DNA of 64,000 nucleotides. Source: an uncultured Flavobacteriales bacterium (GTDB lineage: Bacteria > Bacteroidota > Bacteroidia > Flavobacteriales_D > Crocinitomicaceae). The notes under the pieces were generated by a model. The model was not told the origin of the DNA. It did not search any database and worked only from the letters and a program-made list of their open reading frames with translations. Each line of letters starts with the position of its first letter. Positions within the stretch are counted from its first letter, which is position 1. Positions 1 to 64,000 of this stretch are shown piece by piece. The stretch covers positions 2,002 to 66,001 of the forward strand of contig CAYMEW010000015.1 of NCBI GenBank assembly GCA_964389755.1. Direction: 5' to 3'. Made by a program: the position numbers and the translations under genes.

Positions 1-343
1 GCCGAAAGATCGAGTAATTCCCGCTCCAGTTCCAGTAATTTGGACTGCGCTTCGGCAATGTATTCCACCCCCTTTTTGCCCTGCTCGATCAGCGGATTGC
101 TTTGAATGGCCGAATGAGCGAGGTAAGCTTCGAAAGAATACAACGGTGTTTCCCCGAGCGAAAGGATCCGCTCAGCCAGGTCGTCGATGATCACCTGGGT
201 ACGGGTGTACTGCTCCTCGTACTTCGCATGAAGTTCGAAAAAGTTTTCTCCTTTGATATTCCAGTGAAGCGATCGCAGGTTCTGATAGTGTACCTGGTAA
301 GTGGATAACAGCCTGTTCAGTTTGTCAATATAATTCTTTTCCA
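1..343 (-). CDS. dps: Dps family DNA-protection/ferritin-like protein (C-terminus cut by window edge)
   Basis: Reverse translation from the ATG (complement of 341-343) reads MEKNYIDKLNRLLSTYQVHYQNLRSLHWNIKGENFFELHAKYEEQY..., a typical Dps N-terminus. Divergent from an OxyR-like LysR gene. Confidence 0.8.
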
Positions 344-439
344 TAGTGTGTTAATACGTTTGCTTTGTCTGCTACAAAATTAACGAATGTCGCTGGTTTA
401 TTTAAATTGATTAAATTTATGTTTTGATAAATAATATCT
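344..439. promoter_or_regulatory. Divergent dps / oxyR-like control region
   Basis: 96-bp AT-rich spacer between divergent dps and the LysR gene. It holds AT-rich near-palindromes (ttaaattgattaaattta). No exact OxyR box could be verified by eye. Confidence 0.35.
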
Positions 440-1366
440 ATGATCTCGCTACAGCAAATGAAATACCTCGTTGCCCTCGAGGAACATCGCCACTTTCAGC
501 AGGCCAGTGAGGCGTGCTTTGTAACACAACCAACCCTTTCCATGCAGATCAAAAAAGCGGAGGATGAGTTGGGCTTCGCCGTGTTTGACCGCTCTGCACA
601 CGACCTGCGACTCACGCCCTTCGGCGAGGATTTGTTGCCGGTGTTGCGATCCATTCTGCACGAAACGGAAAAGATCGAAATGCTGCGCCAGAAAAGAAGC
701 GGGCAATATGTCGAACGGCTGAAGATCGGGATCATCCCCACCGTTTCCGCATATCTTGTAAATGACCTTTTCAGGAACTGGCGGAAAGAATTCAGGGATC
801 TGCAGGTAACAGTAGAGGAATTCCGGACCGAGAACCTGTTGGAAGCCTTGCGCCGCAAAGAAATTGATTGCGGAATCCTGGCGGGACCGGTCGTATCTGA
901 AAACCTGCGCGTGGTGCCGCTCTTCACCGAAGAGATCAGGGCATATACCGGTGCAGGTGGCGAAAAGGTCAGTTCGAAAGAACTTGCCGTGCTTAAACCG
1001 TGGTTGCTGAACGAAGGAAATTGCCTGCGTAACCAGATGATTCGCTTCTGCGGACTGGAAGAAGGTGACGAAAGCAACTGGGATTATTCCGGGGGAAACC
1101 TCGATATCCTCATGGAAATGGTCGATCAGAATGGCGGTTATACGCTCGTACCGGAGCATTACCTGCGCATTTCAAGACATCGTCCGGAGTACTTCAAAAC
1201 CATCTATTCGGCTGTGAACGGGCAGATTCCCGCACGTCAGATCGTGTGTGCCTTTCATACGCGTACGTATAAATTGCCGGGAATTGAAAAAATTATCAGA
1301 AGTTTGCAGTTACATTACAGCGAAAAACGCAAAGCATCGGAATTTACGATCCTCCCCTGGAAATGA
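440..1366 (+). CDS. oxyR: LysR-family transcriptional regulator, OxyR-like
   Basis: N-terminal LysR HTH (LQQMKYLVALEEHRHFQQASEACFVTQPTLSMQIKKAEDELG), about 308 aa, divergent from dps. Confidence 0.8.
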   Translation: MISLQQMKYLVALEEHRHFQQASEACFVTQPTLSMQIKKAEDELGFAVFDRSAHDLRLTPFGEDLLPVLRSILHETEKIEMLRQKRSGQYVERLKIGIIPTVSAYLVNDLFRNWRKEFRDLQVTVEEFRTENLLEALRRKEIDCGILAGPVVSENLRVVPLFTEEIRAYTGAGGEKVSSKELAVLKPWLLNEGNCLRNQMIRFCGLEEGDESNWDYSGGNLDILMEMVDQNGGYTLVPEHYLRISRHRPEYFKTIYSAVNGQIPARQIVCAFHTRTYKLPGIEKIIRSLQLHYSEKRKASEFTILPWK

Positions 1367-2103
1367 TGGAAGAAGAAAGACTGGATAAAATACTCACCGA
1401 ACGCGGACTGGTCAGTAACCGCACACGCGCCGAACAGATTATTCGGGAGACCGGAGTACTCGTCAATGGCAAACTCATTAACAAATCGGGTAAAAAGTTC
1501 CCGAAAGACGCCTCGATCGAACTACTGCGCGAAGAACTTCCCTACGTGTCGCGGGGCGCTGTGAAGCTGCAACGCGCCATCGAACACTGGAAACCGGAAC
1601 TGGCCGGGAAGGTTTTCCTCGATATCGGCGCCTCTACCGGAGGTTTTACGGAAATACTCCTCGAAAACGGCGTCTCGAAAGTGTATGCGGTGGATGTCGG
1701 TAAGGATCAGCTGCACGCAAAACTGCGCAACGATCAACGCGTCGTGAACCTGGAGAAAACGCACGTACGTGAACTCAATACGCGGCTCATCCCCGAACTG
1801 GCAGACGGCTGCGTGGTGGATGTTTCCTTTATTTCCCTGACAAAGATCTTCCCCTTTATTCATCCGCTGCTGAAACCCGGTGCGCAGATCATCGCACTTA
1901 TCAAACCGCAATTCGAGGTCGGTCGCGAGAACATCGAGAAGGGAGGAATTGTCCGCAATAAAAGCCTCTACCCGAAAGTACTGGCCGACATCCGCGAAAG
2001 TGCGGCCGTCAATCACCTCGATATGCAGGCACACATCGATTCTCCCATCCTTGGGGGAGACGGAAATCACGAATTCCTTGCTTTATTCATTCGTCGCACA
2101 TGA
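1363..2103 (+). CDS. tlyA: TlyA-family rRNA 2'-O-methyltransferase (S4 plus FtsJ domains)
   Basis: RLDKILTERGLVSNRTRAEQIIRETGVLVNG (S4 domain), YVSRGAVKL, DIGASTGGFTE (SAM motif). ATGA overlap with the upstream gene. Confidence 0.85.
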   Translation: MMEEERLDKILTERGLVSNRTRAEQIIRETGVLVNGKLINKSGKKFPKDASIELLREELPYVSRGAVKLQRAIEHWKPELAGKVFLDIGASTGGFTEILLENGVSKVYAVDVGKDQLHAKLRNDQRVVNLEKTHVRELNTRLIPELADGCVVDVSFISLTKIFPFIHPLLKPGAQIIALIKPQFEVGRENIEKGGIVRNKSLYPKVLADIRESAAVNHLDMQAHIDSPILGGDGNHEFLALFIRRT

Positions 2104-2798
2104 AATACAAATTGATTCTTCCCGCATTCCTGGCCCTTACCTTGCTGGCGTGCGGCAGTGCCGGTAAACAGAACCCGGAGAGTTCCAACGACGCGCAGGA
2201 GGATGCAACGGCACGTCGGTCGCCATTTACCGACAGCCTCGTTAGCCGTTTCAGAACCGTTACGCTTCCCTTCGAGATCGATTCCGCCTGGTATTCCGGC
2301 TTCGAGCCGACTGATACGCTAAGCGACCGGGACCTTCGATTTCTGCTCGAGCACGCAGCCAGTACCGTCGATTCGGCAGAGGTGAGCGATGTGTTCACCA
2401 TAAATGCACTCAAAAAAGCGGGAACTTATAACGCGTACGTCGATTCGCTGGACCTGTCGGAACTCAAAGACGCAACTGCACATCCGCTCGCGCAGTACAC
2501 CGTCGATAAAGACCGGGTGCTGATCTGGAGCATTGTGCGCTCGTCCTTTGAAGCCTGTCCGTACTATGCCGGCACAGCGATCTACCTCACTGTTATTCCG
2601 GAAAACGGCAACTCCTATTGTAAGCGCATCGGGGATGCCTTTTCCGCAGGAGATGCACCGAACTATTATTTCCGGATCTCGGAGTTTACATTCCAAAAAG
2701 ACGGGCGGATCGACGTGTTGCTCACCGAAGAGAACGGGGACGATGAACAGGTGGAAAAACGGAATCAGACGCGCTCGGCAACCTCCTGGAAATTGTGA
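2100..2798 (+). CDS. Hypothetical lipoprotein
   Basis: Signal peptide plus lipobox (LALTLLACGS). No recognisable domain. Confidence 0.6.
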   Translation: MKYKLILPAFLALTLLACGSAGKQNPESSNDAQEDATARRSPFTDSLVSRFRTVTLPFEIDSAWYSGFEPTDTLSDRDLRFLLEHAASTVDSAEVSDVFTINALKKAGTYNAYVDSLDLSELKDATAHPLAQYTVDKDRVLIWSIVRSSFEACPYYAGTAIYLTVIPENGNSYCKRIGDAFSAGDAPNYYFRISEFTFQKDGRIDVLLTEENGDDEQVEKRNQTRSATSWKL

Positions 2799-2855
2799 AT
2801 CTTCTCTGTTTAGAATCAGTCAAAATAATCGAATTGTGTATCTTTGTACTGAATT

Positions 2856-4091
2856 ATGGAAGAGCAAAAGAAAAGACCGTTCAGTGTGCGGGAGGTACGG
2901 GAAGAATTTCCGGCACTTCGCAGGCTGATCTACGGAAAGAACCTGATTTATTTCGATAACGGGGCAACTTCGCAAAAGCCGCAGGTGGTGCTCGATGCCA
3001 TCAATCATTTTTATGCGAAAGACAATGCCAACATCCATCGGGGAGTGCATTTTATGTCCCAACAGGCCACTTCCGAATACGAAGCTGCGCGTAAAACAAT
3101 TCAAGGTCACCTCAATGCTGAAAAACCCGAAGAAGTGATCTTTACCAAAGGAACCACCGATTCGATCAACCTGGTGGCGTATTCCTTCGGGCACCTGCTC
3201 AGCGAGGGAGATGAGATCATCATCACCGCGATGGAACACCATTCGAACATTGTTCCCTGGCAAATGCTCTGCGAACGCAAGAAATGCGTATTGAAAGTGG
3301 CTCCCATCAATAAAAAAGGAGAACTGATCCTGGAAGAGTACGAAAAACTGCTCAACGAACGCACGAAGCTCGTTTCAGTCGTACACATTTCAAATACGCT
3401 CGGAACGATTAACCCCGTGAAAGAGCTAATTCGAAAAGCACACGAGGTCGGAGCGCGCGTTTTGGTAGACGGTGCCCAGAGCATACAGCATACTCAGATC
3501 GATGTGCGCGATATGGATTGCGACTTCTTTGTATTCTCTGCACATAAAGTTTATGGCCCAACCGGTATCGGGATCCTCTACGGAAAAGAAGAGATCCTCG
3601 AAAAAATGCCGCCGTACCAGGGAGGTGGCGATATGATCGAAAAGGTGACTTTTGAACGAACAACCTACAACGAACTGCCGTTCAAGTTCGAAGCGGGAAC
3701 ACCGCACATTGCCGGGGGGATCTGCCTCGGGAAAGCGCTTGAATACCTCGAGCAGTTCGACATGGAAGCGATCAAAAAGCACGAAACGGAACTGGGTGAA
3801 TACGCCTCGGACCTGCTTTCCACATTCGAGGGAATGCGACTGATCGGAACAGCTAAGAAGAAAACCAGTGTGGTCTCCTTCGTCGTCGAAGGAATCCACC
3901 CTTTTGATATCGGAACGCTCCTGGATAAACAGGGAATTGCCGTGCGTACCGGGCATCACTGCACACAACCCCTGATGGACTTTTACCAGGTTCCCGGAAC
4001 GGTGCGCGCTTCATTTGCGTTCTACAATACCAAAGAAGAGATCGATACCTTTATCACCGCCGTCGAAAAAAGTATCTCGATGCTGAAATAG
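2856..4091 (+). CDS. sufS: Cysteine desulfurase SufS (class V aminotransferase)
   Basis: IYFDNGATSQKP, HHSNIVPWQ, SAHKVYGPTGIG (PLP Lys), RTGHHCTQPL (active-site Cys). Confidence 0.92.
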   Translation: MEEQKKRPFSVREVREEFPALRRLIYGKNLIYFDNGATSQKPQVVLDAINHFYAKDNANIHRGVHFMSQQATSEYEAARKTIQGHLNAEKPEEVIFTKGTTDSINLVAYSFGHLLSEGDEIIITAMEHHSNIVPWQMLCERKKCVLKVAPINKKGELILEEYEKLLNERTKLVSVVHISNTLGTINPVKELIRKAHEVGARVLVDGAQSIQHTQIDVRDMDCDFFVFSAHKVYGPTGIGILYGKEEILEKMPPYQGGGDMIEKVTFERTTYNELPFKFEAGTPHIAGGICLGKALEYLEQFDMEAIKKHETELGEYASDLLSTFEGMRLIGTAKKKTSVVSFVVEGIHPFDIGTLLDKQGIAVRTGHHCTQPLMDFYQVPGTVRASFAFYNTKEEIDTFITAVEKSISMLK

Positions 4092-4114
4092 CGTCGACTA
4101 AAAAAGAAACAGCG

Positions 4115-4531
4115 ATGTCGATAGAAGCAAAACAACAGGAGATCATTGACGAATTTGCCGTCTATGACGACTGGATGGAAAAATACGAATACATCATCGA
4201 ACTTGGAAAAGAACTTCCGCTGATCGATGATTCCAAAAAGACGGACGAACGCCTCATTGAAGGCTGTCAGTCGCGTGTGTGGCTCGATGCCGCCGTCGAA
4301 GGAAATAAAATGCACTTTACCGCGGATTCCGATGCGATCATTACCAAAGGCATTATCGGCTTGCTCATCCGGGTGCTCGACGGGGAAGCTCCGGCAGAGG
4401 TAGCAACAACCGATTTGCATTTTATCAACGACATCGGCCTGGCAGAACACCTTTCACCCACACGGGCAAATGGCCTCGCAAGTATGGTGAAGAAATTGAA
4501 AATGAGTGCGCTGCTTGCACTCCAACCTTGA
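4115..4531 (+). CDS. sufE: SufE-like sulfur acceptor
   Basis: IEGCQSRVWL motif, 138 aa, directly downstream of sufS. Confidence 0.85.
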   Translation: MSIEAKQQEIIDEFAVYDDWMEKYEYIIELGKELPLIDDSKKTDERLIEGCQSRVWLDAAVEGNKMHFTADSDAIITKGIIGLLIRVLDGEAPAEVATTDLHFINDIGLAEHLSPTRANGLASMVKKLKMSALLALQP

Positions 4532-4842
4532 AAGTTATGATGGAACTCGAAAATAAGATCGTGGACGTGCTCAAAACGATCTACGATCCTGAAATACCGG
4601 TAGATATTTACGAACTAGGACTGATCTACGAAGTGAAGATCGACCAGGAAGGTCAGGTGCAGATCGAAATGACACTGACTTCCCCGAATTGTCCTGTGGC
4701 CGAAAGTCTGCCGAAAGAAGTAGAAGATAAGGTTGCCTCTGTAGAAGGTGTGAACAGTGCCGTGGTGAATATCGTATTCGATCCGCCCTGGGATAAGGAT
4801 ATGATGAGCGAAGAGGCAAAACTTGAACTGGGATTTCTCTGA
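4528..4842 (+). CDS. DUF59 / SufT-like Fe-S assembly protein
   Basis: IYDPEIPVDIYELGLIY ... TLTSPNCPV motif. Overlaps the sufE stop. Confidence 0.8.
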   Translation: MKVMMELENKIVDVLKTIYDPEIPVDIYELGLIYEVKIDQEGQVQIEMTLTSPNCPVAESLPKEVEDKVASVEGVNSAVVNIVFDPPWDKDMMSEEAKLELGFL

Positions 4843-4919
4843 GAATCAAGACATATATTTCTGAAAATCGCCTGCCCGCAAACTAACCGATCCGGCAGGA
4901 AGTTGTTAAAATCAAGGAT

Positions 4920-6164
4920 ATGAAAAGAGTGGTTATCACCGGGATGGGAGCGTTGACTCCGCTCGGGAACGATCTGAAAACGTTTTGGAAAAACCTGAAA
5001 GCAGGAGTGAGCGGGGCGGCACCGATCACGAAGTTCGATACGACCCGCTTTAAAACGCAATTTGCCTGTGAATTAAAGGACTTCGATCCGAAAGCGCATT
5101 TCGATGTAAAGGAATTGCGTAAATACGATCCGTTTTCGCAGTATGCGCTCGTAGCGGTTGACGAAGCGGTTAAGCACGCCGGTATCGATTTTGAAAAACT
5201 CAACCGCGATCGTATCGGTGTGATCTGGGGATCCGGAAACGGGGGAATCCAGACTTTCCAGGATCAGATGATCGAATATTGTGATGGCGACGGAACACCG
5301 CGCTTTACGCCCTTTTTTATCCCGCGTATACTCGTCGATATAGCTTCCGGTATCATCTCGATCAAATACGGACTTCGCGGAGTGAATTTTTGCCCGGTAT
5401 CCGCCTGTGCAACTTCCAATACCGCACTCATTGAAGCCTTTAACTACATCCGCTGGGGAAAAGCGGACATGATCATCTCCGGCGGATCGGAAGCCGCTAT
5501 TAACGAAGCGGCGATCGGTGGTTTTTCTTCTGCGAAAGCACTTTCCACGCGCAATGACGATCCGGCATCTGCCTCCAGGCCTTTTGATGAGAGCCGCGAC
5601 GGTTTCGTAATGGGCGAAGGTGCCGGCGCGATCATTCTTGAATCTTATGAACATGCCATGGAGCGAGGCGCAACGATCTACGGTGAAGTTGTCGGCGGAG
5701 GAATGGCTGCGGACGCCTATCACCTCACCGGAACGCACCCGGAAGGAGACGGCGCCGTGCTTGGAATGAATGAAGCGATTCGGGAAGCGGGAATTACGGC
5801 TGCCGAAATCGATTATCTGAACATGCACGCGACGAGTACACCACAGGGTGATACCTCCGAACTGATTGCAGCAAAGCGCGTTTTCGAAGGAAATAAAGAC
5901 CTCTTCGTTTCTGCTACGAAGTCCATGACGGGTCACTTACTTGGAGCGGCTGGAGCCGTGGAAGGAATTGCCTGTGTGATGGCACTGGCCGATGGCGTGG
6001 TTCCCCCGACGATCAACACGCAGACGGTAGAGGGAGAATATGCAAACCTGTTTAACTTTCCGCTGGGAGAAGCGATTTCGCGGGAATTGACTTATGCGAT
6101 GAGCAATACCTTTGGTTTTGGCGGACACATTGCGTCCATCGTGTTTAAGAAATTTGAAAAATAG
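4920..6164 (+). CDS. fabF: Beta-ketoacyl-ACP synthase II
   Basis: KRVVITGMG, active-site SACATS, HATSTPQGD, SMTGHLLGAAG, NTFGFGGHI. Confidence 0.93.
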   Translation: MKRVVITGMGALTPLGNDLKTFWKNLKAGVSGAAPITKFDTTRFKTQFACELKDFDPKAHFDVKELRKYDPFSQYALVAVDEAVKHAGIDFEKLNRDRIGVIWGSGNGGIQTFQDQMIEYCDGDGTPRFTPFFIPRILVDIASGIISIKYGLRGVNFCPVSACATSNTALIEAFNYIRWGKADMIISGGSEAAINEAAIGGFSSAKALSTRNDDPASASRPFDESRDGFVMGEGAGAIILESYEHAMERGATIYGEVVGGGMAADAYHLTGTHPEGDGAVLGMNEAIREAGITAAEIDYLNMHATSTPQGDTSELIAAKRVFEGNKDLFVSATKSMTGHLLGAAGAVEGIACVMALADGVVPPTINTQTVEGEYANLFNFPLGEAISRELTYAMSNTFGFGGHIASIVFKKFEK

Positions 6165-6183
6165 CCGTTTTTAACGGTTAAGC
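6161..6183. repeat. 23-nt hairpin motif copy (ATAGCCGTTTTTAACGGTTAAGC)
   Basis: Identical 23-mer at 58920-58942. Here it spans the TAG stop of fabF and the TAA stop (complement) of the convergent gene. Stem CCGTT/AACGG. Confidence 0.85.
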
Positions 6184-6872
6184 AGGATTTCCTGGTACTG
6201 AAAGCCGGTCTTTAGCTCCTGACCGTCTTCCGTCGTGAGTGAATAGCTTCGATGTACCTGTTCGCCTTTCCGGATCGGGATCTCTGCCTGGAATACCGGA
6301 CCGGCGAAACAAAAGCTGTGGAATTCGCCGTTTTCCCCGCACGGGTCTACATTTTTCGGTAATTTTTCTAAGAAATCGGGCTCAATGAGCGTACCTGCAA
6401 AATCATCACCGAAATAACGATCATCGGTACAACAGATCATGGAGCGAAAGCCTTCCGCGGTAAAATCCCGAATGAGTTGTGTCGTGTCGTAATTCCAGAG
6501 TGGAAAAATAGCTTTCATGCCGACTTGTGCGAGTTGCCGTTCGCGATATTGGCGCAAATCCTCCAGGAAAATATCTCCGAAGATCACGTGTTCGATTCCT
6601 TCGGCCCGGGCCGATGCCAGCAGGTCAATCAGTTGCTTTTCATAGTGCTCGTTCGTCGCTTCGCTGACCCACATCTTCGAAAGCGGGATCTGCAATGCTT
6701 CGGCCTGGGCGTCCAGCAACTCCTCGCGAATCCCGTGCATGGAAATTCGCCTGAATTCGGAACTGAGTGTCGTCATCAGCCGGGTTACATCATACGCTCC
6801 CTGCTGCAGGACACGATGCAGGCAAAATGCGGAATCTTTGCCGCCGCTCCACGAAAGCAGTGCGCGCTTCAT
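6171..6872 (-). CDS. Dph6-related ATP pyrophosphatase (MJ0570-family adenine nucleotide alpha hydrolase)
   Basis: N-terminal SWSGGKDS PP-loop and CGENGEFHSF motif; 233 aa. Confidence 0.75.
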   Translation of the reverse strand: MKRALLSWSGGKDSAFCLHRVLQQGAYDVTRLMTTLSSEFRRISMHGIREELLDAQAEALQIPLSKMWVSEATNEHYEKQLIDLLASARAEGIEHVIFGDIFLEDLRQYRERQLAQVGMKAIFPLWNYDTTQLIRDFTAEGFRSMICCTDDRYFGDDFAGTLIEPDFLEKLPKNVDPCGENGEFHSFCFAGPVFQAEIPIRKGEQVHRSYSLTTEDGQELKTGFQYQEILLNR

Positions 6873-9694
6873 GCGTTTTTCAGTTCTTCGGCCAGGTAAC
6901 GCGCCGTATGCGATTTTTTAGCGGCTTTTTTCACGATTTCTTCCGGTGTTCCTTCACAAACGATCTTTCCCCCGCCTTTTCCGCCTTCCGGACCCACATC
7001 CACGAGGTAATCGGCCACCTTGATAATGTCGAGGTTGTGCTCGATCACCAGCACGGTGTTTCCTTCATCAGCGAGTCGTTGCAAGACCTCGAGCAACATG
7101 CGGATGTCTTCGAAATGCAAACCGGTAGACGGTTCGTCGAGGATGTACATGGTCTTTCCCGTACCGCGTTTGGATAACTCCGAAGAGAGCTTGATACGCT
7201 GTGCCTCACCGCCTGAAAGCGTCGTGGAAGGCTGCCCGAGTTTGACGTAGCCCAGTCCGACCGATAAAAGCGTGGAAAGCGGACGATAGATTTTCGGAAT
7301 ACTTTCAAAAAAGCGCGTTGCATCTTCAATGGTCATTTCCAGTACGTCTGCAATGGACTTTCCTTTGAAGCGCACTTCCAGTGTTTCCCGGTTGTAGCGT
7401 TTTCCGTTACAGGTTTCACATTCCACGTAAACATCAGGCAGGAAGTTCATTTCAATGACGCGCAGGCCGCCGCCTTTACAGGTTTCACAGCGTCCGCCGG
7501 ATACATTAAAGGAAAAACGTCCCGGTTTGTATCCACGAATCTGTGCTTCAGGCAATCCCGCAAATAAACTACGGATCTCGTCAAATACTTTTGTATAAGT
7601 CGCCGGGTTTGAACGCGGTGTCCGCCCGATCGGGCTCTGGTCGATTTCAATGACTTTGTCGAGGTGTTCCAGTCCTTTGATCTTCTTGTACGGAAGCGGC
7701 TTTTTAACGCCGTTGTAGATCTCTGCGAGCAGGATCGGGTAGAGGGTCTGGTTGATCAGGGAAGACTTGCCACTGCCCGAAACCCCGGTGACACAGGTAA
7801 AAGTGCCGAGCGGGATCTTCAGGTTCACATTTTGCAGATTGTGACCGCTCGCCCCAAGAAGTTCGAGCTTTTTACCGTTACCTTTTCTCCGTTCCTTCGG
7901 AACTTCGATTTTCATTTCGCCACGGAGGTACTTTGTCGTGATCGAATCGACACTGCTCAGTTCCGAAATAGGAGCTGCATTGACGATCTCTCCGCCGTGT
8001 ACTCCTGCTCCCGGACCGATATCCACAACGAAGTCCGCTGCTTCGATCATTTCCTTATCATGTTCCACCACGATCAGGCTGTTTCCCGTGTCCCGGAGTC
8101 GTTTCAGGGAATTGATCAGGCGTGTATTGTCGCGTTGGTGCAGGCCGATGCTCGGTTCATCCAGCACATACAATACGTTCATTAGTTCGGTTCCGATCTG
8201 CGTGGCGAGCCGGATACGCTGCGCCTCTCCTCCCGATAAGGTCCGTGCCGAGCGATGCAGTGTGAGGTAGTCCAGACCCACTTCCAGGATGAAGTTAAGC
8301 CGGGTTCGCAGTTCCTTCACGATTTCAGTGGCGATCATTTTCTGTTCCTTCGTGAAAGACTTATCCGCAGCTTCGAACCAGTCAGGCAGTTCGGAAATGT
8401 CCATCATGGCCAGTTCACCGATGTTCTTACCGGCTATTTTGAAATAATGTGCTTCTTTCTTGAGTCGGGTACCGTGACATTCCGGGCAGGTAACGCGATT
8501 CATGAAACTCTGCGCCCAGCGCTGAACACTTGCCGAACTTTCTTCGGAATGCCGGGTCACAAAATTGATCACGCCCTCGAAACGCGCGGCGTTTTTACCT
8601 CCCGTACGCTCCATATCTTCGTTTCCGTAAAGCAGGGCATTGAGGGTATCGCTATCCACATCCTCCAGGGGCGTATTGATCGAGTAGCCCTGCGCGACGA
8701 GGTAATTCTCGACCTTTTCGAAGAACCAGTTCCGTTTGTATTCACCCATGGGGGCCAATCCGCCTTTTTTAATGGACTTCTTCGGATCGGGAATAACCTT
8801 GTCCATGTCCGCCTCAGAAACTTCTCCGAGTCCGCTACAGGTCGGGCAGGCACCATACGGCGAGTTGAAGGAAAAAAGGTTCGGTTCCGGTTCGGGATAG
8901 CTGATTCCGGAGGTCGGGCACATCAGGCTACGGCTGAAATGGCGTACTTCTTCGGTTTCGAAATCCATCACCATCATCGCTTTTCCACCCTGTTTCATTG
9001 CTGTAACAACCGAGTCGTAGATGCGCTTGCGGTCTTTCGCACTTACAAGCAAGCGGTCAACCACGATGTCGATGTCGTGAATTTTGTAACGGTCGAGTTT
9101 CATCCCACGCTCGATATCGCGGACTTCTCCGTCTACGCGTACTTTCGTGTATCCCATTTTCAGGATCTGTTCGAACAACTCGCGGTAGTGTCCCTTGCGA
9201 CCTTTGATGCGCGGAGCCAGGAACATGACCTTCCGGTCTTCATAACGCTCGATGATGAGGTCCACGATCTGTTCATCGGAATACTTCACCATTTTCTCGC
9301 CCGTTACGTAAGAATAAGCGGTTCCGGCCCGTGCAAACAAGAGGCGCAGGAAGTCGTAGATCTCGGTGATCGTGCCGACTGTACTTCGCGGACTTCTTGA
9401 AACGGTTTTTTGCTCGATGGAAATGACCGGGCTCAGCCCTTCGATTTTGTCCACGTCCGGTCGTTCCAGTCCGCCCAGGAATTGCCGTGCATAAGCCGAA
9501 AAAGTTTCAATATAGCGGCGTTGCCCCTCGGCAAAGATCGTGTCGAATGCCAGGGATGACTTCCCGCTTCCGCTCAAACCGGTAAATACCACCAGTTTAT
9601 TGCGCGGAATCTTCAGGTCCACGTTCTTCAGGTTATGTTCGCGGGCACCGTATACTTCAATGGCGCCTTCTTCGATCGGTTCGTCTTTTTTCAT
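6869..9694 (-). CDS. uvrA: Excinuclease ABC subunit A
   Basis: 941 aa. GAREHNLKN, two Walker A sites ([18 protein letters not shown]), zinc-finger CxxC pairs, LSGGEAQR signatures. Confidence 0.97.
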
Positions 9695-10672
9695 TTAGTA
9701 ACCTCCGTAAGGTTTTAAGTGTTCGTTCTCTGTTGGTAACAAAAGGGTATAGGTTTTGGTTTTCACAGTAAGCGAATTACCGCGCAGCCAGGGATTGAGG
9801 ATCGTGAGTATCTTGTAATTGATCCCGTGTTCCGTGGCCCAGAGTGCCAGGTCCGGAACAGTTTCTTTAATCTCCATCCCGCTGACCTGGTATGGCGGAT
9901 AATAATCGCCTTCTTTCAGGTAATATCCGTAGGCTTCCGGATCTTCGAAAATGAGTTTCATGGCAAGCAGCCGGAAAAAATAACGGCCCGTTTCACTGTT
10001 CATATCCGTGTCGAAATAACTTGAAACATACTGTTTGTCCATATCGCGTAGCATGCCCGAAATACCGCGATTGTAAGAAGCAATTGCCGCCGGCCAGCTT
10101 TTCAGCGTATCGTACGCACTTCGCAAATAAGTGCAGGCTGCGGATGTACTTTTAGCGACGTCGTAACGCTCATCCACTTCCGGATCGATCTGTAGCCCGA
10201 GTTCTTTTCCGGTCGTTTCCATAAACTGCCACATACCGCGTGCACCTGCCGGACTCACAGCCTGCGCCAGCCCGCTTTCGATCACGGCGATGTATTTCAG
10301 ATCGTCCGGCATGTCGTTTTCCTTTAAAATCGCTTCGATCTTCGGAAGGAAACGCGTACTTCGCTTCAGGTAAAGGGTGGTTGCACTCTGGTAAAAAACA
10401 TTTACAAGCAGTTCGCGATCCAGGCGCTCCCGAAGATCGAGATCTGTCAGACGGATCGTGTCGCCGCAGAGCAACATGTATTCAGGAAGCTCCGGCAAAC
10501 GGAAGGGGTCGGCCTTCGAAAGTACCGCTGTACTTTCCTGTTCGCGGGCAACTTTTTCCTGTGAATTGCAGGCAAACAAAATGAATATCAGGCTGAACGG
10601 GAGGCTTTTTCGGAACATGCGCATGCGGAAAATCATAAGCCTCAAAATTAAGCATTTCCTGCTTAAAAACAC
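9695..10672 (-). CDS. Lytic transglycosylase (SLT domain, MltD-like) lipoprotein
   Basis: [23 protein letters not shown] (SLT catalytic Glu region). The true start is probably an internal Met near 10618-10624 ([19 protein letters not shown] lipobox). Confidence 0.75.
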
Positions 10673-10689
10673 GTCAGTTGCCGGCTGAA

Positions 10690-11757
10690 TTATCGGGATG
10701 CACTAAACTTCCGCGTATTGCGATATAGGTACAGGAAAACCACCGGAAAATACAGGGATGTGAGCACTACTGCCAGGTACATTTCGCTCCGCAGAAAATA
10801 AACGATCAGGCCCGTTAAAAGAAATGCAAACAAACCGATCAGTGCAAAGATAAGCCAGACCTGCAGGTCATTTCTTCCGGCATAGACCAGGTGATGCGTG
10901 GTATGATCTTTTCCCCCGACCATCGGTGACTGGCCCCGGCGCAGGCGATTAATCACCACGGAAAGAGTATCGCTGGCAGCAGGTGAGAACGCCACGAGTA
11001 CGATCGGAATGGAGTACCAGGATGACACGGTGAGGTAATCGGGAATGTTCCACAGGGAATTGATGGCAAAGAAAGCCACAACGAGCCCGATGAACTGCGA
11101 ACCGGCGTCGCCCATAAAGATCTTTGCCGGATGAATATTATACCTTAAAAAGCCCATCAGCGCACCGAGGAGCACGATCAGTGTCTGGATCCAGAGGTCG
11201 AAATAAATTCCGTTGAAAATCCAGCTGTTGACCAGGCAGGCGCAGAGGATGAAAAAAACCGTCGTGGCCGTGATCCCGTCCATGTTATCGAGCATATTCA
11301 GGGAATTCATGATGATCACCACCCAGATCACCGTTACCAGCATGTCGGGAATAAAATAATGAAAAAGATGAATGTTGGTGCCGGTTACCGAAAGTAAAAG
11401 CCCACAGGAGATCTGTACAATGAGCTTGATCAGCGGCCGTGTATTGAAGGCATCGTCGGCCAGTCCCATTAGAAAAGCGAGCGATCCGGATAGCATGAAA
11501 CCGACATATTGCAGGTTTTGAAAGATGTTTTGGTCGCCTGCGAGAATGGCGTAGGCAATGGCACCGAAAATAAAGGCCACGAAAAAACTGATGCCGCCAA
11601 GTGATGGCTTCGACTGGTTGCTCCAGCGCACGATCACGTCGTTCTTATTGCGGATACCGAGGTTCCTCGAAAAATTTAAAAGCAAAAAATTACTGATCAG
11701 TGCGATCAGTACTCCGCCTGCTAAAAAGGCCGTGAGTAGCGTAGTTATTGCGATCAA
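10690..11757 (-). CDS. MraY/WecA-family polyprenyl-phosphate sugar-1-phosphate transferase (GT4)
   Basis: Polytopic membrane protein with NMLDNMDGI and DAGSQFIG motifs. First gene of the polysaccharide locus. Confidence 0.8.
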   Translation of the reverse strand: MIAITTLLTAFLAGGVLIALISNFLLLNFSRNLGIRNKNDVIVRWSNQSKPSLGGISFFVAFIFGAIAYAILAGDQNIFQNLQYVGFMLSGSLAFLMGLADDAFNTRPLIKLIVQISCGLLLSVTGTNIHLFHYFIPDMLVTVIWVVIIMNSLNMLDNMDGITATTVFFILCACLVNSWIFNGIYFDLWIQTLIVLLGALMGFLRYNIHPAKIFMGDAGSQFIGLVVAFFAINSLWNIPDYLTVSSWYSIPIVLVAFSPAASDTLSVVINRLRRGQSPMVGGKDHTTHHLVYAGRNDLQVWLIFALIGLFAFLLTGLIVYFLRSEMYLAVVLTSLYFPVVFLYLYRNTRKFSASR

Positions 11758-12314
11758 TGCTCGTATGTATAAGGCGATTCGAAATCTTTGAAATCCAATC
11801 CTTTTTGATCTTTCAAAGATATGACGGGCTCAGTTGTTTTCCAATTAATATTTAATGAATGATCGTTCCACTGTATTGTTTTTTCACAGTCAGGTTTGTA
11901 ATAATTGGTGCACTTATAGGCAAAGATCGTATTGTCTTCCAGCGTTTCGAAGCCGTGCGCAAAACCTTCCGGGATCCAGAACTGGCGCTTGTTCGAAGCG
12001 GATAATTCCACACTGACATGCTTCCCGTAAGTGGGGGAGCCGCGCCGTACATCCACGGCCACATCACGAACTGCCCCGCAAATCACACGCACGAGTTTTC
12101 CCTGTCCGAACGGGGGTGTCTGCAGGTGAAGACCGCGGATCACTCCCGCTGAAGAAAGCGATTCGTTATCCTGTACAAAACCAATTTCGGGAAGTCCGGT
12201 CTTTTCCCTGAAAAGACGTTCATTGAAACTTTCCATAAAGTAGCCGCGGTCATCTTCAAAAACGGCAGGTTCGAGTATTAAAAGGCCTTCTATCGGACAG
12301 TGTGTGATCTTCAT
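11754..12314 (-). CDS. rfbC: dTDP-4-dehydrorhamnose 3,5-epimerase
   Basis: FEDDRGYFMESF, RGLHLQ, QGKLVRV, WIPEGFAHGF motifs. Confidence 0.92.
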   Translation of the reverse strand: MKITHCPIEGLLILEPAVFEDDRGYFMESFNERLFREKTGLPEIGFVQDNESLSSAGVIRGLHLQTPPFGQGKLVRVICGAVRDVAVDVRRGSPTYGKHVSVELSASNKRQFWIPEGFAHGFETLEDNTIFAYKCTNYYKPDCEKTIQWNDHSLNINWKTTEPVISLKDQKGLDFKDFESPYTYEH

Positions 12315-14671
12315 TTTTTGCGCCTGGATTTGCGTTTGTTCTCTTCTTCATTTTCGTAATACCCGGCGGAATAGCCGTAACCGTATCCATATCCGTAGGC
12401 GTCGTTCCTGCTGCGTTTGGTTCCGTTGAGTATTACATTGAGGTTGCTGATACGCTGGTTGGTGTACAGTTCGCGTACGAGTTGCGTAAAGTTGCGCCGC
12501 GAATAGTGCGATTTGAACACGTACACCGGGATGTCCGCTTCCGCCAGGATCTTCACACCGTCCGATACCAGTCCGATCGGCGGATTGTCGAAAATGATCA
12601 TGTCGTAACGCTTTTTCAGTTCCATAACCACTTCCTCGAAACGCTTGTTAAGCAAAAGTTCCGATGGATTCGGAGGGATCGGACCGGCAGTGATGAAATC
12701 GAGTTTGTCGTTGTCCGTTTTTCGAATGCAGGCATCCAGGGTCGTTTGTCCGATGATCAGGTTACTGATCCCGTCCTGGTTCGGATGATCGAAGCCAAGG
12801 TGTACTTTGGGTTTGCGCAGGTCCAGATCCACGATCACCGTTCTTTTGCCGGAAAGGGCCAGAATGCCGCCGAGATTGAGAACCACGAAGGTCTTTCCTT
12901 CGCCGGAGATGGTACTGCTCACAGCGATGGTCTGCGCGTCGGGGCTGATGAAGTTCAGGTTTGCACGAATATTCCGAAGCGATTCGGCAAGCACAGACTT
13001 CGGGGAGTCAAATACCACCAGCTGCGAATAATCTCCCACGCCATTTACATGGGGAACCACCCCGAGAATGCCCGTGTTTTCCGGGAGCAACTTTTTGAGG
13101 TCGTCCACGGAATTAATTTCGTTGAAGGTGAGGTATTTGAATAACAGGATAACAAGTGCTATGAAAAAGCCAAGGAAAACGAACAAAGCGTAGATTAGTT
13201 TTTTATTCGGACTGGAAGGCGTGAAACTGACGCTCGGTTTGTTCAGAATGCGGTTGCTCGAAGCATATCCGGCGTCCGAGATAGCATATTGAACGCGTTT
13301 TTCGGTAAGCAGGGTTACGTATTTTTCATTCAATTCCTGGATGTTCTTGAGGCGTGAAAATTCCATCTTCTGCCGGGGCAGGGCATAATATTTCCCCTCG
13401 ATACTGGCGATCTTGTCATTGATCAGCCTGAAATTCGAACTGAGACGATCCTCAATAACTGAAATACTACGGCGGATCGACTGAATTTTAAGTTGGATCT
13501 TCGTATTAATGGCTTTCACTTCGCTGTTTTCCTCCGTGACCTCGAAAAGCAGGTCTTCCTTGCGTTCGAGCAATGCGTGCAGGTCGGCGATCTGTTTACT
13601 GAGCGACATTTCATAGCTTTTGCCCAGCATTTCAGGTAACAGCCGGTAGATCTCAAGCCGGTTAGGTTCACTGTTCAGCTTGGAATTCACCATGCGCAGG
13701 GTCGAGAGTTCTTCCTCGATACTGAATAACTGATCCTGCAATTTGTCAATGTTTTCTGAAAAACTCGTTCCGGCCAGTTCGGGATCCGGAAGGTTAGAAT
13801 TGCGCTGAAAGGCCATGAGGCTGTCTTTGGAATTCTTTAACTCCACCGACAGGGAATCGAGTTGCTGGTCAATGAACGATAAAATGTTCTCGGAACTTTT
13901 GCGCTTTCGTTCTTCGTCGTAGTCGAAAAAGGACTCTGCCACGGCGTTGACAACGTCGTAACTCAGTAAGGAATTGTAACTCTTGTAAGAGATCTGGATC
14001 GTCTTGGCGTCCATATCGACCGGGAAAACGGATAAGTTACCCAGCATGCGCGCCGAAAGGGAAGAGACGCTGTTGAAAATGAAATACAGTTCGTTTTCCT
14101 CCGACTCGGAAAGGAAGAGTTCGGGGTCGGGAGATTTAACCACGATGTCAAAATGCGGAGTGATCATATGGTCGTTCAGCGACGCAGTATCACTGAATTC
14201 CCGTCCGTTGAGCCGGTAATTGGCCCGGATTGTTTTGCCGTCAAAATGGATGTAAACCGGTACGTTGATCAACGAGGAATCATATAAGGCGTAAGGCTGC
14301 ACGTTGAACGAACTCGAAATGTACTTTTCTTCTGTCAATACCTGCCCGCGCGAATACAAACTGACGTTGAGGTTCATCCTGCCGATCGCTTTTTCAAAGA
14401 GCAACTGCGATTTCAATAGTTCGATCTCCGAAGAAATTGAATTCGTTTTGTTATTGACATTCTCCAGGTCAATGAGTTCCTTGGCGCGGTCTTTATTGTC
14501 CAGCTGGAGCAACATCGATGATTCGTAGACCGGTTTCGTGTAACGGAGGTACAGGAAGGCCACAGCATAACAAAGTCCCAGCGAAATAAGGATGACCCAC
14601 CAGTTGCGGCGCAAAACCGTCCGCAGGATCTGCGGGTTAAAATCTTTGTTTATAATGAATCCTTTATTCAA
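12311..14671 (-). CDS. Polysaccharide co-polymerase / BY-kinase (Wzc/GumC-like tyrosine autokinase)
   Basis: 786 aa. Wzz-type N-terminal TM plus coiled coil, Walker A (SSTISGEGKTF), C-terminal Tyr cluster (AYGYGYGYGYSAGYY). Confidence 0.88.
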   Translation of the reverse strand: MNKGFIINKDFNPQILRTVLRRNWWVILISLGLCYAVAFLYLRYTKPVYESSMLLQLDNKDRAKELIDLENVNNKTNSISSEIELLKSQLLFEKAIGRMNLNVSLYSRGQVLTEEKYISSSFNVQPYALYDSSLINVPVYIHFDGKTIRANYRLNGREFSDTASLNDHMITPHFDIVVKSPDPELFLSESEENELYFIFNSVSSLSARMLGNLSVFPVDMDAKTIQISYKSYNSLLSYDVVNAVAESFFDYDEERKRKSSENILSFIDQQLDSLSVELKNSKDSLMAFQRNSNLPDPELAGTSFSENIDKLQDQLFSIEEELSTLRMVNSKLNSEPNRLEIYRLLPEMLGKSYEMSLSKQIADLHALLERKEDLLFEVTEENSEVKAINTKIQLKIQSIRRSISVIEDRLSSNFRLINDKIASIEGKYYALPRQKMEFSRLKNIQELNEKYVTLLTEKRVQYAISDAGYASSNRILNKPSVSFTPSSPNKKLIYALFVFLGFFIALVILLFKYLTFNEINSVDDLKKLLPENTGILGVVPHVNGVGDYSQLVVFDSPKSVLAESLRNIRANLNFISPDAQTIAVSSTISGEGKTFVVLNLGGILALSGKRTVIVDLDLRKPKVHLGFDHPNQDGISNLIIGQTTLDACIRKTDNDKLDFITAGPIPPNPSELLLNKRFEEVVMELKKRYDMIIFDNPPIGLVSDGVKILAEADIPVYVFKSHYSRRNFTQLVRELYTNQRISNLNVILNGTKRSRNDAYGYGYGYGYSAGYYENEEENKRKSRRKK

Positions 14672-14677
14672 TGCTGC

Positions 14678-15475
14678 TTATTTGTTTACCGTAAAGAAGA
14701 AAGTAAAAATAATGAAAGCACTGGAAATGATAGACACAACCGGCGCTACCTCCTTGATGACTTCCTTGCCCACATCCGGTGTCGGCTCAATGTAAATGTA
14801 GTCGTTTGCCTGCACGATCATGTCGGCATACACCAACCCGTCGATCGTAGACAGGTCGATCCGGTATACCTCGCGTCCTGCGCTCGTTTTGCGCATCAGT
14901 TTGATCGTGTTCGCTTTCCCACGCTCGGTAATTCCGCCTGCCTGCGCAATGGCTTCCATGAGGGTCGTATTTGTGTTCTGAAGCGGGATCACCCGCGCAT
15001 CACTTCCGTTGCCAGGGAATACGATAACACGTTGATTTGTCACGCGTACCTGGATAAACGGAGACTGGTACTCGGCGGAATACAGTTTTTCCAGCGTATC
15101 CTCGCACTGGGCAATGGTTAGTCCTCCGACCTTCACCATCCCGAGGATCGGTAAGTTCGTTTTGCCTTCCTGGTTGACGATGTATTCCATATCTACCGGA
15201 GCGCTTCCTTCTTCCTGCCGGATGCCGGACATCCGTTCAAGGATCGGGGCCCCGTCTTTCGTGTTCAGTGAAAAAGCGATCTTGTCATCCGGGGAAATAC
15301 GGTATTCCTCCTTCGGACGCATCGGGATTGAATCGTACGTGAAATCACTGTTCTTCGGAGTTCGGAACATCAGGTTGGAATTGACTCCGCACGAAGTGAA
15401 CAGCAGCAACAGGAACAACACCGGGAGGTAGCAGTGACGAATGAGGTTTTTGTTATGTACGGACATGTTCAGCAA
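14678..15475 (-). CDS. Polysaccharide export outer-membrane protein (Wza family)
   Basis: YRISPDDKI and the PILGMVKVGGLT Poly_export motif, SLBB-like repeat, lipoprotein signal (LFTSCG). Confidence 0.85.
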   Translation of the reverse strand: MLNMSVHNKNLIRHCYLPVLFLLLLFTSCGVNSNLMFRTPKNSDFTYDSIPMRPKEEYRISPDDKIAFSLNTKDGAPILERMSGIRQEEGSAPVDMEYIVNQEGKTNLPILGMVKVGGLTIAQCEDTLEKLYSAEYQSPFIQVRVTNQRVIVFPGNGSDARVIPLQNTNTTLMEAIAQAGGITERGKANTIKLMRKTSAGREVYRIDLSTIDGLVYADMIVQANDYIYIEPTPDVGKEVIKEVAPVVSIISSAFIIFTFFFTVNK

Positions 15476-16661
15476 GCAATTTTCGATAATACTGTTTCAT
15501 TTCTGATACAAGTCTTGTATAGTGAAATTTGTCTTCTACGAAAGTACGCCCATTTTGTGACATAAATTCCCGTTTTTTTGGATCGTTAATAAGCGTCAGC
15601 ATCGCCGCGGCATATTTTTCGGCATCGTCTACAGGTACAATGATTCCGGAACGGCCGTCGTCCACCACGTTGCGTACTCCGCCCACATCGGTTGATATTA
15701 CGGCAACGCCCGAGGCTTGTGCTTCGATCAGGCTTACCGGCGTTCCCTCGTTGTGGGAGGTCAGGCAAATGAGGTCCATGCCCGCGTTGAAGGTCGCAAT
15801 ATCATGGATCCAACTCGTAAAATGAATGCGGGACGCATATTCCGGAAGTTCCGCCTTTACGAGCGATTCCAGCCGTGCGCGCTCCGTACCGTCGCCTACG
15901 ATAAACACGCGTAGTTCCTGTTCGCTTTTCGGAAAAACGCGTCGCAGTGCCTGTAGGAAGAGGTCGTGGTTTTTTACCGGAACCAGCCGCCCGATTATGG
16001 CAATGGCTACTTCCTGGTCAGACAACGAATAAGTCTGCCGGGTTTGCGCACGTTTGGATGCGCGATCGGTATAAAACTGTGCCAGGTCAAAACCCAGTGG
16101 AATAACCGTTATTTTTTCAGGAGGACAAATGCGGTGTACCTCGGACAATTCCTTTTTCTGAATGTCGGAGATCGCGATAATGCCGGTTGTGGAGCGGGCC
16201 AGCCTGCGTTCAATGTTTTTGTAAGCGAGCGTGGTAACGCGATTGAAGTACGAATGAAAAACGTGCCCGTGAAAGGTGTGTACGATCACCGGAACTCCTT
16301 TTTTGGCGGCTGCCCGACGCCCGAGTGCACCGGCTTTACTGGCATGGGTGTGAACGATATCGGGTTTATAGGCTTCAATGAGTTCGCAGATGCGCCGGTA
16401 GGCCTGCCGGTCCGAGCGGAAACGCGGCTTACGTTTCATTTCAGGCAATAGTTGCGGCTCCACACCGTAAGACTGCGGAATGTGCAGTGAGTCCGCTTCA
16501 CCTTTCTCCGGCATTCCGCCCACGAGCAGGGTCTCGAACTCTTCATCCATGAAGCGGGTGAGGAAGGTGGCGTTGTAAGTCGGGCCGCCGATGTTGAAAC
16601 GGTTTATGATACGTAAGATCCTGGTCATGAAAAGCTTTTTGTACAACGCTGCCGCGTGCAT
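15453..16661 (-). CDS. Glycosyltransferase family 4 (GT-B, GT1 superfamily)
   Basis: RFNIGGPTYNA, C-terminal EGTPVSLIEAQASG motif. The start may be Met at 16628 (MTRILRII). Confidence 0.8.
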   Translation of the reverse strand: MHAAALYKKLFMTRILRIINRFNIGGPTYNATFLTRFMDEEFETLLVGGMPEKGEADSLHIPQSYGVEPQLLPEMKRKPRFRSDRQAYRRICELIEAYKPDIVHTHASKAGALGRRAAAKKGVPVIVHTFHGHVFHSYFNRVTTLAYKNIERRLARSTTGIIAISDIQKKELSEVHRICPPEKITVIPLGFDLAQFYTDRASKRAQTRQTYSLSDQEVAIAIIGRLVPVKNHDLFLQALRRVFPKSEQELRVFIVGDGTERARLESLVKAELPEYASRIHFTSWIHDIATFNAGMDLICLTSHNEGTPVSLIEAQASGVAVISTDVGGVRNVVDDGRSGIIVPVDDAEKYAAAMLTLINDPKKREFMSQNGRTFVEDKFHYTRLVSEMKQYYRKLLAEHVRT

Positions 16662-16797
16662 TCAAAAATATATGATATTGACGTACCAGCCGGGCAAAAG
16701 GTGAATTAATTTCGCTATTCAGGCTGTCCTGTGGAAAAATTACGGCACGATTTTTCCCGCTACAGCGTTTAATCAGGAACTTTGTAAAAAGCACATC

Positions 16798-18264
16798 ATG
16801 AAAATGACCCGTTTCCTCGCCCTGTTCTTAATCTCCGGATTTCTATCCCCGCTTTGCGCGCAACAGGCGGTTCAGCAGGCAATTGACGGCTTTGTGTCAA
16901 ATAGCCAGTTTGCAAATGCTTCAATCTCTTTTTGCGCCGTGGATACCGAAACCGGCGAACAACTCGCGGCCTTCGATGCGCAGCGCTCCCTGCCAACGGC
17001 CTCCACGGCGAAACTGTTTGCGACTGCATCCGCTCTGGAACTGGCAGGGCCTACTTACCGTCCGCAAACGCGCTTTTACCTCGACGGAATGCTCACAACA
17101 GACAGTGTACTCGAAGGAAACCTCATCATTCGCGGCGGTGGCGACCCGACCTGCGGAAGCAAATACTTTAACGAAGAAGGGCACGAGTCCGATTTTCTGA
17201 AAACGATCGTTGACAGCCTGCTTGCGCGGGGTATTAAACACATTCGCGGGGCCGTTATTGCAGATGCTTCTGAATTCGGTTACGCCGGTGCACCAGACGG
17301 ATGGAACTGGTCCGACCTCGGAAATTACTACGGTGCAGGCCCTTCAGGACTGGTGATCTACGATAACATGCTCCGCTATAACTTTAAGACCGGCTCAAAA
17401 GTGGGCGCTCCTACTGAGTTGATCGGCCTGTTTCCGACCGTTCCGGATTTCATTTTTCACAATTATGTGACCTCGCAATCCGTTAGCGGAGATAACTCCT
17501 ATATCTATGGTGCACCCTATTCTCTCGACCGTTTCGCGACGGGTTCTCTGCCGCTTTCCAGGAGTTCCTTTATCGTAAAGGGAAGTATACCTGATCCGGA
17601 ATTGCAATTTGCTTACGAATTCGAACACGCGGCAGCTGTGAACGGACTTTCCGTGGAAGGAGGAGTTAACTCGGCCCGCAGGCTGGGAGACCGCGACTGG
17701 AAAGCAGATTATGATCGGCTGAAACTCATATATACACACCGCGGACCTTCCATACTGGAAATTACCTCGTGGACGAATATGCACAGTGTAAACCTCTTCG
17801 CCGAAGAATTGCTCTGCCTGGCGGGATATGTGAAGAATGGCAAAGGAGCAACCGCGGATGCGCTCGACTGCATCATGAATTACTGGTCTGCAAAGTTCAG
17901 TACCTCCGGGCTGTACCTGAACGACGGAAGCGGGCTCTCACGGACCAATGCGATCAGCGCCCGGCACTTTTGCGACTTGCTTACGGCAATGACACGCTCA
18001 AAGCATTATACGGATTTCTTATCCACACTACCCGTAGCCGGGGAATCGGGAACCTTGAAATATGTATGCCGTGGACAGGCCGGGCAGGGGAAAGTTATCG
18101 CCAAGAGTGGTACGATGTCGCGCATCAAGTCCTACGCCGGTTATGTTCATAGTACAAGTGGAAAGAAAATAGTCTTTGCCCTGATTATAAACAACTACAA
18201 TTGTTCCACATCCTATTGCGTGGACCAGATGGAAAAAGTGTTTAATGCCATGGCGCGCTACTGA
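16798..18264 (+). CDS. dacB: D-alanyl-D-alanine carboxypeptidase/endopeptidase (PBP4 family)
   Basis: Signal peptide, PTASTAKLF (SxxK), DGSGLSR (SxN region), KSGTM (KTG-like). Confidence 0.88.
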   Translation: MKMTRFLALFLISGFLSPLCAQQAVQQAIDGFVSNSQFANASISFCAVDTETGEQLAAFDAQRSLPTASTAKLFATASALELAGPTYRPQTRFYLDGMLTTDSVLEGNLIIRGGGDPTCGSKYFNEEGHESDFLKTIVDSLLARGIKHIRGAVIADASEFGYAGAPDGWNWSDLGNYYGAGPSGLVIYDNMLRYNFKTGSKVGAPTELIGLFPTVPDFIFHNYVTSQSVSGDNSYIYGAPYSLDRFATGSLPLSRSSFIVKGSIPDPELQFAYEFEHAAAVNGLSVEGGVNSARRLGDRDWKADYDRLKLIYTHRGPSILEITSWTNMHSVNLFAEELLCLAGYVKNGKGATADALDCIMNYWSAKFSTSGLYLNDGSGLSRTNAISARHFCDLLTAMTRSKHYTDFLSTLPVAGESGTLKYVCRGQAGQGKVIAKSGTMSRIKSYAGYVHSTSGKKIVFALIINNYNCSTSYCVDQMEKVFNAMARY

Positions 18265-19551
18265 TCACGGCCATTTGAAGATCCATGCCTTCGGTGAAAT
18301 TGCCTGAAGTGTAGACAGGTTAGAGCGGGCTTCTGCCGCAGTGGCGAACGAACGAATACTCACGAGGTACAGGTTGTCGAAACGACCCACGATCACGGAA
18401 GGATTTCCTTCAGAAGACAATTTATCTGCATAGCGATCGGCATTCGTTTTTTCCATAAAGGCACCGCCAATCACGTGATACGCTTTGCCTTCTTCAGGCG
18501 TGTTTGCGCTTTCCACCACCGGTTTTGCAGAACTTGTTTTTACAGATTCCTCCGGGCTTTCCCGGATGGTTTCGGGTGTTGTTTGCATTACCGGCCCGGT
18601 GGCAACGTTGCCGTTTTCGTCCGTGTTCATGTCCGATGAATCAGTATCGGCAATTACTTCGTAAGGACTATTTTCGTATGCGGTACTGTCTACCTCGGAA
18701 TTCGTATCTGTCGGCTCCTCGGCGACCTTAGTAGTATCGGCTGTGGACGCGTCGTTTCCGAATAAGGATGCCTTGATTTGTTCGTAGTTCAGCGAGCCGT
18801 AAATAACAATGGCGACCAGCACCAGGGCCAGGATCGGGAAGACCCAGATAGCGGTCCTCTTCCGTTTCTTTGCAGCCGGTTCATTAGGAACTCTCACGGC
18901 TTTCGGAGTTTTTTCCTTTTTTGGTACGGGTGCCGGCTTTGGAGTTTTGGGTGGAACAGGTGGAACGGCTGATGCTTCGGCTTTATCCTCTTTTTCCGTT
19001 TCCTTTACCCTTTCAATGGCTTCACGCTCTTCTTCGAGCCGGTTTCCGGCAATTTCGGCATCGGCCGTATTCGGGCGCGAAGTGGAATCGGGTACGATCT
19101 CTTCACTTTCTTCTTTTTCGGGTTCGCGCACAGGTTCCGAAGGTTGTGCCGTGGGCTCGTCCTGGGAAGGTGTTTCCATTACGGGTGTTTCCGTAACCAC
19201 GACGGTTTCATCACTTGCTTCGGAATTCCCGTTCGTTTCTTCCCAGTTTTTAAAACTGACCTCGCCGGAGGCATCTTTTACGAACGAACCGAAACGGTAC
19301 ATATCGTAAGAGTCTCCCTGTTCGAGTTTCTGCCGGATCTCGCGTACGTATTTCGATACCAGGTTTTTCGCATCATTCGGGTCCATGCCTTCGCGCTCGG
19401 CAATGTAATTAGCCAGCGCACCGTCATCGTGTTTCAGGTAGGGCATGAACATAATCTCCCCGGTGCTGTGGTCGGTGATCGTCAGCGCACCGAGACCGGG
19501 TATGATGATGGTATTCGTTTCTTTGAGAATTTGTAGCAAGTATTTATCCAT
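18265..19551 (-). CDS. HU-CCDC81-like N-domain / SPOR-domain protein with an acidic Pro/Glu-rich linker
   Basis: N-terminus IIIPGLGALT...YRFGSF, a central TM segment, and a C-terminal SPOR-like YHVIGGAF...YLVSIRSF. Start taken at MDKYLL. Confidence 0.7.
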   Translation of the reverse strand: MDKYLLQILKETNTIIIPGLGALTITDHSTGEIMFMPYLKHDDGALANYIAEREGMDPNDAKNLVSKYVREIRQKLEQGDSYDMYRFGSFVKDASGEVSFKNWEETNGNSEASDETVVVTETPVMETPSQDEPTAQPSEPVREPEKEESEEIVPDSTSRPNTADAEIAGNRLEEEREAIERVKETEKEDKAEASAVPPVPPKTPKPAPVPKKEKTPKAVRVPNEPAAKKRKRTAIWVFPILALVLVAIVIYGSLNYEQIKASLFGNDASTADTTKVAEEPTDTNSEVDSTAYENSPYEVIADTDSSDMNTDENGNVATGPVMQTTPETIRESPEESVKTSSAKPVVESANTPEEGKAYHVIGGAFMEKTNADRYADKLSSEGNPSVIVGRFDNLYLVSIRSFATAAEARSNLSTLQAISPKAWIFKWP

Positions 19552-19583
19552 GGTCAGCAAATGTTTCGGGAATTTATAAATAA

Positions 19584-20441
19584 TTATTGAAACATGTCCG
19601 AAAAGCGGAAAGTATCCTTCAGGCGCACACCTTTTTCAGTTTCCTGCAGCGTGCAGCACTCATTTACCGGGTCGTGTTCCAGGAACAGGATGTACTCTTC
19701 GCGGGCTGCTTTTGCCAGGAAAGCTTCCTTTTCTTTCAGGGTGATGAGCGGACGCGTATCGTATCCCATGACGTAAGGCAGCGGAATGTGTCCGGTACTC
19801 GGTAACAGATCGGCCATAAATACCAGTTTTTTCCCCTGGTAATTAATATGCGGGATCATCATGCTGTCGGTATGACCGTCTACAAAAAGCACGTCAAAAC
19901 CGTTGAACGCCTTCTCGGAAAAATCTCCGGTACGATCCACGAACTTCAGTTGCCCGCTTTCCTGGATCGGGAGAATGTTCTCCGCCAAAAAAGAAGCTTT
20001 TTCGCGTGCATTGGGTTCTGTGGCCCATTTCCAGTGATTCTCGTTACTCCAAAAGTGCGCATTCTTAAAGACCGGTTCAAAGCGTTCCCCGTCTCCCGTC
20101 CGCTTAATGGCACCGCCGCAATGATCGAAATGCAGGTGCGTCAGGAATACGTCCGTTACATCGTCCGGAGAGAATCCCAGTTTGTGCAGGTTGCCTTCCA
20201 GGCTGTCGTTGCCGTGCAGGTAATAATGCGAAAAGAATTTTTCGGATTGCTTGTCCCCGATACCCGTATCTACAAGAATCAGCTTGTTACCGTCTTCGAT
20301 CAAAATACTGCGCATCGCCCAGGAGCACATGTTGTTCTCATCGGCCGGGTTCGTTTTCTGCCAGAGTGTTTTCGGGACAACGCCGAACATGGCACCACCG
20401 TCCAGCTTAAAATTTCCGGTATTTAAAGGATGTATTCGCAT
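19584..20441 (-). CDS. MBL-fold metallo-hydrolase
   Basis: THLHFDHCGG (HxHxDH motif), VDGHTDSM. Confidence 0.8.
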   Translation of the reverse strand: MRIHPLNTGNFKLDGGAMFGVVPKTLWQKTNPADENNMCSWAMRSILIEDGNKLILVDTGIGDKQSEKFFSHYYLHGNDSLEGNLHKLGFSPDDVTDVFLTHLHFDHCGGAIKRTGDGERFEPVFKNAHFWSNENHWKWATEPNAREKASFLAENILPIQESGQLKFVDRTGDFSEKAFNGFDVLFVDGHTDSMMIPHINYQGKKLVFMADLLPSTGHIPLPYVMGYDTRPLITLKEKEAFLAKAAREEYILFLEHDPVNECCTLQETEKGVRLKDTFRFSDMFQ

Positions 20442-20535
20442 AAAGGACTTCGTTTGTCGTTCGATACAAAGATTGCGATTTTAATCGAAAAGCACCTGCC
20501 GCGATCTGTGAAATTCCCTTAAATATGAGCTTGCA

Positions 20536-21399
20536 TTACTGTGAGAAGAGCAGAAGCAGGATTGCGCTGATAGCCAACAGCAACCCTGCAATCTTTAGTC
20601 CGTTCAGCTTTTCCCTGAAAAGTAAGGCACCGCTCAGTGCGGAGAGAAGCACAATTCCCACATTGGTCAGGGCCAGCACGGTCGTATTCGTCCATCCTGT
20701 TTCACGGTAGGCGAGCAAAAGCAGGTAGATCGAAAAATAGTTCGGGATTCCAAGCACTACGCCTGCAAGCATATTTTTCAGTTTCCAGGGCTCTCCGTGC
20801 CTGAACCAGCGCCAGCCGATGACGAACAGCCCGATCAGTCCGGCAAAACCAAAACCGATGGCGGAGAACAGGGAAGGAGCCAACTCGTCGAGACGGGTCT
20901 GTAAACTGTAGTTCAGTAAAATGTCCAGTAAGCCGCTACCGAAGAATAGTACGAAAAGCATCCACGGCTGTTTGTTGCGCGGACTTCCCCTGCGTTGAAC
21001 AGAAATCAGAAGTACGGCTGTAAAGGCAGCAAGCATCCCGCTGATGCTTAGAAATGAAAGTGCTTCGTGGTAATAGAACAGCATGAACAGTGCTGAAACG
21101 GCCATGCTCATCTTCACAGCGATCGAAGTAATGGCCACACCGTTTAGCTGACTGCTCTTCCCGATGATCAGGAAAAGCGAAATGAATAACATTCCACAGG
21201 TAAGGCAGAACGGGATCCATTGTGTATGTTCAAGTGCGCCGGGCTGCCACTGATGTCCGAACAATATGAAACCGAAACTGAGCGCCGTGATGTAGTTGAA
21301 TACGATAGCCTGTAGCGTATTGATCCCGAAGCGTGGGAATAACCTGAAGAGGATCAGGATCAGTGTGGATGCAAAGATCGAAAAGAGAAAGGGGATCAT
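20536..21399 (-). CDS. Polytopic membrane protein, DMT/EamA-like transporter
   Basis: About ten hydrophobic segments; the two halves resemble each other. Confidence 0.55.
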   Translation of the reverse strand: MIPFLFSIFASTLILILFRLFPRFGINTLQAIVFNYITALSFGFILFGHQWQPGALEHTQWIPFCLTCGMLFISLFLIIGKSSQLNGVAITSIAVKMSMAVSALFMLFYYHEALSFLSISGMLAAFTAVLLISVQRRGSPRNKQPWMLFVLFFGSGLLDILLNYSLQTRLDELAPSLFSAIGFGFAGLIGLFVIGWRWFRHGEPWKLKNMLAGVVLGIPNYFSIYLLLLAYRETGWTNTTVLALTNVGIVLLSALSGALLFREKLNGLKIAGLLLAISAILLLLFSQ

Positions 21400-22433
21400 G
21401 CCTTGCGGTAATAAAAGATCTCGTCTTCCAGAAAGTGCTCGCTGTGATCGGGTAACCCAAGTAAGTCGGGGGCTTTCAGTCCGTCGCCGAAATAGCCCGG
21501 ACCTCGGATGATGCGAATCTCGTCGTAAAGTCCGGAGCTCAGGAATTGTTCCAGTACAGCTTTGCCACCTTCAACCAGAACGGATTGTATCTCACGTTCG
21601 TAAAGTGTTTTCAGGATTTCAGAAATGGCATTTGTTTCCGTGCGCACGAGTGTCACTCCGTCAAGACTTTCGTCCCTGATCGTATTCAATAACAGCGTCG
21701 GTGCGCTTCCGTCAAAGACCACATAGTCCGTTAAAGAAAGTTCCAGCCGGCTATCCAGTACGATGCGAGTCGGATTTAAGCCGCTTACTGCGCGTACGGT
21801 AAGTGATGGATTGTCGTTCAGGACGGTTCGTTTTCCCACGAGAATGGCAGCTTCCTCGCTTCGCCAGTTATGTACGAGTACCTGCGTTTCAGGAGCGCTG
21901 ATCCGCCGGATGCCCTGTTCACCTGCGGCGCGCGGAGCATCTATGTAACCGTCCGTCGTTTGTGCCCATTTCAGAATAACATAGGGGCGCTTGCGCCGAT
22001 GAAAAGTGAAGAAACGTTTGTTAAGTGCGAGGCATTCGCTTTCCAGGACGCCCGTGCTTACTTCGATACCGGCCATTTTCAGGCGCTCGATCCCTTTTCC
22101 GTTCACGGCGTCGAACGGATCGCGACAACCGATCACCACGCGTTTGAAGCCGCAGCGTATCAACAGGTCGGCACAGGGAGGAGTTTTTCCGAAGTGGGCA
22201 CAGGGTTCCAGGCTTACGTAGATTGTCGCTTCTCCGAGCAGACTTTGATCACTGACGGAGTTCACGGCGTTGACTTCCGCATGCGGACCGCCGTAGAATG
22301 CATGGTATCCCTCGCCGATTACGCGGTCCTCGTGTACGATTACGGCACCCACCATCGGATTTGGGGCGACCCGCCGTTTTCCGAGACGAGCCAGTTCGAT
22401 ACAGCGTGTCATGTACAATTCGTCCGAAAGCAT
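21396..22433 (-). CDS. ribD: Bifunctional riboflavin biosynthesis deaminase/reductase
   Basis: NPMVGAVIV, HAEVNA, LEPCAHFGKTPPC (CMP/dCMP deaminase zinc site), C-terminal RibD_C reductase domain. Confidence 0.92.
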   Translation of the reverse strand: MLSDELYMTRCIELARLGKRRVAPNPMVGAVIVHEDRVIGEGYHAFYGGPHAEVNAVNSVSDQSLLGEATIYVSLEPCAHFGKTPPCADLLIRCGFKRVVIGCRDPFDAVNGKGIERLKMAGIEVSTGVLESECLALNKRFFTFHRRKRPYVILKWAQTTDGYIDAPRAAGEQGIRRISAPETQVLVHNWRSEEAAILVGKRTVLNDNPSLTVRAVSGLNPTRIVLDSRLELSLTDYVVFDGSAPTLLLNTIRDESLDGVTLVRTETNAISEILKTLYEREIQSVLVEGGKAVLEQFLSSGLYDEIRIIRGPGYFGDGLKAPDLLGLPDHSEHFLEDEIFYYRKA

Positions 22434-22505
22434 ACGCGAATATACGCAGAAAGCACGAAAGCAGAGCCCGGTGTGTAATTCACTGAAAATGCTATATTCG
22501 TAGCC

Positions 22506-23753
22506 ATGAAAACGTTTTCTACACGCGAGCGAATGGGCTACCTGTTCAGCTTACCGGTCATCGTAGCCTCGCTGGGTTACTTCGTGGATATTTACGACCT
22601 GCTGCTCTTCGGAATCGTACGCCTTGAAAGCATCCGCTCGCTGGGCATTACCCAGCCCGATGCAGGCGCTTTTATTCTCAACTGGCAAATGGCAGGATTG
22701 CTGATCGGCGGAATTCTATGGGGAATACTGGGCGATAAAAAAGGCCGGCTGTCCGTACTTTTCGGATCCATCCTGCTCTACAGCACGGCTAATATACTTT
22801 GTGGATTCCTGCCCCACATCGGTTTTATGGACAAACTGAACGCGTATGCACTTCTGCGATTCATTGCCGGGATCGGCTTAGCAGGGGAACTCGGTGCGGG
22901 GATTACGCTCGTTGCGGAATCGCTTCCCAGGGAATTGCGCGCGCTCGGAACATCACTTGTTGCCGGTTTTGGCCTGCTCGGTGCCGTGGTAGCAGGATTC
23001 ACAGTGAAGTTGAGTTCCGACTGGACGATTTCCTATTTTATCGGGGGGATCATGGGCATTGGGCTGCTCTTTCTGCGTATCGGGGTATTAGAGTCCGGTA
23101 TGTTCAAAGAGGTCCGGCAAACCGAAGGCATTAAACGCGGAAGTTTCCTGTATTTCTTCAGCAATCGCGACCGGCTTTTGCGCTACCTCAAATGCATTGC
23201 CATCGGTTTACCAACCTGGTATTGTATCGGGATACTGGCTTTTTTCTGTGATGAGATCGGCCGCGGACTCGGAATTTCCGAAGTTGTGAAGCCCCAGTAT
23301 GCCATTCCCTTTGCCTATGCCGGAATCTCCGTGGGCGACTTTGCCAGCGGATTCCTCAGCAACCGGCTACGCTCCCGAAAACGATCGATTCTGTACATGC
23401 TGCTCTTTACCCTGCTGGGCGTCGTACTGATGCTCTTCGGTCCGAACGGAAGCGCCACTTCGTATTATGTCTATTGCGTCTGGCTCGGGCTCGGCACCGG
23501 TTACTGGGCCATGTTTGTAACACTCGGAGCCGAACAGTTCGGGACCAACATCCGTTCCACCGCTGCAACGACTATTCCGAATATGGTGCGCGGACTCCTG
23601 GTGGTCATGGTTTTGCTTTATGACTGGTTAAAGCCCGGAAGCAGGATGATCTACGCTGCTGCGGTTGTCGGTGTGATCGCCTTCGGCCTCGCCTTTTATT
23701 CGTCACTGACCATTAGCGAAACCCACGATAAGGATCTCAACTTCATTGAATAA
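22506..23753 (+). CDS. MFS transporter
   Basis: 12-TM profile, GILGDKKGR loop motif. Confidence 0.8.
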   Translation: MKTFSTRERMGYLFSLPVIVASLGYFVDIYDLLLFGIVRLESIRSLGITQPDAGAFILNWQMAGLLIGGILWGILGDKKGRLSVLFGSILLYSTANILCGFLPHIGFMDKLNAYALLRFIAGIGLAGELGAGITLVAESLPRELRALGTSLVAGFGLLGAVVAGFTVKLSSDWTISYFIGGIMGIGLLFLRIGVLESGMFKEVRQTEGIKRGSFLYFFSNRDRLLRYLKCIAIGLPTWYCIGILAFFCDEIGRGLGISEVVKPQYAIPFAYAGISVGDFASGFLSNRLRSRKRSILYMLLFTLLGVVLMLFGPNGSATSYYVYCVWLGLGTGYWAMFVTLGAEQFGTNIRSTAATTIPNMVRGLLVVMVLLYDWLKPGSRMIYAAAVVGVIAFGLAFYSSLTISETHDKDLNFIE

Positions 23754-23884
23754 TTACTCCGTCTTTGACTATGGAAAGTGCTTCTGCACTCACACCAGGT
23801 TCTCCATTGAATTTTCGCCTATCCGATAAAGTGTCCGATCAAATGCTTATTTTTAGCTAAATACAAACTCAGGAATCCGAAACT

Positions 23885-24640
23885 ATGCGCATTTCAGTAA
23901 TCACCTGCATCCTCGTGGCCGGAACGTTTATGGCCTGCACCGATCAAACGGATGAAAAACAAATGGAAGGAGGATCAGATGCAAACATATCCGACAGCCT
24001 TTCAATGAATGACAGTACGAATGTCGCAACGAATTCCGATACGCTGCACCTGGGCAGTTACGTCCTTGAATTGCATTCCGGGGGACCGGTAAAGATCTCG
24101 AAAACGTACGACGGTGAGTGGAGTGCCGATGAAAAATTGCCACATACACCGCGCATTCGCAGAACCGGTGACAGTCTTATTTTGACGCTTAATAATGGTA
24201 AGACCGTTTCTTTGGTCAATATTCCCTTTTGGGACGATGCGGAAGGCAATCACAACATGGATGAAACGGTTAATTACGCATACTTCAGGGATATCGGCAA
24301 CTACTGGGAAGTACAGGCATTCTGTTACGAATGCAATTACATGGTCTTTGTAAACAAGGAAACCGGGAAAACCTTCACAACGATCGGTCCCGGAGTGATC
24401 TCCCCCTCGGGGAACCTGTTGTTCTGCGCGAACATCGACCTGGAAGCCGGCTTTTCACTGAACGGTATCGAACTATACCGGAAAGAAAGTCAGGGCTACA
24501 GCCTCGTTGCTACCCGCGAACTACCCTGGAGCATCCACCAGTTGCGCTGGAAGAACGATTCCACCATCGCCGGCCAGCGCGTGGGTTTGACGGAAGACAT
24601 GGATTTCGAGCTGTTCGAAGTGGAATTGCGGGTTAGGTAA
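23885..24640 (+). CDS. Hypothetical lipoprotein
   Basis: Lipobox VAGTFMAC. No recognised domain. Confidence 0.55.
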   Translation: MRISVITCILVAGTFMACTDQTDEKQMEGGSDANISDSLSMNDSTNVATNSDTLHLGSYVLELHSGGPVKISKTYDGEWSADEKLPHTPRIRRTGDSLILTLNNGKTVSLVNIPFWDDAEGNHNMDETVNYAYFRDIGNYWEVQAFCYECNYMVFVNKETGKTFTTIGPGVISPSGNLLFCANIDLEAGFSLNGIELYRKESQGYSLVATRELPWSIHQLRWKNDSTIAGQRVGLTEDMDFELFEVELRVR

Positions 24641-24658
24641 AGGCTAAACAGACGAGAA

Positions 24659-25204
24659 ATGAGACAGGAAGCAGTGTTTGAAAGCAAAGCATTTTACCTT
24701 TGGGTCGTGGCAAGCGGGCTGGCCATTCTTTGTACGCCATTCATGGTAGGAGAAGTCGGGGAGGGATACTGGATAACTGCTCTTGTCATCTTCCTACTCA
24801 TCGCCGGCACGTCGGTCCGCAAGTTTACTTTTTATAATAATCGCATTGTTCGAACGGCTGTATTTCGTCCCTTTTTTCGGAAGAAGCAATACGCGTACGA
24901 CGAACTTTTATTTGTCGAGATCAGGAAAAGAAAAGAACCCTATCAGCGTCCATACATCAATCTGCATGTGAACCCGAAACGCATTTCAAGCATATTCTTT
25001 GCACACCGTGCGTTCATCTTTTCCGATTATAAAGAACTGAAGCCTTTAATTTTGCACCTGATCCGCAGGAACGTCGCCATACGACTCAACATGACAAAAG
25101 AATATCCTGATGAATTCACTTACTTGTCCGAACTTGTTTTAAAAAATAACGGCAAACTACTTTCGGCAAAAGATATGGGTGAATATCGAAAGCGAAACGT
25201 GTGA
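24659..25204 (+). CDS. Hypothetical membrane protein
   Basis: Two N-terminal TM helices. No recognised domain. Confidence 0.5.
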   Translation: MRQEAVFESKAFYLWVVASGLAILCTPFMVGEVGEGYWITALVIFLLIAGTSVRKFTFYNNRIVRTAVFRPFFRKKQYAYDELLFVEIRKRKEPYQRPYINLHVNPKRISSIFFAHRAFIFSDYKELKPLILHLIRRNVAIRLNMTKEYPDEFTYLSELVLKNNGKLLSAKDMGEYRKRNV

Positions 25205-25213
25205 GAACGTATA

Positions 25214-25932
25214 ATGACTAAACAAAAAAATACAATGGGAACCACTTATTTTGTAAGATGCACTTTCTACATCCTGCTCAGTATCGGATTCGTTTTGAAT
25301 TCCTGCGATGCTTCTCCGCCCAGAGTAAAACACGTTCCGATAAATTGCAATTCAAACATGTGTATCACACGAGAAATAATGGATGAAGGCGCATTTGGTA
25401 GTTCATTCACTAGCTATGCCATAAAGATAGGACGTCACATTCAAAAAATAAAAATTCAGCATTTTAAAATATTGGATAGCCTTTATGGGAAGATTCGAAT
25501 ACAGTCGTTGCCCTTTTTGACGACTTAAATAGGGATGAGTTTTTCTCGGATACCAGTTACGTCGTAACGGTTAGTGGACAGCGTATCGAGGTCTGTCAGC
25601 TTAATAAATTCAGGTATTTTACAAATATCCGGCTGATTGATTCAATTCCGTTTAACGCAGAAAGGACGGCATACAAATACAGTGTATCAGCTCCTGATTT
25701 TCCGGGTGAAAAGTACATTCAGTATTCTGTTTCGGGGTCGTCGAAGCAGCTTCCGGTCAGGGGCAACCTCATTTGGGCGAATCAATGGTTGTACACTGAT
25801 CCCATGTTGAGTCTTGAAGTTCGTGAACCTGGAAAACTAACTTTGACCTTTGATAAACAGTATGAAAATGCCATTTTGTTTGTCGACACCTCACTAATAG
25901 AAGTTCGGCCAGTTAATAGATGGGGTGGTTAA
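25214..25932 (+). pseudogene. Lipoprotein gene split by a frameshift at a T5 run
   Basis: ORF 25214-25528 has a lipobox (VLNSC). The -1 frame is open from 25480 to the TAA at 25930-25932 with no usable start codon. Adding one T to the run at 25514-25518 fuses the two into about 240 aa. Confidence 0.6.
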
Positions 25933-26057
25933 AATGGCTTTATATGCTGGCTGGACCGGTCCTGTTTTTAACTGTAATTACAGCAATTCGATCTTAGAAG
26001 AAATTAGATAATGGATTTAGTTATAATACACAAATATATCGCTAAAGTTATGGGCTT

Positions 26058-26113
26058 GTTCGTGTGAATTCCGTCCATTTTCTGTTAAAGGAATGAAAGG
26101 AATTCACATGAAC
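26058..26113. repeat. Imperfect 22-bp-arm inverted repeat (hairpin)
   Basis: gttcgtgtgaattccgtccatt / aatgaaaggaattcacatgaac around a 12-nt loop, with three mismatches. Lies in the spacer after the frameshifted gene. Confidence 0.7.
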
Positions 26114-26200
26114 GCGAACCGCAGAATCGTGCCGATAACCTTTCTTTGGTAATTACAAATGTTGTTGAGGAATCCAATTTGAACGATTTATATTCATAAT

Positions 26201-26452
26201 ATGAATGAAGAAGACTTTCTTAAGAAAAAAAACAACTTAATGGATCTGATTTCAAAAAGCATGTTGGAAACAGGCATTAGTATGCAGCAAAGAGCCTCGT
26301 TGGTTAAACTGTTAGAAATATTAAACCGATATTCATTTCAAAATAGAATAGACAGGAAAGGTTTACTCACGCACACAATTATCGATAGTTTGGAACTGGA
26401 CCATTCCGTAGGTGGAGAACTAATAAGGTTTGACAGCGAAATCCATCAATGA
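26201..26452 (+). CDS. Hypothetical small cytoplasmic protein (83 aa)
   Basis: ATG-initiated ORF in the AT-rich array. Helical and charged, no signal peptide. Confidence 0.5.
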   Translation: MNEEDFLKKKNNLMDLISKSMLETGISMQQRASLVKLLEILNRYSFQNRIDRKGLLTHTIIDSLELDHSVGGELIRFDSEIHQ

Positions 26453-26502
26453 TATATTAAGAGGAGCAACTCCTTACAAAAATATAAACATCATGCTTAA
26501 TC

Positions 26503-26522
26503 TGCACTCCTGGTTTATTTTC
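26503..26522 (+). repeat. Array intergenic repeat, short/degenerate copy D
   Basis: tgcactcctggtttattttc resembles copy E (tgcgcatttcaattcgatggtttatttttt) and the head of copies A and B. Confidence 0.4.
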
Positions 26523-26599
26523 TAAATTAGAAGATGTGAACGTCACTGGGTCATTTTTTTCTGCGATCGTCGTGACCTGCATTCAATATTACAATTTTA

Positions 26600-27004
26600 A
26601 TGAAAGCAACAAAACTGATTTTCTGCGTATTCCTCCTTACCTCATGTCTGTCCGATTACAAACTGGATACATTAAATAATGATTTTAAAATAGGGTACGT
26701 CGAATTATCCAGATACAGAAATATCTATTATCAAGATCAGGGATTATTTCACAGGAAATGTGTTTATTCGGTAATTGTAGATGACCAGTTCATTTACGTC
26801 AAAACCCACCCGTTTAATAAACAAAATACGCTTGTGAAAGATTCTAGTATGCTGTTTGTTATTGATCTGGAAAAATATAAGCTACAACCGGATCAGGAGA
26901 ATAGCCCGGGGATATTGGGTCCTTTTAAGGAAGAAGATTTCAAAAACAGCACATTAGGAAGAAGTATTAAAAATGAAGATTGGCTGGAATATCCGTTTGA
27001 GTAG
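26600..27004 (+). CDS. Hypothetical lipoprotein (134 aa)
   Basis: Lipobox FLLTSC. AT-rich array member. Confidence 0.55.
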   Translation: MKATKLIFCVFLLTSCLSDYKLDTLNNDFKIGYVELSRYRNIYYQDQGLFHRKCVYSVIVDDQFIYVKTHPFNKQNTLVKDSSMLFVIDLEKYKLQPDQENSPGILGPFKEEDFKNSTLGRSIKNEDWLEYPFE

Positions 27005-27135
27005 AAGAATTATTTTGATACAGGTCTGCTTAAAAGAGGTGGAGTGATCGAATAGATTCATTAAAGAAAAAGAAAAACATGCTGACCCTTTTAAAACAGA
27101 AAGCGGTAGATTCAAACACAGAAACAGAACGAGGA

Positions 27136-27633
27136 ATGAGTCACATGAAATTATTAAAACCGACTATTCAAATGCACACGTTATTCGTTAAATTTTTATT
27201 GGTATTTGGCTTGGCCTCATGCAGGACCGATAATGATCCAGGTATGGATAAAGTTCAAGTATTTAATGAGAATAATGTTGGTTTAAATATCGAAAGGGTG
27301 TTTAAGGACTCCGTTGGCTATACAATAATGGGTAATTTGGTTAATCAAGGATCTGATTCGATTGAGATATTGCCAAATGATCATAGTAGCTTTGTCTGTT
27401 ATTTTAAGATTGCTTTTTTTAAGGACAATGAATGGTCTGATTGGAAAGAATGTTTGCCTAAATATTATGTAGAATTTCCTGACCATATAGTTTTAGAACC
27501 AAATGCTAGCGTAAATTTTCGACTCAATTCGCGTATTGATTTTGGAGAATCAGATAATGCGTTTGAAGGATTAAAACTGAAGTTTAGTCGAATAGATGTT
27601 GATTCCGTGATTGTTGATTATTATTTGAATTAG
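27136..27633 (+). CDS. Hypothetical lipoprotein
   Basis: The ORF runs 27079-27633. The likely start is MSHMKLLKPT... with lipobox FGLASC. Confidence 0.55.
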   Translation: MSHMKLLKPTIQMHTLFVKFLLVFGLASCRTDNDPGMDKVQVFNENNVGLNIERVFKDSVGYTIMGNLVNQGSDSIEILPNDHSSFVCYFKIAFFKDNEWSDWKECLPKYYVEFPDHIVLEPNASVNFRLNSRIDFGESDNAFEGLKLKFSRIDVDSVIVDYYLN

Positions 27634-27657
27634 CACAAATGATTGTAATCAACTCAG

Positions 27658-27720
27658 TGCGCATTCACCACTCGAGTGGGCGTATTTTGCCCCGCACGAT
27701 TCAAACCATTCGGGCTTAAA
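27658..27720 (+). repeat. Array intergenic repeat, copy A
   Basis: tgcgcattcaccactcgagtgggcgtattttgccccgcacgattcaaaccattcgggcttaaa aligns along its length with copy B (29606-29680). Confidence 0.75.
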
Positions 27721-27806
27721 TCTAGATTTTAATAAAAGTGTATGTAATTTTACAATCCGAAAAATTGGGCAGCATTATCAAATTATCCATATTTACCATT
27801 TAGATA

Positions 27807-28232
27807 TTGAATTATATAGAAAACAAAAGCGAATATTATAATAGCGATTGGGATCGCATGTGGAAGGATATATTGAATTATGCAATGAATAATTCAGACT
27901 ACGTATCTTTTAATATTTTATTCGAAGATGAGCGATTAAAAAAAATGATAACAGATTTCAATGGTATTATTAAAACCGTGGATAAAGAGTACCAAAGTGG
28001 GAAATCGGTTTTTTTTCCAATATCTGAAAAAATATCGGCTTTTCTTATTAAGAAAGAATTTAATGATTGGATTAATTTTTGCGTTGAGGATCCATCATTT
28101 TGGAAAGATGATAGGGAGTTTGTAGCGACGATTTCGCATGAAGGATATATTATGTTTAATATTGAGGAGAAAGAAAAAAAATACTTCGCTGATATTGGAC
28201 TAATGACTTTTAAAGTTCGACAAAGGATTTAA
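27807..28232 (+). CDS. Hypothetical cytoplasmic protein (141 aa; TTG or internal ATG start)
   Basis: ORF in the AT-rich array. The first in-frame start is TTG; the first ATG is at 27858. No signal peptide. Confidence 0.5.
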   Translation: MNYIENKSEYYNSDWDRMWKDILNYAMNNSDYVSFNILFEDERLKKMITDFNGIIKTVDKEYQSGKSVFFPISEKISAFLIKKEFNDWINFCVEDPSFWKDDREFVATISHEGYIMFNIEEKEKKYFADIGLMTFKVRQRI

Positions 28233-28304
28233 AGAGAGTTTAAGATAGATTATATAATTAGTTAAATTGTCGCGAGGTGCTGCTCAGCAATATTATATTC
28301 GTCT

Positions 28305-28628
28305 ATGATTAGGAATAATATTAGTCAATTGGGTTATATACTAATTTTAATTTTTACAAGCCATTCTTGTACGGAAAAAGACCCGTTTTATTATGTAGAG
28401 TTTAAGGACCTGAAAATTTTGGAAGTAGGAAACCAAACTGGCACAAATATCTTTCTGGTACAAGAGAAAAGCGTACCTGAAATTACAGAGGGTTATTCAT
28501 TTGTTGAATACGACAAAAACAAATTAAGTAAGTTACATGTTGGAGACGTTTTAAGAAAGAGAAGAGGATCATACGATATCTATATCTATAGATCGGGTAA
28601 ATGTGTTCAGCGTTTAAGTAGAGATTGA
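28305..28628 (+). CDS. Hypothetical small lipoprotein-like protein (107 aa)
   Basis: N-terminal hydrophobic segment ending FTSHSC. Confidence 0.5.
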   Translation: MIRNNISQLGYILILIFTSHSCTEKDPFYYVEFKDLKILEVGNQTGTNIFLVQEKSVPEITEGYSFVEYDKNKLSKLHVGDVLRKRRGSYDIYIYRSGKCVQRLSRD

Positions 28629-28650
28629 TGAGTAGTTTGGAAGTAGGCGA

Positions 28651-28705
28651 AGTGGCGTTTTCTCTCTAAGTGTAAATGTTGCGCCATTTGCTTACTGCGT
28701 GTTAT
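28651..28705 (+). repeat. Array intergenic repeat, partial copy C
   Basis: agtggcgtttt...gcttactgcgtgttat matches the middle (agtggcgtatttt) and tail (gcttacttttgtgttat) of copy B. Confidence 0.5.
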
Positions 28706-28719
28706 GGGTATTTAATATT

Positions 28720-28750
28720 TGCGCATTTCAATTCGATGGTTTATTTTTTG
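28720..28750 (+). repeat. Array intergenic repeat, short copy E
   Basis: tgcgcatttcaattcgatggtttattttttg shares the TGCGCATT(T)CA head and the TGG..TATTTT core with copies A and B. Confidence 0.5.
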
Positions 28751-28845
28751 CTTCTTAAGAAATTTAATCAAGTCAAAGGCTTTTACGGGAAATGAAATTA
28801 ACGAAGCTGACTTCAAGTTATGCAGTTTTTCAAAAGCCAGTACTT

Positions 28846-29340
28846 ATGGATCTACAGACTAAAATATTACTTATTTTAAATTTATCAATTGTCATTGCAT
28901 GTAATGCCGATCATAAAACAAAATGGGAGGCTAAAAGAAAAGAAAACAAGCACCATACGTATGTTGCAAAAGATGATAGTATTGACGTACGCCTTAGTAA
29001 TATCTGTCTTGAACAATACAGACATATGTCGATTGTCGTATTATACCTGAGAGCTGCTCCACTTAATAACGAGATGGATAGTTTGCTTGAAAAAACAGAC
29101 ACAATTTTTTTAAGGCAGCACGGTAAAATTTATGAATGTTTGGTTTTTGATAAATGGGATAATTATCACAAAAAAATGGTTTTGCGTTACAGAACCGATA
29201 GATTAAGTGAAAAGGAGTATCGTGACTTTTTGAAAGAAGCGGATATAGATGTTCGATTTAATAATATTAATCAATGGTTCCGGTTGGATGAACGCAATTC
29301 CACCAAAGGCGTTGTACAAAATGATCTATATGAAGATTAG
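28846..29340 (+). CDS. Hypothetical lipoprotein
   Basis: The ORF runs 28792-29340. The likely start is MDLQTKILLILNLSIVIAC (lipobox). Confidence 0.55.
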   Translation: MDLQTKILLILNLSIVIACNADHKTKWEAKRKENKHHTYVAKDDSIDVRLSNICLEQYRHMSIVVLYLRAAPLNNEMDSLLEKTDTIFLRQHGKIYECLVFDKWDNYHKKMVLRYRTDRLSEKEYRDFLKEADIDVRFNNINQWFRLDERNSTKGVVQNDLYED

Positions 29341-29605
29341 ATAGGTAGTGTACCAGGGCAACCCCTAAGGAACTCTCAGAATAGACATTCGAATTCCGAA
29401 GGAAGCAAAGAAGTTATTTTCGAAATTCCGTAGTTTTGGTAGTGTCCCACACTATCACCTTTAAAATTTTAGCAATTAACTTTCTGACTTACAGTCTGTA
29501 TTCTGGCTTTTTACCTGTCAACGAGTGAAGGTAATCTTCTTTTGTTTTTGGTTTTTAGTTATTCCGAAACAAAAGTGATTGCCCTTTTACCCATTTTCAC
29601 CCACC

Positions 29606-29680
29606 TGCGCATTCACCCCCGCAAAGTGGCGTATTTTACCGCGCACCATCCAAACCCTTCGGCTTACTTTTGTGTTATAC
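29606..29680 (+). repeat. Array intergenic repeat, copy B
   Basis: tgcgcattcacccccgcaaagtggcgtattttaccgcgcaccatccaaacccttcggcttacttttgtgttatac. The conserved outer pairing TGCGC...GCGCA is also present in copy A (TGCG...CGCA). Confidence 0.75.
29665..29672 (+). promoter_or_regulatory. Bacteroidota -7 box (TACTTTTG) inside repeat copy B
   Basis: Matches TAnnTTTG. Lies 73 nt upstream of the DinB-like ATG. Confidence 0.4.
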
Positions 29681-29744
29681 CCTAAACCGGTCCTGCGCAG
29701 CACGCATTTTCTGTAGGTTGCCGGGATTTGTAAAACACGGAAAC

Positions 29745-30248
29745 ATGGAGGATCAACGGCTAATAAACGATTATGAAACGGTTACGAAACAGCTCCTGCA
29801 ACTGCTGGACGGACTCTCGGAACAGGAACTGAATACGGTGCCCTTTGAAGGAAGCTGGACCGCCGGACAACTCGGGGATCACCTGCGTCAGGCCTACGGA
29901 ATCACCGAACTGCCGGTTGAATACCACGCTACGGAGCGCGACCCGCTGCAACACGAAACGGCTTTGCATTCCATTTTTGATAACGATGCGGAAAAGTACC
30001 GGTCGCCCGAAGCAATTCTGCCGGCAGATCATTATTTCGACAAAGCACGGCTCATCGGGGAGATCCGCGAACGCGCCGAAGCGTTGCAAACAGGCATGTC
30101 CGACCATGGAACGGAGGAAGTAAGTGCATTTGACTTTCCCGGGCTGGGGGCACTCACCGGTTACGAACAACTCGTTCTGGCAACGGTACACACCAATCGG
30201 CACAACAGACAACTGGAAACGATTATCGAACGGTTAAAAAACGGCTAA
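29745..30248 (+). CDS. DinB-family protein
   Basis: Four-helix DinB-type pattern (WTAGQLGDHL ... HTNRHNRQLE). The internal ATG at 29745 is preferred over the ORF-track start. Confidence 0.7.
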   Translation: MEDQRLINDYETVTKQLLQLLDGLSEQELNTVPFEGSWTAGQLGDHLRQAYGITELPVEYHATERDPLQHETALHSIFDNDAEKYRSPEAILPADHYFDKARLIGEIRERAEALQTGMSDHGTEEVSAFDFPGLGALTGYEQLVLATVHTNRHNRQLETIIERLKNG

Positions 30249-30249
30249 G

Positions 30250-30606
30250 ATGACTGAAAAAGGAAAATGGTTGCAGCGCTTCAATGAAGCCTTCGCCAAA
30301 CAGGATGTCGATTACATCCTGGAGCAGGTAACGGACGACCTGGAATGGAAGATTCGCGGAGACCGCACCATTCGCGGGAAACAGGAATTCGAACAGGAGT
30401 TGCAGCGCATGAAGGAAATGCCGCCGGCGAAATTTCAAATCGGGCACATCATCACTCATGGGAACACGGCTGCCGTGGAAGGAGAAATGACCTGTAAAGA
30501 CCAGTCGGGCACCGAAAAAACGTACGCTTTTTGTGACGTCTACGACCTGCGGGGATTCAAAAATCCGAAGATAGCCCGGATGATCACGTTTATCAGCGAA
30601 CTTTAA
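30250..30606 (+). CDS. SnoaL-like / NTF2-fold protein
   Basis: 118 aa. WLQRFNEAFAKQDVDYILEQVTDDLEW pattern typical of SnoaL_2. Confidence 0.65.
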   Translation: MTEKGKWLQRFNEAFAKQDVDYILEQVTDDLEWKIRGDRTIRGKQEFEQELQRMKEMPPAKFQIGHIITHGNTAAVEGEMTCKDQSGTEKTYAFCDVYDLRGFKNPKIARMITFISEL

Positions 30607-30654
30607 GCGGAAAAAGCTGTTCAATGAAGCATATAATTCTGAAAAAGAAAGGCC

Positions 30655-31038
30655 ATGTTAAAGCAATCAAAAGCATTCAGCGGGTTTTCCGTGAACGACC
30701 TCGGGAAGGCCAGGCAGTTTTACGGTGAAACGCTCGGACTCGACGTCAAAGAAAGTGAAATGGGCATGCTCGAACTGCACACGCCAGGCAATAACGGGAT
30801 CATTGTCTATCCGAAGGAAAACCACGAAGCAGCAAGTTTTACCGTACTCAATTTCCCGGTAAGCGATATTGAGGCCGTGGTGGACGACCTGAGTGCGAAA
30901 GGCGTTGTTTTCGAACAGTACGGAGAACCGATAAAAACGGATAAGAAAGGCATTTGCCGCAACGAATACGGTCCGCTGATCGCCTGGTTCAAAGATCCTG
31001 CGGGAAATATTTTGTCGGTATTACAGGATCGAAAATAA
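30655..31038 (+). CDS. VOC (glyoxalase/bleomycin-resistance) family protein
   Basis: 127 aa. FYGETLGL ... [13 protein letters not shown], the typical VOC beta-alpha-beta-beta-beta ends. Confidence 0.75.
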
Positions 31039-31045
31039 ACGTTTC

Positions 31046-31065
31046 TAGCCGTTTCTTAACGGTTA
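31046..31065. repeat. 20-nt hairpin motif copy (TAGCCGTTTCTTAACGGTTA)
   Basis: Identical 20-mer at 62897-62916. Here it sits 8 nt after the VOC stop, at the junction with the HMG-CoA reductase fragment. Confidence 0.85.
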
Positions 31066-31074
31066 TCAGAAATA

Positions 31075-31336
31075 ACTCCAGGGTTCCGGCCACGCAATAA
31101 ACGGATTCAATAGTACCTTCTTTTTGCATGTAAAGCGGACCGACCAGTCCGAGCGGAATCTCAACCGAGCCCACAAAGGATTCGATGTTGTGTTGCAAAT
31201 CATAATGATTGAGGCCTGTTTTACGGATCTCACTGCAATTCAGGTCCAGTTTCGCAAGATGTTCGAGTCGCAGGTCAATTCCTTTTTGTGTAACCAGCCC
31301 GCGGCCCGGCACTGTACCGTATTTCTCCTGTTCCAT
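31075..31336 (-). pseudogene. 5' fragment of an HMG-CoA reductase-like gene
   Basis: MEQEKYGTVPGRGLVTQKGIDLRLEHL...NIESFVGSVEIPLGLVGPL resembles the N-terminal region of HMG-CoA reductases. Similarity is lost after about 88 codons and the frame runs into the VOC gene. Confidence 0.5.
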
Positions 31337-31422
31337 AGTGGTAATTATGGTTTAAGGTTTTAACGAAAATAGGAATTCTTTCCGAATGCTTTTCGTTAAT
31401 AACACGCGAGTTTTTGCACGAT

Positions 31423-31500
31423 ATGGAGAGAGTCATCGTCCGTTGATCGCCTGGTTCAAAGATCCTGCGGGAAATATTCGTTCAATACTGGAAGATTAGT
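31423..31500 (+). pseudogene. Remnant 3' end of a second VOC-family gene
   Basis: Reads ...[25 protein letters not shown]. Positions 31445-31479 are a perfect 35-nt copy of 30977-31011 in the intact VOC gene. No upstream coding part is present. Confidence 0.6.
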
Positions 31501-31501
31501 A

Positions 31502-31532
31502 GAAAAGAGCACCCTGGTCGAATGCTCTTTTC
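31502..31532. terminator. Perfect 10-bp stem hairpin between convergent units
   Basis: gaaaagagca-(11 nt)-tgctcttttc. Lies between the VOC remnant stop and the stop of the minus-strand lectin gene. Confidence 0.5.
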
Positions 31533-31537
31533 AAAGT

Positions 31538-32572
31538 TTATTGCGCCACGCTCCAGTTCATTACAAAAATGCTGTCGTTGTTGTCCTGGTCGTCACCATT
31601 TTCGGTTTTGATTGTAACCGTAACATAAGGACCGTTCTGTGCAATTACCGGATCATTTACAGTGGGTTGCTTAAACGGACCGTCCGGGCCATCCGTGGAA
31701 TAGCGGAAAGTAAGAGACGCCGAAGCGGCCGTTTTGGAGTTTACCGTGACGAGCGATTGCCCGTTGCTTTTCAGAGAAACGTTTTCCCCGGTTCCGGAAA
31801 ACACGATCGGGTCGTATCCTTCAATGGCCACTGAAACGGTTTCATAGGCTTCCGAATAAGAGGTTCCTGAAAGTGAGATCATCGTATTTTGCGGGATTTC
31901 AATAACGGTAGCGTCATTGAATACACCGGGACTTATATAATTTACGCTGCCAACCGGTGATGCATTGTTCTTTACAGGAGAACTGTCGTTCCCGTTTTGG
32001 GCGTCAAAGGTGAAATACCCTACCAGTCCGGATTCATTTCCGCTTAATGGCTGGTTCATCGTCGACTGGATTTGTTCCTGCGAAAGCGCCTTGTTCCAGA
32101 TCCGTACTTCATCAAGCTGTCCGGAAAACTGGTTGAACTGCTCTTGTTGCTGTGCCACCGCACCGATGAAAAGAGCAATGGAATTGTTGACATCAATCGG
32201 AGGATTCATGTTGTTCCGAACACTGGACGGAACCGGGGCGCCATCCAGGTAGATCGTTAACTGGCTGGATTGTCTTACACCCGTCAGGAAATGCCAGTTT
32301 CCGTCCCGGATCGCAGTTGCCTGTGTATCGATTTCATAGAAACCGGATCCGTTGTCGGTAGCCAGTTTGATGCTTCCGTCCGATTTGATGACCAGCAGGA
32401 ATCCGCCCCAACCGCTTCCGCCCTGCGTGGATTTTCGGGAGATAACGGTGCCGGAAGCAGTGGTTTTTACCCAGCACTGAAGTGTAAAATCACCGGTACC
32501 GAAATTGTAGGCATTGTTAGACGGTGCCGAGAGGTAGGAAGGATTTCCTGAAAGATTTAATGCATAACTCAT
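31538..32572 (-). CDS. LamG (concanavalin-A-like) domain fused to a PA-IIL/LecB-like calcium-dependent fucose-lectin domain
   Basis: N-terminal half shows the Laminin_G_3 pattern (GDFTLQCWVK...LDEVRIWNKALSQEQI). The C-terminal ~115 aa align by eye with P. aeruginosa LecB (IPQNT.., FSGTGEN, TENGDDQDNNDSIFVMNW versus SEDGTDNDYNDAVVVINW). Confidence 0.65.
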   Translation of the reverse strand: MSYALNLSGNPSYLSAPSNNAYNFGTGDFTLQCWVKTTASGTVISRKSTQGGSGWGGFLLVIKSDGSIKLATDNGSGFYEIDTQATAIRDGNWHFLTGVRQSSQLTIYLDGAPVPSSVRNNMNPPIDVNNSIALFIGAVAQQQEQFNQFSGQLDEVRIWNKALSQEQIQSTMNQPLSGNESGLVGYFTFDAQNGNDSSPVKNNASPVGSVNYISPGVFNDATVIEIPQNTMISLSGTSYSEAYETVSVAIEGYDPIVFSGTGENVSLKSNGQSLVTVNSKTAASASLTFRYSTDGPDGPFKQPTVNDPVIAQNGPYVTVTIKTENGDDQDNNDSIFVMNWSVAQ

Positions 32573-32616
32573 ACATCTTGTTTTTTGAAGTGAATATTAA
32601 GGGTTAACTGTTTGTG

Positions 32617-33624
32617 TTATTGTCCGCAGGATTTTGCAGGAGCCTGGAGTACGGTTTCAAAACGCACTCCTTCCGAGGCCTTGAAGCCCGGGTTTAACGT
32701 GATCTTGTCGGCACATTGAAATAGTACGTTTGCCGAATCCGTGATGACATACGTGTTGCCCGTACTTAGCGTCTTTTCGGCTGTTGCCAGGGCGATATTA
32801 CTCCGGTCTACCGTATCGCGTAGCTGAAACTGATTTTCGGGCACACTTTGAAACGAACCGATCAGTGCTGCATTTTGATTAAGTACACGCACGTTGTCGT
32901 TGACGCCGGGTAAGCCAAGTGCCACGCCGTAATATGTAAGGTCGGGACTGGAAAAATAAGGAATGATATTACACGGGTCGGGAAGGCTGTCTTCCGGGCC
33001 GTCCGTATCTCCACGACAAAAATCATCGTCGTCTACCCCGAGTATCGTGCTGAAAAAAGCACACTCGTTAAATACCCAGTCGAAACCATGGCCGTAGGAG
33101 TAAACGGATCCGGAGTTTCCCGCTCTTGAATTATAGGCATGTGCGCATCCATACAGGTGGGCAACCTGGTGGCTGAAGGCAAAATTATTCAGCATGCAGT
33201 AAAAGTTAACCGCGCAATAAGCCGTTTCGGATGTCGCCAGTGTATTATCCAGGTAAGGCAAACCGCAGAATTCGTCGTTCGCGAGAACAATAACAGCAAC
33301 GTCCGCGTGATACCGCTCCCGCAAACTGTCAATGTAGCTACTGGATTGAAACGCATTCAGGTCGTTCGCAAAACAATATGTTTCGTCTTCCGGTAGCAGT
33401 ACCGTTCGCACCAGGACGGATTGCTGTTGGACATTGCTGTACACGTAGATCGTATTCATACTGTTGACAGCATCAACGATCGCGCCGGTTATTTTGCTGT
33501 CACTTCCGAGACTGTCGGCAGCGTCCTGTGAGTAGGCGACCAGGATATTTACATGACAATCCTGGGCGCTGGCCTGGCAAACTGCGATGATGCAAGGTAT
33601 AATCAACTGGAATAGTTTTTTCAT
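32617..33624 (-). CDS. Secreted reprolysin-like (M12B-type) metalloprotease homolog with an HQxxH motif and a C-terminal 3-coathanger-like domain
   Basis: Signal peptide. SHQVAHLYGCAH occupies the HExxHxxGxxH position with Gln for the catalytic Glu. C-terminus ITLNPGFKASEGVRFE. Confidence 0.6.
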   Translation of the reverse strand: MKKLFQLIIPCIIAVCQASAQDCHVNILVAYSQDAADSLGSDSKITGAIVDAVNSMNTIYVYSNVQQQSVLVRTVLLPEDETYCFANDLNAFQSSSYIDSLRERYHADVAVIVLANDEFCGLPYLDNTLATSETAYCAVNFYCMLNNFAFSHQVAHLYGCAHAYNSRAGNSGSVYSYGHGFDWVFNECAFFSTILGVDDDDFCRGDTDGPEDSLPDPCNIIPYFSSPDLTYYGVALGLPGVNDNVRVLNQNAALIGSFQSVPENQFQLRDTVDRSNIALATAEKTLSTGNTYVITDSANVLFQCADKITLNPGFKASEGVRFETVLQAPAKSCGQ

Positions 33625-33637
33625 AATTCCGATTTAT

Positions 33638-35098
33638 TTATTCTCCGTGGCAAAAAATGGATTTAGTGAGGGTAGTCCCTTCGTACCATTCGTATTGTAG
33701 CGTATAATAGCTGCGTTGTGCAATTGGGAAACCATTGTTAACAGGTGCGACTTTCAGGACGATATCCCCCAGTTGAATAGGAACGGCGGCTGCATCAAAT
33801 AAAAACAGAGAGTCGCCGTTGGCCATTACATGCGTTTCCAGTGTGTCGGCGAGGTTCACGGGGCGGTCGGTAGCGACCCAGCTTACACTTCCGGAGGTAT
33901 TTCCCTGCCGGGTATTGATATTCCGATACTGGAAATGGAGTTCAGTCATCAGAAACAAGATCGTACTGTCGTGGTTGAGGGAATCCAAATTCCAGTTCGT
34001 ACCCTGTATCCGGTCAATGATTTCCTGGGTCGGATGTCCGAATGTAGCCTGGCTTCCTGCGGAAATAGCGATAAATGAACTACGCAGGGTATCTAGAAAA
34101 GACTGGTTGGTACTGCAACAACTTCCGTGGTGACTGATTTTCTGAGTACAGACATGGCCGTGTGCGGAAACAGGCTGTTGGTAGATGATGGAAAAAGCCT
34201 CGCTGATCGGTGTTTCGATGTCAAAATAATTGGAAGAACAGCTTGTGCATGTTCCGTAAGAACCATTATATCCGCCCACATCTCCAGCCGTGTACCAGCG
34301 AAATGCGCCGTACTCGAGCACCCATCCGATCCCCCAGTTGTTCGGGTTTTTACGGCGTGTACGTAAATTAATTTTCCAAAGATCTTTCAACGTGTCAGCT
34401 ACATTATAAGTATTGTCCGGTGCTCCCGGATAATAGACTTTCGAGTCTGCAAGTATCAATCGGAGTCGCACGGGAGTTCCGTTGGCGTCGGCGCCAAGAT
34501 CTACGTAGCCGCCGAGAGACAGGTTTTGGGTCACCGGCAGGGGAGGAGGATATACGCCCGAAGGTGAAATGGTATTGACGGCAAACGGGTTTCCGGCAGT
34601 TGTCGTTCCAACGGCGATACGCCTGTTCCCTGCCAGCGATTTGTAATGATCGTATAAATCCGTCCCGGAAGTCGGTAGGTTATTTCCTTTATCGAGCACT
34701 GTATAAAAACTGACGTGTGCTGTGTCTCCCAAAACACCGGTATAAACCTCTCCGCATTTTCTTTTTTTATTACCGATTTTCGTGTAAAGCGATTCTTTTT
34801 GTCCGACAAGCCCGCCAATGTGATCACTGTGGTAGTGTGAGGCAATCACATAATCGAGGTAAATCTTCCCACCCGCATGTTTGGCGTGTGTGTCGAGGTA
34901 TTCGATGACATTTTTATTTTGGTTGGTTTCACCGGCATCGAGCAGGATCGAATACTGGATTCCTCCCGTATTATTCATAATATTAATAAGTGCGGCATCT
35001 CCCGTTCCGACGTCGATCTGGTGGATCTCAATTTTCGATTGAGCGGAGACGGTTTGAACGAGCGCAAAGCATACTAGTGCGCGGATGTATCTTTTCAT
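33638..35098 (-). CDS. Secreted MBL-fold (ComEC/Rec2-type beta-lactamase-like) protein
   Basis: Signal peptide. IDVGTGDAALI, ASHYHSDHIGGL (HxHxDH). Confidence 0.7.
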   Translation of the reverse strand: MKRYIRALVCFALVQTVSAQSKIEIHQIDVGTGDAALINIMNNTGGIQYSILLDAGETNQNKNVIEYLDTHAKHAGGKIYLDYVIASHYHSDHIGGLVGQKESLYTKIGNKKRKCGEVYTGVLGDTAHVSFYTVLDKGNNLPTSGTDLYDHYKSLAGNRRIAVGTTTAGNPFAVNTISPSGVYPPPLPVTQNLSLGGYVDLGADANGTPVRLRLILADSKVYYPGAPDNTYNVADTLKDLWKINLRTRRKNPNNWGIGWVLEYGAFRWYTAGDVGGYNGSYGTCTSCSSNYFDIETPISEAFSIIYQQPVSAHGHVCTQKISHHGSCCSTNQSFLDTLRSSFIAISAGSQATFGHPTQEIIDRIQGTNWNLDSLNHDSTILFLMTELHFQYRNINTRQGNTSGSVSWVATDRPVNLADTLETHVMANGDSLFLFDAAAVPIQLGDIVLKVAPVNNGFPIAQRSYYTLQYEWYEGTTLTKSIFCHGE

Positions 35099-37455
35099 TT
35101 TTGCGAGTTTGAATTGTTTTCGAGTTCCGAAAGGCGTTGACGCAATGCTTCGTTCTCTTTTGAAAGCCTGATCATATACAACGTCAGTTCCTCGATTTTT
35201 TCCATCATTTTGACTTCCATTTCCGCTACGTCAAGTCCGGAATTTTCTACTTCCGAGGCGGCAGGAATGTTTGGAAGGTGCCCGTTTTGCTGAATGAACT
35301 GTTCGACTTCCGAAAGGGGTACGAGAACATAATTTTCAGAGAAAACATAGTCTGCCCAACCCGATTCCACGATGATCTTTTTGGCGCGGATCCCTCCGTT
35401 CACGAGCAGGCGGTAGGTCGTATCAAAACTTTTTGTTCCGATTCCGACACTGCCGTTGTTACTGATGAAAAAGGCGCTGTCTGCCGAATTCGTGCTTCCG
35501 TTTTGAACCTGGAATCGCGCGGACGGATTTGCCGTACCCACACCGATATTTCCGGGTACGAGGGTGTACATGATACTATCACCGTTTAAAGTGTCCAGTA
35601 TCCAGGTTTCGGACGGTACTTTAAAAGTGGCAGGTGTCCATTGATCCCCGATCCACTGTAATACCTGTCCTTCTCCTGGCACCGAGTCGGCGATGGCTTT
35701 TCCGTTGAGTTTGTTTGCGTTCCAGATTGCGGAGTCGCTTTGTGCACTAAAGAGCGAATCACCTGTCAGCAGGAGTCCGTTACCGGCTGCATATTTCAGA
35801 GGTGTTTGTGCTTTCCATTGTGAGCCGTCCCATTGTAACACCTGTCCGGAAACCGGTGCCCCGGAAGATACCGGAGATCCCTGTATTTTGCTGACGGTAG
35901 GATTCGGATATTTTCCGCTGAGATCGCCACCAGCACTTCCGTTTGCGGCATCTACTGCACGTTGGGCTGCGGCTACGGCGGTATCCTTTGCAACCTCGGC
36001 CTGTGTTGCGTAGTTTTCGGCTTCCGTAACGGATTCTGCTGCTTCGGTAGCGGATTCGGTTGCTTCTGTAGCCGCTTCCGTGGCTTCTGTTGCAGATGCC
36101 GAGGCTTCCGTTGCTGCTCCCGTCGCTTCTGCGGCAGCCCCGGTCGCTTCTGCTGCAGCGCCTGTTGCTTCCACTGCGGCGGCTGTTGCCTCTGCGGCGG
36201 CACCGGTTGCCTCGGCTGCCGCTCCTGTCGCTTCCGCAGCTGCTGCTGTCGCTTCTGCCGCCGAAGCAAGTGCCGCAGCTGCTGAGGCCGCCGCGGCTAC
36301 TGAGCATTCGCATTCTCCTTCCGGACCTTCCGGACCTTGTGGCCCTTGTGGTCCCTGAGGACCTTCGGGACCCTGTGCACCCTGCGGGCCACGTATATTT
36401 TCTGTGAGTGTCCAGCTATTGTTTGTTTTCTGGTAAACATTGGCAGAAAGCGTGTCGAGAAAAAGATCATTGTCAGAACCGAGTGAGGTAGCCGGGGTGC
36501 CGCTTCCGGTATACCATACGGATCCGTTTGCCCCGGCCGGTCCCTGCGGGCCTTCAGGTCCTTGCGGTCCCGCATCCCCCTGCAGTCCGCGAATATTTTC
36601 AGTAAGTGCCCATATATTGTTGTTTTTCTGATAGACATTTGCAGAAAGTGTATCGAGGAAGAGATCACTGTTAACGCCCAGCGCCGCATCCGGGGAGCCG
36701 CTTCCGGTATACCAAACGGATCCGTTCCTTCCCGCCGGCCCCTGTGGTCCTGCTTCGCCTTGCTGGCCTGCTGGTCCTTGCGGCCCGGGAGGTCCGACGA
36801 GTCCGCTTGTATCCCCGACCCACTGGCCGGAGGCCGAAATTACGGACGAACCGTTTATCGCGATGTTGCCGTTTACATCCAGTTTTGAATTCGGAGTGGC
36901 TGTTCCGATTCCTACATTTCCACCATTATAGTAGAGGTTCGTACCGTTTAGCGTCCAGTATTGCTCCGTTCCGCCCACCACAACCACGGCAATCGCGCCG
37001 TCATACTGATTGTTGAAAGGCGGTTTGTAACCTTCCGTGATGTAATAAATACCTTCCGTTGCCGGTACCGAAAAACCGGTTTGAAATGTTCCGTTTGCCG
37101 GGATGGAACTTCCTGAAAAAAACGACTTGATCTGTTGGCCGCCGAATGAAACAGACCAGGTTGTATATCCAATCGTGCAGGGCTGATTATTCGTTGCGCT
37201 GATCGCATAATCAAAGGAGATACTTATCGAATCTCCCGGCTGAGCGCCAAACCAGGAATTTCCGCCTCCGTTGACGCGAACGTTCGTAAAGGTCACGTTG
37301 TAATCACAGGCCTGGTACACGCTTACGGTTTCGGAAGTTACCGTGGTCGGAGGAATCAGTGTTTGCGCTTCGAGGAAAGCCGGGAAAAAAAGTAGTCCGT
37401 AGCAGCATGCCAAACACGAAACGAATCTTTTTGGAATCGGGTTAATCTTTTTCAT
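35095..37455 (-). CDS. Collagen-like repeat / tail-fiber-domain protein
   Basis: 786 aa. Signal peptide, three G-X-Y blocks (GPPGPQGPAGQQGEAGPQGPAG...), an Ala/Glu/Thr heptad array, and a C-terminal WADYVF...HLPNIPAASEV...KIEELTLYMI module typical of tail-fiber/endosialidase-chaperone-like domains. Confidence 0.8.
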   Translation of the reverse strand: MKKINPIPKRFVSCLACCYGLLFFPAFLEAQTLIPPTTVTSETVSVYQACDYNVTFTNVRVNGGGNSWFGAQPGDSISISFDYAISATNNQPCTIGYTTWSVSFGGQQIKSFFSGSSIPANGTFQTGFSVPATEGIYYITEGYKPPFNNQYDGAIAVVVVGGTEQYWTLNGTNLYYNGGNVGIGTATPNSKLDVNGNIAINGSSVISASGQWVGDTSGLVGPPGPQGPAGQQGEAGPQGPAGRNGSVWYTGSGSPDAALGVNSDLFLDTLSANVYQKNNNIWALTENIRGLQGDAGPQGPEGPQGPAGANGSVWYTGSGTPATSLGSDNDLFLDTLSANVYQKTNNSWTLTENIRGPQGAQGPEGPQGPQGPQGPEGPEGECECSVAAAASAAAALASAAEATAAAAEATGAAAEATGAAAEATAAAVEATGAAAEATGAAAEATGAATEASASATEATEAATEATESATEAAESVTEAENYATQAEVAKDTAVAAAQRAVDAANGSAGGDLSGKYPNPTVSKIQGSPVSSGAPVSGQVLQWDGSQWKAQTPLKYAAGNGLLLTGDSLFSAQSDSAIWNANKLNGKAIADSVPGEGQVLQWIGDQWTPATFKVPSETWILDTLNGDSIMYTLVPGNIGVGTANPSARFQVQNGSTNSADSAFFISNNGSVGIGTKSFDTTYRLLVNGGIRAKKIIVESGWADYVFSENYVLVPLSEVEQFIQQNGHLPNIPAASEVENSGLDVAEMEVKMMEKIEELTLYMIRLSKENEALRQRLSELENNSNSQK
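36020..36300. repeat. Tandem 21-nt (7-aa EATGAAA-type) coding repeat inside the collagen-like gene
   Basis: Translated minus strand: AAEATAAAAEATGAAAEATGAAAEATAAAVEATGAAAEATGAAAEATGAATEASASATEATEAATEATESATEAAES. Confidence 0.85.
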
Positions 37456-37572
37456 AAACAGTAGTTATTCGGATAATTGCTATCCGATACAAAAGAAGTA
37501 CATCGCGATGGACGGCGAGCGCGTTAAACTACTGTTATCGTTAATCAGGTAGAAACACCTAAGGAAATAGCT

Positions 37573-37603
37573 AAAAAAAGAAAAGGAAGCCTTTTGAGCT
37601 TCC
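37573..37603 (-). terminator. Rho-independent terminator after the tRNA-Pro pair
   Basis: On the minus strand: GGAAGC-tcaaaag-GCTTCC followed by TTTTCTTTTTTT. Confidence 0.7.
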
Positions 37604-37606
37604 TTG

Positions 37607-37679
37607 TCGGGATGACTGGACTCGAACCAGCGACCCCCACGTCCCGAACGTGGTACGCTACCAACTGCGCTACATCCCG
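37607..37679 (-). tRNA. tRNA-Pro (anticodon CGG)
   Basis: Reverse complement CGGGATGTAGCGCAGTTGGTAGCGTACCACGTTCGGGACGTGGGGGTCGCTGGTTCGAGTCCAGTCATCCCGA folds as a cloverleaf. Anticodon loop TTCGGGA. Confidence 0.9.
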
Positions 37680-37685
37680 TTTTTG

Positions 37686-37758
37686 TCGGGGTGACTGGAT
37701 TCGAACCAGCGACCCCTAGCACCCCATGCTAGTACGCTACCAACTGCGCCACACCCCG
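37686..37758 (-). tRNA. tRNA-Pro (anticodon GGG)
   Basis: Reverse complement CGGGGTGTGGCGCAGTTGGTAGCGTACTAGCATGGGGTGCTAGGGGTCGCTGGTTCGAATCCAGTCACCCCGA. Anticodon loop ATGGGGT. Confidence 0.9.
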
Positions 37759-37768
37759 ATCGGGCCCG

Positions 37769-37776
37769 CAAAGTTA
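37769..37776 (-). promoter_or_regulatory. -7 box (TAACTTTG) for the tRNA-Pro pair
   Basis: The minus strand reads TAACTTTG 10 nt upstream of the first tRNA 5' end. Matches Bacteroidota TAnnTTTG. Confidence 0.55.
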
Positions 37777-37796
37777 ATATTATTGCAGAATTAAAA

Positions 37797-38468
37797 TTAC
37801 ATCGCCTTTGTTTTTTCCATTAGAAAATTCAATTCACGCTGAAGATTCCCACGAGCCGTATCCTCAAAGTTTTTGGAATAGAGTTCCGTAAGATAAATTC
37901 CTGGCCGGGACAACAACTTCTTTAAAACAGCGATACGTCCCGGAACGTACAGTGAATCAGAGTAAACGGCGTATTCCTTCCGGATTTGTTTGCTGTATGC
38001 ATCATATTTTTCCGGCGCCGCGCTTAAAATAGAAAGGTCGAAGTCCAACAACCAGCAGTTGTCCGAATCAGTATGATCGGACGGTTCGTGTTTTTGAGTA
38101 CTTCGGATCAGTTGCCCGATGCGTATTCGCTCATTTTCGGGAATGCCTGCTATTTGCAACTCCTGCTGAGCGAGTTCGGCACTTCGTTCTTCATTATCAG
38201 TACGCGTAACGTCATAAATGGCATCGTGATACCAGACAGACCACGCAATTATGTCCGCCCGTTTAAGTTGCGCTTCGTGCCTGCCAACGAGTTGTAGCAT
38301 ATCCGCGATGTGGTGTACATTATGGTAATATCTGTTTGGTTCCGAATACCGCGCAATCAGGTTTTCGAAAATTTCCATACCGCTCTCTCGTTTCCCGGTA
38401 AGGTCAGACCATTGTGTTCTTAGAAATTCAATTGGATGCATATACTTTAAATATCTCCAGGTTGTCAA
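37797..38468 (-). CDS. HD-superfamily metal-dependent phosphohydrolase (COG4339-like)
   Basis: RYYHNVHHI ... WYHDAIYD motifs. The start codon is uncertain (Met at 38468 or 38441). Confidence 0.65.
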   Translation of the reverse strand: MTTWRYLKYMHPIEFLRTQWSDLTGKRESGMEIFENLIARYSEPNRYYHNVHHIADMLQLVGRHEAQLKRADIIAWSVWYHDAIYDVTRTDNEERSAELAQQELQIAGIPENERIRIGQLIRSTQKHEPSDHTDSDNCWLLDFDLSILSAAPEKYDAYSKQIRKEYAVYSDSLYVPGRIAVLKKLLSRPGIYLTELYSKNFEDTARGNLQRELNFLMEKTKAM

Positions 38469-40200
38469 TAGCCAGGTGTTTCCGGATGAACTGGTTCCAC
38501 TTTTTCATTTTGAGTTCGAGTACGCCGTGCGCCGTTTCGCGGCAAAAACGTTCTTCCAGAAAGTAGAGTTTCTGGTTATATTCGTAACACAGTTTGTCCA
38601 GGGCTTCCGCACTTCGATCTGATTCCGCGATCCGTCTTTCAAACTCGCGCCTAAGAATTTCGGCCAGGTCAAAATACATGTTTATGAAACACAGTCCTTC
38701 GCGGTCGGAGGGCAGGTGAAAGTAACTGCCATAAGGGTCGAAAACGACAGCAGTCACAATCTGCACGCTGTCTCCAATCACCGTGCGATCGGCAAAAATG
38801 TGAACCAGCAGGTTGTAATTTCGCGCGCCGCTCATATTGAACCGGGAGACTTTAACGTCCGGAGGCACGGCTTCCCGGTAGAGCATGCGTTGCGGAGACC
38901 ACTGTAAATAGGCGTGTTTCAACAGGAAATACTGGATGTGATCGTCATGTTGCCGGACCGTGTCGCGGTTGGTAAGCGTGTGTGGATCGTCCAAAAAAGC
39001 TTCGTTCTCATGATGCTCATCATGCAGGCTCAGTTCCGTATTCTGTTCCCAGAAATACCCATTGTAGGGAAGCGCGTTGATCTTTCGGTAATCGGCGTGT
39101 TCTACCGGACCGAAATCAAAATGCGGATCGTCAAAAGGTTCGTCGTAGTCGTAGGCATATAAAAGGGCTTTCGTGGAAACTTCGTAACCCATACCGTCTT
39201 CCTGCAGGTAATCGATCGTATAGTTGAAGTCCACGTGTTGAAAACGCATAGTCCCGTCCTTTTTTTCAAAGGTTTTGGTCACATTCAGGTCGAGGTCTCG
39301 GATTGAGTCACCCGGAAAAGCAAGGAACGGATGCTGTGCGGCATGTTCGCAGCGGAGTTCGATCTTGTGAATTTCGGAGTGATCCGGGTCGATCCAAACC
39401 GTTCCGGAAAAGAAGGCACCGGAAGTATCACGCGGTGTAAAACGGATCACGCAAATGGAGTCTCCGGCTTCATTCCGGTAGTTTCCGCCCGGTCGTAAAA
39501 TAAAATCCCTTCGCATCTGCCGTGAATTGAGTTCCAGGGGAGAAACCGGGAAGAATTTATTTTCATTCGTCAGCTTCATGCGAACAATGGCGATGGAACT
39601 TTCGGTGGAACGAAATAAAATATTTTTTAGCGGACGCACGCCAATACGACCTGTTTTAACCGTAAGGTCGTCCAGATCGTAGCCTTTGACGAGTCCATTG
39701 TAATAGCATTCGACGAGTTCGATCTGTTTACCGTCTATGAAACTTTTTAATTCGTAATAATCGCGGGACCGGTATCTTCCTTTGGGTGCCTTCGCAGCAC
39801 AGCGATGCAGATAGGTATACAAGTAATCGTAAGCGCTGGCCGAAACAGTGACCATTTGCGTAACCTGGTAACTGCGTTCCAGCCGAATTTCATAAATACG
39901 CCCGGTGTCACTGACCGGGAAGAATAGCGTTTCGTAGCCGGTTAGCGTGACGCGCAGTGTATCGGGAAGTTTTGAAAGTCTGAGTTTAAAATAACCATTC
40001 TCATCCGTTAGGGTACCTGTCCGGTTTTGCGTGGAATAAATGCGTGCATAAGGCAAAATTTCACCGCTTTCACTGTCTTTCAGTCTTCCTTCAAGGGTTT
40101 GGGCTTCAAGTAACGAAGACGATAGTATAAGTAAAAGCAGCATGAGGTGCTTCCAACATTTCGAACTATGGTCTTTGTATTTCCGGTGTTGTACTTTCAT
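38428..40200 (-). CDS. CarboxypepD_reg-like domain protein, paralog 1
   Basis: Start chosen at MKVQHRKYK... with a signal peptide. N-terminal LEGRLKDSESGEILPYARIY...DENGYF fold signature. Paralogous to the upstream gene. Confidence 0.65.
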   Translation of the reverse strand: MKVQHRKYKDHSSKCWKHLMLLLLILSSSLLEAQTLEGRLKDSESGEILPYARIYSTQNRTGTLTDENGYFKLRLSKLPDTLRVTLTGYETLFFPVSDTGRIYEIRLERSYQVTQMVTVSASAYDYLYTYLHRCAAKAPKGRYRSRDYYELKSFIDGKQIELVECYYNGLVKGYDLDDLTVKTGRIGVRPLKNILFRSTESSIAIVRMKLTNENKFFPVSPLELNSRQMRRDFILRPGGNYRNEAGDSICVIRFTPRDTSGAFFSGTVWIDPDHSEIHKIELRCEHAAQHPFLAFPGDSIRDLDLNVTKTFEKKDGTMRFQHVDFNYTIDYLQEDGMGYEVSTKALLYAYDYDEPFDDPHFDFGPVEHADYRKINALPYNGYFWEQNTELSLHDEHHENEAFLDDPHTLTNRDTVRQHDDHIQYFLLKHAYLQWSPQRMLYREAVPPDVKVSRFNMSGARNYNLLVHIFADRTVIGDSVQIVTAVVFDPYGSYFHLPSDREGLCFINMYFDLAEILRREFERRIAESDRSAEALDKLCYEYNQKLYFLEERFCRETAHGVLELKMKKWNQFIRKHLAIDNLEIFKVYASN

Positions 40201-41953
40201 TTTCTGAAATATAAGGTTGAAAAAGTTCAATATTGTCAATACCGAGAGAATCGCGCACCACCCCGTTCCACATTTCGGTTTTTCGTTGGTTGGTTCCCCG
40301 GTCACATTCTTTGAAATAGCGTTCACGCAGGTCGATTAGTTTCTGATCGTATGTTTGGCAAATGCGTTCAAAACTCGCGACCTGCCGGTCGGATGCGTCG
40401 AATTCAGCCTGCATCTCCCGGCGAAGTATTTCGCAGAGGTCGAAATAAATATTCATAAAGCAGACTGCCTTTGGATCAACAGGCAGGTAATAATAGCTTT
40501 CAAACGGATCGAAAACGGTTTCCGTACAGATAATAATACTATCGCCGGCCCCGGTTCGGTCTGCATAAAGCTGGACGCTAAGATCGTACCTGCGTGCGGC
40601 ACTTTGGGTTACCGGTCGCGCGATATCCGTAAGTGTATCCTGTACGGCTTCGCGAAAGCGGATCCTTTTTTCGGACGACCAGTGAATATACGGATGTTCA
40701 AAATTTTCGGTTCGCTGCGGATACTTATTTGTTTCGAAAAAGCGTTTTCCCAGAGTCAGCGGATCGTTGAAAAATGCCGTGTTTTCCGAATGTTCCTCAT
40801 TCAACATCATTTCCCGGTTGTTTTCCCAGAAGAATGCATTGTAGGGCATGGCGATAATATTCCTGTAATCAGCGTAAAGTCCTTCATGGAGCCGGAAATG
40901 CGGTAGCAAAAAGGGATGTTGATAATCGTAGAAATATAACAGGGCACGCGTGTTTAGAGTATATTCTGCCCGGTTCCGGTCGGCATAATGAATGACATAC
41001 TCAAAGTTAACCTGCCGGAAACGCATTTCTCCGTTCACCTTTTCAAATGTCTTGCTGATATGCAGGTCGAGCCGTTTGATCGTATCGTTCGGGAAAAGCG
41101 GAAGAAAAGGATGCTGTGTCGTATTTTGACAATCGTAATCAATGCGGTAAATAGTGTGGTTTTGCGGATCTATCCAGATCTTGCCGGAAAACATCCGGCT
41201 ACTGTCCTGCCGGGGCTGAAAGCGGATCACATAGATCGAGTCATTGTTTTCATCGAGGTAATCGGAAATGCGATTCAGGGTAAAGCGGTCTTTCATTTTC
41301 CGCAAATTCATTTCGAGTGGCGAAAGCGGGAAAAAATCATTGTGTTCCGCCAGATTCATCCGCGTTATGGCCTTTGAATTTTCAGAGGAAAGAAAGAAGT
41401 GATTTTCATAGGGTTGCACTCCGAATCTTCCGGCTTTGAGCGAAAGTCGTTCGAGGTCATTGTTGCGGATCACACTGTTGTAAAAGCATTCAACGAGTTC
41501 GATCTGGCGATCTTCCGCATAGCTTTTTAATTCGTAGTAAGCCCGGGAGGTGTAAGTACTGCCTTGTTTTTTCCGGGCACATTTAAGCAGTAGTTTGTAA
41601 AGCAGATCATCACGCTCGGCGCTGATGTCGACCGTTTCAAGTTCCTGGTAGCTGATCTCCAGCGCGATGTCATAGGTGTTTTGCCCGGCGTTCAGTGCAA
41701 TCAGCCGGGTTTCATAGCCGAACAAATAGATGCGCAGGGTATCCTCCGGGGAGGGAAGATCAAGACTAAAAAATCCGCTTTCATTACTTAAAGTTCCGAG
41801 TTTGGCCTGAAGCGAGAAAATCCGGGAAAAGGGAATGGGTTCACCCGTCCGGTCATTTATCACGTGGCCTTCCACATGGAAATTCTGCGCTCTTGAGATC
41901 GTAAGATAAAAAACGCTGATCAGGCAGAAAACAGATGTGAGGACCCGGTTCAT
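40166..41953 (-). CDS. CarboxypepD_reg-like domain protein, paralog 2
   Basis: Signal peptide. VEGHVINDRTGEPIPFSRIF...NESGFF. Shares many blocks with paralog 1 (YYELKS, QIELVEC, FFPLSPLE, QHPFL, YFDLCEILRRE). Confidence 0.7.
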   Translation of the reverse strand: MNRVLTSVFCLISVFYLTISRAQNFHVEGHVINDRTGEPIPFSRIFSLQAKLGTLSNESGFFSLDLPSPEDTLRIYLFGYETRLIALNAGQNTYDIALEISYQELETVDISAERDDLLYKLLLKCARKKQGSTYTSRAYYELKSYAEDRQIELVECFYNSVIRNNDLERLSLKAGRFGVQPYENHFFLSSENSKAITRMNLAEHNDFFPLSPLEMNLRKMKDRFTLNRISDYLDENNDSIYVIRFQPRQDSSRMFSGKIWIDPQNHTIYRIDYDCQNTTQHPFLPLFPNDTIKRLDLHISKTFEKVNGEMRFRQVNFEYVIHYADRNRAEYTLNTRALLYFYDYQHPFLLPHFRLHEGLYADYRNIIAMPYNAFFWENNREMMLNEEHSENTAFFNDPLTLGKRFFETNKYPQRTENFEHPYIHWSSEKRIRFREAVQDTLTDIARPVTQSAARRYDLSVQLYADRTGAGDSIIICTETVFDPFESYYYLPVDPKAVCFMNIYFDLCEILRREMQAEFDASDRQVASFERICQTYDQKLIDLRERYFKECDRGTNQRKTEMWNGVVRDSLGIDNIELFQPYISENESTTPEIQRP

Positions 41954-41954
41954 T

Positions 41955-42413
41955 TTATTTTTTCAGAAAGTCAAATGCGCCTTTGCGTAAGTTGATACCG
42001 TATTCGAGGGAAGCTTTCATACAGGCCAGGAAGTTCGCCCAGCCTTCCGTGTTATCTTTCAGCCATTTGATGCCTGCCTCGTTATTCGGCCTGCTCTTTT
42101 CCGTGACCGTAATAAGCGTTTGTGAACCGTTATCTACCGGCTCAAGGAGGAAATCTACGGTGGTTTTTTGCGCATCGGAGCCCCACGAAAGTGAAACCAG
42201 CTGATCGGGTTCAACCTTTTCGGTTTTTACCGGGAACTCATCGTTAAACTCCGGGAACTTCCAGTAAACTGTTTTCCCGCTTTCGAGCGGTCCAGAACCT
42301 TTTTCAAGAAAGTAGCCGGCCATTTTCACCGGGTCAACAATGGCATCGAATACTTCTGCTACCGGTTTTGCGATTTGCAATTTACAACGGATCTCAAGCG
42401 TTTCGTTTTTCAT
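41955..42413 (-). CDS. SRPBCC / AHSA1-family protein
   Basis: 152 aa. VFDAIVDPVKMAGYF ... GWANFLACMKASLE pattern. Confidence 0.7.
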   Translation of the reverse strand: MKNETLEIRCKLQIAKPVAEVFDAIVDPVKMAGYFLEKGSGPLESGKTVYWKFPEFNDEFPVKTEKVEPDQLVSLSWGSDAQKTTVDFLLEPVDNGSQTLITVTEKSRPNNEAGIKWLKDNTEGWANFLACMKASLEYGINLRKGAFDFLKK

Positions 42414-42570
42414 AGACGTTTGTGTTTACACTAAAGTAGCGAGAACCACGGACATGTGGAAGAAAATGACGGGAGAAATGAACACTTTAGCCCTTATGCA
42501 GGTCCGAAAATCCTAAAACGAAAAAGTCTGCAGGCGTTTAGCGTAAAAGTGTATTTTTGCTTCGGCCGGC

Positions 42571-43065
42571 ATGCCACCGTACAGCCACATGTCGAAATTA
42601 AAAGAACATATACAGCTTTGGGAAAGGATCCGTGATTTTGAAATGGATGATCCGGAAGCCTCTTTTTCATTCACCGACAGACTCTGCCGGGAGCAGGGCT
42701 GGAGTATGCAGTTTGCCATGCGGGCCGTTGCGGAATACAAAAAGTTCATGCTTTTGATCGCCATTTGTGATCATCCCTGTACGCCATCGGAAGCAGTGGA
42801 TGAAGTATGGCACCTGCACCTGATCTATACACGTTCTTACTGGAAGCACTTTTGCGGGGACACCCTGGGACGCGAAGTCCATCACGAACCCACGAAAGGC
42901 ATTTCGGAGCAGGAAAATTTCCGCGATCTCTATGAGAAAACACAACGAAGTTATACTGCATTTTTCCTGGAACCAGCTCCGCAGGATATCTGGCCTGGTG
43001 TGGAAGAGCGTTTTGCGACCCGATCTCGCAAAAAAAATCCTTTTCGTATCAAACTATTCAAATGA
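42571..43065 (+). CDS. Glycine-rich-domain-containing-protein-like (GRDP/DUF1399-like) protein
   Basis: YKKFMLL...PSEAVDEVWHLHLIYTRSYW...HHEPTKG pattern. The start may be Met at 42589. Confidence 0.55.
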   Translation: MPPYSHMSKLKEHIQLWERIRDFEMDDPEASFSFTDRLCREQGWSMQFAMRAVAEYKKFMLLIAICDHPCTPSEAVDEVWHLHLIYTRSYWKHFCGDTLGREVHHEPTKGISEQENFRDLYEKTQRSYTAFFLEPAPQDIWPGVEERFATRSRKKNPFRIKLFK

Positions 43066-43898
43066 ACATACTTTCAACCCTTACGCCCACCGAAACCTAC
43101 CTGTTACTTCAGGGAAATGACGCCCGTTACCGGGATTTGCTCCGCTATACATTTCTGAACCTCGTATTGAAAAAAGTGTTGCAGGTTGAAGAACGGACGG
43201 TACGCACTTCGCGCAGAAGAGATCGTTCGGTTCGCAGCGTGTATGTTTCTACGGGCACGAACTTTGAAGGATATCATCCTGAACCCTGCGAGATGCCTTT
43301 TCTCTATTTTTTCAGGAAAAACGCCACGATGTCCGTGTTAATGCGTCACCTGGTGCGTGCCGCAACGGAAGAAACGTCTGAACGTGCTTACCGGAAACTG
43401 GTGATAACAAGTAATAATCTGAGCGGATTGCTTCGGCAAAATTTTATTCAGCGTGCGCTGGGACGTTTCGCTTATTCAGACCACGGCAGGCAAGTGCGCG
43501 ACGGAATCCGGCGATACCTGGATGAGGTGGATCGTGAAATCAGTGCGATGCCTGAAAAAGATCCGCAGAAGGTAATCGAAAAAATGGCTCCTTTGGGCGG
43601 AAACGGATTCCTGCTTGAAAGCTATTCGGGTCAGTGGAAAAAAGAAGTAGACCGGTCACTCAAGCAGGAATTTGAACGGAAACACATGTATACCGATTCT
43701 TCGGAAGCTTTTCCGGCGGCTTTGGGGTGGTTGCTCTTTTACGGCACGGATTTCAGTGACAGCTTTGACCATCATGTCGACAGTGCTTTTGATGCGGCCT
43801 GTTCTGGTTGCGGAACTAGCGATAACTCGGGATGCAACAGTGGATGCAGCAGTTGCGGGAGTGGTTGTAGCGGTTGCGGTGGTTGCGGTGGCAGTTGA
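43062..43898 (+). CDS. TIGR04222-like protein with a C-terminal Cys/Gly-rich tail
   Basis: N-terminus LTPTETYLLLQGNDARYRDLLRYTFLNLVLKKVL. Eight Cys in the last 32 residues (CSGCGTSDNSGCNSGCSSCGSGCSGCGGCGGS). Overlaps the upstream stop. Confidence 0.55.
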   Translation: MNILSTLTPTETYLLLQGNDARYRDLLRYTFLNLVLKKVLQVEERTVRTSRRRDRSVRSVYVSTGTNFEGYHPEPCEMPFLYFFRKNATMSVLMRHLVRAATEETSERAYRKLVITSNNLSGLLRQNFIQRALGRFAYSDHGRQVRDGIRRYLDEVDREISAMPEKDPQKVIEKMAPLGGNGFLLESYSGQWKKEVDRSLKQEFERKHMYTDSSEAFPAALGWLLFYGTDFSDSFDHHVDSAFDAACSGCGTSDNSGCNSGCSSCGSGCSGCGGCGGS

Positions 43899-43946
43899 GC
43901 GATTCGGTTTTTTTTTTGTATCTTCAGGTAACTAAAATTACCTTTT

Positions 43947-44438
43947 ATGAATGCTAAACAATTTCAACACACCCCGTGTCCGGTTTGTCAGGGCGCGGTA
44001 ATCGGCAGGTCTGACAAGCGGTATTGCTCTGTTCAATGTAAAAATGCACATCATCTAGCGGCGCGAAAAATAAACCGACCGATGACGGAAGAACAGAACC
44101 GACGATTATTACGGAACCTGACACTCCTGGAGGGAATCATGGGAAACGATGGGAAAACGCTTCGGATCCATAAAGATGAACTAATCCGCAGGGGATTCGA
44201 TCCGGACTCGGTGACAGGACTAAAGTTTCGGAAGAACGGATATCGTTTGTATTGTTATCATTTCAGCTTCACGATTTCGGCGGATGGGATTCTGCACGTT
44301 ATTAGGCACGATAAAGTAGCAGAAGAGTTGCCGGGATTTTATGAACGCTGGACGATCGACTATCCTGAGAATGGGAAGGTGAATCGGAGGGAACGCCGAA
44401 GAAAGGAACGGCAGAAAAGGTTCAGTCAACGCGAATAG
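43947..44438 (+). CDS. Hypothetical protein with an N-terminal zinc-ribbon (CPVC...CSVQC)
   Basis: 163 aa. Cys4 pattern at the N-terminus and a basic C-terminal tail. Confidence 0.55.
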   Translation: MNAKQFQHTPCPVCQGAVIGRSDKRYCSVQCKNAHHLAARKINRPMTEEQNRRLLRNLTLLEGIMGNDGKTLRIHKDELIRRGFDPDSVTGLKFRKNGYRLYCYHFSFTISADGILHVIRHDKVAEELPGFYERWTIDYPENGKVNRRERRRKERQKRFSQRE

Positions 44439-44690
44439 CTAACGGATAAGAAACGATTATTCTAATTGACAATCAGTGGCTTGTTTAAAAATCCTCAGCG
44501 AATAGCAGATCCGTAGGATCACACGACACCTCATTTAAAGAAATCCATATCCAAAATCTGCCGAAAAACCGGATTCACGCATCCGGAACCCGCCCGTCTT
44601 CCGTTTAAAAAACCATCGGATCTGATGAAATCTCGATGCCGAAGGTCACTCTCATACCTGAAATTCGCGCCGAATCGTATCTTTGCATCC

Positions 44691-45641
44691 ATGCCGGTAC
44701 GCGGAAAAGTCATTAAATCGACAGGGAAATGGTACGATGTAGAACTCGAGGACGGGTCACTCGTGCGCTGCCGCATACGTGGAAAGATCCGGCTCGAAAG
44801 CCTGCGAACAACGAACCCGGTTGCCGTGGGAGATCAGGTGCTCATATCCGCAGATACCGACGAAGAAGGTGTTCGCACGATTCTCGACTACGAAGAACGC
44901 ACCAACTACATCGTCCGTAAGTCCACCAACCTGTCCAAACAGATGCAGATTCTGGCTGCTAACGTGGACCGGGCCTACCTCATCGTAACGCTGGTGAATC
45001 CGGTTACACAGCTCGCTTTTATCGATCGTTTCCTCGTTTCAGCGGAGTCCTTTCGGATCCCTGTTACAATTCTGTTCAATAAAACGGATCTGTACAACGA
45101 AGATCAGGCAGAATACCTCCAGGCGCTCATGCACATGTACCGAACGATCGGCTACACCTGCGAAGCGATATCCGCAGAAAACAAAGAGAACATCGATTTC
45201 CTGAAGAATGAGATCGCCGGTAAACAGGTGATGCTTTCCGGGCACAGCGGGGTCGGAAAAAGTACGCTCATCAATACGCTTGATCCGAATTTTAAACTGA
45301 AAACGGGCGAGATCTCGCAGGCGCATTTACAGGGACAGCATACCACGACTTTCGCCGAGATGTTTAAGCTTGACAATGGCGGTTACATCATCGACACACC
45401 CGGCATCCGCGCATTCGGGATCGTGAACCTCGAGAAAGAATACATTTCGCATTATTTCCCGGAAATGCGCGCTCTGCTCAATCATTGTAAGTTTCACAAT
45501 TGCCTGCACCTCAACGAACCGAAATGTGCCGTGCGCGAAGCAGTGGAAAACGGGGAGATCTATGAAAGCCGTTATCATTCATACCGCCAGTTGATGGAAG
45601 AAGACGAGAACGAGACCTATCGCAAAAACGAATACAAATGA
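44691..45641 (+). CDS. rsgA: Ribosome small-subunit-dependent GTPase A
   Basis: [13 protein letters not shown] (OB domain), [25 protein letters not shown]-terminal [14 protein letters not shown] zinc motif. A TATCTTTG box at 44678-44685 favours the internal ATG. Confidence 0.9.
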
Positions 45642-46087
45642 GGGCCATCATTCAACGCGTTTCAAAAGCAGCAGTACATATCGACGGGAATACTCATTCC
45701 GCGATTCAAAAAGGATTGATGATCCTGCTCGGAGTGGAAGAAGCAGACACTTCCGAAGATTCGGAGTACCTCGTGAAAAAGATCTCCCAAATGCGGATTT
45801 TTCCGGATAAAGATGGGAAAATGAATCTGTCCGTGCAGGATGTGAACGGAGAATTGCTGCTCGTTAGTCAGTTTACGTTACACGCGTCTACTAAGAAAGG
45901 AAACCGCCCGAGTTTTATAAAGGCTGCGCGACCCGATACGGCGATCCCGCTTTATGAAAAAACGGCTGAGCTATTTAAAGCAGAAGGGATTCCGGTGAAA
46001 ACCGGTGTCTTCGGGGCGGATATGCAGGTAGAACTTATTAACGACGGACCCGTAACCGTTATAATCGACTCTAAAAACAGGGAATAA
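45638..46087 (+). CDS. dtd: D-aminoacyl-tRNA deacylase
   Basis: MRAIIQRV...LLVSQFTL...GNRPSF motifs. Confidence 0.92.
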
Positions 46088-46416
46088 TGGAACTGAACGA
46101 AGCGCAAAAGATCGTGGACAAGTGGATTAAGGAGTATGGCGTTCGTTATTTCAACGAGCTGACCAATACTGCGATGCTGATGGAAGAAGTAGGGGAGGTG
46201 GCCCGGATCATGGCGCGACGCTACGGCGAGCAAAGCGAGAAAGAAAGTGATAAAGATAAAGACCTGGGCGACGAAATGGCAGATGTGCTGTTCGTCCTGA
46301 TTTGCCTGGCGAACCAAACCGGCATTGACCTTGAAGCAGCCCTGAAAAAGAACCTTGATAAGAAAACGAAGCGCGACGGAACCCGTCACCGCGAAAACCC
46401 GAAACTGAACGATTGA
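46087..46416 (+). CDS. MazG-like nucleotide pyrophosphohydrolase
   Basis: LMEEVGEVARI ... GDEMADVLFVLICLAN (EExxE/DxxD-type motifs). Confidence 0.8.
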   Translation: MELNEAQKIVDKWIKEYGVRYFNELTNTAMLMEEVGEVARIMARRYGEQSEKESDKDKDLGDEMADVLFVLICLANQTGIDLEAALKKNLDKKTKRDGTRHRENPKLND

Positions 46417-46417
46417 T

Positions 46418-47035
46418 ATGTCACGCGCACTTAAAAAACTCGACGAACGCCTCGAAGGCACGCTATCTGAACTGCAACTGGCTCCGCTCCGGGAAGAAGA
46501 AACGGTGTTGCTATCCAAAAGCAAACAGGGCGGCGATCTCTTGCTGTGCTCACGCGAAAACCTGCTAAATGGCATCGTACTGACTGCTATCCAGAAAGTA
46601 CCTGAGTCGCTCGAAGGTTCACCACGTGTACTCGTCGTTACGGCCAGGCCGGAAAAAGCGTTTGAAATGTATAAACTGGCGCTCGACTTGCTCAAACGCA
46701 CGGAAGTGGATCCGGAACACGCGCACGACACGGGCAACCAGATCGAGCAGCGCAACGACATTTTCGAAGGTGCGGAAATGATCTTCGGAAACCTGCGCCG
46801 CGTCTACGACCTCTACATCCAGAACGGCATCAACATGAACCTCTTGCAACTCGTAATCCTAGACGACCTCGACGAAATGCTTCGCCATGGAAACGCCGGA
46901 CAGCTCAATCGCCTGCTCGAAAGTTTCCCCAAATGCCAGCGCATGGCCATCACCACACAACTTACTCCTAAAGTAGAAAGCATTTTACCCGATTTTCTGG
47001 TGAACCCGGAGGAAAGGGATTTTTTAAATCGTTAA
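46418..47035 (+). CDS. Degenerate DEAD-box helicase domain-1-only protein
   Basis: 205 aa. Shows RVLVVTARPEKA, a LVILDDLDEML (DEAD-like) block and MAITTQLTP (SAT-like), but no intact Walker A GKT. Confidence 0.5.
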   Translation: MSRALKKLDERLEGTLSELQLAPLREEETVLLSKSKQGGDLLLCSRENLLNGIVLTAIQKVPESLEGSPRVLVVTARPEKAFEMYKLALDLLKRTEVDPEHAHDTGNQIEQRNDIFEGAEMIFGNLRRVYDLYIQNGINMNLLQLVILDDLDEMLRHGNAGQLNRLLESFPKCQRMAITTQLTPKVESILPDFLVNPEERDFLNR

Positions 47036-47373
47036 GCTAGCGTCAAACAAGCAGGTTTTTCTGGCAATGACTCTTCAATGAAATCACGTATAAGTTCGAA
47101 TCGCTTGATGAATAGCTGCGCAATTTCGTCTGTCCGTAAATTTCCGGTGCGTAACCAAATGATTTTAGGAGGGTGGCCGTTTAATTGGATGAGGTCATAA
47201 AAATCGGTATCAAAACTAACAATGGTATAGTGATGATCTCTGGCAAACCTCCATATTTCAATGTCAGTTGCATCTTCAAGTCCTACTTCCCGGACCTGCT
47301 TCGCATCCGGAAAAACCGTTCTGATTTTGTGTATCACATGAAATGAAATATTTTGATCGAAAAGTAACGTCAT
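47032..47373 (-). CDS. DUF5615 PIN-like (Mut7-C-type) putative toxin
   Basis: LLFDQNISFHV...TIVSFDTDFYDL pattern. Start overlaps the stop of the DUF433 gene by 1 nt. Confidence 0.75.
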   Translation of the reverse strand: MTLLFDQNISFHVIHKIRTVFPDAKQVREVGLEDATDIEIWRFARDHHYTIVSFDTDFYDLIQLNGHPPKIIWLRTGNLRTDEIAQLFIKRFELIRDFIEESLPEKPACLTLA

Positions 47374-47594
47374 TAGGCAACCCTAAATCGTTGTTCACGA
47401 TCCGCTGCATAAGCCAAACAGGCACGTATTTGATCCTCTGTTAATTCCGGGAAATCGGAAATAATTTCCTGAACGGACATACCGGATGCGAGCCAGTTTA
47501 AAACATCAAATACCGTTATGCGGGTACCGTTGATACACGGTTTCCCAAAACGAATTTCCGCATGGATGGAAATGTATTTTTTATAATCGATCAT
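47373..47594 (-). CDS. DUF433 putative antitoxin
   Basis: RFGKPCINGTRITVFDVLNWLASGMSVQEIISDFPELTEDQIRACLAY, a textbook DUF433 pattern. Confidence 0.8.
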   Translation of the reverse strand: MIDYKKYISIHAEIRFGKPCINGTRITVFDVLNWLASGMSVQEIISDFPELTEDQIRACLAYAADREQRFRVA

Positions 47595-47927
47595 GATTCG
47601 TTCTTATTAGCTAATTTACGAATTCTATTTCGAAAAGTATGCATGAGTGGCATAAAATGCTGAGAATAAAGGAGGGGAGATTTCTCGCACCTAAATCGAA
47701 TTCTGCCAGTCACAACGCTATCGTTCACGCAACAATTTATCGGCTCTTGTGCTAATTTCGAACAGCTTCAAAAAGTGCCGAGCCGTTTCAAATGAAATAC
47801 AACGCTGGAGTAAGTGAAATAGTATTTCCGAAGAAATAGGTAGTGTAACCTTCGCCATGCGAATCCTGATAATCGTATTCAAGGCCGGACTTCAGTAACA
47901 GTTGGATCAGGCATTGTTGGTAAACTT

Positions 47928-48368
47928 TCACGTATATGAAAAATCAATTGAAATTTCCCGGTTTCGTTTAGAGCGGGTCGCTGATGCACGCCGGACGGAA
48001 GCATCTTCTTTATCGATTTTCTTAAGCGTAAATCCCAAATCGAGCATGTGGTCAATAAACTCCCGCAGGCCTTTATTGATGACCCAGTATTTGAAATACG
48101 CTTCAAGCGAGGCTTTGCCGGTCTTCAAAATGGCCTCTGTGGAGTCTTCAATGGGCTGAAAATGAATGTTTAGAGTTGGGAAGGTAATAACCACCTCACA
48201 ATCGAAATTTTTTGAATCGTAAGTGAGTATGGAATGAATGATCCCGTGATCGTTGATCACAATAAATTCTTTATTTTTTTGAAACTCCCACATTTGTTCT
48301 ACACCTCTAAAATATTTATTTCTGAGTTTCCAATCGAAATCGGATAATTGAACTTTAACCTTCCTCAA
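47928..48368 (-). CDS. Hypothetical protein (TTG start in the track; first ATG at 48293)
   Basis: ORF only, no recognisable domain, AT-rich. Confidence 0.4.
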   Translation of the reverse strand: MRKVKVQLSDFDWKLRNKYFRGVEQMWEFQKNKEFIVINDHGIIHSILTYDSKNFDCEVVITFPTLNIHFQPIEDSTEAILKTGKASLEAYFKYWVINKGLREFIDHMLDLGFTLKKIDKEDASVRRASATRSKRNREISIDFSYT

Positions 48369-48382
48369 ACGTTGGTATATCC

Positions 48383-49606
48383 ATGCAGTTCACACAGAAC
48401 GTTCTCTACTGGTTACGGCACCGCTACCGGAAAATACTTAACAGCATCGCCTTTTACCCGGCCCTGATCGGATTTTGCTTCCTGCTGCTTTCCATCGGCG
48501 TATTATACCTGGATTATTCAGGGTTCGGGGAAAAACTCACTTCCGGAATTGACTGGCTTACGCTCAAGGATTCGTCCACGGCGCGGAGCATCGTCGCTGC
48601 GATTGTAACGGGAATCATTTCACTTACCGTGTTCAGTTTTTCGATGGTGATGATCGTCCTCAACCAGGCGGCGTCGAATATGTCGAACCGTGTGCTGGAC
48701 AAACTCATCGGGAACCGTTTCCAACAGGTTGTGCTTGGCATTTACATCGGCACGATCGTTTATGCGCTCTTCCTGCTTTCCAATATCCGCGACATAGACT
48801 CCGGCCTGCAAGTGCCCGTCATCGGCATCTACCTGCTTATTTGCATCACGATCTTCGACATCTTCCTGTTTATCTATTTTCTGCATTACATCACGCAGTC
48901 CGTAAAATACGAGGTGATCACTCAGCGCTTATACGAAAGTACCCGCGAGGCCATGCGCGTGCAATGCGATATCTATGAACTGGAACCGGACATCGACGCG
49001 CCGGAACTGACGCAACGTGTTTGCTTCCCGCTTTCCGGTATTTACTGCGGGTTCGGGGAAGAACAGCTTGTGACGTTCTGCGAAAAGCACGACCTGGTGC
49101 TCCGATTTATGCATCCTCCGGGAACGTTCGTGCTGAGTGGATCAGATTTGCTTGTCTGCAATAAACCGATTTCCGCTGACATACTTCGCGACCTGATGAA
49201 ATGCGTATTGATCCAGGAAAAAGAATCGATTGAAGACGATTACGTATACGGATTGCAACAACTGAAAGAAATAGCCAACCGCGCGCTGAGTCCGGGTATT
49301 AACGACCAGGGAACGGCTATCGTCGCGCTGCGGTCGCTGTTCACACTCCTTGCAAAGCGCCTGCGCAGTTTCCCGAAAAAGACCATCTACGATTCGCAAA
49401 TGAAGCTGCGCATCCTCCCAAATACGCACGACTTCGAATCGCTCGTGCGCCTGTGCGTATTCCCGGTCTGGCACTATGGGAAAGACGATCCGTGCATTCA
49501 ACGCGAAATGCGCCTGCTCATCACGCAGTTGAACACCATTCAGTCCACTGCTGTTATGAACGAGTTGCTCGGAGAAGTGGAGGCTGCTGGTGAAATTGAT
49601 AATTAG
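48383..49606 (+). CDS. DUF2254-family membrane protein
   Basis: Four N-terminal TM helices plus a soluble C-domain with the GINDQGTAI-type motif. Confidence 0.65.
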   Translation: MQFTQNVLYWLRHRYRKILNSIAFYPALIGFCFLLLSIGVLYLDYSGFGEKLTSGIDWLTLKDSSTARSIVAAIVTGIISLTVFSFSMVMIVLNQAASNMSNRVLDKLIGNRFQQVVLGIYIGTIVYALFLLSNIRDIDSGLQVPVIGIYLLICITIFDIFLFIYFLHYITQSVKYEVITQRLYESTREAMRVQCDIYELEPDIDAPELTQRVCFPLSGIYCGFGEEQLVTFCEKHDLVLRFMHPPGTFVLSGSDLLVCNKPISADILRDLMKCVLIQEKESIEDDYVYGLQQLKEIANRALSPGINDQGTAIVALRSLFTLLAKRLRSFPKKTIYDSQMKLRILPNTHDFESLVRLCVFPVWHYGKDDPCIQREMRLLITQLNTIQSTAVMNELLGEVEAAGEIDN

Positions 49607-50037
49607 TTATTTCCGGATGTAAAATACTTTGGATCCACAATGGGAAGAATTGCGTTATGAAGAAAGGTGCCTCGATAAAAAGAGAACATCATACCCCGGG
49701 TAGTTGAAATAGCGATGGAGTTAAGAGAGAAAATAAGTTGATCGGGAAGTGTAAAACGATTATCTTCTTTAAAGTAATATTCCGAAAGATTAGGGATTTC
49801 GTAAACACAACTCGTACGGATTTTACCGTATAACTCTGATTCAGTTTCTCCCATAATGCGAACATTGCAGATTACAATAAATGAAGTGTCTTCCGGGTTT
49901 GTAATGTGATGTTCCAGATTAATATCAAACTCGAATACGGAACTTTCGGACAAAGGTTTACCGGGCAAAATAAGTGACGACTCAAGTAACTCGATAGACC
50001 TGATCTGAAATTGTATTGGATCTTTTTTTTTACTCAT
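49603..50037 (-). CDS. SecB-like chaperone
   Basis: 144 aa. By-eye register with E. coli SecB: FQIRSIELLESSLILP / FQIQRIYTKDISFEAP, VICNVRIMGE... / VVLRVTVTAS..., and TTRGMMFSFYRGTFLHNAILPIVDPKYF / [26 protein letters not shown]. Confidence 0.6.
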   Translation of the reverse strand: MSKKKDPIQFQIRSIELLESSLILPGKPLSESSVFEFDINLEHHITNPEDTSFIVICNVRIMGETESELYGKIRTSCVYEIPNLSEYYFKEDNRFTLPDQLIFSLNSIAISTTRGMMFSFYRGTFLHNAILPIVDPKYFTSGNN

Positions 50038-50050
50038 CTTGCTTTGTGCT

Positions 50051-50488
50051 TTATGCTGACTCGCGAATGTGTGTTATTATTGATCGGGCAGAGTATTGTT
50101 TATTCATAATTGGTTGACCAAAGATCATTTCGTTTAAACAGGCTGTTTCGGTAATTTGAACTTGTCGGCTTACTAGGGCGCGATAGATTACGACCGGTTT
50201 TATTTGTTTGGGTTCCTCCGGGTTCAATAGCGAAACACCGAGGGCATTTTCCAGTTCTATCAGCGTGTCTACTGTAAAGTTGTGCGTTCCGGACAGCCAC
50301 TTCGAAATTATGGAAGGGTTTTCTTTGCCTACTGCGGCCAAAAGATCTTTCTTTTTCCAGTTTTTCGCTTGCATGGCTTTTTCAATACGAACCGCCAACA
50401 TCATTTTTGCGTCTGTTTTAGCTTGTTCTAACGGCGTAATTTCCGCAAGTAACTGGTCCAAAGTACTGGTGGGATTATTCTTTTTCAT
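50051..50488 (-). CDS. XRE-family HTH antitoxin with a ~55-aa C-terminal extension
   Basis: Start taken at MKKNNPTS. HTH KNWKKKDLLAAVGKENPSIISKWLSGTHNFTVDTLIELENALG, then an extra tail NPEEPKQIKPVVIYRALVSRQVQI... Confidence 0.7.
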   Translation of the reverse strand: MKKNNPTSTLDQLLAEITPLEQAKTDAKMMLAVRIEKAMQAKNWKKKDLLAAVGKENPSIISKWLSGTHNFTVDTLIELENALGVSLLNPEEPKQIKPVVIYRALVSRQVQITETACLNEMIFGQPIMNKQYSARSIITHIRESA

Positions 50489-50979
50489 TGTTCTCTGTAA
50501 TGTCAAATTCAAGGTTTCCTTCAAAATCAAGGTAGTCATTCATATAATAAATGTCTTTTTCCCTGATTCTTTGCGTAATAATCGCCGATAATTTACGCAG
50601 GAAATAATTTTCGCTCTTAAGTTTTTCGTCTTCCTGTAATGCGCTTATCGATTTGGGCTTGTATCCGCCGCTTCCTAAAACGATTAATTGAGATCCGTAT
50701 ACAATATAACCTCAAATTGCTGTTTGGGATATCGTAAAGCGCACAAACACCATCCCCGGGAGCGCCTTCCCATTCTTTGAAAAATTGCACACGGGCACCG
50801 GTCTTTGTCCCTATAGTTCTTAAACGTTGAATGATATCTTTTGTTTCACTTTTAAATGAAATTGAATATTCGTTAACAAATTTTTCAAACAGTGTGGTAC
50901 TTTCATCTTCAAGATACACCGAGTAAATTGAAGCCTCCTTGCCACTCAAGCTATCTATTTTTACTAATTTGCATTTCAT
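50475..50979 (-). pseudogene. Gp49/HigB-like (RelE superfamily) toxin gene interrupted by a 1-nt frameshift
   Basis: Frame A (50979-50617) ends ...NSNLRLYCIRISINRF... The other frame is open from 50711 and reads YGSQLIVLGSGGYKPKSISALQEDEKLKSENYFLRKLSAIITQRIREKD... to a TAA at 50475-50477 that overlaps the antitoxin ATG. Total length is 505 nt (3n+1). Confidence 0.6.
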
Positions 50980-50992
50980 TCAGGCGAGCGTT

Positions 50993-51000
50993 CAAAGGTA
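50993..51000 (-). promoter_or_regulatory. -7 box (TACCTTTG) upstream of the toxin gene
   Basis: The minus strand reads TACCTTTG 13 nt before the ATG at 50979. Confidence 0.5.
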
Positions 51001-51462
51001 TAGTTTATTTTATATAACACAAATAAATTTTACTTAAAAGTGAATTTTATTCATTTTTTATTATTTGTTACGGATTAGGCAAGTTAGTGAAATTTATTTA
51101 TAGTTGAACTATGTCTTAGTAATAAAACTTCCTCTGGCAAATGATTCAATTTCATCAATTCAAAGATCGAATTGAAAATACCGGTATGAAATCCCGAAGC
51201 GAAACCGTGTACCCGGCAAAACCTCTTCCAGCCTTGGAGAACCCGGTTTTTAAGACGCCAAAAATTTGGATAACAAGTGAGGAGAACAAGCGCAGCTTGT
51301 GAAGACCAAGTGGTAGCGCAGGGAACTCCAAAGGAGATCACCGATCCTGTCCAAATTTTCAAGGCTGAAAAATCAACGCAACGGTAGTGGAGTTGAAGGG
51401 TTCTCCACAGCCCTTGATTTTTTGTTTCTTTTGCATCAAGGCAAAAGAAAGGAGAAAGAAAA

Positions 51463-51771
51463 CTAAACTTTTGAAATGCACTTGGCTTCCGAAGCAACGG
51501 TCGTTCCCTGCAATCCCCTCAAAAAACCATACACCTGCCGCGCCAGCATCTCCACTTTCCCTGAATCCTTCACATCCCCGACCGAGCCGATCAACGCCAG
51601 ATACACCTCAAACACACCATTCGGCTGCGCTTCCAGCCGCATTAGTTCGAAAATACGGTCCGCGAGGTTGAGGTGGTAGTGCTCCGCCGAAATTCCCAGC
51701 CGCAGCAGCGAGCTGCTCAGGTGTTCATAACGGATGTTGTCTTCGATCAGACCGATGAGGATTTTTTCCAT
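51463..51771 (-). CDS. Hypothetical protein (~102 aa)
   Basis: Start taken at MEKILIGLIEDN. No recognisable domain. Preceded by the palindrome CCTTTGCA-N12-TGCAAAGG (51774-51801). Confidence 0.5.
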   Translation of the reverse strand: MEKILIGLIEDNIRYEHLSSSLLRLGISAEHYHLNLADRIFELMRLEAQPNGVFEVYLALIGSVGDVKDSGKVEMLARQVYGFLRGLQGTTVASEAKCISKV

Positions 51772-51823
51772 GACCTTTGCATTTTTTGTTCCTTGCAAAG
51801 GTGAGGTGTTCAACTAAGAAATC

Positions 51824-51843
51824 TGTCATAATCTATTATGACA
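51824..51843 (-). terminator. Perfect 9-bp hairpin downstream of the AIPR gene
   Basis: tgtcataat-ct-attatgaca, 22 nt past the AIPR stop. There is no clear T-tract, so it could instead be an operator. Confidence 0.35.
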
Positions 51844-51864
51844 CAGGGAGTTTTTATTAACAAT

Positions 51865-53622
51865 TTATCCTTTTGGGTCGATTAGGGCAGCAAAATTTGT
51901 AAATGGATTATTTGTGTCAGTCATTTTACCGATCTCGATAGTACTCCTTACTGTAGAAACTATCTGACGATAACTTTCCTTATCATTTATAATTTGAGCA
52001 AATTCGCTATCTATAACTCGCGCAACAATTGAAAGTGTAATGACTATTAATGGTTTACATCTATCAATTAATTCCTGAATACTATTGCTACTTGCTGATG
52101 CAATACCATTTGCGAACGCGACATTATGTTTGTCAACACTTTCACCAATAATGCTTTCAAGACTGTCTCCAATTATAGATAAGAGAAAATATTTAAATCT
52201 CAAATGTCTAAGTAATGACAATTGTTTAATTTCATCAGTAGTGCATCTTGTATCGTTGTTTTTGACTTTTAATTCATAACACCTTGCATCAATAGCTTTA
52301 ACAAAGCAATATGCCAATAATAAATGCTTAGATTTCGTATTATGAAAAGCATCGTTGTAGAGACTAGTACTTTCAAAAATATTGTTTTTCCCACTTCCTG
52401 CTTCGACGTAATTGCCGTGCAAAGCAGACGTTGGCTGTGCAACTAGTTCAATACTTAATTCGGAGTGGTTTTCAAATCCTCTTTTGAAGGAATAAGTGTA
52501 ACCTAATTTATCAAATTCGGTAGCAATTCTAACCTGCTCGGGGTTTCCACTATATTTATCCCATGTCGTGATTTCATTCTGAGTATTATTATATTTTACT
52601 ATAGAATTTATCGTATTTTCATCGGTGGATTCAATGATTCGACATAAAACTTTAACAGCTTCTAAGTTTTCAGGATTTGAATGCGAAATGGAACCTGTTG
52701 TTTGTGCACCGTTTATAATTGAAATCCCCTCCAGCAAAGTTTCATTATTATTGCCTGGATTTGCATAGAATTTAGTGGTTAAGATCGTTATTCCATTGTT
52801 AAAAGCCCAAAAATTTTCTGCCTCATTTTCGACTGTAGTTTTAATACCATTGTTAATTTTTTTTCGTCCTCGTCGACTGATACCTAAGAAATTTCTGTAA
52901 TTAGCTGAAAATAGGTTATCACCATATTCAGTATAAAGAGTTTTCAGCCATTGACCATTCACAGTAAATATTGAAGCCTTCCATTTTTCGTTCGATTCTT
53001 CAAATTTTATTTTTTCTGGTAACTTTATTGTATCTTTTACAGCTATTGCGGTTTCTCTTAGCCTATAGATTCGCTCGGTATATTGTAGACCTACCTCCTC
53101 TGCGTTTATAATTATATCGGAATCATTTATTAACTTGATTAAGTTAGCTTTAACAGTGTCAAGTTCGTCACGAACATTTTTTGATTCGGCTAAATTATGC
53201 ACGTAGAGTATCTCAATATCCTCAATTTCCTTATTTCCCAGAGCTTCTCTAATATCTTGTGCTATTTCTCTAAGAGAATTTTTAAATTTTCCATTTTCAT
53301 CAGTTCTGAGGTCATCTAAATTACCAGATAAAATCCAAGCAAACGCAGTATTTAAATCTGATGCCTTGTTTGACTTTGCTTTATAAACTGCACCATTCGA
53401 AGAATAAGTACCTTGAGCCACAATTAATCTTTTACTATCTAAATCAAGCCTAACAAAGTCTATTTTCTTATCACCATGACCGTCGGTTAAGCTTTCAGAA
53501 GCTAACTGATCTATATCTGGAAAGTCAAGATACATTCCCATGACCCATAATAAATAAGCCTTTTCTTCACCATATTTTTCAATTAGTAAAGTTTGATCCT
53601 TAAAATTTTTCAAATAGTCCAT
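51865..53622 (-). CDS. AIPR-family abortive-infection phage-resistance protein
   Basis: 585 aa. N-terminus ESLTDGHGDKKIDFVRLD...IVAQGTY, central FWAFNNGITILT...INGAQTTGSI, the typical AIPR pattern. Strongly AT-rich. Confidence 0.75.
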   Translation of the reverse strand: MDYLKNFKDQTLLIEKYGEEKAYLLWVMGMYLDFPDIDQLASESLTDGHGDKKIDFVRLDLDSKRLIVAQGTYSSNGAVYKAKSNKASDLNTAFAWILSGNLDDLRTDENGKFKNSLREIAQDIREALGNKEIEDIEILYVHNLAESKNVRDELDTVKANLIKLINDSDIIINAEEVGLQYTERIYRLRETAIAVKDTIKLPEKIKFEESNEKWKASIFTVNGQWLKTLYTEYGDNLFSANYRNFLGISRRGRKKINNGIKTTVENEAENFWAFNNGITILTTKFYANPGNNNETLLEGISIINGAQTTGSISHSNPENLEAVKVLCRIIESTDENTINSIVKYNNTQNEITTWDKYSGNPEQVRIATEFDKLGYTYSFKRGFENHSELSIELVAQPTSALHGNYVEAGSGKNNIFESTSLYNDAFHNTKSKHLLLAYCFVKAIDARCYELKVKNNDTRCTTDEIKQLSLLRHLRFKYFLLSIIGDSLESIIGESVDKHNVAFANGIASASSNSIQELIDRCKPLIVITLSIVARVIDSEFAQIINDKESYRQIVSTVRSTIEIGKMTDTNNPFTNFAALIDPKG

Positions 53623-53641
53623 TGTTTTTTATTAAAAATTG

Positions 53642-53815
53642 CTACTTCTGCAACGCCTTAATCGCCCGCTCATGCGAGATCAAAATATCGCGCATAAACA
53701 AATTATACGGAAACACCTTGTGCCGGGCATTCTGCTTGAATTCCTGTAAAATGTGATACAGGCTGTCGGAAGGCAGCGAGAACGGATGATGGCGTAGTAG
53801 TTTCTCCAGTTTCAT
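53642..53815 (-). CDS. Small ORF (57 aa) immediately upstream of AIPR
   Basis: MKLEKLLRHHPFSLPSDSLYHILQEFKQNARHKVFPYNLFMRDILISHERAIKALQK. Too short for the ORF track. 19-nt gap to the AIPR ATG. Confidence 0.45.
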   Translation of the reverse strand: MKLEKLLRHHPFSLPSDSLYHILQEFKQNARHKVFPYNLFMRDILISHERAIKALQK

Positions 53816-53846
53816 TTCGTAGGTGCGTTTAAGCGTTTAAGATCTC

Positions 53847-53854
53847 CAAATATA
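53847..53854 (-). promoter_or_regulatory. -7 box (TATATTTG) for the small-ORF/AIPR unit
   Basis: The minus strand reads TATATTTG 31 nt upstream of the small-ORF ATG. Confidence 0.5.
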
Positions 53855-53981
53855 GAAAATAGTTCAAACGAAACAAGTGGTTCGACAAAAAAGAGAATAA
53901 GTGCATCGTTTTCAAAGACAAACTATAGGCTTCCTTAACAATTATAAGGGAATCTGAATCTAACTATTAATCGAAAAAGTG

Positions 53982-53989
53982 TAATTTTG
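53982..53989 (+). promoter_or_regulatory. -7 box (TAATTTTG) for the 54005-54891 two-gene unit
   Basis: Perfect TAnnTTTG 15 nt upstream of the ATG at 54005. Confidence 0.55.
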
Positions 53990-54004
53990 TGTAAAACCGA
54001 AGTC

Positions 54005-54451
54005 ATGGAAACCATCGCCTCCATACATCAGGCATTTGAAGAAGAAACGACGATTATCCGGAAAAACATCCGGAAAGAAGAGAACCTGCACGTCAGTGAT
54101 GAGTCGCTCGATCATGCGCTCGAATGCAAGGCGTATATCAATCTGGTGAACGATGGATATGCTGTGTTATTTACCCTGGTGGATCGACTCACAATGCTAA
54201 AAGCGACGGGTGCCGAAGAAGAAAAACTGGTGGAAGGTTTGGTCACGATGCTTAATATGTTGAATCGGGTTGCGATTCGCATGTGGATGGAAATCGATAG
54301 TGATCCCTTCCTGAAAGTGGCCTGCAAATCTTCACTGCTCGACCTTCGGGTCAATATCCGTTCGTTAAAAGAAGATAGTAAGGACCTTGAAAGGCGTTTT
54401 CTGAAAAACTCCGACGATCCGGAACTGGATGACTTGTTTGACGCGATCTGA
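54005..54451 (+). CDS. Hypothetical acidic all-helical protein (148 aa), candidate antitoxin
   Basis: Start taken at METIASIHQ. No HTH/RHH/AbrB signature visible. 8-nt gap to the RelE-like gene. Confidence 0.5.
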   Translation: METIASIHQAFEEETTIIRKNIRKEENLHVSDESLDHALECKAYINLVNDGYAVLFTLVDRLTMLKATGAEEEKLVEGLVTMLNMLNRVAIRMWMEIDSDPFLKVACKSSLLDLRVNIRSLKEDSKDLERRFLKNSDDPELDDLFDAI

Positions 54452-54459
54452 ATGCCAAC

Positions 54460-54891
54460 GTGAAACTTTTCTGCACCGATCACTTTAAAACTACACTACT
54501 GAAACTGGCCAAAATTCCCAGGCACTACCACTGTATTCACAAACGGATTAAAGCGGATTTTCTCGATGCGGACAATTATGTGGCTATTACGGGGAGTATT
54601 CTAAAAGATAACGCAGACAACATTTTATACAAGGCACGGTCGAAGAGTTGTGGTACAAATGGCAAAAGTTATGGTTTCAGAACGTACATCCTCTGTAAAA
54701 AAGATAAGCCCGAAGCGTATTGCACGACGATTTATCCTAAATACGGATCAAAGAATACGGCTTCGATAAGTACTGCAGAAGAAAAAGCGCGCATGCGCGA
54801 GCTTGTAGACGAAAAAAAGGCCGGGACACTTTGGGAAATTCAGTGGGATGAAGGAGCGCAGAAACTTGATTTCGTAAAGTTTCGCCGGTAA
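54460..54891 (+). CDS. RelE/ParE-superfamily-like putative toxin (143 aa)
   Basis: Core LYKARSKSCGTNGKSYGFRTYILCKKDKPEAYCTTIYPKYGSKNTASISTAEEKARMRELV follows the K.R....GKSGGyR.i......l..iy.K....is..E pattern of RelE-like toxins. Confidence 0.5.
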   Translation: MKLFCTDHFKTTLLKLAKIPRHYHCIHKRIKADFLDADNYVAITGSILKDNADNILYKARSKSCGTNGKSYGFRTYILCKKDKPEAYCTTIYPKYGSKNTASISTAEEKARMRELVDEKKAGTLWEIQWDEGAQKLDFVKFRR

Positions 54892-54944
54892 ACACATTAT
54901 AGGGTCATTAATGACTAAGAAATGTTGTTGCGTTGAAACGAATC

Positions 54945-55691
54945 TCAAATCGCGTTCAGCCACTGAAGAAATTCGTCTTTCTTCCGGATTGCGAGCGGAA
55001 CGGTACTTTTGTCTTTCAGAACGATCGTGTTGCCGTCGCCTTTTACGTAGTGATCGAAATACAGCATATTCACGAGGTGCGACTGGTGGCTTCGGAAAAA
55101 GCCCATCGGCGTGAGCAGCGTTTCGTATTCTTTAAGCGTGGTGGAAACCAGTAGTTTTTGTCCGTTCAGCAGAAAAAAAGTCGTGTAGTTCTTGTCCGAT
55201 TCGCAACGGATAATATCCTGCACGTTGACCGAATAGATTTTTTCGGCGGTCTTGAGGATCAGCTTCTGGAGGCCACGTGTCCGCTCAATATTGGAAAATA
55301 AGGTGTTGAACTGCAATTCGAGCATGTCGCGGGTAACCACCTCCTCGGCTTTTTTTACGGCCGAAACCAGCTCCTCGGGGTCGATCGGTTTCAGGAGAAA
55401 ATCGATGGCGCTGAAACGAAAAGCCTTGATGGCAAATTCCTGGTGAGCGGTGATAAAGATCACCTTAAAATTCACCGGGCGCAGCTCCTGCAGCAAGTCG
55501 AAGCCGGTGCCGTCGGCCATTTCCACGTCGAGAAACACCAGGTCGGGCATAAACTGGCGGATGCATGCAACTCCGGTTTTCACACTGTCGGCTTCACCGA
55601 GCAGGGCCACGTTGGGGCAATGTTCTTTGATCAGCGCGGCATTCTTTTGCCGGATCGTGTCGATATCGTCTACGAGGATGGCTCTCAGCAT
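54945..55691 (-). CDS. LytTR-family response regulator
   Basis: Receiver domain (ILVDD...PDLVFLDVEM) plus a C-terminal LytTR DNA-binding domain. Confidence 0.88.
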   Translation of the reverse strand: MLRAILVDDIDTIRQKNAALIKEHCPNVALLGEADSVKTGVACIRQFMPDLVFLDVEMADGTGFDLLQELRPVNFKVIFITAHQEFAIKAFRFSAIDFLLKPIDPEELVSAVKKAEEVVTRDMLELQFNTLFSNIERTRGLQKLILKTAEKIYSVNVQDIIRCESDKNYTTFFLLNGQKLLVSTTLKEYETLLTPMGFFRSHQSHLVNMLYFDHYVKGDGNTIVLKDKSTVPLAIRKKDEFLQWLNAI

Positions 55692-55694
55692 GGC

Positions 55695-57665
55695 TCAATA
55701 ATTAAGTTCATAAGGAATTTCGAAGTGCGATCGCACGCCCAGCACGCTGCCGTCGGACCCAGTGATGTTTTCTACGTGCACGTCGAGTTTTCTTTTGGCG
55801 ATGGTCACCAGGCGTTCTTCGGTGATACTGGTCGACAGGGAACGGTGTCCGTCCGTATGTGCGCGAAGTCCCGAACCGTTGTCAGATACCGCAAACAGAA
55901 GCCGTTTGTCCTCCATCTCGTAGTTCAGCCGGATGACCCCGCCTTCCGGTTTTTCTTTTAAACCGTGACGGACCGCGTTTTCAATGAATGGCTGTGCGAG
56001 CATCGGGGGCACGAGTAACTCTTCGGGATCGATTCCCTCACCGAGCGTTATTTCATAGGTAAACGGGTTGTTGTACAGCAGCTTTTGCAGCGTGAGGTAG
56101 TTCTCAAGCATCGCGATCTCCTCGCTGAGCAGGATGAAATTTTCGCGTGAGTTTTCAAGGATCTGGCGCGTAAGCCGTGAGAAACGGGTCAGGTAGGTGA
56201 TCGCTTCCCCGTCTTGGCCATTATAGATCAGGCTCTGTATGTTGTCGATCGAGTTGAATACGAAGTGCGGGTTCATCTGCGAGAGCAGCAGTTTTTGCTT
56301 GAGTTCGTTGTTTTTTGCGGCATTGCGCAGGTTTTTCTGCCTGAAATAGTAATACAGGAAAGCGAGCAATAACAACGCCACCGCAATGGAGACACCCAGC
56401 AACAGGTTTCGCCGGAAGATCTTCCGCTCCGTTGCCGCGTTGAGTTCTGATATTTCTTTCTCCTGCTTCACACGTGCAAGCAGTTCCCTTTTTTCGAAGT
56501 CGTATTGCAACTGTTGCTCCACAAGGGCGTTCTTCGAAGCTTCCTCATTGGCACCGTCACGCGTTTCGATGTACGACTCGTACATGCTGAGTGCCTCCCG
56601 GAAATTTCCCTGTGCTTTGCTGATCCGGTAGCCGGATTCATAAGCCATTTCCAGCAATCCGAGGTCCTGGTTCTCCCGGATGAGCGCGAGCGCCTCGTTT
56701 ACGTGATCCTTAGCCTGTGCATAAGCGCCTTTTTCAAGATACAGGTCGCCCAGGCTTAACTGCAACGTTGCACTGGCGCGAATCGAACCGGCATAGTGCA
56801 ATCCTTCTTCGAACATGCGCAGTGCCTCCTCGTATTTTTGCTGCGCCAGGTAGATCTCACCCATGCTGCGCGCATTAAAAGCTGCATTATCTGAAAAACC
56901 GTACTCGCGGCTGATCGCCAGTCCCCGGCGTAGGTAGCTTTCTGCTTCCGTGTATTTTTTCTGGTTAAAGTATACGAAGCCAATGTTGTGAAGGATCACG
57001 GCTGTCTCATACATATGCTGGGGCGAGGTGTCCTCTGACGCAGTATACGTTGCCAGGGCTTCTTTGTAACGGGCGAGGGCCTTGTCGAAGTCCCGGTGGT
57101 CCTCATGGATCTGCGCGAGCGAGGTGTTTGTGGCAGCCACGCCCATTTCATCGCCTGCCGCTTCCAGGTACTTCCGTGCTTCGAAAAAGCAGGCAATCGC
57201 TTCTTCGCGGGCACCCATCTTCCGAAGCATGTTGCCTTTGTTGATCAGCGTGTGTGAAACTTCAATATCCTTGTCGAGGCGGCGGAAGAGTACAATTGCT
57301 TTGTCGTAATATTCCAGTACTTTTCGCCCGTTTGCCGGCGTAAATAATTCGATGGCTTTATCGCAATACCAGTAGGCGAGGTAGTAGTAATAGGCATCCC
57401 GAAGGTCAGGATCGAGGTTCTGTTTTGCGAGGTTCCTGAAAATAATCTCTCCGGCTAACTGGTTGTAATGAACGCTTGTCGAATCCCCGGCACGCGAACT
57501 TCCGATGATGGAACCGATGATCTCCAGCCTCGTTGTGTCGTGTAGTTTTTTGTCCAGCAGCAGGTTTTTCAATGAGTCGATTTCTCCGTCCTGTGCAAGC
57601 GAACGGACCGGGACAAGTGCCATGAATACAAAAAGCACAGCAGCCGGCAGGAATATATGTCTCAT
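55695..57665 (-). CDS. TPR-repeat sensor histidine kinase (LytS/YehU-type His_kinase domain)
   Basis: Signal peptide, multiple TPR units, one TM segment, LLSQMNPHFVFNSIDNIQSLI, and an HATPase_c end. Confidence 0.85.
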   Translation of the reverse strand: MRHIFLPAAVLFVFMALVPVRSLAQDGEIDSLKNLLLDKKLHDTTRLEIIGSIIGSSRAGDSTSVHYNQLAGEIIFRNLAKQNLDPDLRDAYYYYLAYWYCDKAIELFTPANGRKVLEYYDKAIVLFRRLDKDIEVSHTLINKGNMLRKMGAREEAIACFFEARKYLEAAGDEMGVAATNTSLAQIHEDHRDFDKALARYKEALATYTASEDTSPQHMYETAVILHNIGFVYFNQKKYTEAESYLRRGLAISREYGFSDNAAFNARSMGEIYLAQQKYEEALRMFEEGLHYAGSIRASATLQLSLGDLYLEKGAYAQAKDHVNEALALIRENQDLGLLEMAYESGYRISKAQGNFREALSMYESYIETRDGANEEASKNALVEQQLQYDFEKRELLARVKQEKEISELNAATERKIFRRNLLLGVSIAVALLLLAFLYYYFRQKNLRNAAKNNELKQKLLLSQMNPHFVFNSIDNIQSLIYNGQDGEAITYLTRFSRLTRQILENSRENFILLSEEIAMLENYLTLQKLLYNNPFTYEITLGEGIDPEELLVPPMLAQPFIENAVRHGLKEKPEGGVIRLNYEMEDKRLLFAVSDNGSGLRAHTDGHRSLSTSITEERLVTIAKRKLDVHVENITGSDGSVLGVRSHFEIPYELNY

Positions 57666-57825
57666 TCTCCTAAGTCTGATTCTCGTTAAAAGCGTGCAAA
57701 TCTACGGAAAGTTATTTATCAAAGTACGGATTTCATGTGTCGGTAATATATTCATAAAAAAGCCATTCTCCGTAGAAAATGGCTTCGTGACTGATGGTCA
57801 GCTAAAATCGTTATATAAAAGCGTG

Positions 57826-58353
57826 TTAAGCTATCTTAGCGGTTTTAACGCGTGTGGTTAAAAAGGCGAACAAAGCAACGAGGAACGCCGGTATCACTGC
57901 TGCGATAGCGATCGCCCGGTTTGTTGCTCCGCCTGTAATGCCGGTATCAAAACTAGGTGATATAGCAATCAGTATGATGCCTCCTATCACGGTAAGCGCC
58001 AGCAATGCGAGGGCCACTTTCTGCCGCGGAACATACAGGAAAACAGCACTCACAACGCTCAGCACCAGCAAGAGGATCATCAGCATTGCAGCGGCTTTAA
58101 AGGTCCCTTCTCCGGGCAGGTCATTCATCGCTTCTTCGCCTTCCGAGAGCGTATTGCTCATTTCACTGTCTTCTCCCATCATGTCGCCTAAGCCTTCTTT
58201 CATGCTTTGGAGCAGAAGTCTGCTTTCCTCAATTTCATCTGCATAAGTTACGACATCGCGTGCATCATTAAAGTTTCGTACTGCACCAAGTCCGCAGATA
58301 AGCAGGGCCGCAGCGAGTGCGATCGTTCCAAGTACTCTGAATAGAATTTTCAT
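57826..58353 (-). CDS. Hypothetical membrane protein
   Basis: Start taken at MKILFRVLGTIAL. Four hydrophobic segments. Confidence 0.5.
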   Translation of the reverse strand: MKILFRVLGTIALAAALLICGLGAVRNFNDARDVVTYADEIEESRLLLQSMKEGLGDMMGEDSEMSNTLSEGEEAMNDLPGEGTFKAAAMLMILLLVLSVVSAVFLYVPRQKVALALLALTVIGGIILIAISPSFDTGITGGATNRAIAIAAVIPAFLVALFAFLTTRVKTAKIA

Positions 58354-58613
58354 TTTTCTTAATTTTTTTGTTAAACGTTGAAGGTCGCTTAGGTATAATT
58401 CGTTTTCGCAACCGGGAACAAATGTAGCAGAGGCAAACATTCTTCAAAATAAAAATGAAAATTCGCTGCCCACCCGCGAATATCCGCTACAGAACAAAGA
58501 AAGGTCGTTTTGTAATACATGTATCCGGAGCGCATCGTTCGATGATCCTTCCCGGGCAAAAGGTAAGTTCGACTTCGTAAGAAGGTACAACAGGAGCAAA
58601 AATACGGCGCGAT

Positions 58614-60479
58614 TTACCGTTCCAAATGCAAGAAGCCCTGCTTCACCTCGCTCTGCGTCTCGAGTTTATAAAAATAAACGCCTTCGTTTGCAGGCAATCC
58701 CTGTTGTGTTTTTCCGTCCCAGCTGAGTTCGATGCCTTCCGCCTGATACACGAGCGTTCCCCAGCGGTTGTAGATATATAAAACACTTTGGGTGGAATAA
58801 ACCGGAAACTCCCAGAGATCGTTTATGCCGTCACCATTCGGAGTGAAAACGTTCGGAACTTCGGCAGTAGGACAGTCGAAGTCGTTTAGGCTGATGGTCT
58901 GTACTTTCGTAGTGGTTCCATAGCCGTTTTTAACGGTTAAGCTGATGGTATATGTGCCTGGTTTGGAATAACAAATATCCTGCGGATGTTGCGCTGTGGA
59001 AGATCCTGGTGTGGCGCCTTCAAATTCCCAGTACCACTCCGTCGGGGCGTTTAGCGAGGAATCTGTAAAGTCCACGCATACCTGCGGACAGGCGGTAGTA
59101 CCGGTAAATGAAAACTGCACGATCGGTTGCAGGTTTTCGCATACTGTTTTCACCGTGATCGGGTGACCCGGATCGCTAAAAGTGAACGGTTCGTATACGG
59201 CTAAGGGCTGTTCCTGCGCGGTCAGAAAAATGTCCATGCGCTCAAATACAGGTGCATCGGTTTCAAACGAAGCATCGGCCGTATAACACGAAAGATATCC
59301 CTGCGCATCGGTTTTAACCAGCGCAGCATCGCGCACATAGCCAGGCGGGCGAACATCTCCGGTGAACAGGAGTCCCTGATCCATGGTTTCGTACAGGTCG
59401 AATCCGTAATTCGTGAAAATGGGAGAAAGAGGATAGTGCCGCGCCCACAAAACTTCGCCGGTTGGTCTCACTTTCAGTAAAACGATATTTCGGGCGTCAA
59501 AACTGCCCTGATCGCCCAATAATGCCATGTTGCCGTCGTTCGTGTTTGCCAGTTTGCGAAGGTGTTCGCCGGAAGCCGTGTGTGCATCGTACCCGGTTGT
59601 TTGGATCAGTGCTCCGGAGGCATCTACTTTTAATAAATACGCGTCCCATTCCTTCCCGACGCGGTACATGGCACCGGAAATATAGAGGTCGCCGCTCACC
59701 GTTCCGATCAGGTCATAGGGCTGGTCGTCGTATTCACCGTAAAACATTCGTGACCACTGCACTACACCCTGTGCATCCGTGCGCGTAACCAGTGTGTGGC
59801 CGAACGGACCGGTAAACTGGGCATTCACTGAAGAAACAAAAGCAAAATCTCCGTTCGGCAGTTCAACAATTGCTTCGGGCGAAACACCTTGCAGGATACT
59901 ATAGTTTTTACTCCACAAAACCTGGCCGTCCTCATCGAAACGGATCAGTAAAGCACCCGGATAACCGCCGGTATTGTAATTCGTGATCGAACAACTGAGA
60001 AAACCACCGGACTGGCAGGCGATCAATTCTGCCGGACGATCCTGTCCCGAAGCTTCGATGCGGTAGTTCCAAAGTACATTCCCCGAAATATCCGTTTTCA
60101 TCAGGAACAACGCTTTTTCCGTAGAACTTTGCCTGTTCACCTGACCGAATACACAGAGTCCGCCATCGGAAGTATTAACGACATTCTTTGCAAGGGCGTA
60201 ATTACCGTCGGTAAATGTCTTTTGCCACATAATTTCTCCGTTGACATCGGTTCGAACCAGGCCGAATTCAACACCCGCTCCGCCCCACATGCCTCCGCCG
60301 GTTGTCAGTACCGTGCCTCCGTCTGCCGTTGGAATACAGGAAGTACCGTAATCACTCATATCGGTTCCGATCGTTTTTAAAAAGGTACTCTGAGCACCCG
60401 CTGACAAACCATCGCAAAGGAGTAATAAAAAAAGAGACTTCCTGAAAAAATGTTTCATATTGAAACTTAGACGTGTCAT
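58614..60479 (-). CDS. Secreted beta-propeller-like protein with a PKD domain and a T9SS type-B sorting domain
   Basis: PKD (PGTYTISLTVKNGYGTTT). C-terminus VFTPNGDGINDLWEF...YIYNRWGTLVY...GVYFYKL. The start is possibly Met at 60458. Confidence 0.8.
   Translation of the reverse strand: MTRLSFNMKHFFRKSLFLLLLCDGLSAGAQSTFLKTIGTDMSDYGTSCIPTADGGTVLTTGGGMWGGAGVEFGLVRTDVNGEIMWQKTFTDGNYALAKNVVNTSDGGLCVFGQVNRQSSTEKALFLMKTDISGNVLWNYRIEASGQDRPAELIACQSGGFLSCSITNYNTGGYPGALLIRFDEDGQVLWSKNYSILQGVSPEAIVELPNGDFAFVSSVNAQFTGPFGHTLVTRTDAQGVVQWSRMFYGEYDDQPYDLIGTVSGDLYISGAMYRVGKEWDAYLLKVDASGALIQTTGYDAHTASGEHLRKLANTNDGNMALLGDQGSFDARNIVLLKVRPTGEVLWARHYPLSPIFTNYGFDLYETMDQGLLFTGDVRPPGYVRDAALVKTDAQGYLSCYTADASFETDAPVFERMDIFLTAQEQPLAVYEPFTFSDPGHPITVKTVCENLQPIVQFSFTGTTACPQVCVDFTDSSLNAPTEWYWEFEGATPGSSTAQHPQDICYSKPGTYTISLTVKNGYGTTTKVQTISLNDFDCPTAEVPNVFTPNGDGINDLWEFPVYSTQSVLYIYNRWGTLVYQAEGIELSWDGKTQQGLPANEGVYFYKLETQSEVKQGFLHLER
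58920..58942. repeat. 23-nt hairpin motif copy (ATAGCCGTTTTTAACGGTTAAGC), inside a CDS
   Basis: Identical to 6161-6183. On the coding (minus) strand it encodes SLTVKNGY of the PKD domain. Confidence 0.85.
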
Positions 60480-60697
60480 TTGTGGTGAAGGTTTCCTCCC
60501 GGCTTTTGACTTTCATAAAACCTGCTCAATAAGATTCGCTCTTTTGCGTGCTTATGGAATTGTGTTCCGGAGGCCCGGAAATGATAAGTAAGATAGAGAA
60601 CCGGTACCCGAAATTAATTCCTGATACGTGTCGTGCGGCGCCGCTATTCGTGCAGTCTCGTTCTCTTTTACTATCTTCGTTCCGGTAAAAGCATGCT

Positions 60698-61597
60698 ATG
60701 TCCATTGAAGTAAATAACCTGGTAAAATATTACGGCGATCAGCCCGCAGTAGGAGGAATCTCCTTTAAGATCAACAAAGGGGAGATTGTCGGCTTCCTCG
60801 GACCGAACGGTGCCGGAAAATCCACGACCATGAAGGTCATTACCGGCTTCATTCCGGCTTCCGAAGGAGAAGTGAAGGTTTGTGGAAAACCGGTCAGCAT
60901 CGACTCCCTCGATACGCGTAAACTCATTGGGTATCTCCCGGAACACAACCCGCTTTACCTCGATATGTACGTACGCGAATACCTTGAGTTTGTCGGGAAG
61001 ATCTACAAAGTAAAGAACGTGCGTGAACGTGTGCGTGAAATGATCAAAGCCGTCGGGCTCGAAGTCGAACAGAATAAAAAGATCGGGGCGCTTTCGAAAG
61101 GATACCGCCAACGTGTCGGCCTCGCACAGGCAATCATCCACGACCCGGAAGTACTCATCCTCGATGAACCTACGTCCGGACTCGACCCGAACCAACTTGT
61201 GGAGATCCGGAGCCTCATCCGGAACATCGGAAAGGAAAAGACCGTGATGCTGTCCACGCACATCATGCAGGAAGTGGAAGCCATTTGCGACCGTGTCGTT
61301 ATAATCAACAAAGGGCGGATCGTGGCAGACAATACCGCACACGAATTGCAACACGCGGGAGAAAAACAAACCGTTTTCGTGGAATTCGAAGGACAGGCCT
61401 CTAAAAATAACCTCCGGAAGATCGAAGGAGCAAGTAAAGTGGAAAAAGTGGACGCCGGCTGGCTCATCGAAGGTCCCGCAAATACAGACCTGCGTAAAAA
61501 TGTCGCCCGCTTCGCACAACAAAACGATTTGCTTGTTCTTTCACTGAGAGTGGAATCCCGAACCCTGGAAGAAGTCTTTAAAGAACTGACAAAGTAA
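60698..61597 (+). CDS. gldA: ABC transporter ATP-binding protein, GldA-like
   Basis: MSIEVNNLVKYYG...GFLGPNGAGKSTTMK, LSKGYRQR, ILDEPTSGLD. About 300 aa like gliding-motility GldA. Confidence 0.75.
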   Translation: MSIEVNNLVKYYGDQPAVGGISFKINKGEIVGFLGPNGAGKSTTMKVITGFIPASEGEVKVCGKPVSIDSLDTRKLIGYLPEHNPLYLDMYVREYLEFVGKIYKVKNVRERVREMIKAVGLEVEQNKKIGALSKGYRQRVGLAQAIIHDPEVLILDEPTSGLDPNQLVEIRSLIRNIGKEKTVMLSTHIMQEVEAICDRVVIINKGRIVADNTAHELQHAGEKQTVFVEFEGQASKNNLRKIEGASKVEKVDAGWLIEGPANTDLRKNVARFAQQNDLLVLSLRVESRTLEEVFKELTK

Positions 61598-61632
61598 GGG
61601 AGAATAACCGCGCTCTCCTTAAAATACGTGAC

Positions 61633-62706
61633 ATGCTCCGCGAACTCATCGAAAAACAGTCGAAACCCTTTGTGATCAGTGGCCCCTGTAGTGCCGAAAC
61701 GGAAGAACAAACACTCGAAACCTGTCTGCGACTTCATCAACTCGGCATTCCGCACATGCTGCGTGCCGGAATCTGGAAACCGCGTACACGCCCTGATTCT
61801 TTTGAGGGAGTGGGAGAGATCGGCCTGCAATGGCTCGTTGAAGCCGGACGGCAAACAGGACTTCCGGTAACAACCGAAGTGGCTAATGCACAGCATGTCG
61901 AACTGGCTCTGAAAGCCGGCATCCATGTGCTTTGGATCGGAGCGAGAACAACCGTTAATCCCTTTTCAGTACAGGAAATCGTGGATGCACTTCGTGGTAC
62001 TGATGTGCCGGTGATGATCAAAAATCCGGTTAACCCGGACCTTGAACTCTGGATCGGTGCTTTCGAACGTTTTCAAAAGGCCGGACTCACCGATCTGCTC
62101 GCGATCCACCGGGGCTTCTCGACTTACAAACATCCGAAATACCGCAATATCCCGAACTGGGAAATTCCCATCGCTTTTCGGGAAAGACTGCCGGAGATCC
62201 CGCTAATTTGCGACCCGAGTCACATAACCGGAAAGCGCTCACTGCTGCAGGAAACAGCCCAAAAGGCCATGGACCTGAATTACTGCGGACTGATGATCGA
62301 AAGTCATTGCCATCCCGATGAGGCCTGGTCGGATGCCGCGCAACAGGTGACACCGGAAAAGCTCCGCGCGATCCTGGACGGGCTCGTATTGCGTTCACCG
62401 AACGTGTCACCCTCCGCACAGGAAAAACTCGAGGAATTCCGGGAAAAGATCGCTGTGCTCGACGACAGGCTCTTCGATATTCTCTCCGCACGTATGTTAC
62501 TCAGTGAGGAGGTAGGTGCTTTTAAGAAAGAGAATCACATTACAATCCTCCAGGAAGAACACTGGAAACGCATGATCGCTAAATACCTCGGACGTTCCGC
62601 CGAACTAAAGCTCTCGGAAAGTTTCGTACGTCGCATCATGGACGCGATCCACCAGGAATCGATCCGCCACCAGACGCGTGTAATGAATAACCCGGGCGAG
62701 TCATGA
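61633..62706 (+). CDS. Bifunctional 3-deoxy-7-phosphoheptulonate synthase / chorismate mutase
   Basis: FVISGPCSAE...RAGIWKPRTRP (type I-beta DAHPS) and a C-terminal CM type II helix bundle (RIAVLDDRLFDILSARM...). Confidence 0.88.
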   Translation: MLRELIEKQSKPFVISGPCSAETEEQTLETCLRLHQLGIPHMLRAGIWKPRTRPDSFEGVGEIGLQWLVEAGRQTGLPVTTEVANAQHVELALKAGIHVLWIGARTTVNPFSVQEIVDALRGTDVPVMIKNPVNPDLELWIGAFERFQKAGLTDLLAIHRGFSTYKHPKYRNIPNWEIPIAFRERLPEIPLICDPSHITGKRSLLQETAQKAMDLNYCGLMIESHCHPDEAWSDAAQQVTPEKLRAILDGLVLRSPNVSPSAQEKLEEFREKIAVLDDRLFDILSARMLLSEEVGAFKKENHITILQEEHWKRMIAKYLGRSAELKLSESFVRRIMDAIHQESIRHQTRVMNNPGES

Positions 62707-63959
62707 AAACCATAGTACCCGGCCCTTGTGTCGGTAACATATACATTCCTCCCTCAAAAAGCGATGCACAACGCGCGCTTTTGGCGGCTTCGCTCTTTGG
62801 AACGGAAACACGTCTGTACAACGTGGGCAATAGTGCGGATGAACAGGCCATGCGCCGCTGCTGCGAGGCACTTGGTGCTCAAATAATCGATTCCGATAGC
62901 CGTTTCTTAACGGTTAAGGCAACGGCTGAAATTCCCGACAATCGTGAACTGGATTGCGGAGAAAGCGGGTTGTGTACACGGCTGCTGGCAGGAACACTTG
63001 TACTGTCCGGTAAACGCTTTACACTGAACGGACACGGCAGTCTGAAACAACGAGAATTTCCCGAAATACGGAGTTTTGTGTCTCAATTCATGGGTCCTGG
63101 GTTCGAATCCCGGCGGGATCACATACCATTAACGATCGATGCACTGAACATTTCCGGCAACATCTCGGCCGACGGCTCCACGGGCTCTCAGTTCGTTTCG
63201 GGACTTCTCACCGGGATGTGCCTGAATGGAAACATTAACGAACTGGAAGTGACAAAGCTCACAAGCATTCCTTATGTGCGCATGACGCTCGCCACACTCC
63301 GTGAATTCGGTTTTGACTTTCAGGAGCATGAAATGCGTCATTTTACCCTCCGCGACACCGGACACCGGACAAGTTCGTATAACGTGGCTGCCGACTGGAG
63401 CAGTGCTTCCTGCTGGCTTGTAGCTGCGGCTCTGCAGGAAAAACCAGGTGAACTCATGATTTCCAACCTCGACAGTTCGAGTCCACAGGCTGATAAAAAA
63501 ATACTGGAGGCCCTACTGCTAGCCGGATGTCGCGTTATGGTCTCAGATTCGGGAATTGCCGTGGATGGTTCGGTACGAAAGCCCTTTTCGTTCGACGCCA
63601 CTCATTGCCCCGACCTTTTTCCGGCCCTGGCTGTTTTGGCCGCGCTTACCGAAGGAACTTCGGAGATTAACGGGGTACAACGCCTGCGCAATAAAGAAAG
63701 TGATCGGGCGAAGGCCATCTGTGAAGAATGGTCTAAAGCCGGAATTCGGGTGGAAGTAGATGAGGATCGAATGCTTATTCATGGTGACAGATCGGTAAAA
63801 GCGTCCGCTTTTGATGCGCACAATGATCACCGTATGGCCATGGCCTGCGCCATACTCGCAAGCTTTGCAAATGCGCCGTCAACCATTGGCGGAGCAGGTT
63901 CCGTAGCGAAAAGTTACCCGGAATTCTGGGAACATTTCGCAAAAGTGCACCGTGCTTAG
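62703..63959 (+). CDS. aroA: 3-phosphoshikimate 1-carboxyvinyltransferase (EPSP synthase)
   Basis: PPSKSDAQRALL, DGSTGSQFVSGLL, RNKESDR, HNDHRMAMA motifs. Confidence 0.9.
   Translation: MKTIVPGPCVGNIYIPPSKSDAQRALLAASLFGTETRLYNVGNSADEQAMRRCCEALGAQIIDSDSRFLTVKATAEIPDNRELDCGESGLCTRLLAGTLVLSGKRFTLNGHGSLKQREFPEIRSFVSQFMGPGFESRRDHIPLTIDALNISGNISADGSTGSQFVSGLLTGMCLNGNINELEVTKLTSIPYVRMTLATLREFGFDFQEHEMRHFTLRDTGHRTSSYNVAADWSSASCWLVAAALQEKPGELMISNLDSSSPQADKKILEALLLAGCRVMVSDSGIAVDGSVRKPFSFDATHCPDLFPALAVLAALTEGTSEINGVQRLRNKESDRAKAICEEWSKAGIRVEVDEDRMLIHGDRSVKASAFDAHNDHRMAMACAILASFANAPSTIGGAGSVAKSYPEFWEHFAKVHRA
62897..62916. repeat. 20-nt hairpin motif copy (TAGCCGTTTCTTAACGGTTA), inside aroA
   Basis: Identical to 31046-31065. 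Encodes SRFLTVK in aroA. Confidence 0.85.
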
Positions 63960-64000
63960 TGAAGTACGACTGCCTGCTGAATTCCGAGAAAGCGACCGTC

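Follow-up and report, generated by a model that had tools for sequence, protein, structure and literature searches.

HIP1, the highly iterated palindrome of cyanobacteria, is an 8-mer of very high density, a palindromic word kept in unrelated genes by an obscure DNA-level force. Other recurrent words organize the chromosome together with dedicated proteins (parS with ParB, matS with MatP, NBS with Noc, and SBS with SlmA); these sites are dyad-symmetric, 13–16 bp or more in length, and nearly exact, arise by substitution, lie within genes as often as between them, and have from a few to some tens of copies in a region. Winged-helix proteins such as response regulators of the OmpR/PhoB/ArcA type and recombination directionality factors of the Xis/Cox type bind helically phased direct-repeat operators; these consist of 7–9-bp words, 10–11 bp from centre to centre, in runs of two to four, and stand in promoters or att arms. 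The DUS of Neisseriaceae, with their several dialects (PMC3630211), and the USS of Pasteurellaceae have cores of 9–12 nt and occur about once per kb. They are overlaid on genes by substitution with protein length unchanged, are tolerated in variable protein segments as well as at gene ends and between convergent genes, are lineage-specific, and show more exact copies than near-misses. REP, SMAG, and REPIN elements, which RAYT transposases mobilize, are imperfect palindromes of 20–40 nt with sub-variants, enriched just 3′ of genes and between convergent genes (PMC3733652, PMC3116915); REPs of 20–40 bp are described downstream of genes and sometimes within them (PMC3733652).

The motif described here, from a window of 64,000 nt of an uncultured Flavobacteriales bacterium, is 19–23 nt long and resembles each of these systems in part. 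It shares dyad symmetry, near exactness, intragenic placement, and origin by substitution with the chromosome-organization sites, but its sequence is different, its spacer varies by 1 bp, it is accompanied by extra direct phased arrays, and its reader is putative; no canonical parS was found in the window. Winged-helix operator geometry is matched by word triplets at the DinB and SnoaL starts and by a four-word array at locus L001, though such operators do not typically have their words inverted, as all four exact copies do, nor are they exact 20-mers in housekeeping genes. As compared with HIP1, the motif is longer, of low density, and has a substructure of word and phase.

Exact copies and their genomic context

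A renewed search of the window recovered the two identical 23-mers and two identical 20-mers of the preliminary description, in the gene contexts given there; all four are on the plus strand. The two variants are one base apart, as had been stated, the difference being a one-base insertion (C) in the loop. These copies and related sites are as follows, in window coordinates:

6161..6183, plus strand: exact 23-mer, variant 1 (ATAGCCGTTTTTAACGGTTAAGC), at the convergent ends of fabF and a Dph6-like gene
58920..58942, plus strand: exact 23-mer, variant 1, inside a PKD/CHU_C type IX secretion cargo gene (minus strand)
31046..31065, plus strand: exact 20-mer, variant 2 (TAGCCGTTTCTTAACGGTTA), 7 nt past the VOC stop
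62897..62928, plus strand: exact 20-mer, variant 2 (62897–62916), and a third word-like unit, inside aroA
29755..29784, plus strand: direct word triplet at 11-nt spacing (AACGGCTA, AACGATTA, AACGGTTA), in the first 14 codons of DinB_2
30218..30247, plus strand: direct word triplet at 11-nt spacing (AACGATTA, AACGGTTA, AACGGCTA), in the last codons and stop of DinB_2
2243..2262, plus strand: degenerate copy (TAGCCGTTTCAGAACCGTTA), 3 mismatches, within a 232-aa gene
30925..30943, minus strand: degenerate copy, 3 mismatches, within the VOC gene
42113..42132, plus strand: degenerate copy, 4 mismatches, inside an AHSA1-family gene
44441..44459, plus strand: direct phased pair (AACGGATA-N3-AACGATTA), beginning 2 nt past the stop of a 163-aa gene
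46053..46071, minus strand: degenerate copy, 4 mismatches, close to the 3′ end of a D-Tyr-tRNA deacylase gene

The host genes of the exact copies are not homologous. At 6161..6183 the motif covers the fabF stop (TAG, 6162–6164), a 6-nt spacer, and the Dph6-like stop (TAA on the other strand) together with the three codons (L N R) that precede this stop. The PKD/CHU_C gene translates its copy as S-L-T-V-K-N-G-Y and aroA as S-R-F-L-T-V-K; the third unit in aroA (AACGGCTG, 62921–62928) lies 12 nt past the second word. The copy at 31046..31065 is in no coding frame and directly adjoins a 5′ fragment of an HMG-CoA reductase gene (minus strand) at the end where this is truncated. Along the window the variant pairs are interleaved (6161, 31046, 58920, 62897).

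Among the other sites, the degenerate copies noted earlier at 2243 (three mismatches) and 30228 (minus strand, two to three mismatches) were both confirmed; the former is read in the same frame as the aroA copy (S-R-F-R-T-V-T), and the latter (30228–30247) is an inverted copy within the second DinB triplet, which ends just before the SnoaL ATG. The triplets at the two ends of the DinB gene are in different reading frames. The pair at 44441..44459 also scores as a 4-mismatch motif copy on the minus strand, and the copy at 42113..42132 shares a variant left arm (TAAGCGTTT) with one at L059 (7728–7747).

No match to the exact motif appeared in 100 dinucleotide-preserving shuffles, and the motif is the sole nontrivial family among repeated 16-mers in the window; the remaining repeats are single 16–17-mers at chance level or are confined to one gene. 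The exact copies are also present in an ENA metagenome scaffold and in Logan contigs of the same run, so they are not an artefact of the assembler, though the three agreeing assemblies all derive from one seawater sample. All reading frames are intact.

Origin of the copies in place

The aroA gene shows no indel relative to 59 homologs, and its motif falls in a variable segment. Likewise, no indel separates the PKD gene from 10 orthologs, and the K and G of LTVKNGYG are found in this PKD protein alone. The motif is absent from two orthologous PKD gene DNAs (L066 and L067), in which about half of the positions differ. FabF and the Dph6-like protein both have the C-terminus typical of their families: the alignment of FabF with solved FabF structures extends to their final residue, and the Dph6-like protein stops where its homologs do. 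The motif draws on rare codons: TTA, at 9% of those for Leu, ATA, at 10%, and CTA, at 4%. These comparisons show that the copies were not inserted but arose by base substitution over existing sequence with protein lengths unchanged, and that rare codons and lineage-unique residues were accepted where they were overlaid. Because the hosts are unrelated, rare codons and lineage-unique residues are used, and two PKD orthologs lack the motif, its recurrence belongs at the DNA level, as first proposed, and does not stem from homology or codon constraint. Copies written in place would imply that the DNA itself is read by something.

A family built from an 8-nt word

Family and word counts were made on a rebuilt 83.9-kb contig of one metagenome-assembled genome. 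With up to four mismatches allowed, the family has 12 members, against 0.4 in shuffles and 0.08–0.24 for permuted decoy motifs: four are exact, none has one mismatch, and eight have two to four (0.1–0.4 expected). For five of the 12, the nearest stop codon is no more than about 25 nt away (P ~6e-5, assuming that 4% of the DNA is such territory), and half are inside coding sequence.

The 8-nt word AACG(G/A)(T/C/A)TA occurs 51 times, as compared with 17.6 ± 10.4 for 400 decoy words. Word pairs or triplets 10–12 nt apart number nine, whereas decoys average 0.01 with a maximum of one. Of the arrangements of this word, the 19/20-nt motif is the tightest, with one word inverted and the next 11–12 nt later; pairs and triplets at one helical turn (11 nt) occur inside genes and, above expectation, at gene ends. 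The preliminary description had defined the motif by its hairpin. This does not hold as a common denominator, since some arrangements (the 11-nt-phased pairs and triplets) are direct and cannot fold, while others are inverted; the degenerate copies, moreover, retain four to seven of the eight stem pairs, with a compensatory change in none of eight.

Occurrence elsewhere in Bacteroidota

A genome scan identified the exact 19/20-mer at 21 intergenic Bacteroidota loci, where a rough estimate of the chance expectation is ~1. In other orders it lies between genes, each genome having one such locus or a few. A third word follows at +10 to +12 nt at 13 of the 21 loci, as compared with 2 of 147 control offsets and none of 17 coding matches. 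Tandem arrays are found in Brumimicrobium glaciale (226-bp unit) and in metagenome-assembled Bacteroidales genomes (97- and 110-bp units), and at L001 the four-word array has a tyrosine integrase gene on one side and a zinc-ribbon gene on the other. About 10 matches reflect the ribosomal protein L9 gene, which encodes VTVKNGY. The nearest relative (ClpX 90% identical) carries a phased word pair 14 nt past a gene stop; the motif was absent from the more distant relatives examined.

Discussion

Our preferred reading, which we hold tentatively, is that the motif is a double-stranded-DNA recognition site of a putative sequence-specific protein, kept by selection or drive. Copies would be maintained through recognition of the duplex by this protein, which may bind one word per helical turn as winged-helix or HTH proteins do; the inverted 19/20-mer would serve as the composite site that it binds with highest affinity, and hairpin potential and stop codons in four to five of six frames would be by-products.

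Several observations weigh against such a binding protein. The four sites are identical over 19–23 nt, including spacer and flanks, with none at one mismatch; this uniformity exceeds that usual for sites of one binding protein, and copying or strong drive fits better. Between the two variants the spacer changes in length by one base, which rigid dimeric DNA binders tolerate poorly and hairpin loops tolerate well. The reader stays putative, with no candidate protein; exact sites in aroA and a secreted-protein gene serve no obvious regulatory purpose; and the third phased word, typical of other Bacteroidota loci, is present at one exact copy here and missing at the other three. The local density, taken from 84 kb of one metagenome-assembled genome, may not hold genome-wide.

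An uptake or recombination-drive signal of the DUS/USS kind is unlikely, though it deserves to be taken seriously. A surface DNA receptor would prefer motif-carrying DNA, and repeated uptake and recombination would spread motif-creating substitutions where proteins tolerate them and at gene ends. This would account for overlays that leave length unchanged and fall in variable protein segments, where rare codons and altered residues are the price, for exact copies (four) far above one-mismatch copies (none), for copies within genes and at gene ends (one between convergent genes, as in DUS pairs), and for lineage specificity, the motif being absent from more distant relatives. However, the local density is ~20 times below that of known DUS/USS (four exact copies in 84 kb, or ~1 per 21 kb; 0.14 per kb including degenerate copies), and 19–23 nt exceeds any known uptake core. 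Nor do uptake signals show a word repeated at 11-nt phase with direct arrays, or, in other orders, single noncoding loci and tandem arrays. No gene for competence was seen in 84 kb; to our knowledge this lineage has no described competence genes or receptor, and neither uptake specificity nor an uptake signal has been described in Bacteroidota.

A REP/SMAG/REPIN-type palindromic repeat, multiplied by a RAYT-like single-strand transposase and acting at the RNA level as a stabilizer or terminator at gene ends, is improbable. The imperfect 19–23-nt palindrome (8-bp stem with one G-T pair), the two exact sub-variants, the third left-arm variant common to two degenerate copies, and the five gene-end copies do recall REPs. 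Yet the three testable exact sites (3/3) add no length and so are not insertions; the GTAG/CGTC tag is missing, copies starting instead with ATAG or CTAG; half of the copies are coding; the stem is unconserved in degenerate copies; and direct word arrays cannot fold. Unlike lineage-private REPs, the 19/20-mer reappears in further orders of the phylum, and no Y1 transposase or RAYT gene was seen in 84 kb. A REP-like mobile element, among the candidates first put forward, is thus disfavoured.

Similarly improbable is the core site of a site-specific recombinase, in which inverted 7–8-bp arms (TTARCCG) would flank a 7–8-bp overlap, and recombination between copies with identical overlaps would yield deletions or excisions and explain the rearrangement junction at 31046. 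That copy does lie exactly between the VOC stop and the truncated HMG-CoA reductase fragment, whose homology stops within four codons of the motif; the would-be overlap is identical within each variant, the four exact copies share one orientation, and the L001 array neighbours a tyrosine integrase gene. However, homologs of aroA and of the PKD gene run collinear with them across the motif, so these two copies are not junctions, simple integrations do not give interleaved pairs, and no recombinase gene was found in 84 kb.

About as improbable is an RNA hairpin serving as a transcription terminator or mRNA 3′-end stabilizer, with in-gene copies incidental. At each of the four exact copies, plus-strand RNA would fold into a stem of 8 bp that includes a G-U pair, and the copies fall within minimum free energy structures of −11 to −15 kcal/mol (z −2.2 to −2.6 against shuffles at 6150, 31034, and 62885; −0.8 at 58909). 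Hairpin-capable gene-end copies are oriented as the upstream gene (fabF, VOC, TilS), and a T-rich tract follows the 6162 copy on the minus strand, where a terminator scan detects it. The U tract is nevertheless missing at three of four copies, terminator-like matches in the region show no excess (26 vs. 25 in shuffles), no Rfam family matches the motif, termination at the exact copies within aroA and the PKD gene would do harm, and the stem is, again, unconserved in degenerate copies. A recurrence owed to chance, to codon-driven coincidence, or to an artefact of assembly or library is scarcely credible and effectively refuted by the shuffles, the degenerate family, and the phased-word decoy test: a 19-mer can arise by coding alone, as in L9, and one 23-mer pair (~6e-5 per window) is expected in some of 250,000 windows, but the second exact pair, the eight degenerate copies, and the phased arrays rule out chance, rare codons and the copy in no coding frame argue against codon coincidence, and the agreeing assemblies and intact frames against artefact.

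For the preferred recognition site, the role of the putative reader could be nucleoid or segregation organization, or regulation. The near-identical composite at one or a few noncoding loci per genome in other Bacteroidota orders suggests that the phylum has long had the reader protein and that its sites have multiplied along the chromosome in this lineage.

Exact copies and their gene contexts

The exact recurrence claimed in the preliminary description is borne out: ATAGCCGTTTTTAACGGTTAAGC occurs at 6161-6183 and 58920-58942, and TAGCCGTTTCTTAACGGTTA at 31046-31065 and 62897-62916, the two variants (a 23-mer and a 20-mer) differing by a single extra C in the loop. All four copies lie on the + strand, span 57 kb, and had no match in 100 dinucleotide-preserving shuffles; a listing of all repeated 16-mers revealed no second non-trivial family in the window. 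An assembly artefact had been allowed for at the outset; because an ENA scaffold and Logan contigs from the same run also carry the copies, they are not the product of one assembler. When the contigs of this run were probed with a 50-nt stretch for further motif loci, the home contig alone was recovered. In practice, neither chance nor an artefact accounts for the copies. The gene contexts first proposed for the four copies, two of which lie in genes, all agree with the annotation obtained here:

6161-6183, + strand: gives the TAG stop of fabF and, on the opposite strand, the final three codons and TAA of a diphthamide-synthase-like (Dph6-like) gene
31046-31065, + strand: 7 nt 3' of the VOC stop, adjoining a truncated HMG-CoA reductase fragment
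58920-58942, + strand: within a PKD/CHU_C gene
62897-62916, + strand: within aroA

The HMG-CoA reductase homology of the fragment stops no more than 4 codons from the copy at 31046. The tail of the VOC gene is present as a 41-nt direct repeat at 30971-31011 and 31438-31478 (98% identical), the latter being an orphan VOC 3' end, and between the repeats lie this motif copy and the 88-90-codon 5' HMG-CoA reductase fragment (minus strand) with its upstream region; the VOC-tail duplication with the fragment is a rearrangement scar. The stretch at 23885-31038 has low G+C (0.39-0.43), about 11 small same-strand genes (lipoprotein-like, unknown, DinB_2, SnoaL_2, and VOC), and a 35-nt intergenic repeat (27679-27713 and 29628-29662, 86% identical), and looks like a cassette array; the motif is absent from its spacers (24-29.7 kb). 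Two adjoining tRNA genes (37607-37758, minus strand) border a run of genes for collagen-like, lectin, and metallopeptidase-like proteins (31.5-37.5 kb), and no integrase was found near the pair. GC skew across the region is flat and so does not inform replication orientation; Rfam matches comprise two tRNAs only, with none on the motif.

A phased word underlies the family

Family and word counts cover 83.9 kb of the 85.7-kb contig, rebuilt from other assemblies. Twelve copies were found in this sequence: four exact, none with one mismatch, two with two, two with three, and four with four mismatches, against a shuffle expectation of 0.06 copies at three or fewer mismatches and 0.36 at exactly four; permuted decoy motifs gave 0.08-0.24 matches on the real sequence. 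For five of the 12, a stop codon is no more than about 25 nt away (6162, 30228, 31046, 44440, and L059:7728, in a locus of the rebuilt contig); P is about 6e-5 if, as we assume, such positions make up 4% of the DNA. Six copies fall within genes, and another, at L059:837-856, occupies a divergent promoter region.

The motif resolves into an 8-nt word, AACG(G/A)(T/C/A)TA, which occurs 51 times, compared with 17.6 +/- 10.4 for 400 decoy words of matching composition, only two of which reached 51. Nine pairs of neighbouring words are spaced 10-12 nt apart (phased); decoy words averaged 0.01 such pairs and never exceeded 1. The exact copies are inverted word pairs (TAGCCGTT + 3-4 nt + AACGGTTA), and half-sites alone show no enrichment beyond these composite copies. 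Direct arrays also occur, each with exactly 11-nt spacing:

29755-29784: direct word triplet, within the initial DinB codons
30218-30247: direct word triplet, in the last DinB codons, directly before the SnoaL ATG
44441: direct word pair, beginning 2 nt past a stop

The two DinB triplets fall in different reading frames. The exact copies have an 8-bp stem (seven Watson-Crick pairs and one G-T pair), and a hairpin was originally taken as the defining feature of the motif. This view is not supported: direct arrays are unable to fold, and the eight degenerate copies retain only 4-7 of the eight stem pairs and show no compensatory changes. What the members of the family share is therefore the word and its helical phase, not the hairpin. 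The family is real at the DNA level, and its word structure and 11-nt phasing point to a protein binding one helix face.

Origin of the copies in place

The copies are overlays that leave protein length unchanged. The aroA copy encodes DSRFLTVK, in a segment that is variable among 59 homologs with no indels, and the PKD copy encodes SLTVKNGY, where 10 orthologs (45-61% identical) align without an indel. These orthologs read L-T-(V/A/I)-(S/T/E)-N-(A/S/T)-x-G, so that the K and G are unique to the window's PKD protein; the comparison of orthologous DNA suggested in the preliminary description gave AAACTCACTGCGAGCAATGCCTTT and AAACTCACGGTTAGCAATGCTGTT at the motif site of L066 and L067, two loci with orthologous PKD genes, and neither carries the motif. 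The FabF alignment reaches the final residue of solved FabF chains, the C-terminal end of the Dph6-like protein coincides with the ends of its homologs, and only 6 nt separate the two stops, a gap too small to accommodate an inserted element.

The motif contains rare codons (TTA, 9% of Leu; ATA, 10% of Ile; CTA, 4% of Leu) and has stop codons in five of six frames in the 23-mer and four of six in the 20-mer; every coding copy thus reads x-T-V-K, and the motif often supplies stop codons. The simplest account is base substitution under a DNA-level force, not insertion of a mobile element.

Distribution in other genomes

The window belongs to a seawater metagenome-assembled genome, from sample SAMN20336532, of an uncultured marine lineage related to Flavobacteriales, and the organism was present in one seawater sample only. 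Bacteroidota type IX secretion markers are present in the window. The best identity for aroA among 5.8 billion proteins is no higher than 50%. ClpX shares 90% identity with one 7-kb contig and 83% with matches from Flavobacteriia, Fluviicola, and similar groups. The 7-kb contig, from the nearest relative, carries a phased pair, TTAACCGTTTTTTAACCGTTAA, 14 nt past a gene stop; relatives with ClpX at 83% or PKD at 59-61% identity have no exact copies and no phased pairs in approximately 58 kb. In the L067 relative, whose PKD ortholog is 59% identical, TAGCCGTTTCAAAACCGTTA lies within a Cys/Met-metabolism PLP enzyme gene (L067:961-980, also L068:4597) and differs by one base from the window's degenerate copy at 2243.

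A 596-Gbp genome collection was scanned for the exact 19/20-mer, the variable position being allowed to hold any base or to be missing. Forty stretches matched, never many per genome; the window's own genome is not among them. Approximately 10 of the 40 are ribosomal protein L9 genes (L006, L007, L010, L016, L017, L021, L024, L026, L030, and L037), in which these codons happen to encode VTVKNGY: the L9 gene of Neisseria, Betaproteobacteria, and some Bacteroidota encodes VTVKNGYARNF, with the exact 19-mer on the complementary strand. The L9 19-mer is a coding coincidence, and such matches indicate that coding alone can occasionally yield the 19-mer without DNA-level function. Another 21 matches lie between genes in Bacteroidota (Chitinophagales, Saprospiraceae, Flavobacteriales, and Bacteroidales), with one or a few such loci per genome. 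A third word at +10 to +12 nt is present in 13 of these 21 loci, as compared with 2 of 147 control offsets and 0 of 17 coding matches.

Several of the non-coding loci are arrays. In metagenome-assembled Bacteroidales, long non-coding tandem arrays (L036:1-2033, L023:5965-6314, L020:3230-3470, and L022) are built of 97-110-bp units, 97 bp repeated about 16 times in L036 and 110 bp in L023, and every unit includes TAGCCGTTTATTAAC(G/C)GTTAAGTAACGGATAA. In one genome this 32-mer is also scattered over individual intergenic sites (L032, L039); a BLAST search of plasmids and phages with the 32-nt composite returned nothing relevant. Brumimicrobium glaciale IC156 contains a non-coding tandem repeat (L025:7139-8000) of at least four 226-bp units, continuing past the locus edge, each with TAGCCGTTTTTAACGGTTA and a variant, TAGTCGTTTTTAACCGTTA. 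A four-word phased array, TAGCCGTTTTTAACGGTTAACTAACGGTTAAGTAACGGTTAGAAACGACTAAC, lies between genes for a 519-aa tyrosine integrase and a 119-aa zinc-ribbon protein (L001:1138-1275); locus L018 carries the same array, and the beginning of the zinc-ribbon gene is present there as a frameshifted copy. JGI metagenome contigs yielded only 12 loci, mostly of the Bacteroidales type, and viral contigs yielded one. Motif neighbours in other Bacteroidota share no theme (integrase, zinc-ribbon, histidine kinase, flippase, AHSA1, and lipoproteins). Dispersal through genes is limited to this lineage; elsewhere in the phylum the composite is a rare non-coding site.

Known systems and alternative explanations

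The best explanation of these data, which we hold tentatively, is that a putative sequence-specific protein would read the double-stranded word once per helical turn, with the inverted 19/20-mer as its strongest site, and that such sites may have been multiplied in this lineage; their purpose could be chromosome organisation or regulation. Sites of the parS, matS, and NBS type are dyad-symmetric targets of a dedicated dimeric protein, with near-exact copies in and between genes that cluster in one chromosomal region. The motif has dyad symmetry, and its four exact copies, two of these inside genes, are spread over 57 kb of one contig; canonical parS is absent from the window. OmpR/PhoB- and Xis/Cox-type operators consist of 7-9-bp words repeated at least twice with a spacing of 10-11 bp, a geometry found here in the two DinB triplets and the pair at 44441. 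Those operators sit in promoters or att arms, beside the genes that they regulate or recombine. In this family, some copies are at gene starts (DinB, SnoaL) or in a divergent promoter region (L059:837-856), and the four exact copies occur within genes or at gene 3' ends. Two observations count against a protein reader: the four copies are uniform, including spacer and flanks, and the variants differ by 1 nt in the spacer. Both fit drive or copying better.

The main rival, a drive resembling that of uptake signals, is unlikely by our estimate. It accounts for the overlays and for the excess of exact copies, and, as with DUS and USS, the motif arises in place by point substitution inside tolerant genes. 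DUS and USS occur at about one per kb, totalling hundreds to thousands across both strands, and they operate with competence machinery and a specific DNA receptor that bias uptake. Local density here is far lower, with four exact copies and 12 at four or fewer mismatches in 83.9 kb of one contig, and this, the motif length, the direct arrays, and the single non-coding sites in other orders would all go unexplained. DUS and USS are shared, with dialects, among relatives; here, the phased pair in the nearest relative's 7-kb contig has no counterpart in the approximately 58 kb of others.

A recombinase core site and a REP-type element rank lower, and both appear improbable. The junction at 31046 and the integrase-associated locus L001 point to the former; however, the aroA and PKD copies are not junctions, and the two exact pairs are interleaved. 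REP and REPIN elements are 20-40-nt imperfect palindromes, and their stem-loop is matched by the exact copies, though not kept in the degenerate ones. One end of such elements carries a conserved tetranucleotide, GTAG or CGTC (PMC3733652). This tag is absent here, the first four bases of the exact copies being ATAG, ATAG, CTAG, and ATAG. REP copies are mainly extragenic insertions, whereas no length has been added in aroA, PKD, FabF, or the Dph6-like protein, and 6 of 12 copies are in coding sequence. REP families are accompanied by a cognate RAYT or Y1 transposase gene and number tens to hundreds of copies per genome; no RAYT or Y1 transposase was found among the Pfam matches of 84 kb. An RNA terminator, for which a G+C-rich stem with a U tract behind it would be expected, is less probable still, failing on the in-gene copies and on the U tract: a T tract accompanies only the 6162 copy, on the minus strand, and terminator-like matches in the region equal the shuffle expectation.

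Two other candidate systems were rejected. An integron attC or cassette boundary would be a 55-140-nt site with paired R''/L'' and L'/R' boxes following every cassette, as compared with 19-23 nt here, and the small-gene-array spacers lack the motif. An attL/attR origin from integrated elements fails because the pairs interleave and because both aroA and PKD keep collinearity with their homologs. ACCGTTAAG fits the published LytTR-type operator 9-mer consensus, but the spacing and orientation do not fit; in one Bacteroidales genome, a gene for a LytS-type histidine kinase has such an array upstream of it. A LytTR-type operator is thus no more than a possible lead.

Significance

A literature search by sequence words returned primer noise only, and we know of no description of the word or composite. 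The finding is best classed with DNA words maintained over genes: exact 20-nt words in unrelated genes, despite rare codons and altered residues, imply a second information layer in the DNA, read by something other than the ribosome. To our knowledge, few examples exist (uptake signals, parS/matS/Noc sites, Chi, and HIP1), and none has been described for Bacteroidota. Each of these opened a field. Were the copies confined to this contig, the finding would be reduced to a local curiosity. The tandem array of Brumimicrobium glaciale IC156 places the composite in a culturable relative and offers a handle for fishing out the reader protein. A broader and more doubtful reading is that an ancient, phylum-wide phased AACGRYTA array was multiplied along the chromosome, with exact 19-23-nt copies substituted over housekeeping genes, as a genome-wide DNA tag system. 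Its putative reader would probably be conserved, and its role could be that of a chromosome-architecture or segregation code, or of an uptake or recombination signal. If true, this system would be of a kind without description in Bacteroidota.

Follow-up and report, generated by a model that had tools for sequence, protein, structure and literature searches.

An AT-rich island of seven small genes, probably an orphan immunity locus, on a probable Bacteroidota chromosome

An AT-rich island of 4.4 kb, located within the 64-kb stretch of DNA analysed here (the window), is probably a horizontally acquired heterogeneous polyimmunity (orphan immunity) locus in what appears to be a Bacteroidota chromosome. 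Three of its seven gene families occur elsewhere in the position of a cognate immunity gene, and the gene of one of them (P5) lies beside a relic of a toxin gene. These observations support the suggestion of a preliminary description that the array is a reservoir of immunity-type genes. For all three families (P2, P3 and P5) the assignment is by gene position, each family having between one and three independent loci of this kind. The type of locus is already known.

Between about 24.9 and 29.45 kb of the window the GC content fell from ~0.50 to 0.29–0.42, confirming the reported drop in base composition (GC 0.343 in the island versus 0.475 in the window). GC3 was 0.28–0.43 for island genes, compared with 0.56–0.64 for the flanking genes. 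The seven small genes are present where they had been described, all on the forward strand and 83–235 codons long, and GC decreases stepwise along them, from 0.40 in P1 through 0.35 in P2 and P3 to 0.29–0.33 in P4–P7. No mutual similarity was detected among the seven, either in a direct-repeat scan or in the homologue search, where their match sets were separate. The proposed division into five lipoprotein-type and two cytoplasmic products was borne out by the translations: a lipobox follows a hydrophobic stretch in five proteins (LNSC, LTSC, LASC, SHSC and VIAC), and a signal is absent from those encoded at 26201–26452 and 27807–28232. As had been noted, none has a recognisable domain, with no match above curated thresholds in Pfam, NCBIfam, PADLOC or PHROGs, and none of the seven matched a described Imm family in Pfam. 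The left neighbours of the island encode an MFS transporter, a 251-aa lipoprotein and a 181-aa membrane protein, and those on the right are DinB_2, SnoaL_2 and glyoxalase genes. Island and flank proteins formed singleton clusters at 90% identity, from one sample (SAMN20336532).

P2 (83 aa, cytoplasmic; 26201–26452) belongs to an 82-aa family that is seen in immunity position after Rhs-type toxins. The family has hosts in Chitinophaga, Sphingobacterium and Chryseobacterium, and one search returned 59 representatives and another 74 clusters, with identities of up to 60%. In Chitinophaga sp. XS-30 the P2 homologue begins 2 nt after a full-length Rhs-like gene for a 1519-aa DUF6443 toxin (locus L121). 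In a second genome (L117) it begins 2 nt after an orphan ORF, itself located 3' of an Ntox10/Imm27 pair, that is 85% identical to the final 129 aa of the 1519-aa toxin. The homologue in Sphingobacterium thalpophilum is the last gene of a small-gene array following a Tox-REase-7 gene. Genes of this family had a GC content of 0.25–0.28, versus 0.39–0.47 for their hosts.

The 134-aa lipoprotein P3 (26600–27004) is a member of a family of ~130-aa lipoproteins with 25 representatives. One homologue, P0011, begins 20 nt after an ORF that opens with an Rhs core end (HDPRIGRFFAVDPL...) and continues into a C-terminal domain of ~290 aa, which we took as the toxin domain. The AF2 model of P3 was of high confidence (pLDDT 91.9) and had no fold match in the PDB.

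P5 is a 141-aa cytoplasmic protein with a TTG start (27807–28232), from a family of ~145 aa with 59 representatives. Its AF2 model reached a pLDDT of 93.2, and neither its fold nor its sequence matched the PDB. The start of the homologue P0144 at locus L103 lies 13 nt 3' of an orphan Rhs C-terminal ORF; over its residues 2–142 this ORF shares 67% identity with the core end of a neighbouring 1727-aa toxin. One further homologue lies inside an Rhs/NlpC-P60 toxin locus, and one is solitary among housekeeping genes. Others are cassettes in genuine integron-like arrays of metagenomes, which contain 250-nt structured attC-like repeats and a tyrosine recombinase.

Immediately 5' of P5, on the same strand, positions 27748–27810 encode 20 codons and a stop that overlaps the P5 start (TTGA). 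The translated tail, FYNPKNWAALSNYPYLPFRY, aligns together with its stop to the terminal residues and stop of the L103 orphan ORF, IFNPTKWDALSTWKYTPFRF. This alignment had a BLOSUM62 score of 64, and the runner-up in a six-frame translation (127,882 windows) scored 26. Judged from the alignment, 27748–27810 is the 3' end of the toxin gene that pairs with the P5 family. The similarity covers the extreme toxin C-terminus, with no Rhs-core homology in the relic. Of all matches in the window to toxin C-terminal domains from the homologous loci, the relic alone was significant; other tblastn matches of these domains, at ~50.1–50.4 kb, were marginal (E 0.04–0.06). No toxin fragment was found ahead of the other six island genes, and the window contained no intact toxin gene and no DUF6443 or RHS gene. 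The earlier statement that no effector gene is present thus stands for intact genes, but a 20-codon toxin remnant escaped it.

The remaining four genes had no toxin-context evidence. An ORF at 25214–25528 had been taken as the first gene of the array. The ORF exists, but is merely the 5' part of a frameshifted lipoprotein gene of ~235 codons, P1 (25214–25932), which runs in frame 1 to ~25480 and in frame 3 to the stop at 25932. Three-frame translation placed a 150-codon stop-free frame lacking a start codon after the 104-aa ORF. The merged P1 product matched the 227-aa lipoprotein P0010 (E 6e-24) over query residues 51–234, spanning the frame junction, and by tblastn residues 84–225 of P0010 mapped to 25483–25917. 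From these sequence matches, P1 is probably a pseudogene or the product of a homopolymer assembly error. P4, a lipoprotein of ~162 aa (27145–27633, lipobox LASC, ORF open from 27079), had a single homologue, P0018 (E 5e-15), which is the first gene of a three-gene small-gene array with no adjoining toxin. The 107-aa lipoprotein P6 (28305–28628, SHSC) had one weak homologue, the 106-aa lipoprotein P0151 (E 2e-4). For lipoprotein P7 (28792–29340, VIAC; the start is likely the ATG at 28846) only the self-match was found among 1.84 billion representatives.

With immunity-type context lacking for four of seven genes, the island could also be a lineage-specific accessory island of the ordinary kind, encoding small envelope lipoproteins and cytoplasmic proteins whose functions have nothing to do with toxin immunity, the toxin adjacency of the homologues reflecting the mobility of small AT-rich genes. 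The lone P5 homologue among housekeeping genes, the lack of any match to described Imm families or, for the P3 and P5 models, to solved structures, and a toxin system that is not visible in the window all point this way. However, three unrelated families drawn from one 2-kb stretch recur 2–20 nt 3' of Rhs-type toxin C-termini, the P2 homologues of two genomes are preceded by the same toxin domain, and the same toxin tail stands 5' of the P5 gene both in L103 and here. We consider a non-immunity island unlikely.

Under the preferred reading of a polyimmunity locus, each small protein would bind and neutralise one C-terminal toxin domain of the Rhs-type polymorphic toxins of other bacteria. The cytoplasmic proteins P2 and P5 would counter toxins acting in the cytoplasm, and the lipoproteins P1, P3, P4, P6 and P7 those acting on the envelope. 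The GC steps, one frameshift-decayed gene and the toxin remnant at P5 suggest that the island was built in more than one step. P5 may have arrived as a toxin–immunity module whose toxin gene was then reduced to its last 20 codons, and the relic together with P5, P6 and P7 would be the block acquired last.

Heterogeneous polyimmunity loci are known, from Bacteroidetes among others, as toxin-free arrays in which unrelated immunity genes follow one another in the same direction (Zhang, de Souza, Anantharaman, Iyer & Aravind 2012, Biol Direct 7:18; PMC3482391). The island resembles them in its tandem, co-directional small genes without detected mutual similarity, of which three or more come from families found beside polymorphic toxins, and in having no active toxin gene, only the 20-codon relic. 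Gene content that differs from strain to strain is a hallmark of these loci; the present organism is known from a single sample. It differs in that none of its seven proteins falls into a catalogued Imm or SUKH/SuFu family in Pfam, and in that immunity-type evidence covers just three genes. In agreement with the preliminary description, no tyrosine recombinase or integrase was found in the window, as judged from precomputed Pfam families of the called genes at ~1–51 kb and from a selection of ten large ORFs (nine of them in 51–64 kb) scanned with hmmscan. This is compatible with a polyimmunity locus, because an XerC/D recombinase adjoins such loci only 'in several cases' (PMC3482391).

Orphan toxin–immunity modules 3' of Rhs genes offer a second comparison, as P5 follows directly on the 3' end of its own putative toxin gene and homologues of island families in L103, L117 and L116 occupy exactly such modules. 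Here, however, a full-length Rhs/YD-repeat gene is missing upstream, the relic has 20 codons and no core-end homology, and the six other genes lack a preceding toxin fragment. [quoted passage not shown] 2019, bioRxiv 10.1101/471110; PMC12247911) likewise consist of short co-oriented genes (about 100–300 codons) with a GC content below 41% in a higher-GC genome. Against the rAID-1 criterion of at least two co-directional short genes with GC <41%, the island has seven genes with GC of 0.29–0.42, the value of 0.41 being exceeded in P1b alone (0.42), which is the portion of P1 beyond the frameshift. Also as in rAID-1, the predicted orphan immunity genes are diverged from cognate ones (25–60% identity to homologues). 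In contrast to rAID-1, where a XerD-family recombinase lies immediately upstream of the array and co-oriented with it, no such gene was found at this position or elsewhere in the window. The spacers share no common intergenic motif, only two of them having a sequence in common, and the nearest homologues are those of Chitinophaga, Sphingobacterium and Chryseobacterium.

The sequence common to two spacers is a 62-nt repeat. Copy A (27658–27719, forward strand; GC 0.53 within AT-rich DNA; nhmmer E 1.1e-18) and copy B (29606–29667, forward strand; GC 0.56; E 2.3e-17), which lies at the island's right border, 78 nt 5' of the DinB_2 gene, have 52 identical positions over ~62 nt and an ungapped core of 35 nt at 86%. 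Their local alignment score of 62 compared with a shuffled mean of 18 (z ~20), so the two long copies reported earlier are real. They do not belong to a repeat family as had been proposed: a two-copy profile recovered only A and B in the 64 kb, the next match (E 1.5) lying elsewhere, and no other spacer pair exceeded z = 3. The repeat was missing from the six other spacers, and 12-mers recurred among spacers no more often than in shuffles. The supposed partial and short copies at 28651–28705, 28720–28750 and 26503–26522 share merely 8–9-mers, as do dozens of places in the window, which is chance level. The palindrome CCACTCGAGTGG does exist in copy A and is absent from copy B; the description of the repeat as structured failed, since the fold z-scores were insignificant (−1.8 and +0.2 on the forward strand, −2.5 and −0.3 on the reverse strand) and the predicted folds of A and B were unlike each other. 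Neither copy matched an RNA family or had inverted-repeat ends.

The two copies bracket the toxin relic and P5-P6-P7 (27720–29605). Repeats with host-like GC in this arrangement give the layout expected from entry by a single crossover, and the relic-P5-P7 block may thus have entered at a sequence that pre-existed 5' of the DinB gene. A discrete AT-rich block enclosed by direct repeats of host-like GC, with the toxin gene truncated just 28 nt from copy A, would also suit a site-specific-recombination cassette array, integron- or rAID-like, whose recombinase is encoded outside the window. P5 homologues are true cassettes beside the structured 250-nt repeats and tyrosine recombinase of the metagenomic arrays, recombinases of the XerC/D type accompany rAID-1 and some polyimmunity loci, and the island shares with integron arrays (IntI and attC) its promoterless-looking small genes on one strand. 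Yet this array would have two repeat copies and six spacers without one, where the integron attC or rAID architecture invoked earlier calls for one per spacer. The copies lack a significant or common fold, R''...R' pairs were found in none of seven spacers, and neither attC-type imperfect palindromes nor GTTRRRY/RYYYAAC cores nor an integrase occur in the window. No recombinase was found in the 25 kb leftward or the 34 kb rightward, and the 62-nt sequence does not resemble the attC-like repeats of those metagenomic arrays. The 19-mer core was absent from viral contigs and occurred at chance level only, with no extended homology, in 185,579 species genomes, among which the window's species is absent or masked. 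A cassette array of this kind is quite improbable, and we place little belief in the 62-nt repeat as the site that ends each multi-gene cassette (P1–P4 with A; relic and P5–P7 with B). It is highly improbable that the repeats are recognition sites of an undescribed trans-acting cassette-capture system of environmental Bacteroidota; such a system would insert multi-gene immunity blocks 5' of a fixed chromosomal site and be unrelated in sequence or structure to integron attC or rAID motifs.

Both copies lie 5' of same-strand gene starts, 87 nt from P5 and 78 nt from DinB. Copy B runs into the Bacteroidetes-type −7 motif TAnnTTTG (TACTTTTG), which begins at its 3' end, 80 nt ahead of the DinB start, and TAGATTTT comes after copy A. 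The repeat could accordingly be a duplicated cis-regulatory or promoter-proximal element for the DinB_2-SnoaL_2-glyoxalase genes and P5–P7 instead of a recombination scar, and the lack of an RNA-family match suits such an element. However, a TTTG −33 element is not at the expected distance, the exact −7 motif is missing in copy A and the other island genes have no repeat. The toxin relic also separates copy A from P5, so that a promoter there would have lain within the former toxin gene. We regard the regulatory explanation as rather unlikely. The sole local inverted repeat of the island lies 3' of P1 (26058–26113; 22-nt arms, 86% complementary, 12-nt loop) and may be a terminator, though one without a T-run.

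The island stood out by its base composition. GC content fell from ~0.50 to 0.29–0.42 across ~24.9–29.45 kb, giving the island (25214–29340) a mean of 0.343 compared with 0.475 for the window, and GC3 was 0.28–0.43 in the island genes as opposed to 0.56–0.64 in the flanking MFS, DinB_2, SnoaL_2 and glyoxalase genes. All seven small plus-strand ORFs of the preliminary description (P1–P7 from left to right) were present at the positions assigned to them. Direct reading of the translations revealed a lipobox cysteine following a hydrophobic stretch in five of the seven proteins, and this signal was absent from P2 (26201–26452) and P5 (27807–28232). The island proteins gave no hit at curated threshold in Pfam or NCBIfam and zero matches in PADLOC and PHROGs, and a distant blastn search of the island DNA against plasmids returned no match. 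Island and flank proteins were all singletons, from one sample. Two more unknown singleton genes lie directly to the left (23885–25204, plus strand), encoding a 251-aa lipoprotein and a 181-aa two-TM protein. The latter gene has an intermediate GC content (0.43), ends 9 nt before P1 and may be part of the island.

The first ORF had been described as a gene of its own. An ORF does exist there, but it constitutes the 5′ part of a frameshifted gene (25214–25932) and is trailed by a 150-codon stop-free frame lacking a start codon. The merged P1 translation matched a 227-aa lipoprotein (E 6e-24, query 51–234) across the junction, and 25214–25932 is therefore a single broken gene. The break in this lipoprotein gene of ~235 codons falls in an A/T homopolymer-rich stretch (25443–25490) and is either a frameshift or an artefact of the assembly. 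It may reflect a sequencing error, as all available assemblies come from the same sample.

Relatives of the island proteins were sought by an exhaustive HMMER search with the concatenated island proteins. P2 (~82 aa), P3 (26600–27004; relatives are ~130-aa lipoproteins) and P5 (~145 aa) had many relatives, P1 and P4 a single one each, P6 one weak relative and P7 none. Members of the P2, P3 and P5 families belonged to no Pfam family. When confident AF2 models of P3 (pLDDT 92) and P5 (pLDDT 93) were compared with the PDB using Foldseek, nothing scored below E 0.1; a sequence-profile search of the PDB with P5 was empty, neither P3 nor P5 matched a plasmid by tblastn, and viral relatives were not found for the P5-family subset searched. 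P4 (27463–27498) and P6 (28389–28424) have in common the motif YYVEF.D..(I/V)LE (36 nt, 75% identity), which may be due to chance or be a trace of distant relatedness between the two lipoproteins.

In Chitinophaga sp. XS-30 the P2 homologue starts 2 nt past the gene for a 1519-aa DUF6443 (Rhs-type) protein. In another genome (locus L117) it starts 2 nt past a 163-aa orphan ORF, which shares 85% identity with the C-terminal 129 residues of the XS-30 toxin and lies downstream of an Ntox10/Imm27 pair. The P2 homologue of Sphingobacterium thalpophilum is the last gene of a same-strand small-gene array after a Tox-REase-7 gene. The toxin-immunity pair at L121:3440–8249 (Chitinophaga sp. XS-30, CP043006.1) and L117:7508–8249 is conserved and falls outside Pfam. 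It consists of a ~129-aa C-terminal domain (...RFYG...GRYLFPTFTNYTNR...GGSYQ.YINNLNNLIK) and an 82-aa protein, and the pair occurs once with the domain attached to a full-length Rhs-like protein and once as a free-standing orphan module. The closest homologue of P3 starts 20 nt past an ORF that opens with an Rhs core end (HDPRIGRFFAVDPL...) and continues into a ~290-aa C-terminal domain. At L103, a locus with a P5 homologue, that homologue starts 13 nt past an orphan ORF of 376 aa. Over its first 142 residues, this ORF has 67% identity with the core end of the adjoining 1727-aa DUF6443/Peptidase_M91 toxin. Another P5 homologue sits within an Rhs-NlpC/P60 locus, one is solitary, and several occur as cassettes of arrays that contain 250-nt repeats and a tyrosine recombinase gene. 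The sole homologue of P4 is the first gene of a three-gene small array with no toxin. Other island families did not co-occur near the homologues of P2, P3 and P5.

The P5-bearing arrays were found on metagenome contigs (L115:1–6378, L111:1–4164, L110 and L109:9900–13190; Ga0209575_10002679, Ga0209099_1017663, Ga0123335_1062352 and ERZ1026792 NODE-1507) and are genuinely integron-like. Each small same-strand gene, including that of a 153-aa P5 homologue, is followed by a GC-rich ~250-nt repeat, the ends of which (CCTAACAGGTCGGTATATG ... CATATACCGCCGAACGTTAGG) pair, with compensatory changes in an inner stem. Classical attC sites are far shorter than this element. L115 also encodes a 279-aa Phage_integrase-family recombinase (1829–2668), whose gene lies between two of the repeats, runs in the same direction as the cassettes and has cassettes on either side.

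Within the island itself, a toxin remnant was detected next to P5. The 60 nt immediately 5′ of P5 (27748–27807) encode FYNPKNWAALSNYPYLPFRY followed by a stop, and at L103 the orphan toxin ahead of the P5 homologue ends in the 20 residues IFNPTKWDALSTWKYTPFRF and a stop. Ungapped alignment of the two gave a BLOSUM62 score of 64; when all 127,882 20-residue segments of the window translated in six frames were scored, the runner-up reached 26. The relic's stop overlaps the TTG start of P5 (TTGA) and its frame is closed upstream by a TAA at 27745–27747. P5 therefore derives from a toxin-immunity module whose toxin gene survives only as its tail, and the same toxin-immunity pairing is found in two unrelated genomes. 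The relic is a clear example of an orphan immunity gene arising from a toxin-immunity module. No toxin relics were found upstream of P2 and P3.

With moderate confidence we interpret the island as a heterogeneous polyimmunity, or orphan-immunity, locus in the sense of Zhang et al. 2012 (PMC3482391). The preliminary description was confirmed in part. Its functional proposal, an immunity-gene reservoir, is supported by the location of P2, P3 and P5 homologues after Rhs-type toxin ORFs and by the relic abutting P5; the encoded proteins would protect by binding toxins. The proposed integron- or rAID-like architecture is not supported. Integrons possess an integrase and attC sites, and rAID-1 loci a XerD-type recombinase and a common intergenic motif, but the island has none of these. 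It resembles rAID-1 in its low-GC, co-oriented short genes and in its probable function.

The intergenic repeat had been taken as evidence for such an architecture. Its two long copies, A (27658–27719) and B (29606–29667), are real, with 52 identities over ~62 nt, a local alignment score of 62 versus a shuffled mean of 18, and a 35-nt ungapped core of 86% identity. The suggested partial and short copies have only 8–9-mers in common with them, like dozens of other places in the window. No other pair of spacers stood out, 12-mers common to the spacers were no more frequent than in shuffled spacers, and integron-type R″/R′ cores were absent from every spacer. Neither was the repeat significantly structured: plus-strand folds had z scores of −1.8 and +0.2, the folds predicted for A and B differ, and the palindrome of A is missing from B. 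Rfam searches (gathering thresholds on the whole window; E ≤ 1 on 27.5–29.9 kb) recovered only two tRNA-Pro genes. A tRNA-fragment origin was rejected, as ARAGORN calls no tRNA there and, on our reading, the T-loop-like GGTTTGAATC, read on the minus strand, lacks a stem to go with it. By eye, a coding origin was also rejected, since indels shift the frame between A and B and a conserved frame is absent.

The repeat may alternatively belong to a dispersed repeat family. The two-copy profile recovered only A and B from the 64-kb window (E 1e-18 and 2e-17), the best further match, at an unrelated position, having an E of 1.5. A 19-mer of the core had 96 single matches in unrelated taxa of a public genome collection, close to a chance expectation that we estimate at ~70 (17 specified bases, 596 Gb), and none in viral contigs. 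These matches never extended past the core (≤18 bits versus 58–63 for true copies), and they represent only chance occurrence without extended similarity. A duplicated regulatory element is another possible reading, B being upstream of the DinB_2 gene. Both copies have a host-like GC content (A 0.53, B 0.56) and together they bracket exactly the relic and P5-P6-P7, with 28 nt between the end of A and the truncated toxin. This layout, albeit of two copies only, fits a single-crossover (Campbell-type) insertion, by which the P5–P7 block could have entered at a sequence upstream of the DinB gene. The island as a whole was probably assembled stepwise, given the GC differences between segments, the decay of one gene and the truncation of one toxin.

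The useful products of the analysis are the toxin relic and three new candidate toxin-immunity pairs, directly testable by co-expression. Each pair joins an uncatalogued candidate immunity family to a candidate toxin domain that matches nothing in Pfam. For the 82-aa family, this domain comprises the last 129 residues of the Chitinophaga XS-30 Rhs-like protein; for the 130-aa lipoproteins it is the C-terminal domain encoded at homologue locus L123, and for the 145-aa family the orphan C-terminal domain of L103. If the interpretation is true, the island extends a phenomenon so far investigated chiefly in gut Bacteroidales to an uncultured, non-gut, probable member of the Bacteroidota. It leaves the current picture of interbacterial defence unchanged, and the integron-like mechanism that had lent the locus its appeal is absent.

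Elsewhere the window consists of ordinary chromosomal DNA, with Suf and fatty-acid genes, UvrA, capsule export, RibD, two tRNA-Pro genes, RsgA, aromatic amino-acid synthesis, a two-component system, an AIPR gene and T9SS C-terminal sorting domains, the last of which point to the Bacteroidota. It contains no recombinase, Rhs or T6SS gene. Directly right of the DinB_2/SnoaL_2/glyoxalase genes, a 115-aa ORF (30989–31336, minus strand) has only a weak HMG-CoA reductase match. It resembles a fragment of a gene, suggesting that the right flank of the island has been rearranged in the past. A four-gene minus-strand block (31538–37455 and 37606–37758) lies directly downstream of the tandem tRNA-Pro pair (CGG, GGG) and encodes a 786-aa collagen-repeat protein, unknown proteins of 486 and 335 aa and a 344-aa Laminin_G_3/PA-IIL lectin-like protein. 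Finally, a toxin-antitoxin-like DUF5615/DUF433 pair (~47032–47600, minus strand) and the AIPR (abortive-infection-type) gene (51865–53622, minus strand) indicate a second accessory or defence patch ~20 kb to the right of the island.

Follow-up and report, generated by a model that had tools for sequence, protein, structure and literature searches.

The results revealed that the locus at 49603-50979 of the window (the whole 64-kb stretch of DNA that was analyzed) is probably a HigBAC-type toxin-antitoxin-chaperone (TAC) operon of the mostly tripartite PDC-M64 family of Bacteroidota, present here as a copy with a dead toxin. The interval comprises three closely packed, co-oriented minus-strand genes, namely a broken toxin gene, an XRE-family helix-turn-helix (HTH) gene, and a gene encoding a 144-aa protein, and all elements of the tightly packed three-gene arrangement described in the initial annotation were located. 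The trio is of the TAC kind known from other bacteria and belongs to a large unnamed family in Bacteroidota. The gene anatomy, the deletion in the toxin gene, the folds, the synteny, the conservation pattern of the antitoxin tail, the operator motif, and the genomic context were established directly. The features are as follows:

50475..50979, minus strand: toxin pseudogene with a RelE/HigB-fold core and a C-terminal extension (from ORFs, homologue alignment, and a homologue model)
between 50695 and 50694, minus strand: site of the 5-nt deletion, where TATGG is expected (from DNA comparison with L083 and others, and secondary structure)
50051..50488, minus strand: XRE-family HTH antitoxin, 145 aa, apparently intact (from Pfam HTH_3, PADLOC, and conserved residues)
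50054..50224, minus strand: C-terminal tail of the antitoxin, residues 89-145, candidate chaperone-addiction (ChAD) region (from the family alignment)
49603..50037, minus strand: SecB-fold chaperone-like protein, 144 aa, intact (from the AF2 model, Foldseek, and PADLOC)
51032..51041, minus strand: palindromic operator core ACTTTTAAGT (in TTCACTTTTAAGTAAAA), 52 nt upstream of the toxin ATG (from motif conservation)
50993..51000, minus strand: putative Bacteroidota-type -7 box TACCTTTG (TAnnTTTG) (from its spacing to the palindrome in homologous loci)

The ATG of the HTH gene overlaps the stop of the second toxin frame, as had been claimed; the overlap measures 14 nt (ATGAAAAAGAATAA), and the 144-aa gene starts 13 nt past the HTH stop. 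A TAC is recognized by a toxin gene that is followed, on one strand and at close spacing, by the antitoxin and chaperone genes, and this arrangement was found both in the window and in related loci. The TAC-like architecture proposed earlier is supported by this synteny, by the SecB fold of the third protein, by the universal antitoxin tail, and by the RelE/HigB-type core of the toxin.

The third gene is predicted to encode a SecB-like chaperone, at the level of the fold. The AlphaFold (AF2) model of the 144-aa monomer (pLDDT 88, pTM 0.82) comprised strands at residues 11-22, 36-44, 52-62, and 69-80 and a helix at 99-120, which is the SecB fold of a four-stranded antiparallel sheet with a long helix. 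When this model was compared with the PDB by using Foldseek, the top 19 matches were all SecB or Mycobacterium tuberculosis (Mtb) Rv1957 (E = 8.5e-6 to 3.5e-4, probability 1.0), and the TM scores against 1qyn, 1fx3, 1ozb, and 5mtw were 0.51-0.67; the likeness to SecB first noticed by eye is thus borne out by structure prediction. The Pfam SecB profile PF02556 gave the opposite outcome, with no match at E ≤ 1 for the window protein and none for the 58 family members (0/58). A PDB sequence search with the 144-aa protein alone found nothing, and hhalign of the family profile against a single PF02556 neighbor revealed no similarity (probability 0.45%). The family profile aligned in register with residues 1-90 of Escherichia coli SecB at a non-significant E value of 0.63. 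Because Pfam matched none of the 58 members and hhalign revealed no similarity, the homology of this family to SecB rests on structure prediction. The invariant residues of the family, which comprises approximately 3,000 clusters at 50% identity, are all present in the window protein. SecB is rare in Bacteroidetes, which contributed 9 of 3813 SecBs in one survey (PMC4361572), in agreement with the scarcity asserted in the initial annotation.

For the second gene, Pfam HTH_3 (PF01381) was detected at residues 35-87 of 145 (approximately 50228-50386) with an E value of 2.6e-8 and 34.2 bits against a cut-off of 23, and the residues conserved in at least 99% of the antitoxin family (S59, W64, S66, G67, T68, and N70) are all retained, in line with the earlier assignment as an XRE-HTH antitoxin. 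Because HTH_3 spans just residues 35-87, a tail of approximately 57 residues remains, close to the 55 estimated previously. Such a tail was present in all 130 family antitoxins (median length 57 aa) and contains a conserved strand-like motif, PVVIYRALVSRQV. Across the family, aromatic residues account for 10.3% of the tail versus 5.3% of the HTH domain, and Tyr for 5.2% versus 0.3%; the window tail has three aromatic residues versus a family median of six. Published ChAD regions are variable in sequence and rely on aromatic residues (PMC5105189, PMC6377645, bioRxiv 10.1101/2024.02.24.581848), and the variable, aromatic-rich tail of this family agrees with these traits. We infer that the tail is a candidate ChAD region that would bind the chaperone. 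A search through short HTH homologues revealed that two-gene relatives with a tail-less antitoxin, against which a ChAD is classically assessed, are almost absent. The sole fit was L170, a 1.5-kb contig encoding a 97-aa tail-less HTH with no SecB-like gene. Most candidates were discarded: L168 and L169 were frameshifted or deleted trios, L162 was a solitary HTH, and L163 was a trio with a shorter tail.

Upstream of the toxin gene, the palindrome ACTTnnAAGT at 51032..51041 is the sole match to this motif within the 64-kb window. The motif was found in 79 of 130 unique regions upstream of homologous toxins, at 31-36 nt (60 cases) or approximately 50 nt (13 cases) from the toxin ATG, and is presumed to be the binding site of the HTH antitoxin. 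In most homologous loci, TAnnTTTG, the -7 consensus of Bacteroidota, follows the palindrome within 8-12 nt. The promoter was called from this element and from the operator analysis, a sigma-70 scan not being meaningful for Bacteroidota. An Rfam scan of 46-55 kb yielded no match.

To characterize the fold of the toxin, an intact homologue (P0061) was modeled with a pLDDT of 92. The model displayed a RelE/HigB/ParE-like core followed by a C-terminal extension, with its elements in the order that defines the RelE/ParE superfamily. Its informative PDB matches were all RelE, ParE, or HigB toxins, including Streptococcus pneumoniae HigB (probability 0.99) and Mtb HigB1 (0.96), with marginal E values of 1e-2 to 1e-1 (best 9.6e-3, none ≤ 1e-3). 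A Foldseek comparison with viral models in BFVD returned one unnamed, uninformative match at 9e-4. At the sequence level, Pfam, with toxin profiles such as PF05973 Gp49, PF05015 HigB, and PF05016 ParE, yielded no family at E ≤ 1, NCBIfam yielded noise alone, and the family profile produced noise and no toxin match against PDB sequences. Of the earlier description as a Gp49/HigB-like RelE toxin, the RelE/HigB-type core stands by fold, whereas the term "Gp49/HigB-like" has no Pfam or NCBIfam match behind it. The family protein is also not a classical HigB of approximately 100 aa, being approximately 165 aa long with its C-terminal extension. Residues R90, Y92, K109, Q117, and R139 are invariant in the family.

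We then compared the broken gene with more than 900 intact homologues of approximately 165 aa, all encoded in one frame. In the window, the first frame opens at 50979, encodes 120 aa, and terminates at 50617-50619; it departs from the family frame after residue 94/95. A second frame resumes the family frame at approximately 50694, as YGSQLIVLGSGGYKPK..., and has its stop codon at 50475-50477. From 50475 to 50979 the gene measures 505 nt, and 505 + 5 = 510 nt equals 170 codons, corresponding to a gene of approximately 169 codons. DNA alignment with L083 and other intact homologues revealed that ATACGG and ATCTCAA are directly joined in the window, whereas L083 reads ATACGGTATGGAACTCAA, so that TATGG is missing. 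The deletion takes out Tyr-Gly codons and shifts the frame within the core beta-strand at residues 89-96. The previously reported break of the 505-nt gene is therefore real in the sequence, but the lesion is a 5-nt deletion and not a single-base shift. The repaired toxin aligns end to end with the family at 61-70% identity in the A2 alignment (best BLASTP identity 71%), and no second lesion was found across the full-length family alignment. As it reads, the broken gene can only give a 120-aa product that would lack the conserved GGGG-K-P-K strand and everything beyond it. Because the toxin gene has lost 5 nt while no damage is apparent in the promoter, operator, antitoxin, or chaperone, the window copy appears to be a recently toxin-inactivated "AC" remnant.

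An alternative reading is that the operon is an intact, functional TAC. On this view, the missing 5 nt would reflect either an assembly or sequencing error or a minority variant, the contig being of metagenomic origin. The window does derive from a metagenome assembly, the gap is the single lesion in an otherwise undamaged toxin gene, and an independent ENA contig (L161) that is 100% identical over window positions 59622-51022 breaks off at 51022, a short way upstream of the toxin, an end point consistent with strain heterogeneity at this locus. In a nanopore MAG (L069), moreover, a +1-nt indel that is probably an error lies two codons from the break site. However, a 5-nt deletion outside a homopolymer is atypical of read or polishing errors, and the family shows frequent toxin disruptions of independent origin. 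The same 120-aa truncated product is on record under NCBI, ENA, and Logan sources, although these records possibly share the same reads. On balance, we consider an artefact or variant unlikely.

The synteny of the trio was examined in related genomes and metagenomes. The results revealed the full trio in 58 of 73 assessable chaperone-seeded genome loci and in 61 of 62 assessable toxin-seeded metagenome loci, with the genes on one strand and abutting or overlapping; the synteny expected from the initial annotation was thereby confirmed. The recurrence of this three-gene order in approximately 120 independent loci is far beyond chance. Among the 73 genome loci, 12 had lost the toxin and kept the antitoxin and chaperone, and three (L011, L018, and L027) had the SecB-like gene alone. 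Four divergent cluster representatives are fusions of HTH, tail, and SecB-like protein (277-301 aa), which lend indirect support to the putative binding of the tail by the chaperone. A sister system was found in L166 and L167, which encode a homologous toxin-HTH pair, with an hhalign probability of 100 and 46% identity for the toxin and 53% identity for the HTH. The 144-aa product of the next gene passes the Pfam SecB threshold (36.4 bits vs. a cut-off of 26); a canonical SecB therefore fills the third position in this system.

The cassette lies in a defense and mobile-element context. It is AT-rich (GC 0.34-0.39 vs. approximately 0.5) and adjoins an equally AT-rich AIPR/AbiU gene, with a DUF433/DUF5615 pair located 2 kb away, and restriction-modification families are the commonest immediate neighbors in related loci. 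The trio is already catalogued as the PADLOC candidate PDC-M64, whose HMMs matched the toxin (PDLC04756, 3.3e-44), the HTH protein (PDLC04760, 4.9e-20), and the SecB-like protein (PDLC04763, 9.2e-16). The three matching genes are adjacent in the window, the toxin gene being a pseudogene here. PDC-M64 is an uncharacterized candidate that PADLOC lists without a description, and no text mention of it was found in the searchable literature; the TAC reading comes from the present analysis.

These loci also bear on a second alternative, according to which the cassette is co-regulated but is not a TAC, the SecB-fold protein being a holdase in a general or export role, or a sensor, and the XRE protein a repressor of the first gene, whose product would bind RNA or act in regulation and would not be toxic. 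This view is consistent with the absence of a sequence-profile link to SecB, HigB, or Gp49, with the putative status of toxicity and binding, and with the three loci in which the SecB-like gene stands alone. Nevertheless, that gene is almost never solitary (3/73), and the toxin-first order, the overlapping genes, and the HTH protein with its operator are canonical features of type II toxin-antitoxin systems. The sister system carries a true Pfam SecB in the third slot, and the surroundings are a defense and mobile-element context. Furthermore, the first gene alone decays recurrently while the other two persist, an asymmetry predicted for a toxin-antitoxin pair. A non-TAC cassette is considered unlikely. 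Finally, programmed ribosomal frameshifting at the break, with low-level synthesis of full-length toxin, was rejected as highly improbable: in L069, too, the frame shifts no more than two codons from the window position, but the protein is encoded in one frame in more than 900 homologues and in the 58 + 61 loci, two conserved codons (Tyr-Gly) are missing altogether from the window, and the lesions differ (-5 nt in the window vs. +1 nt in L069) with no common slippery motif.

The favored reading, that of a toxin-dead HigBAC-type operon, was compared with known systems. Mtb Rv1955-Rv1956-Rv1957 (HigB1-HigA1-SecB^TA) and E. coli NT1F31 HigBAC have the same order of toxin, HTH antitoxin, and SecB-fold chaperone in one operon. 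They share with the window family a RelE/HigB-fold toxin core and an XRE-type HTH antitoxin whose C-terminal extension varies in sequence and contains aromatic residues (PMC5105189, PMC6377645, bioRxiv 10.1101/2024.02.24.581848), and Rv1957 (5mtw) is the top structural match of the window third protein. The family differs from these systems in several respects: its chaperones are unseen by PF02556 (0/58), and the window chaperone appears to stop after RGTF...P.V.P, its model having neither a second helix nor an acidic tail; the RelE core of its toxins (approximately 165 aa), which belong to no Pfam family, is extended by a long helix plus a small C-terminal sheet; among the aromatic residues of its tails, Tyr and Phe prevail over Trp; and its hosts here are Bacteroidota, with the toxin of the present copy dead. 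Toxin-less "AC" derivatives of TAC systems have been described, with toxin loss as one proposed origin (Sala et al. 2013, PMC3581621). The window likewise keeps the antitoxin and SecB-like chaperone without a functional toxin, but its toxin is still recognizable and bears a single 5-nt lesion, which suggests an early stage of decay rather than a clean two-gene AC. In CmdTAC and MqsRAC of E. coli, a SecB-like chaperone guards a ChAD-bearing antitoxin, and defense has been proven (PMC9519451, PMC11618068). The tripartite logic and defense-island context are common to these systems and the window, where a defense role is presumed; their toxins (an ADP-ribosyltransferase and MqsR) and antitoxins are unrelated to those of the window. 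With housekeeping SecB (E. coli and Haemophilus influenzae), the window protein shares the four-stranded sheet and long helix (TM 0.6-0.67), the RGTF...P.V.P motif, and the FQI-type start; however, its gene lies in a toxin-antitoxin cassette, not beside sec or gpsA/grxC, and has no Pfam match.

For the family, we infer that the first gene product is toxic, from its RelE-like fold and the selective decay of its gene, and that it acts as an RNase; binding of the tail by the chaperone, autoregulation, and a role in defense are likewise proposed. In the intact form, a single promoter would drive the three genes, and the palindromic operator would probably be bound by the HTH antitoxin. The toxin of approximately 165 aa, with its RelE/HigB-like core, would presumably act as a ribosome-dependent mRNA endonuclease. 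The tail of approximately 57 residues, aromatic-rich and otherwise variable, would make the antitoxin chaperone-dependent, and the SecB-fold chaperone, presumably a tetramer, would hold this tail and thereby keep the antitoxin stable. If the family behaves like HigBAC and CmdTAC of E. coli, competition of a phage protein for the chaperone would free the toxin and abort the infection. In the window copy, the toxin would be silenced by the 5-nt loss, with the remaining parts seemingly in place. We consider it possible, although doubtful, that the PDC-M64 trio is a functional phage-sensing TAC with a profile-invisible SecB-fold lineage that is interchangeable with canonical SecB, and that toxin-dead copies (approximately 16% of loci) are not mere decay but are maintained by selection, whether as antitoxin-chaperone modules with an anti-addiction or decoy role or as regulators bound to the operator.

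The decaying window copy is of limited interest by itself. TAC systems, however, are an emerging class of antiphage defense that has so far been studied in Mycobacterium and E. coli, and the present locus reveals a large family that is tripartite almost without exception and occurs in Bacteroidota, where SecB is very scarce. Because Pfam covers neither the toxin nor the chaperone, annotation of such loci shows just "hypothetical protein - XRE regulator - hypothetical protein", and the TAC reading gives the anonymous PDC-M64 candidate a testable mechanism. The family and its sister system also constitute a natural chaperone-swap pair, in which a divergent SecB-fold protein and a Pfam SecB serve homologous toxin-antitoxin pairs, and this pair would be useful for studying the specificity of chaperone addiction.

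The minus strand carries three ORFs in head-to-tail arrangement, with a 14-nt overlap between the antitoxin ORF and the original toxin stop and a 13-nt gap between the antitoxin ORF and the 144-aa ORF. This agrees with the three co-oriented, tightly packed genes described in the initial annotation.

50979 (start) to 50617-50619 (stop), minus strand: toxin ORF in frame A, 120 aa, MKCKLVKIDSLSGKE...LRLYCIR, then off the family frame
stop at 50475-50477, minus strand: toxin continuation one base over, YGSQLIVLGSGGYKPKS...NNEKE
ATG at 50488, minus strand: second ORF, HTH antitoxin, 145 aa, Pfam HTH_3 at residues 35-87
50037-49603, minus strand: third ORF, SecB-like, 144 aa

A search with the joined toxin protein identified 925 homologues of 160-170 aa, all of them single ORFs; the top ones showed 61-71% identity with at least 95% of the length covered, and the joined protein matched the family consensus exactly across LRLYCIR-YGSQLIVLG. 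At the DNA level, the window reads ATACGG directly followed by ATCTCAA, compared with ATACGGTATGGAACTCAA in the related locus L083; therefore, five bases (TATGG) are absent between 50695 and 50694. The break in the toxin frame that had been reported thus proved to be a 5-nt deletion, the restoration of which gives 505 + 5 = 510 nt, or 170 codons, and no second lesion was seen in the toxin gene. The deletion lies inside core strand 89-96. The following strand, which bears the invariant G104/G106/G107/K109, is missing from the frame-A product together with all later sequence, and this product is very probably inactive.

An artefact or a polymorphism is an improbable explanation of the 5-nt gap, since the loss lies outside a homopolymer, which is atypical of an error, and the exact 120-aa truncated product is recorded under NCBI, ENA, and Logan sources. 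On its side is an independent ENA metagenome contig (L161; ERZ23499384 scaffold_401), 100% identical to window positions 59622-51022, which ends at 51022, just short of the module, so that no second sequence spans the deletion site. This contig end hints at population heterogeneity at the module; it cuts the promoter between operator and -7 box and may stem from differences among strains at the cassette boundary. In L069, from a nanopore-derived Saprospiraceae MAG, a 1-nt insertion (~3312-3345) breaks the toxin frame two codons from the site of the window's deletion and is probably a coincidental sequencing error.

Among the profile libraries tried, only PADLOC names the toxin; Pfam and NCBIfam do not, and membership in the Pfam HigB, Gp49, or RelE sequence families was rejected by profile tests. 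We modeled an intact homologue (P0061, 71% identical; pLDDT 92), and every informative PDB match was a RelE/ParE/HigB-superfamily toxin: Streptococcus pneumoniae HigB (6af3; E = 9.6e-3, probability 0.99), HP0894, ParE1, PrpT, Thermus thermophilus RelE, Mycobacterium tuberculosis HigB1 on the ribosome (7nbu; probability 0.96), and Vibrio cholerae HigB2. The E-values were marginal, none reaching 1e-3; therefore, of the earlier label "Gp49/HigB-like RelE-superfamily toxin", we accept a predicted RelE/HigB-fold core but not the Gp49/HigB sequence family.

The 144-aa protein had no match in Pfam, NCBIfam, or a direct PDB sequence search. Its SecB resemblance, initially judged by eye, did not hold at the profile level: PF02556 matched neither the window protein nor any of 58 family members, even at E <= 1, and membership in the Pfam SecB sequence family was rejected. 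A profile of the 58 homologues aligned in register with Escherichia coli SecB residues 1-90 at a sub-significant E = 0.63. At the fold level, the resemblance was upheld. The AlphaFold2 model built on the 58-homologue alignment was confident (pLDDT 88, pTM 0.82) and comprised four strands and then a long helix, and the top 19 Foldseek matches in the PDB were all SecB (1qyn, 1fx3, 1ozb, 5jtl) or Rv1957 (5mtw), with E = 8.5e-6 to 3.5e-4, probability 1.0, and TM 0.51-0.67. The first match was Rv1957, the M. tuberculosis toxin-antitoxin-chaperone (TAC) chaperone with a bound chaperone-addiction (ChAD) peptide. The model thus suggests a SecB fold, yet the protein is not a Pfam SecB. The family is large; in a 50%-identity library, 2,960 cluster representatives passed E <= 1e-3. 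Two loci (L018 and L027, both 4001-4453) carry a solitary SecB-like gene beside a DegT-type aminotransferase with no HTH or toxin gene upstream; these copies are remnants, or else the chaperone has been taken up for another role.

The antitoxin extension beyond the HTH domain, also noted initially, was present in all 130 non-redundant family antitoxins (median 57 aa, 5-95% range 47-63 aa). Directly after the HTH comes a strand-like motif of moderate conservation (consensus V-I-R-Y-H-I-V-V-S-Q-K-V; window PVVIYRALVSRQV), and the position of residue 102 in the window's antitoxin is Y or F in most sequences inspected. Beyond this motif the tail varies and has a high content of N, Q, S, T, and P. 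Across the tail, aromatic residues are twice as frequent as in the HTH domain (10.3% vs 5.3%), with Tyr at 5.2% vs 0.3%. Published ChADs vary in length and sequence and are recognised via aromatic residues (PMC5105189, PMC6377645, bioRxiv 10.1101/2024.02.24.581848), and the tail, a candidate ChAD, fits these properties in its composition. HTH-tail-SecB-like fusions of 277-301 aa occur in four divergent clusters (P0319, P0366, P0434, P0435), with the tail kept as a linker. Shorter tail-less HTH/SecB-like fusions with no toxin upstream (P0023; L058, 3770-4399) look like deletion products; the gene upstream of the L058 fusion is mnmE. A search for tail-less two-gene relatives as a ChAD comparison yielded one case, L170.

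To examine synteny, we scanned two locus sets with family HMMs: 80 genome loci collected with the SecB-like protein as seed (73 assessable) and, from an independent search seeded with the toxin, 80 metagenome loci (at least 57% identical; 62 assessable). The SecB-like-seeded loci, nearly all from Bacteroidota MAGs, comprised 58 full trios, 9 loci in which the toxin was fragmentary, 3 limited to the HTH and SecB-like genes, and 3 with the SecB-like gene alone; 61 of the 62 toxin-seeded loci held the full trio, and one had an incomplete set. Three-gene synteny is thus conserved in related genomes, and the toxin family is nearly always tripartite among the close relatives sampled by toxin seeding. 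Complete trios (toxin ~165 aa, HTH ~140-155 aa, SecB-like ~140-150 aa) share one strand, with adjoining or overlapping genes. Decay affected only the toxin, in 12/73 SecB-like-seeded loci, an asymmetry that a toxin-antitoxin relationship would predict and a match to the toxin-less antitoxin-chaperone (AC) systems of Sala et al. (PMC3581621); the window's toxin-broken state is therefore a recurrent outcome.

A Bacteroidales MAG (GCA_040880545.1; L166 2191-3293, L167 241-1505) carries a sister TAC. Its HTH homologue (P0287, 118 aa, 53% identical) is preceded by a 159-aa protein clearly homologous to the toxin (hhalign probability 100, 46% identity) and followed by a 144-aa protein passing Pfam SecB PF02556 (36.4 bits, cut-off 26, E = 5.7e-9). 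Profile-versus-single-sequence comparison detected no similarity between this SecB and the divergent SecB-fold family. One toxin-antitoxin chassis is therefore paired, by lineage, with canonical SecB or a divergent SecB-fold protein. This sister locus provides the strongest comparative argument that the third gene may act as a TAC chaperone. The sister TAC adjoins a type I RM specificity subunit, and its HTH tail is shorter.

A conserved palindrome, typically TTCACTTATAAGTAAAA, lies upstream of the toxin genes and is followed by TAnnTTTG, the Bacteroidota -7 element. Of 130 unique upstream regions, 79 contained the strict core ACTTnnAAGT; its distance from the ATG was 31-36 nt in 60 cases and about 50 nt in 13. 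Both elements are present in the window; therefore, promoter and operator appear intact.

51041-51032, minus strand: palindrome core ACTTTTAAGT, sole occurrence in 64 kb
51000-50993, minus strand: -7 element TACCTTTG (TAnnTTTG)

By analogy with general type II toxin-antitoxin behaviour, the HTH protein would autoregulate the operon. The cassette has a GC content of 0.34-0.39, compared with about 0.5 in the flanks, and the following genes lie nearby.

51865-53622, minus strand: AIPR/AbiU-type abortive-infection gene, next upstream of the module, 585 aa (Pfam AIPR 3e-29, PADLOC AbiU 1e-27)
47373-47594, minus strand: DUF433 protein, 73 aa, E = 8.6e-25, directly upstream of the DUF5615 gene
47032-47373, minus strand: DUF5615 protein, 113 aa, E = 3.3e-33

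The AIPR/AbiU gene is AT-rich like the cassette (GC 0.32-0.35 vs about 0.5 in the flanks), and the two form a small defence islet. The segment between them (51200-51860) has a normal GC of about 0.49, and its 116-aa ORF (51463-51813, minus strand) had no Pfam match. The DUF433/DUF5615 genes are a second toxin-antitoxin-like pair, 2 kb from the TAC module (local GC about 0.41). A 205-aa ORF (46418-47035, plus strand) with only an N-terminal DEAD helicase domain ends at the GC drop where the DUF5615 gene starts, and may be a helicase gene that was cut short when the low-GC segment inserted. Rfam had no match over 46-55 kb; a tandem tRNA-Pro pair (anticodons CGG and GGG, 5 nt apart) lies at 37606-37758 on the minus strand. 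Among the 128 nearest large ORFs beside related loci, the commonest Pfam families were restriction-modification components (N6_Mtase 5, Eco57I 5, HsdR_N 3, Methylase_S 3, ResIII 3, Type ISP 2), with HipA (2) and integrases (2) also present; these raw family counts fit a mobile or defence setting.

All three window proteins matched PDC-M64, an uncharacterised PADLOC candidate system of which we found no mention in the literature. The trio is thus already catalogued as a candidate, and earlier publications cover TAC systems with their modular build and role in defence, as well as AC derivatives that lack the toxin. In silico, the module resembles HigBAC-type TACs in gene order, SecB-fold third gene, C-terminally extended HTH antitoxin, and RelE-fold toxin, and is predicted to work like them. 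The copy in the window is a remnant whose toxin is dead. The interest is moderate and lies at the family level, in the Bacteroidota-wide spread, the near-universal trio among sampled relatives, the conserved operator, and a divergent candidate chaperone that seems to be interchangeable with a Pfam SecB.
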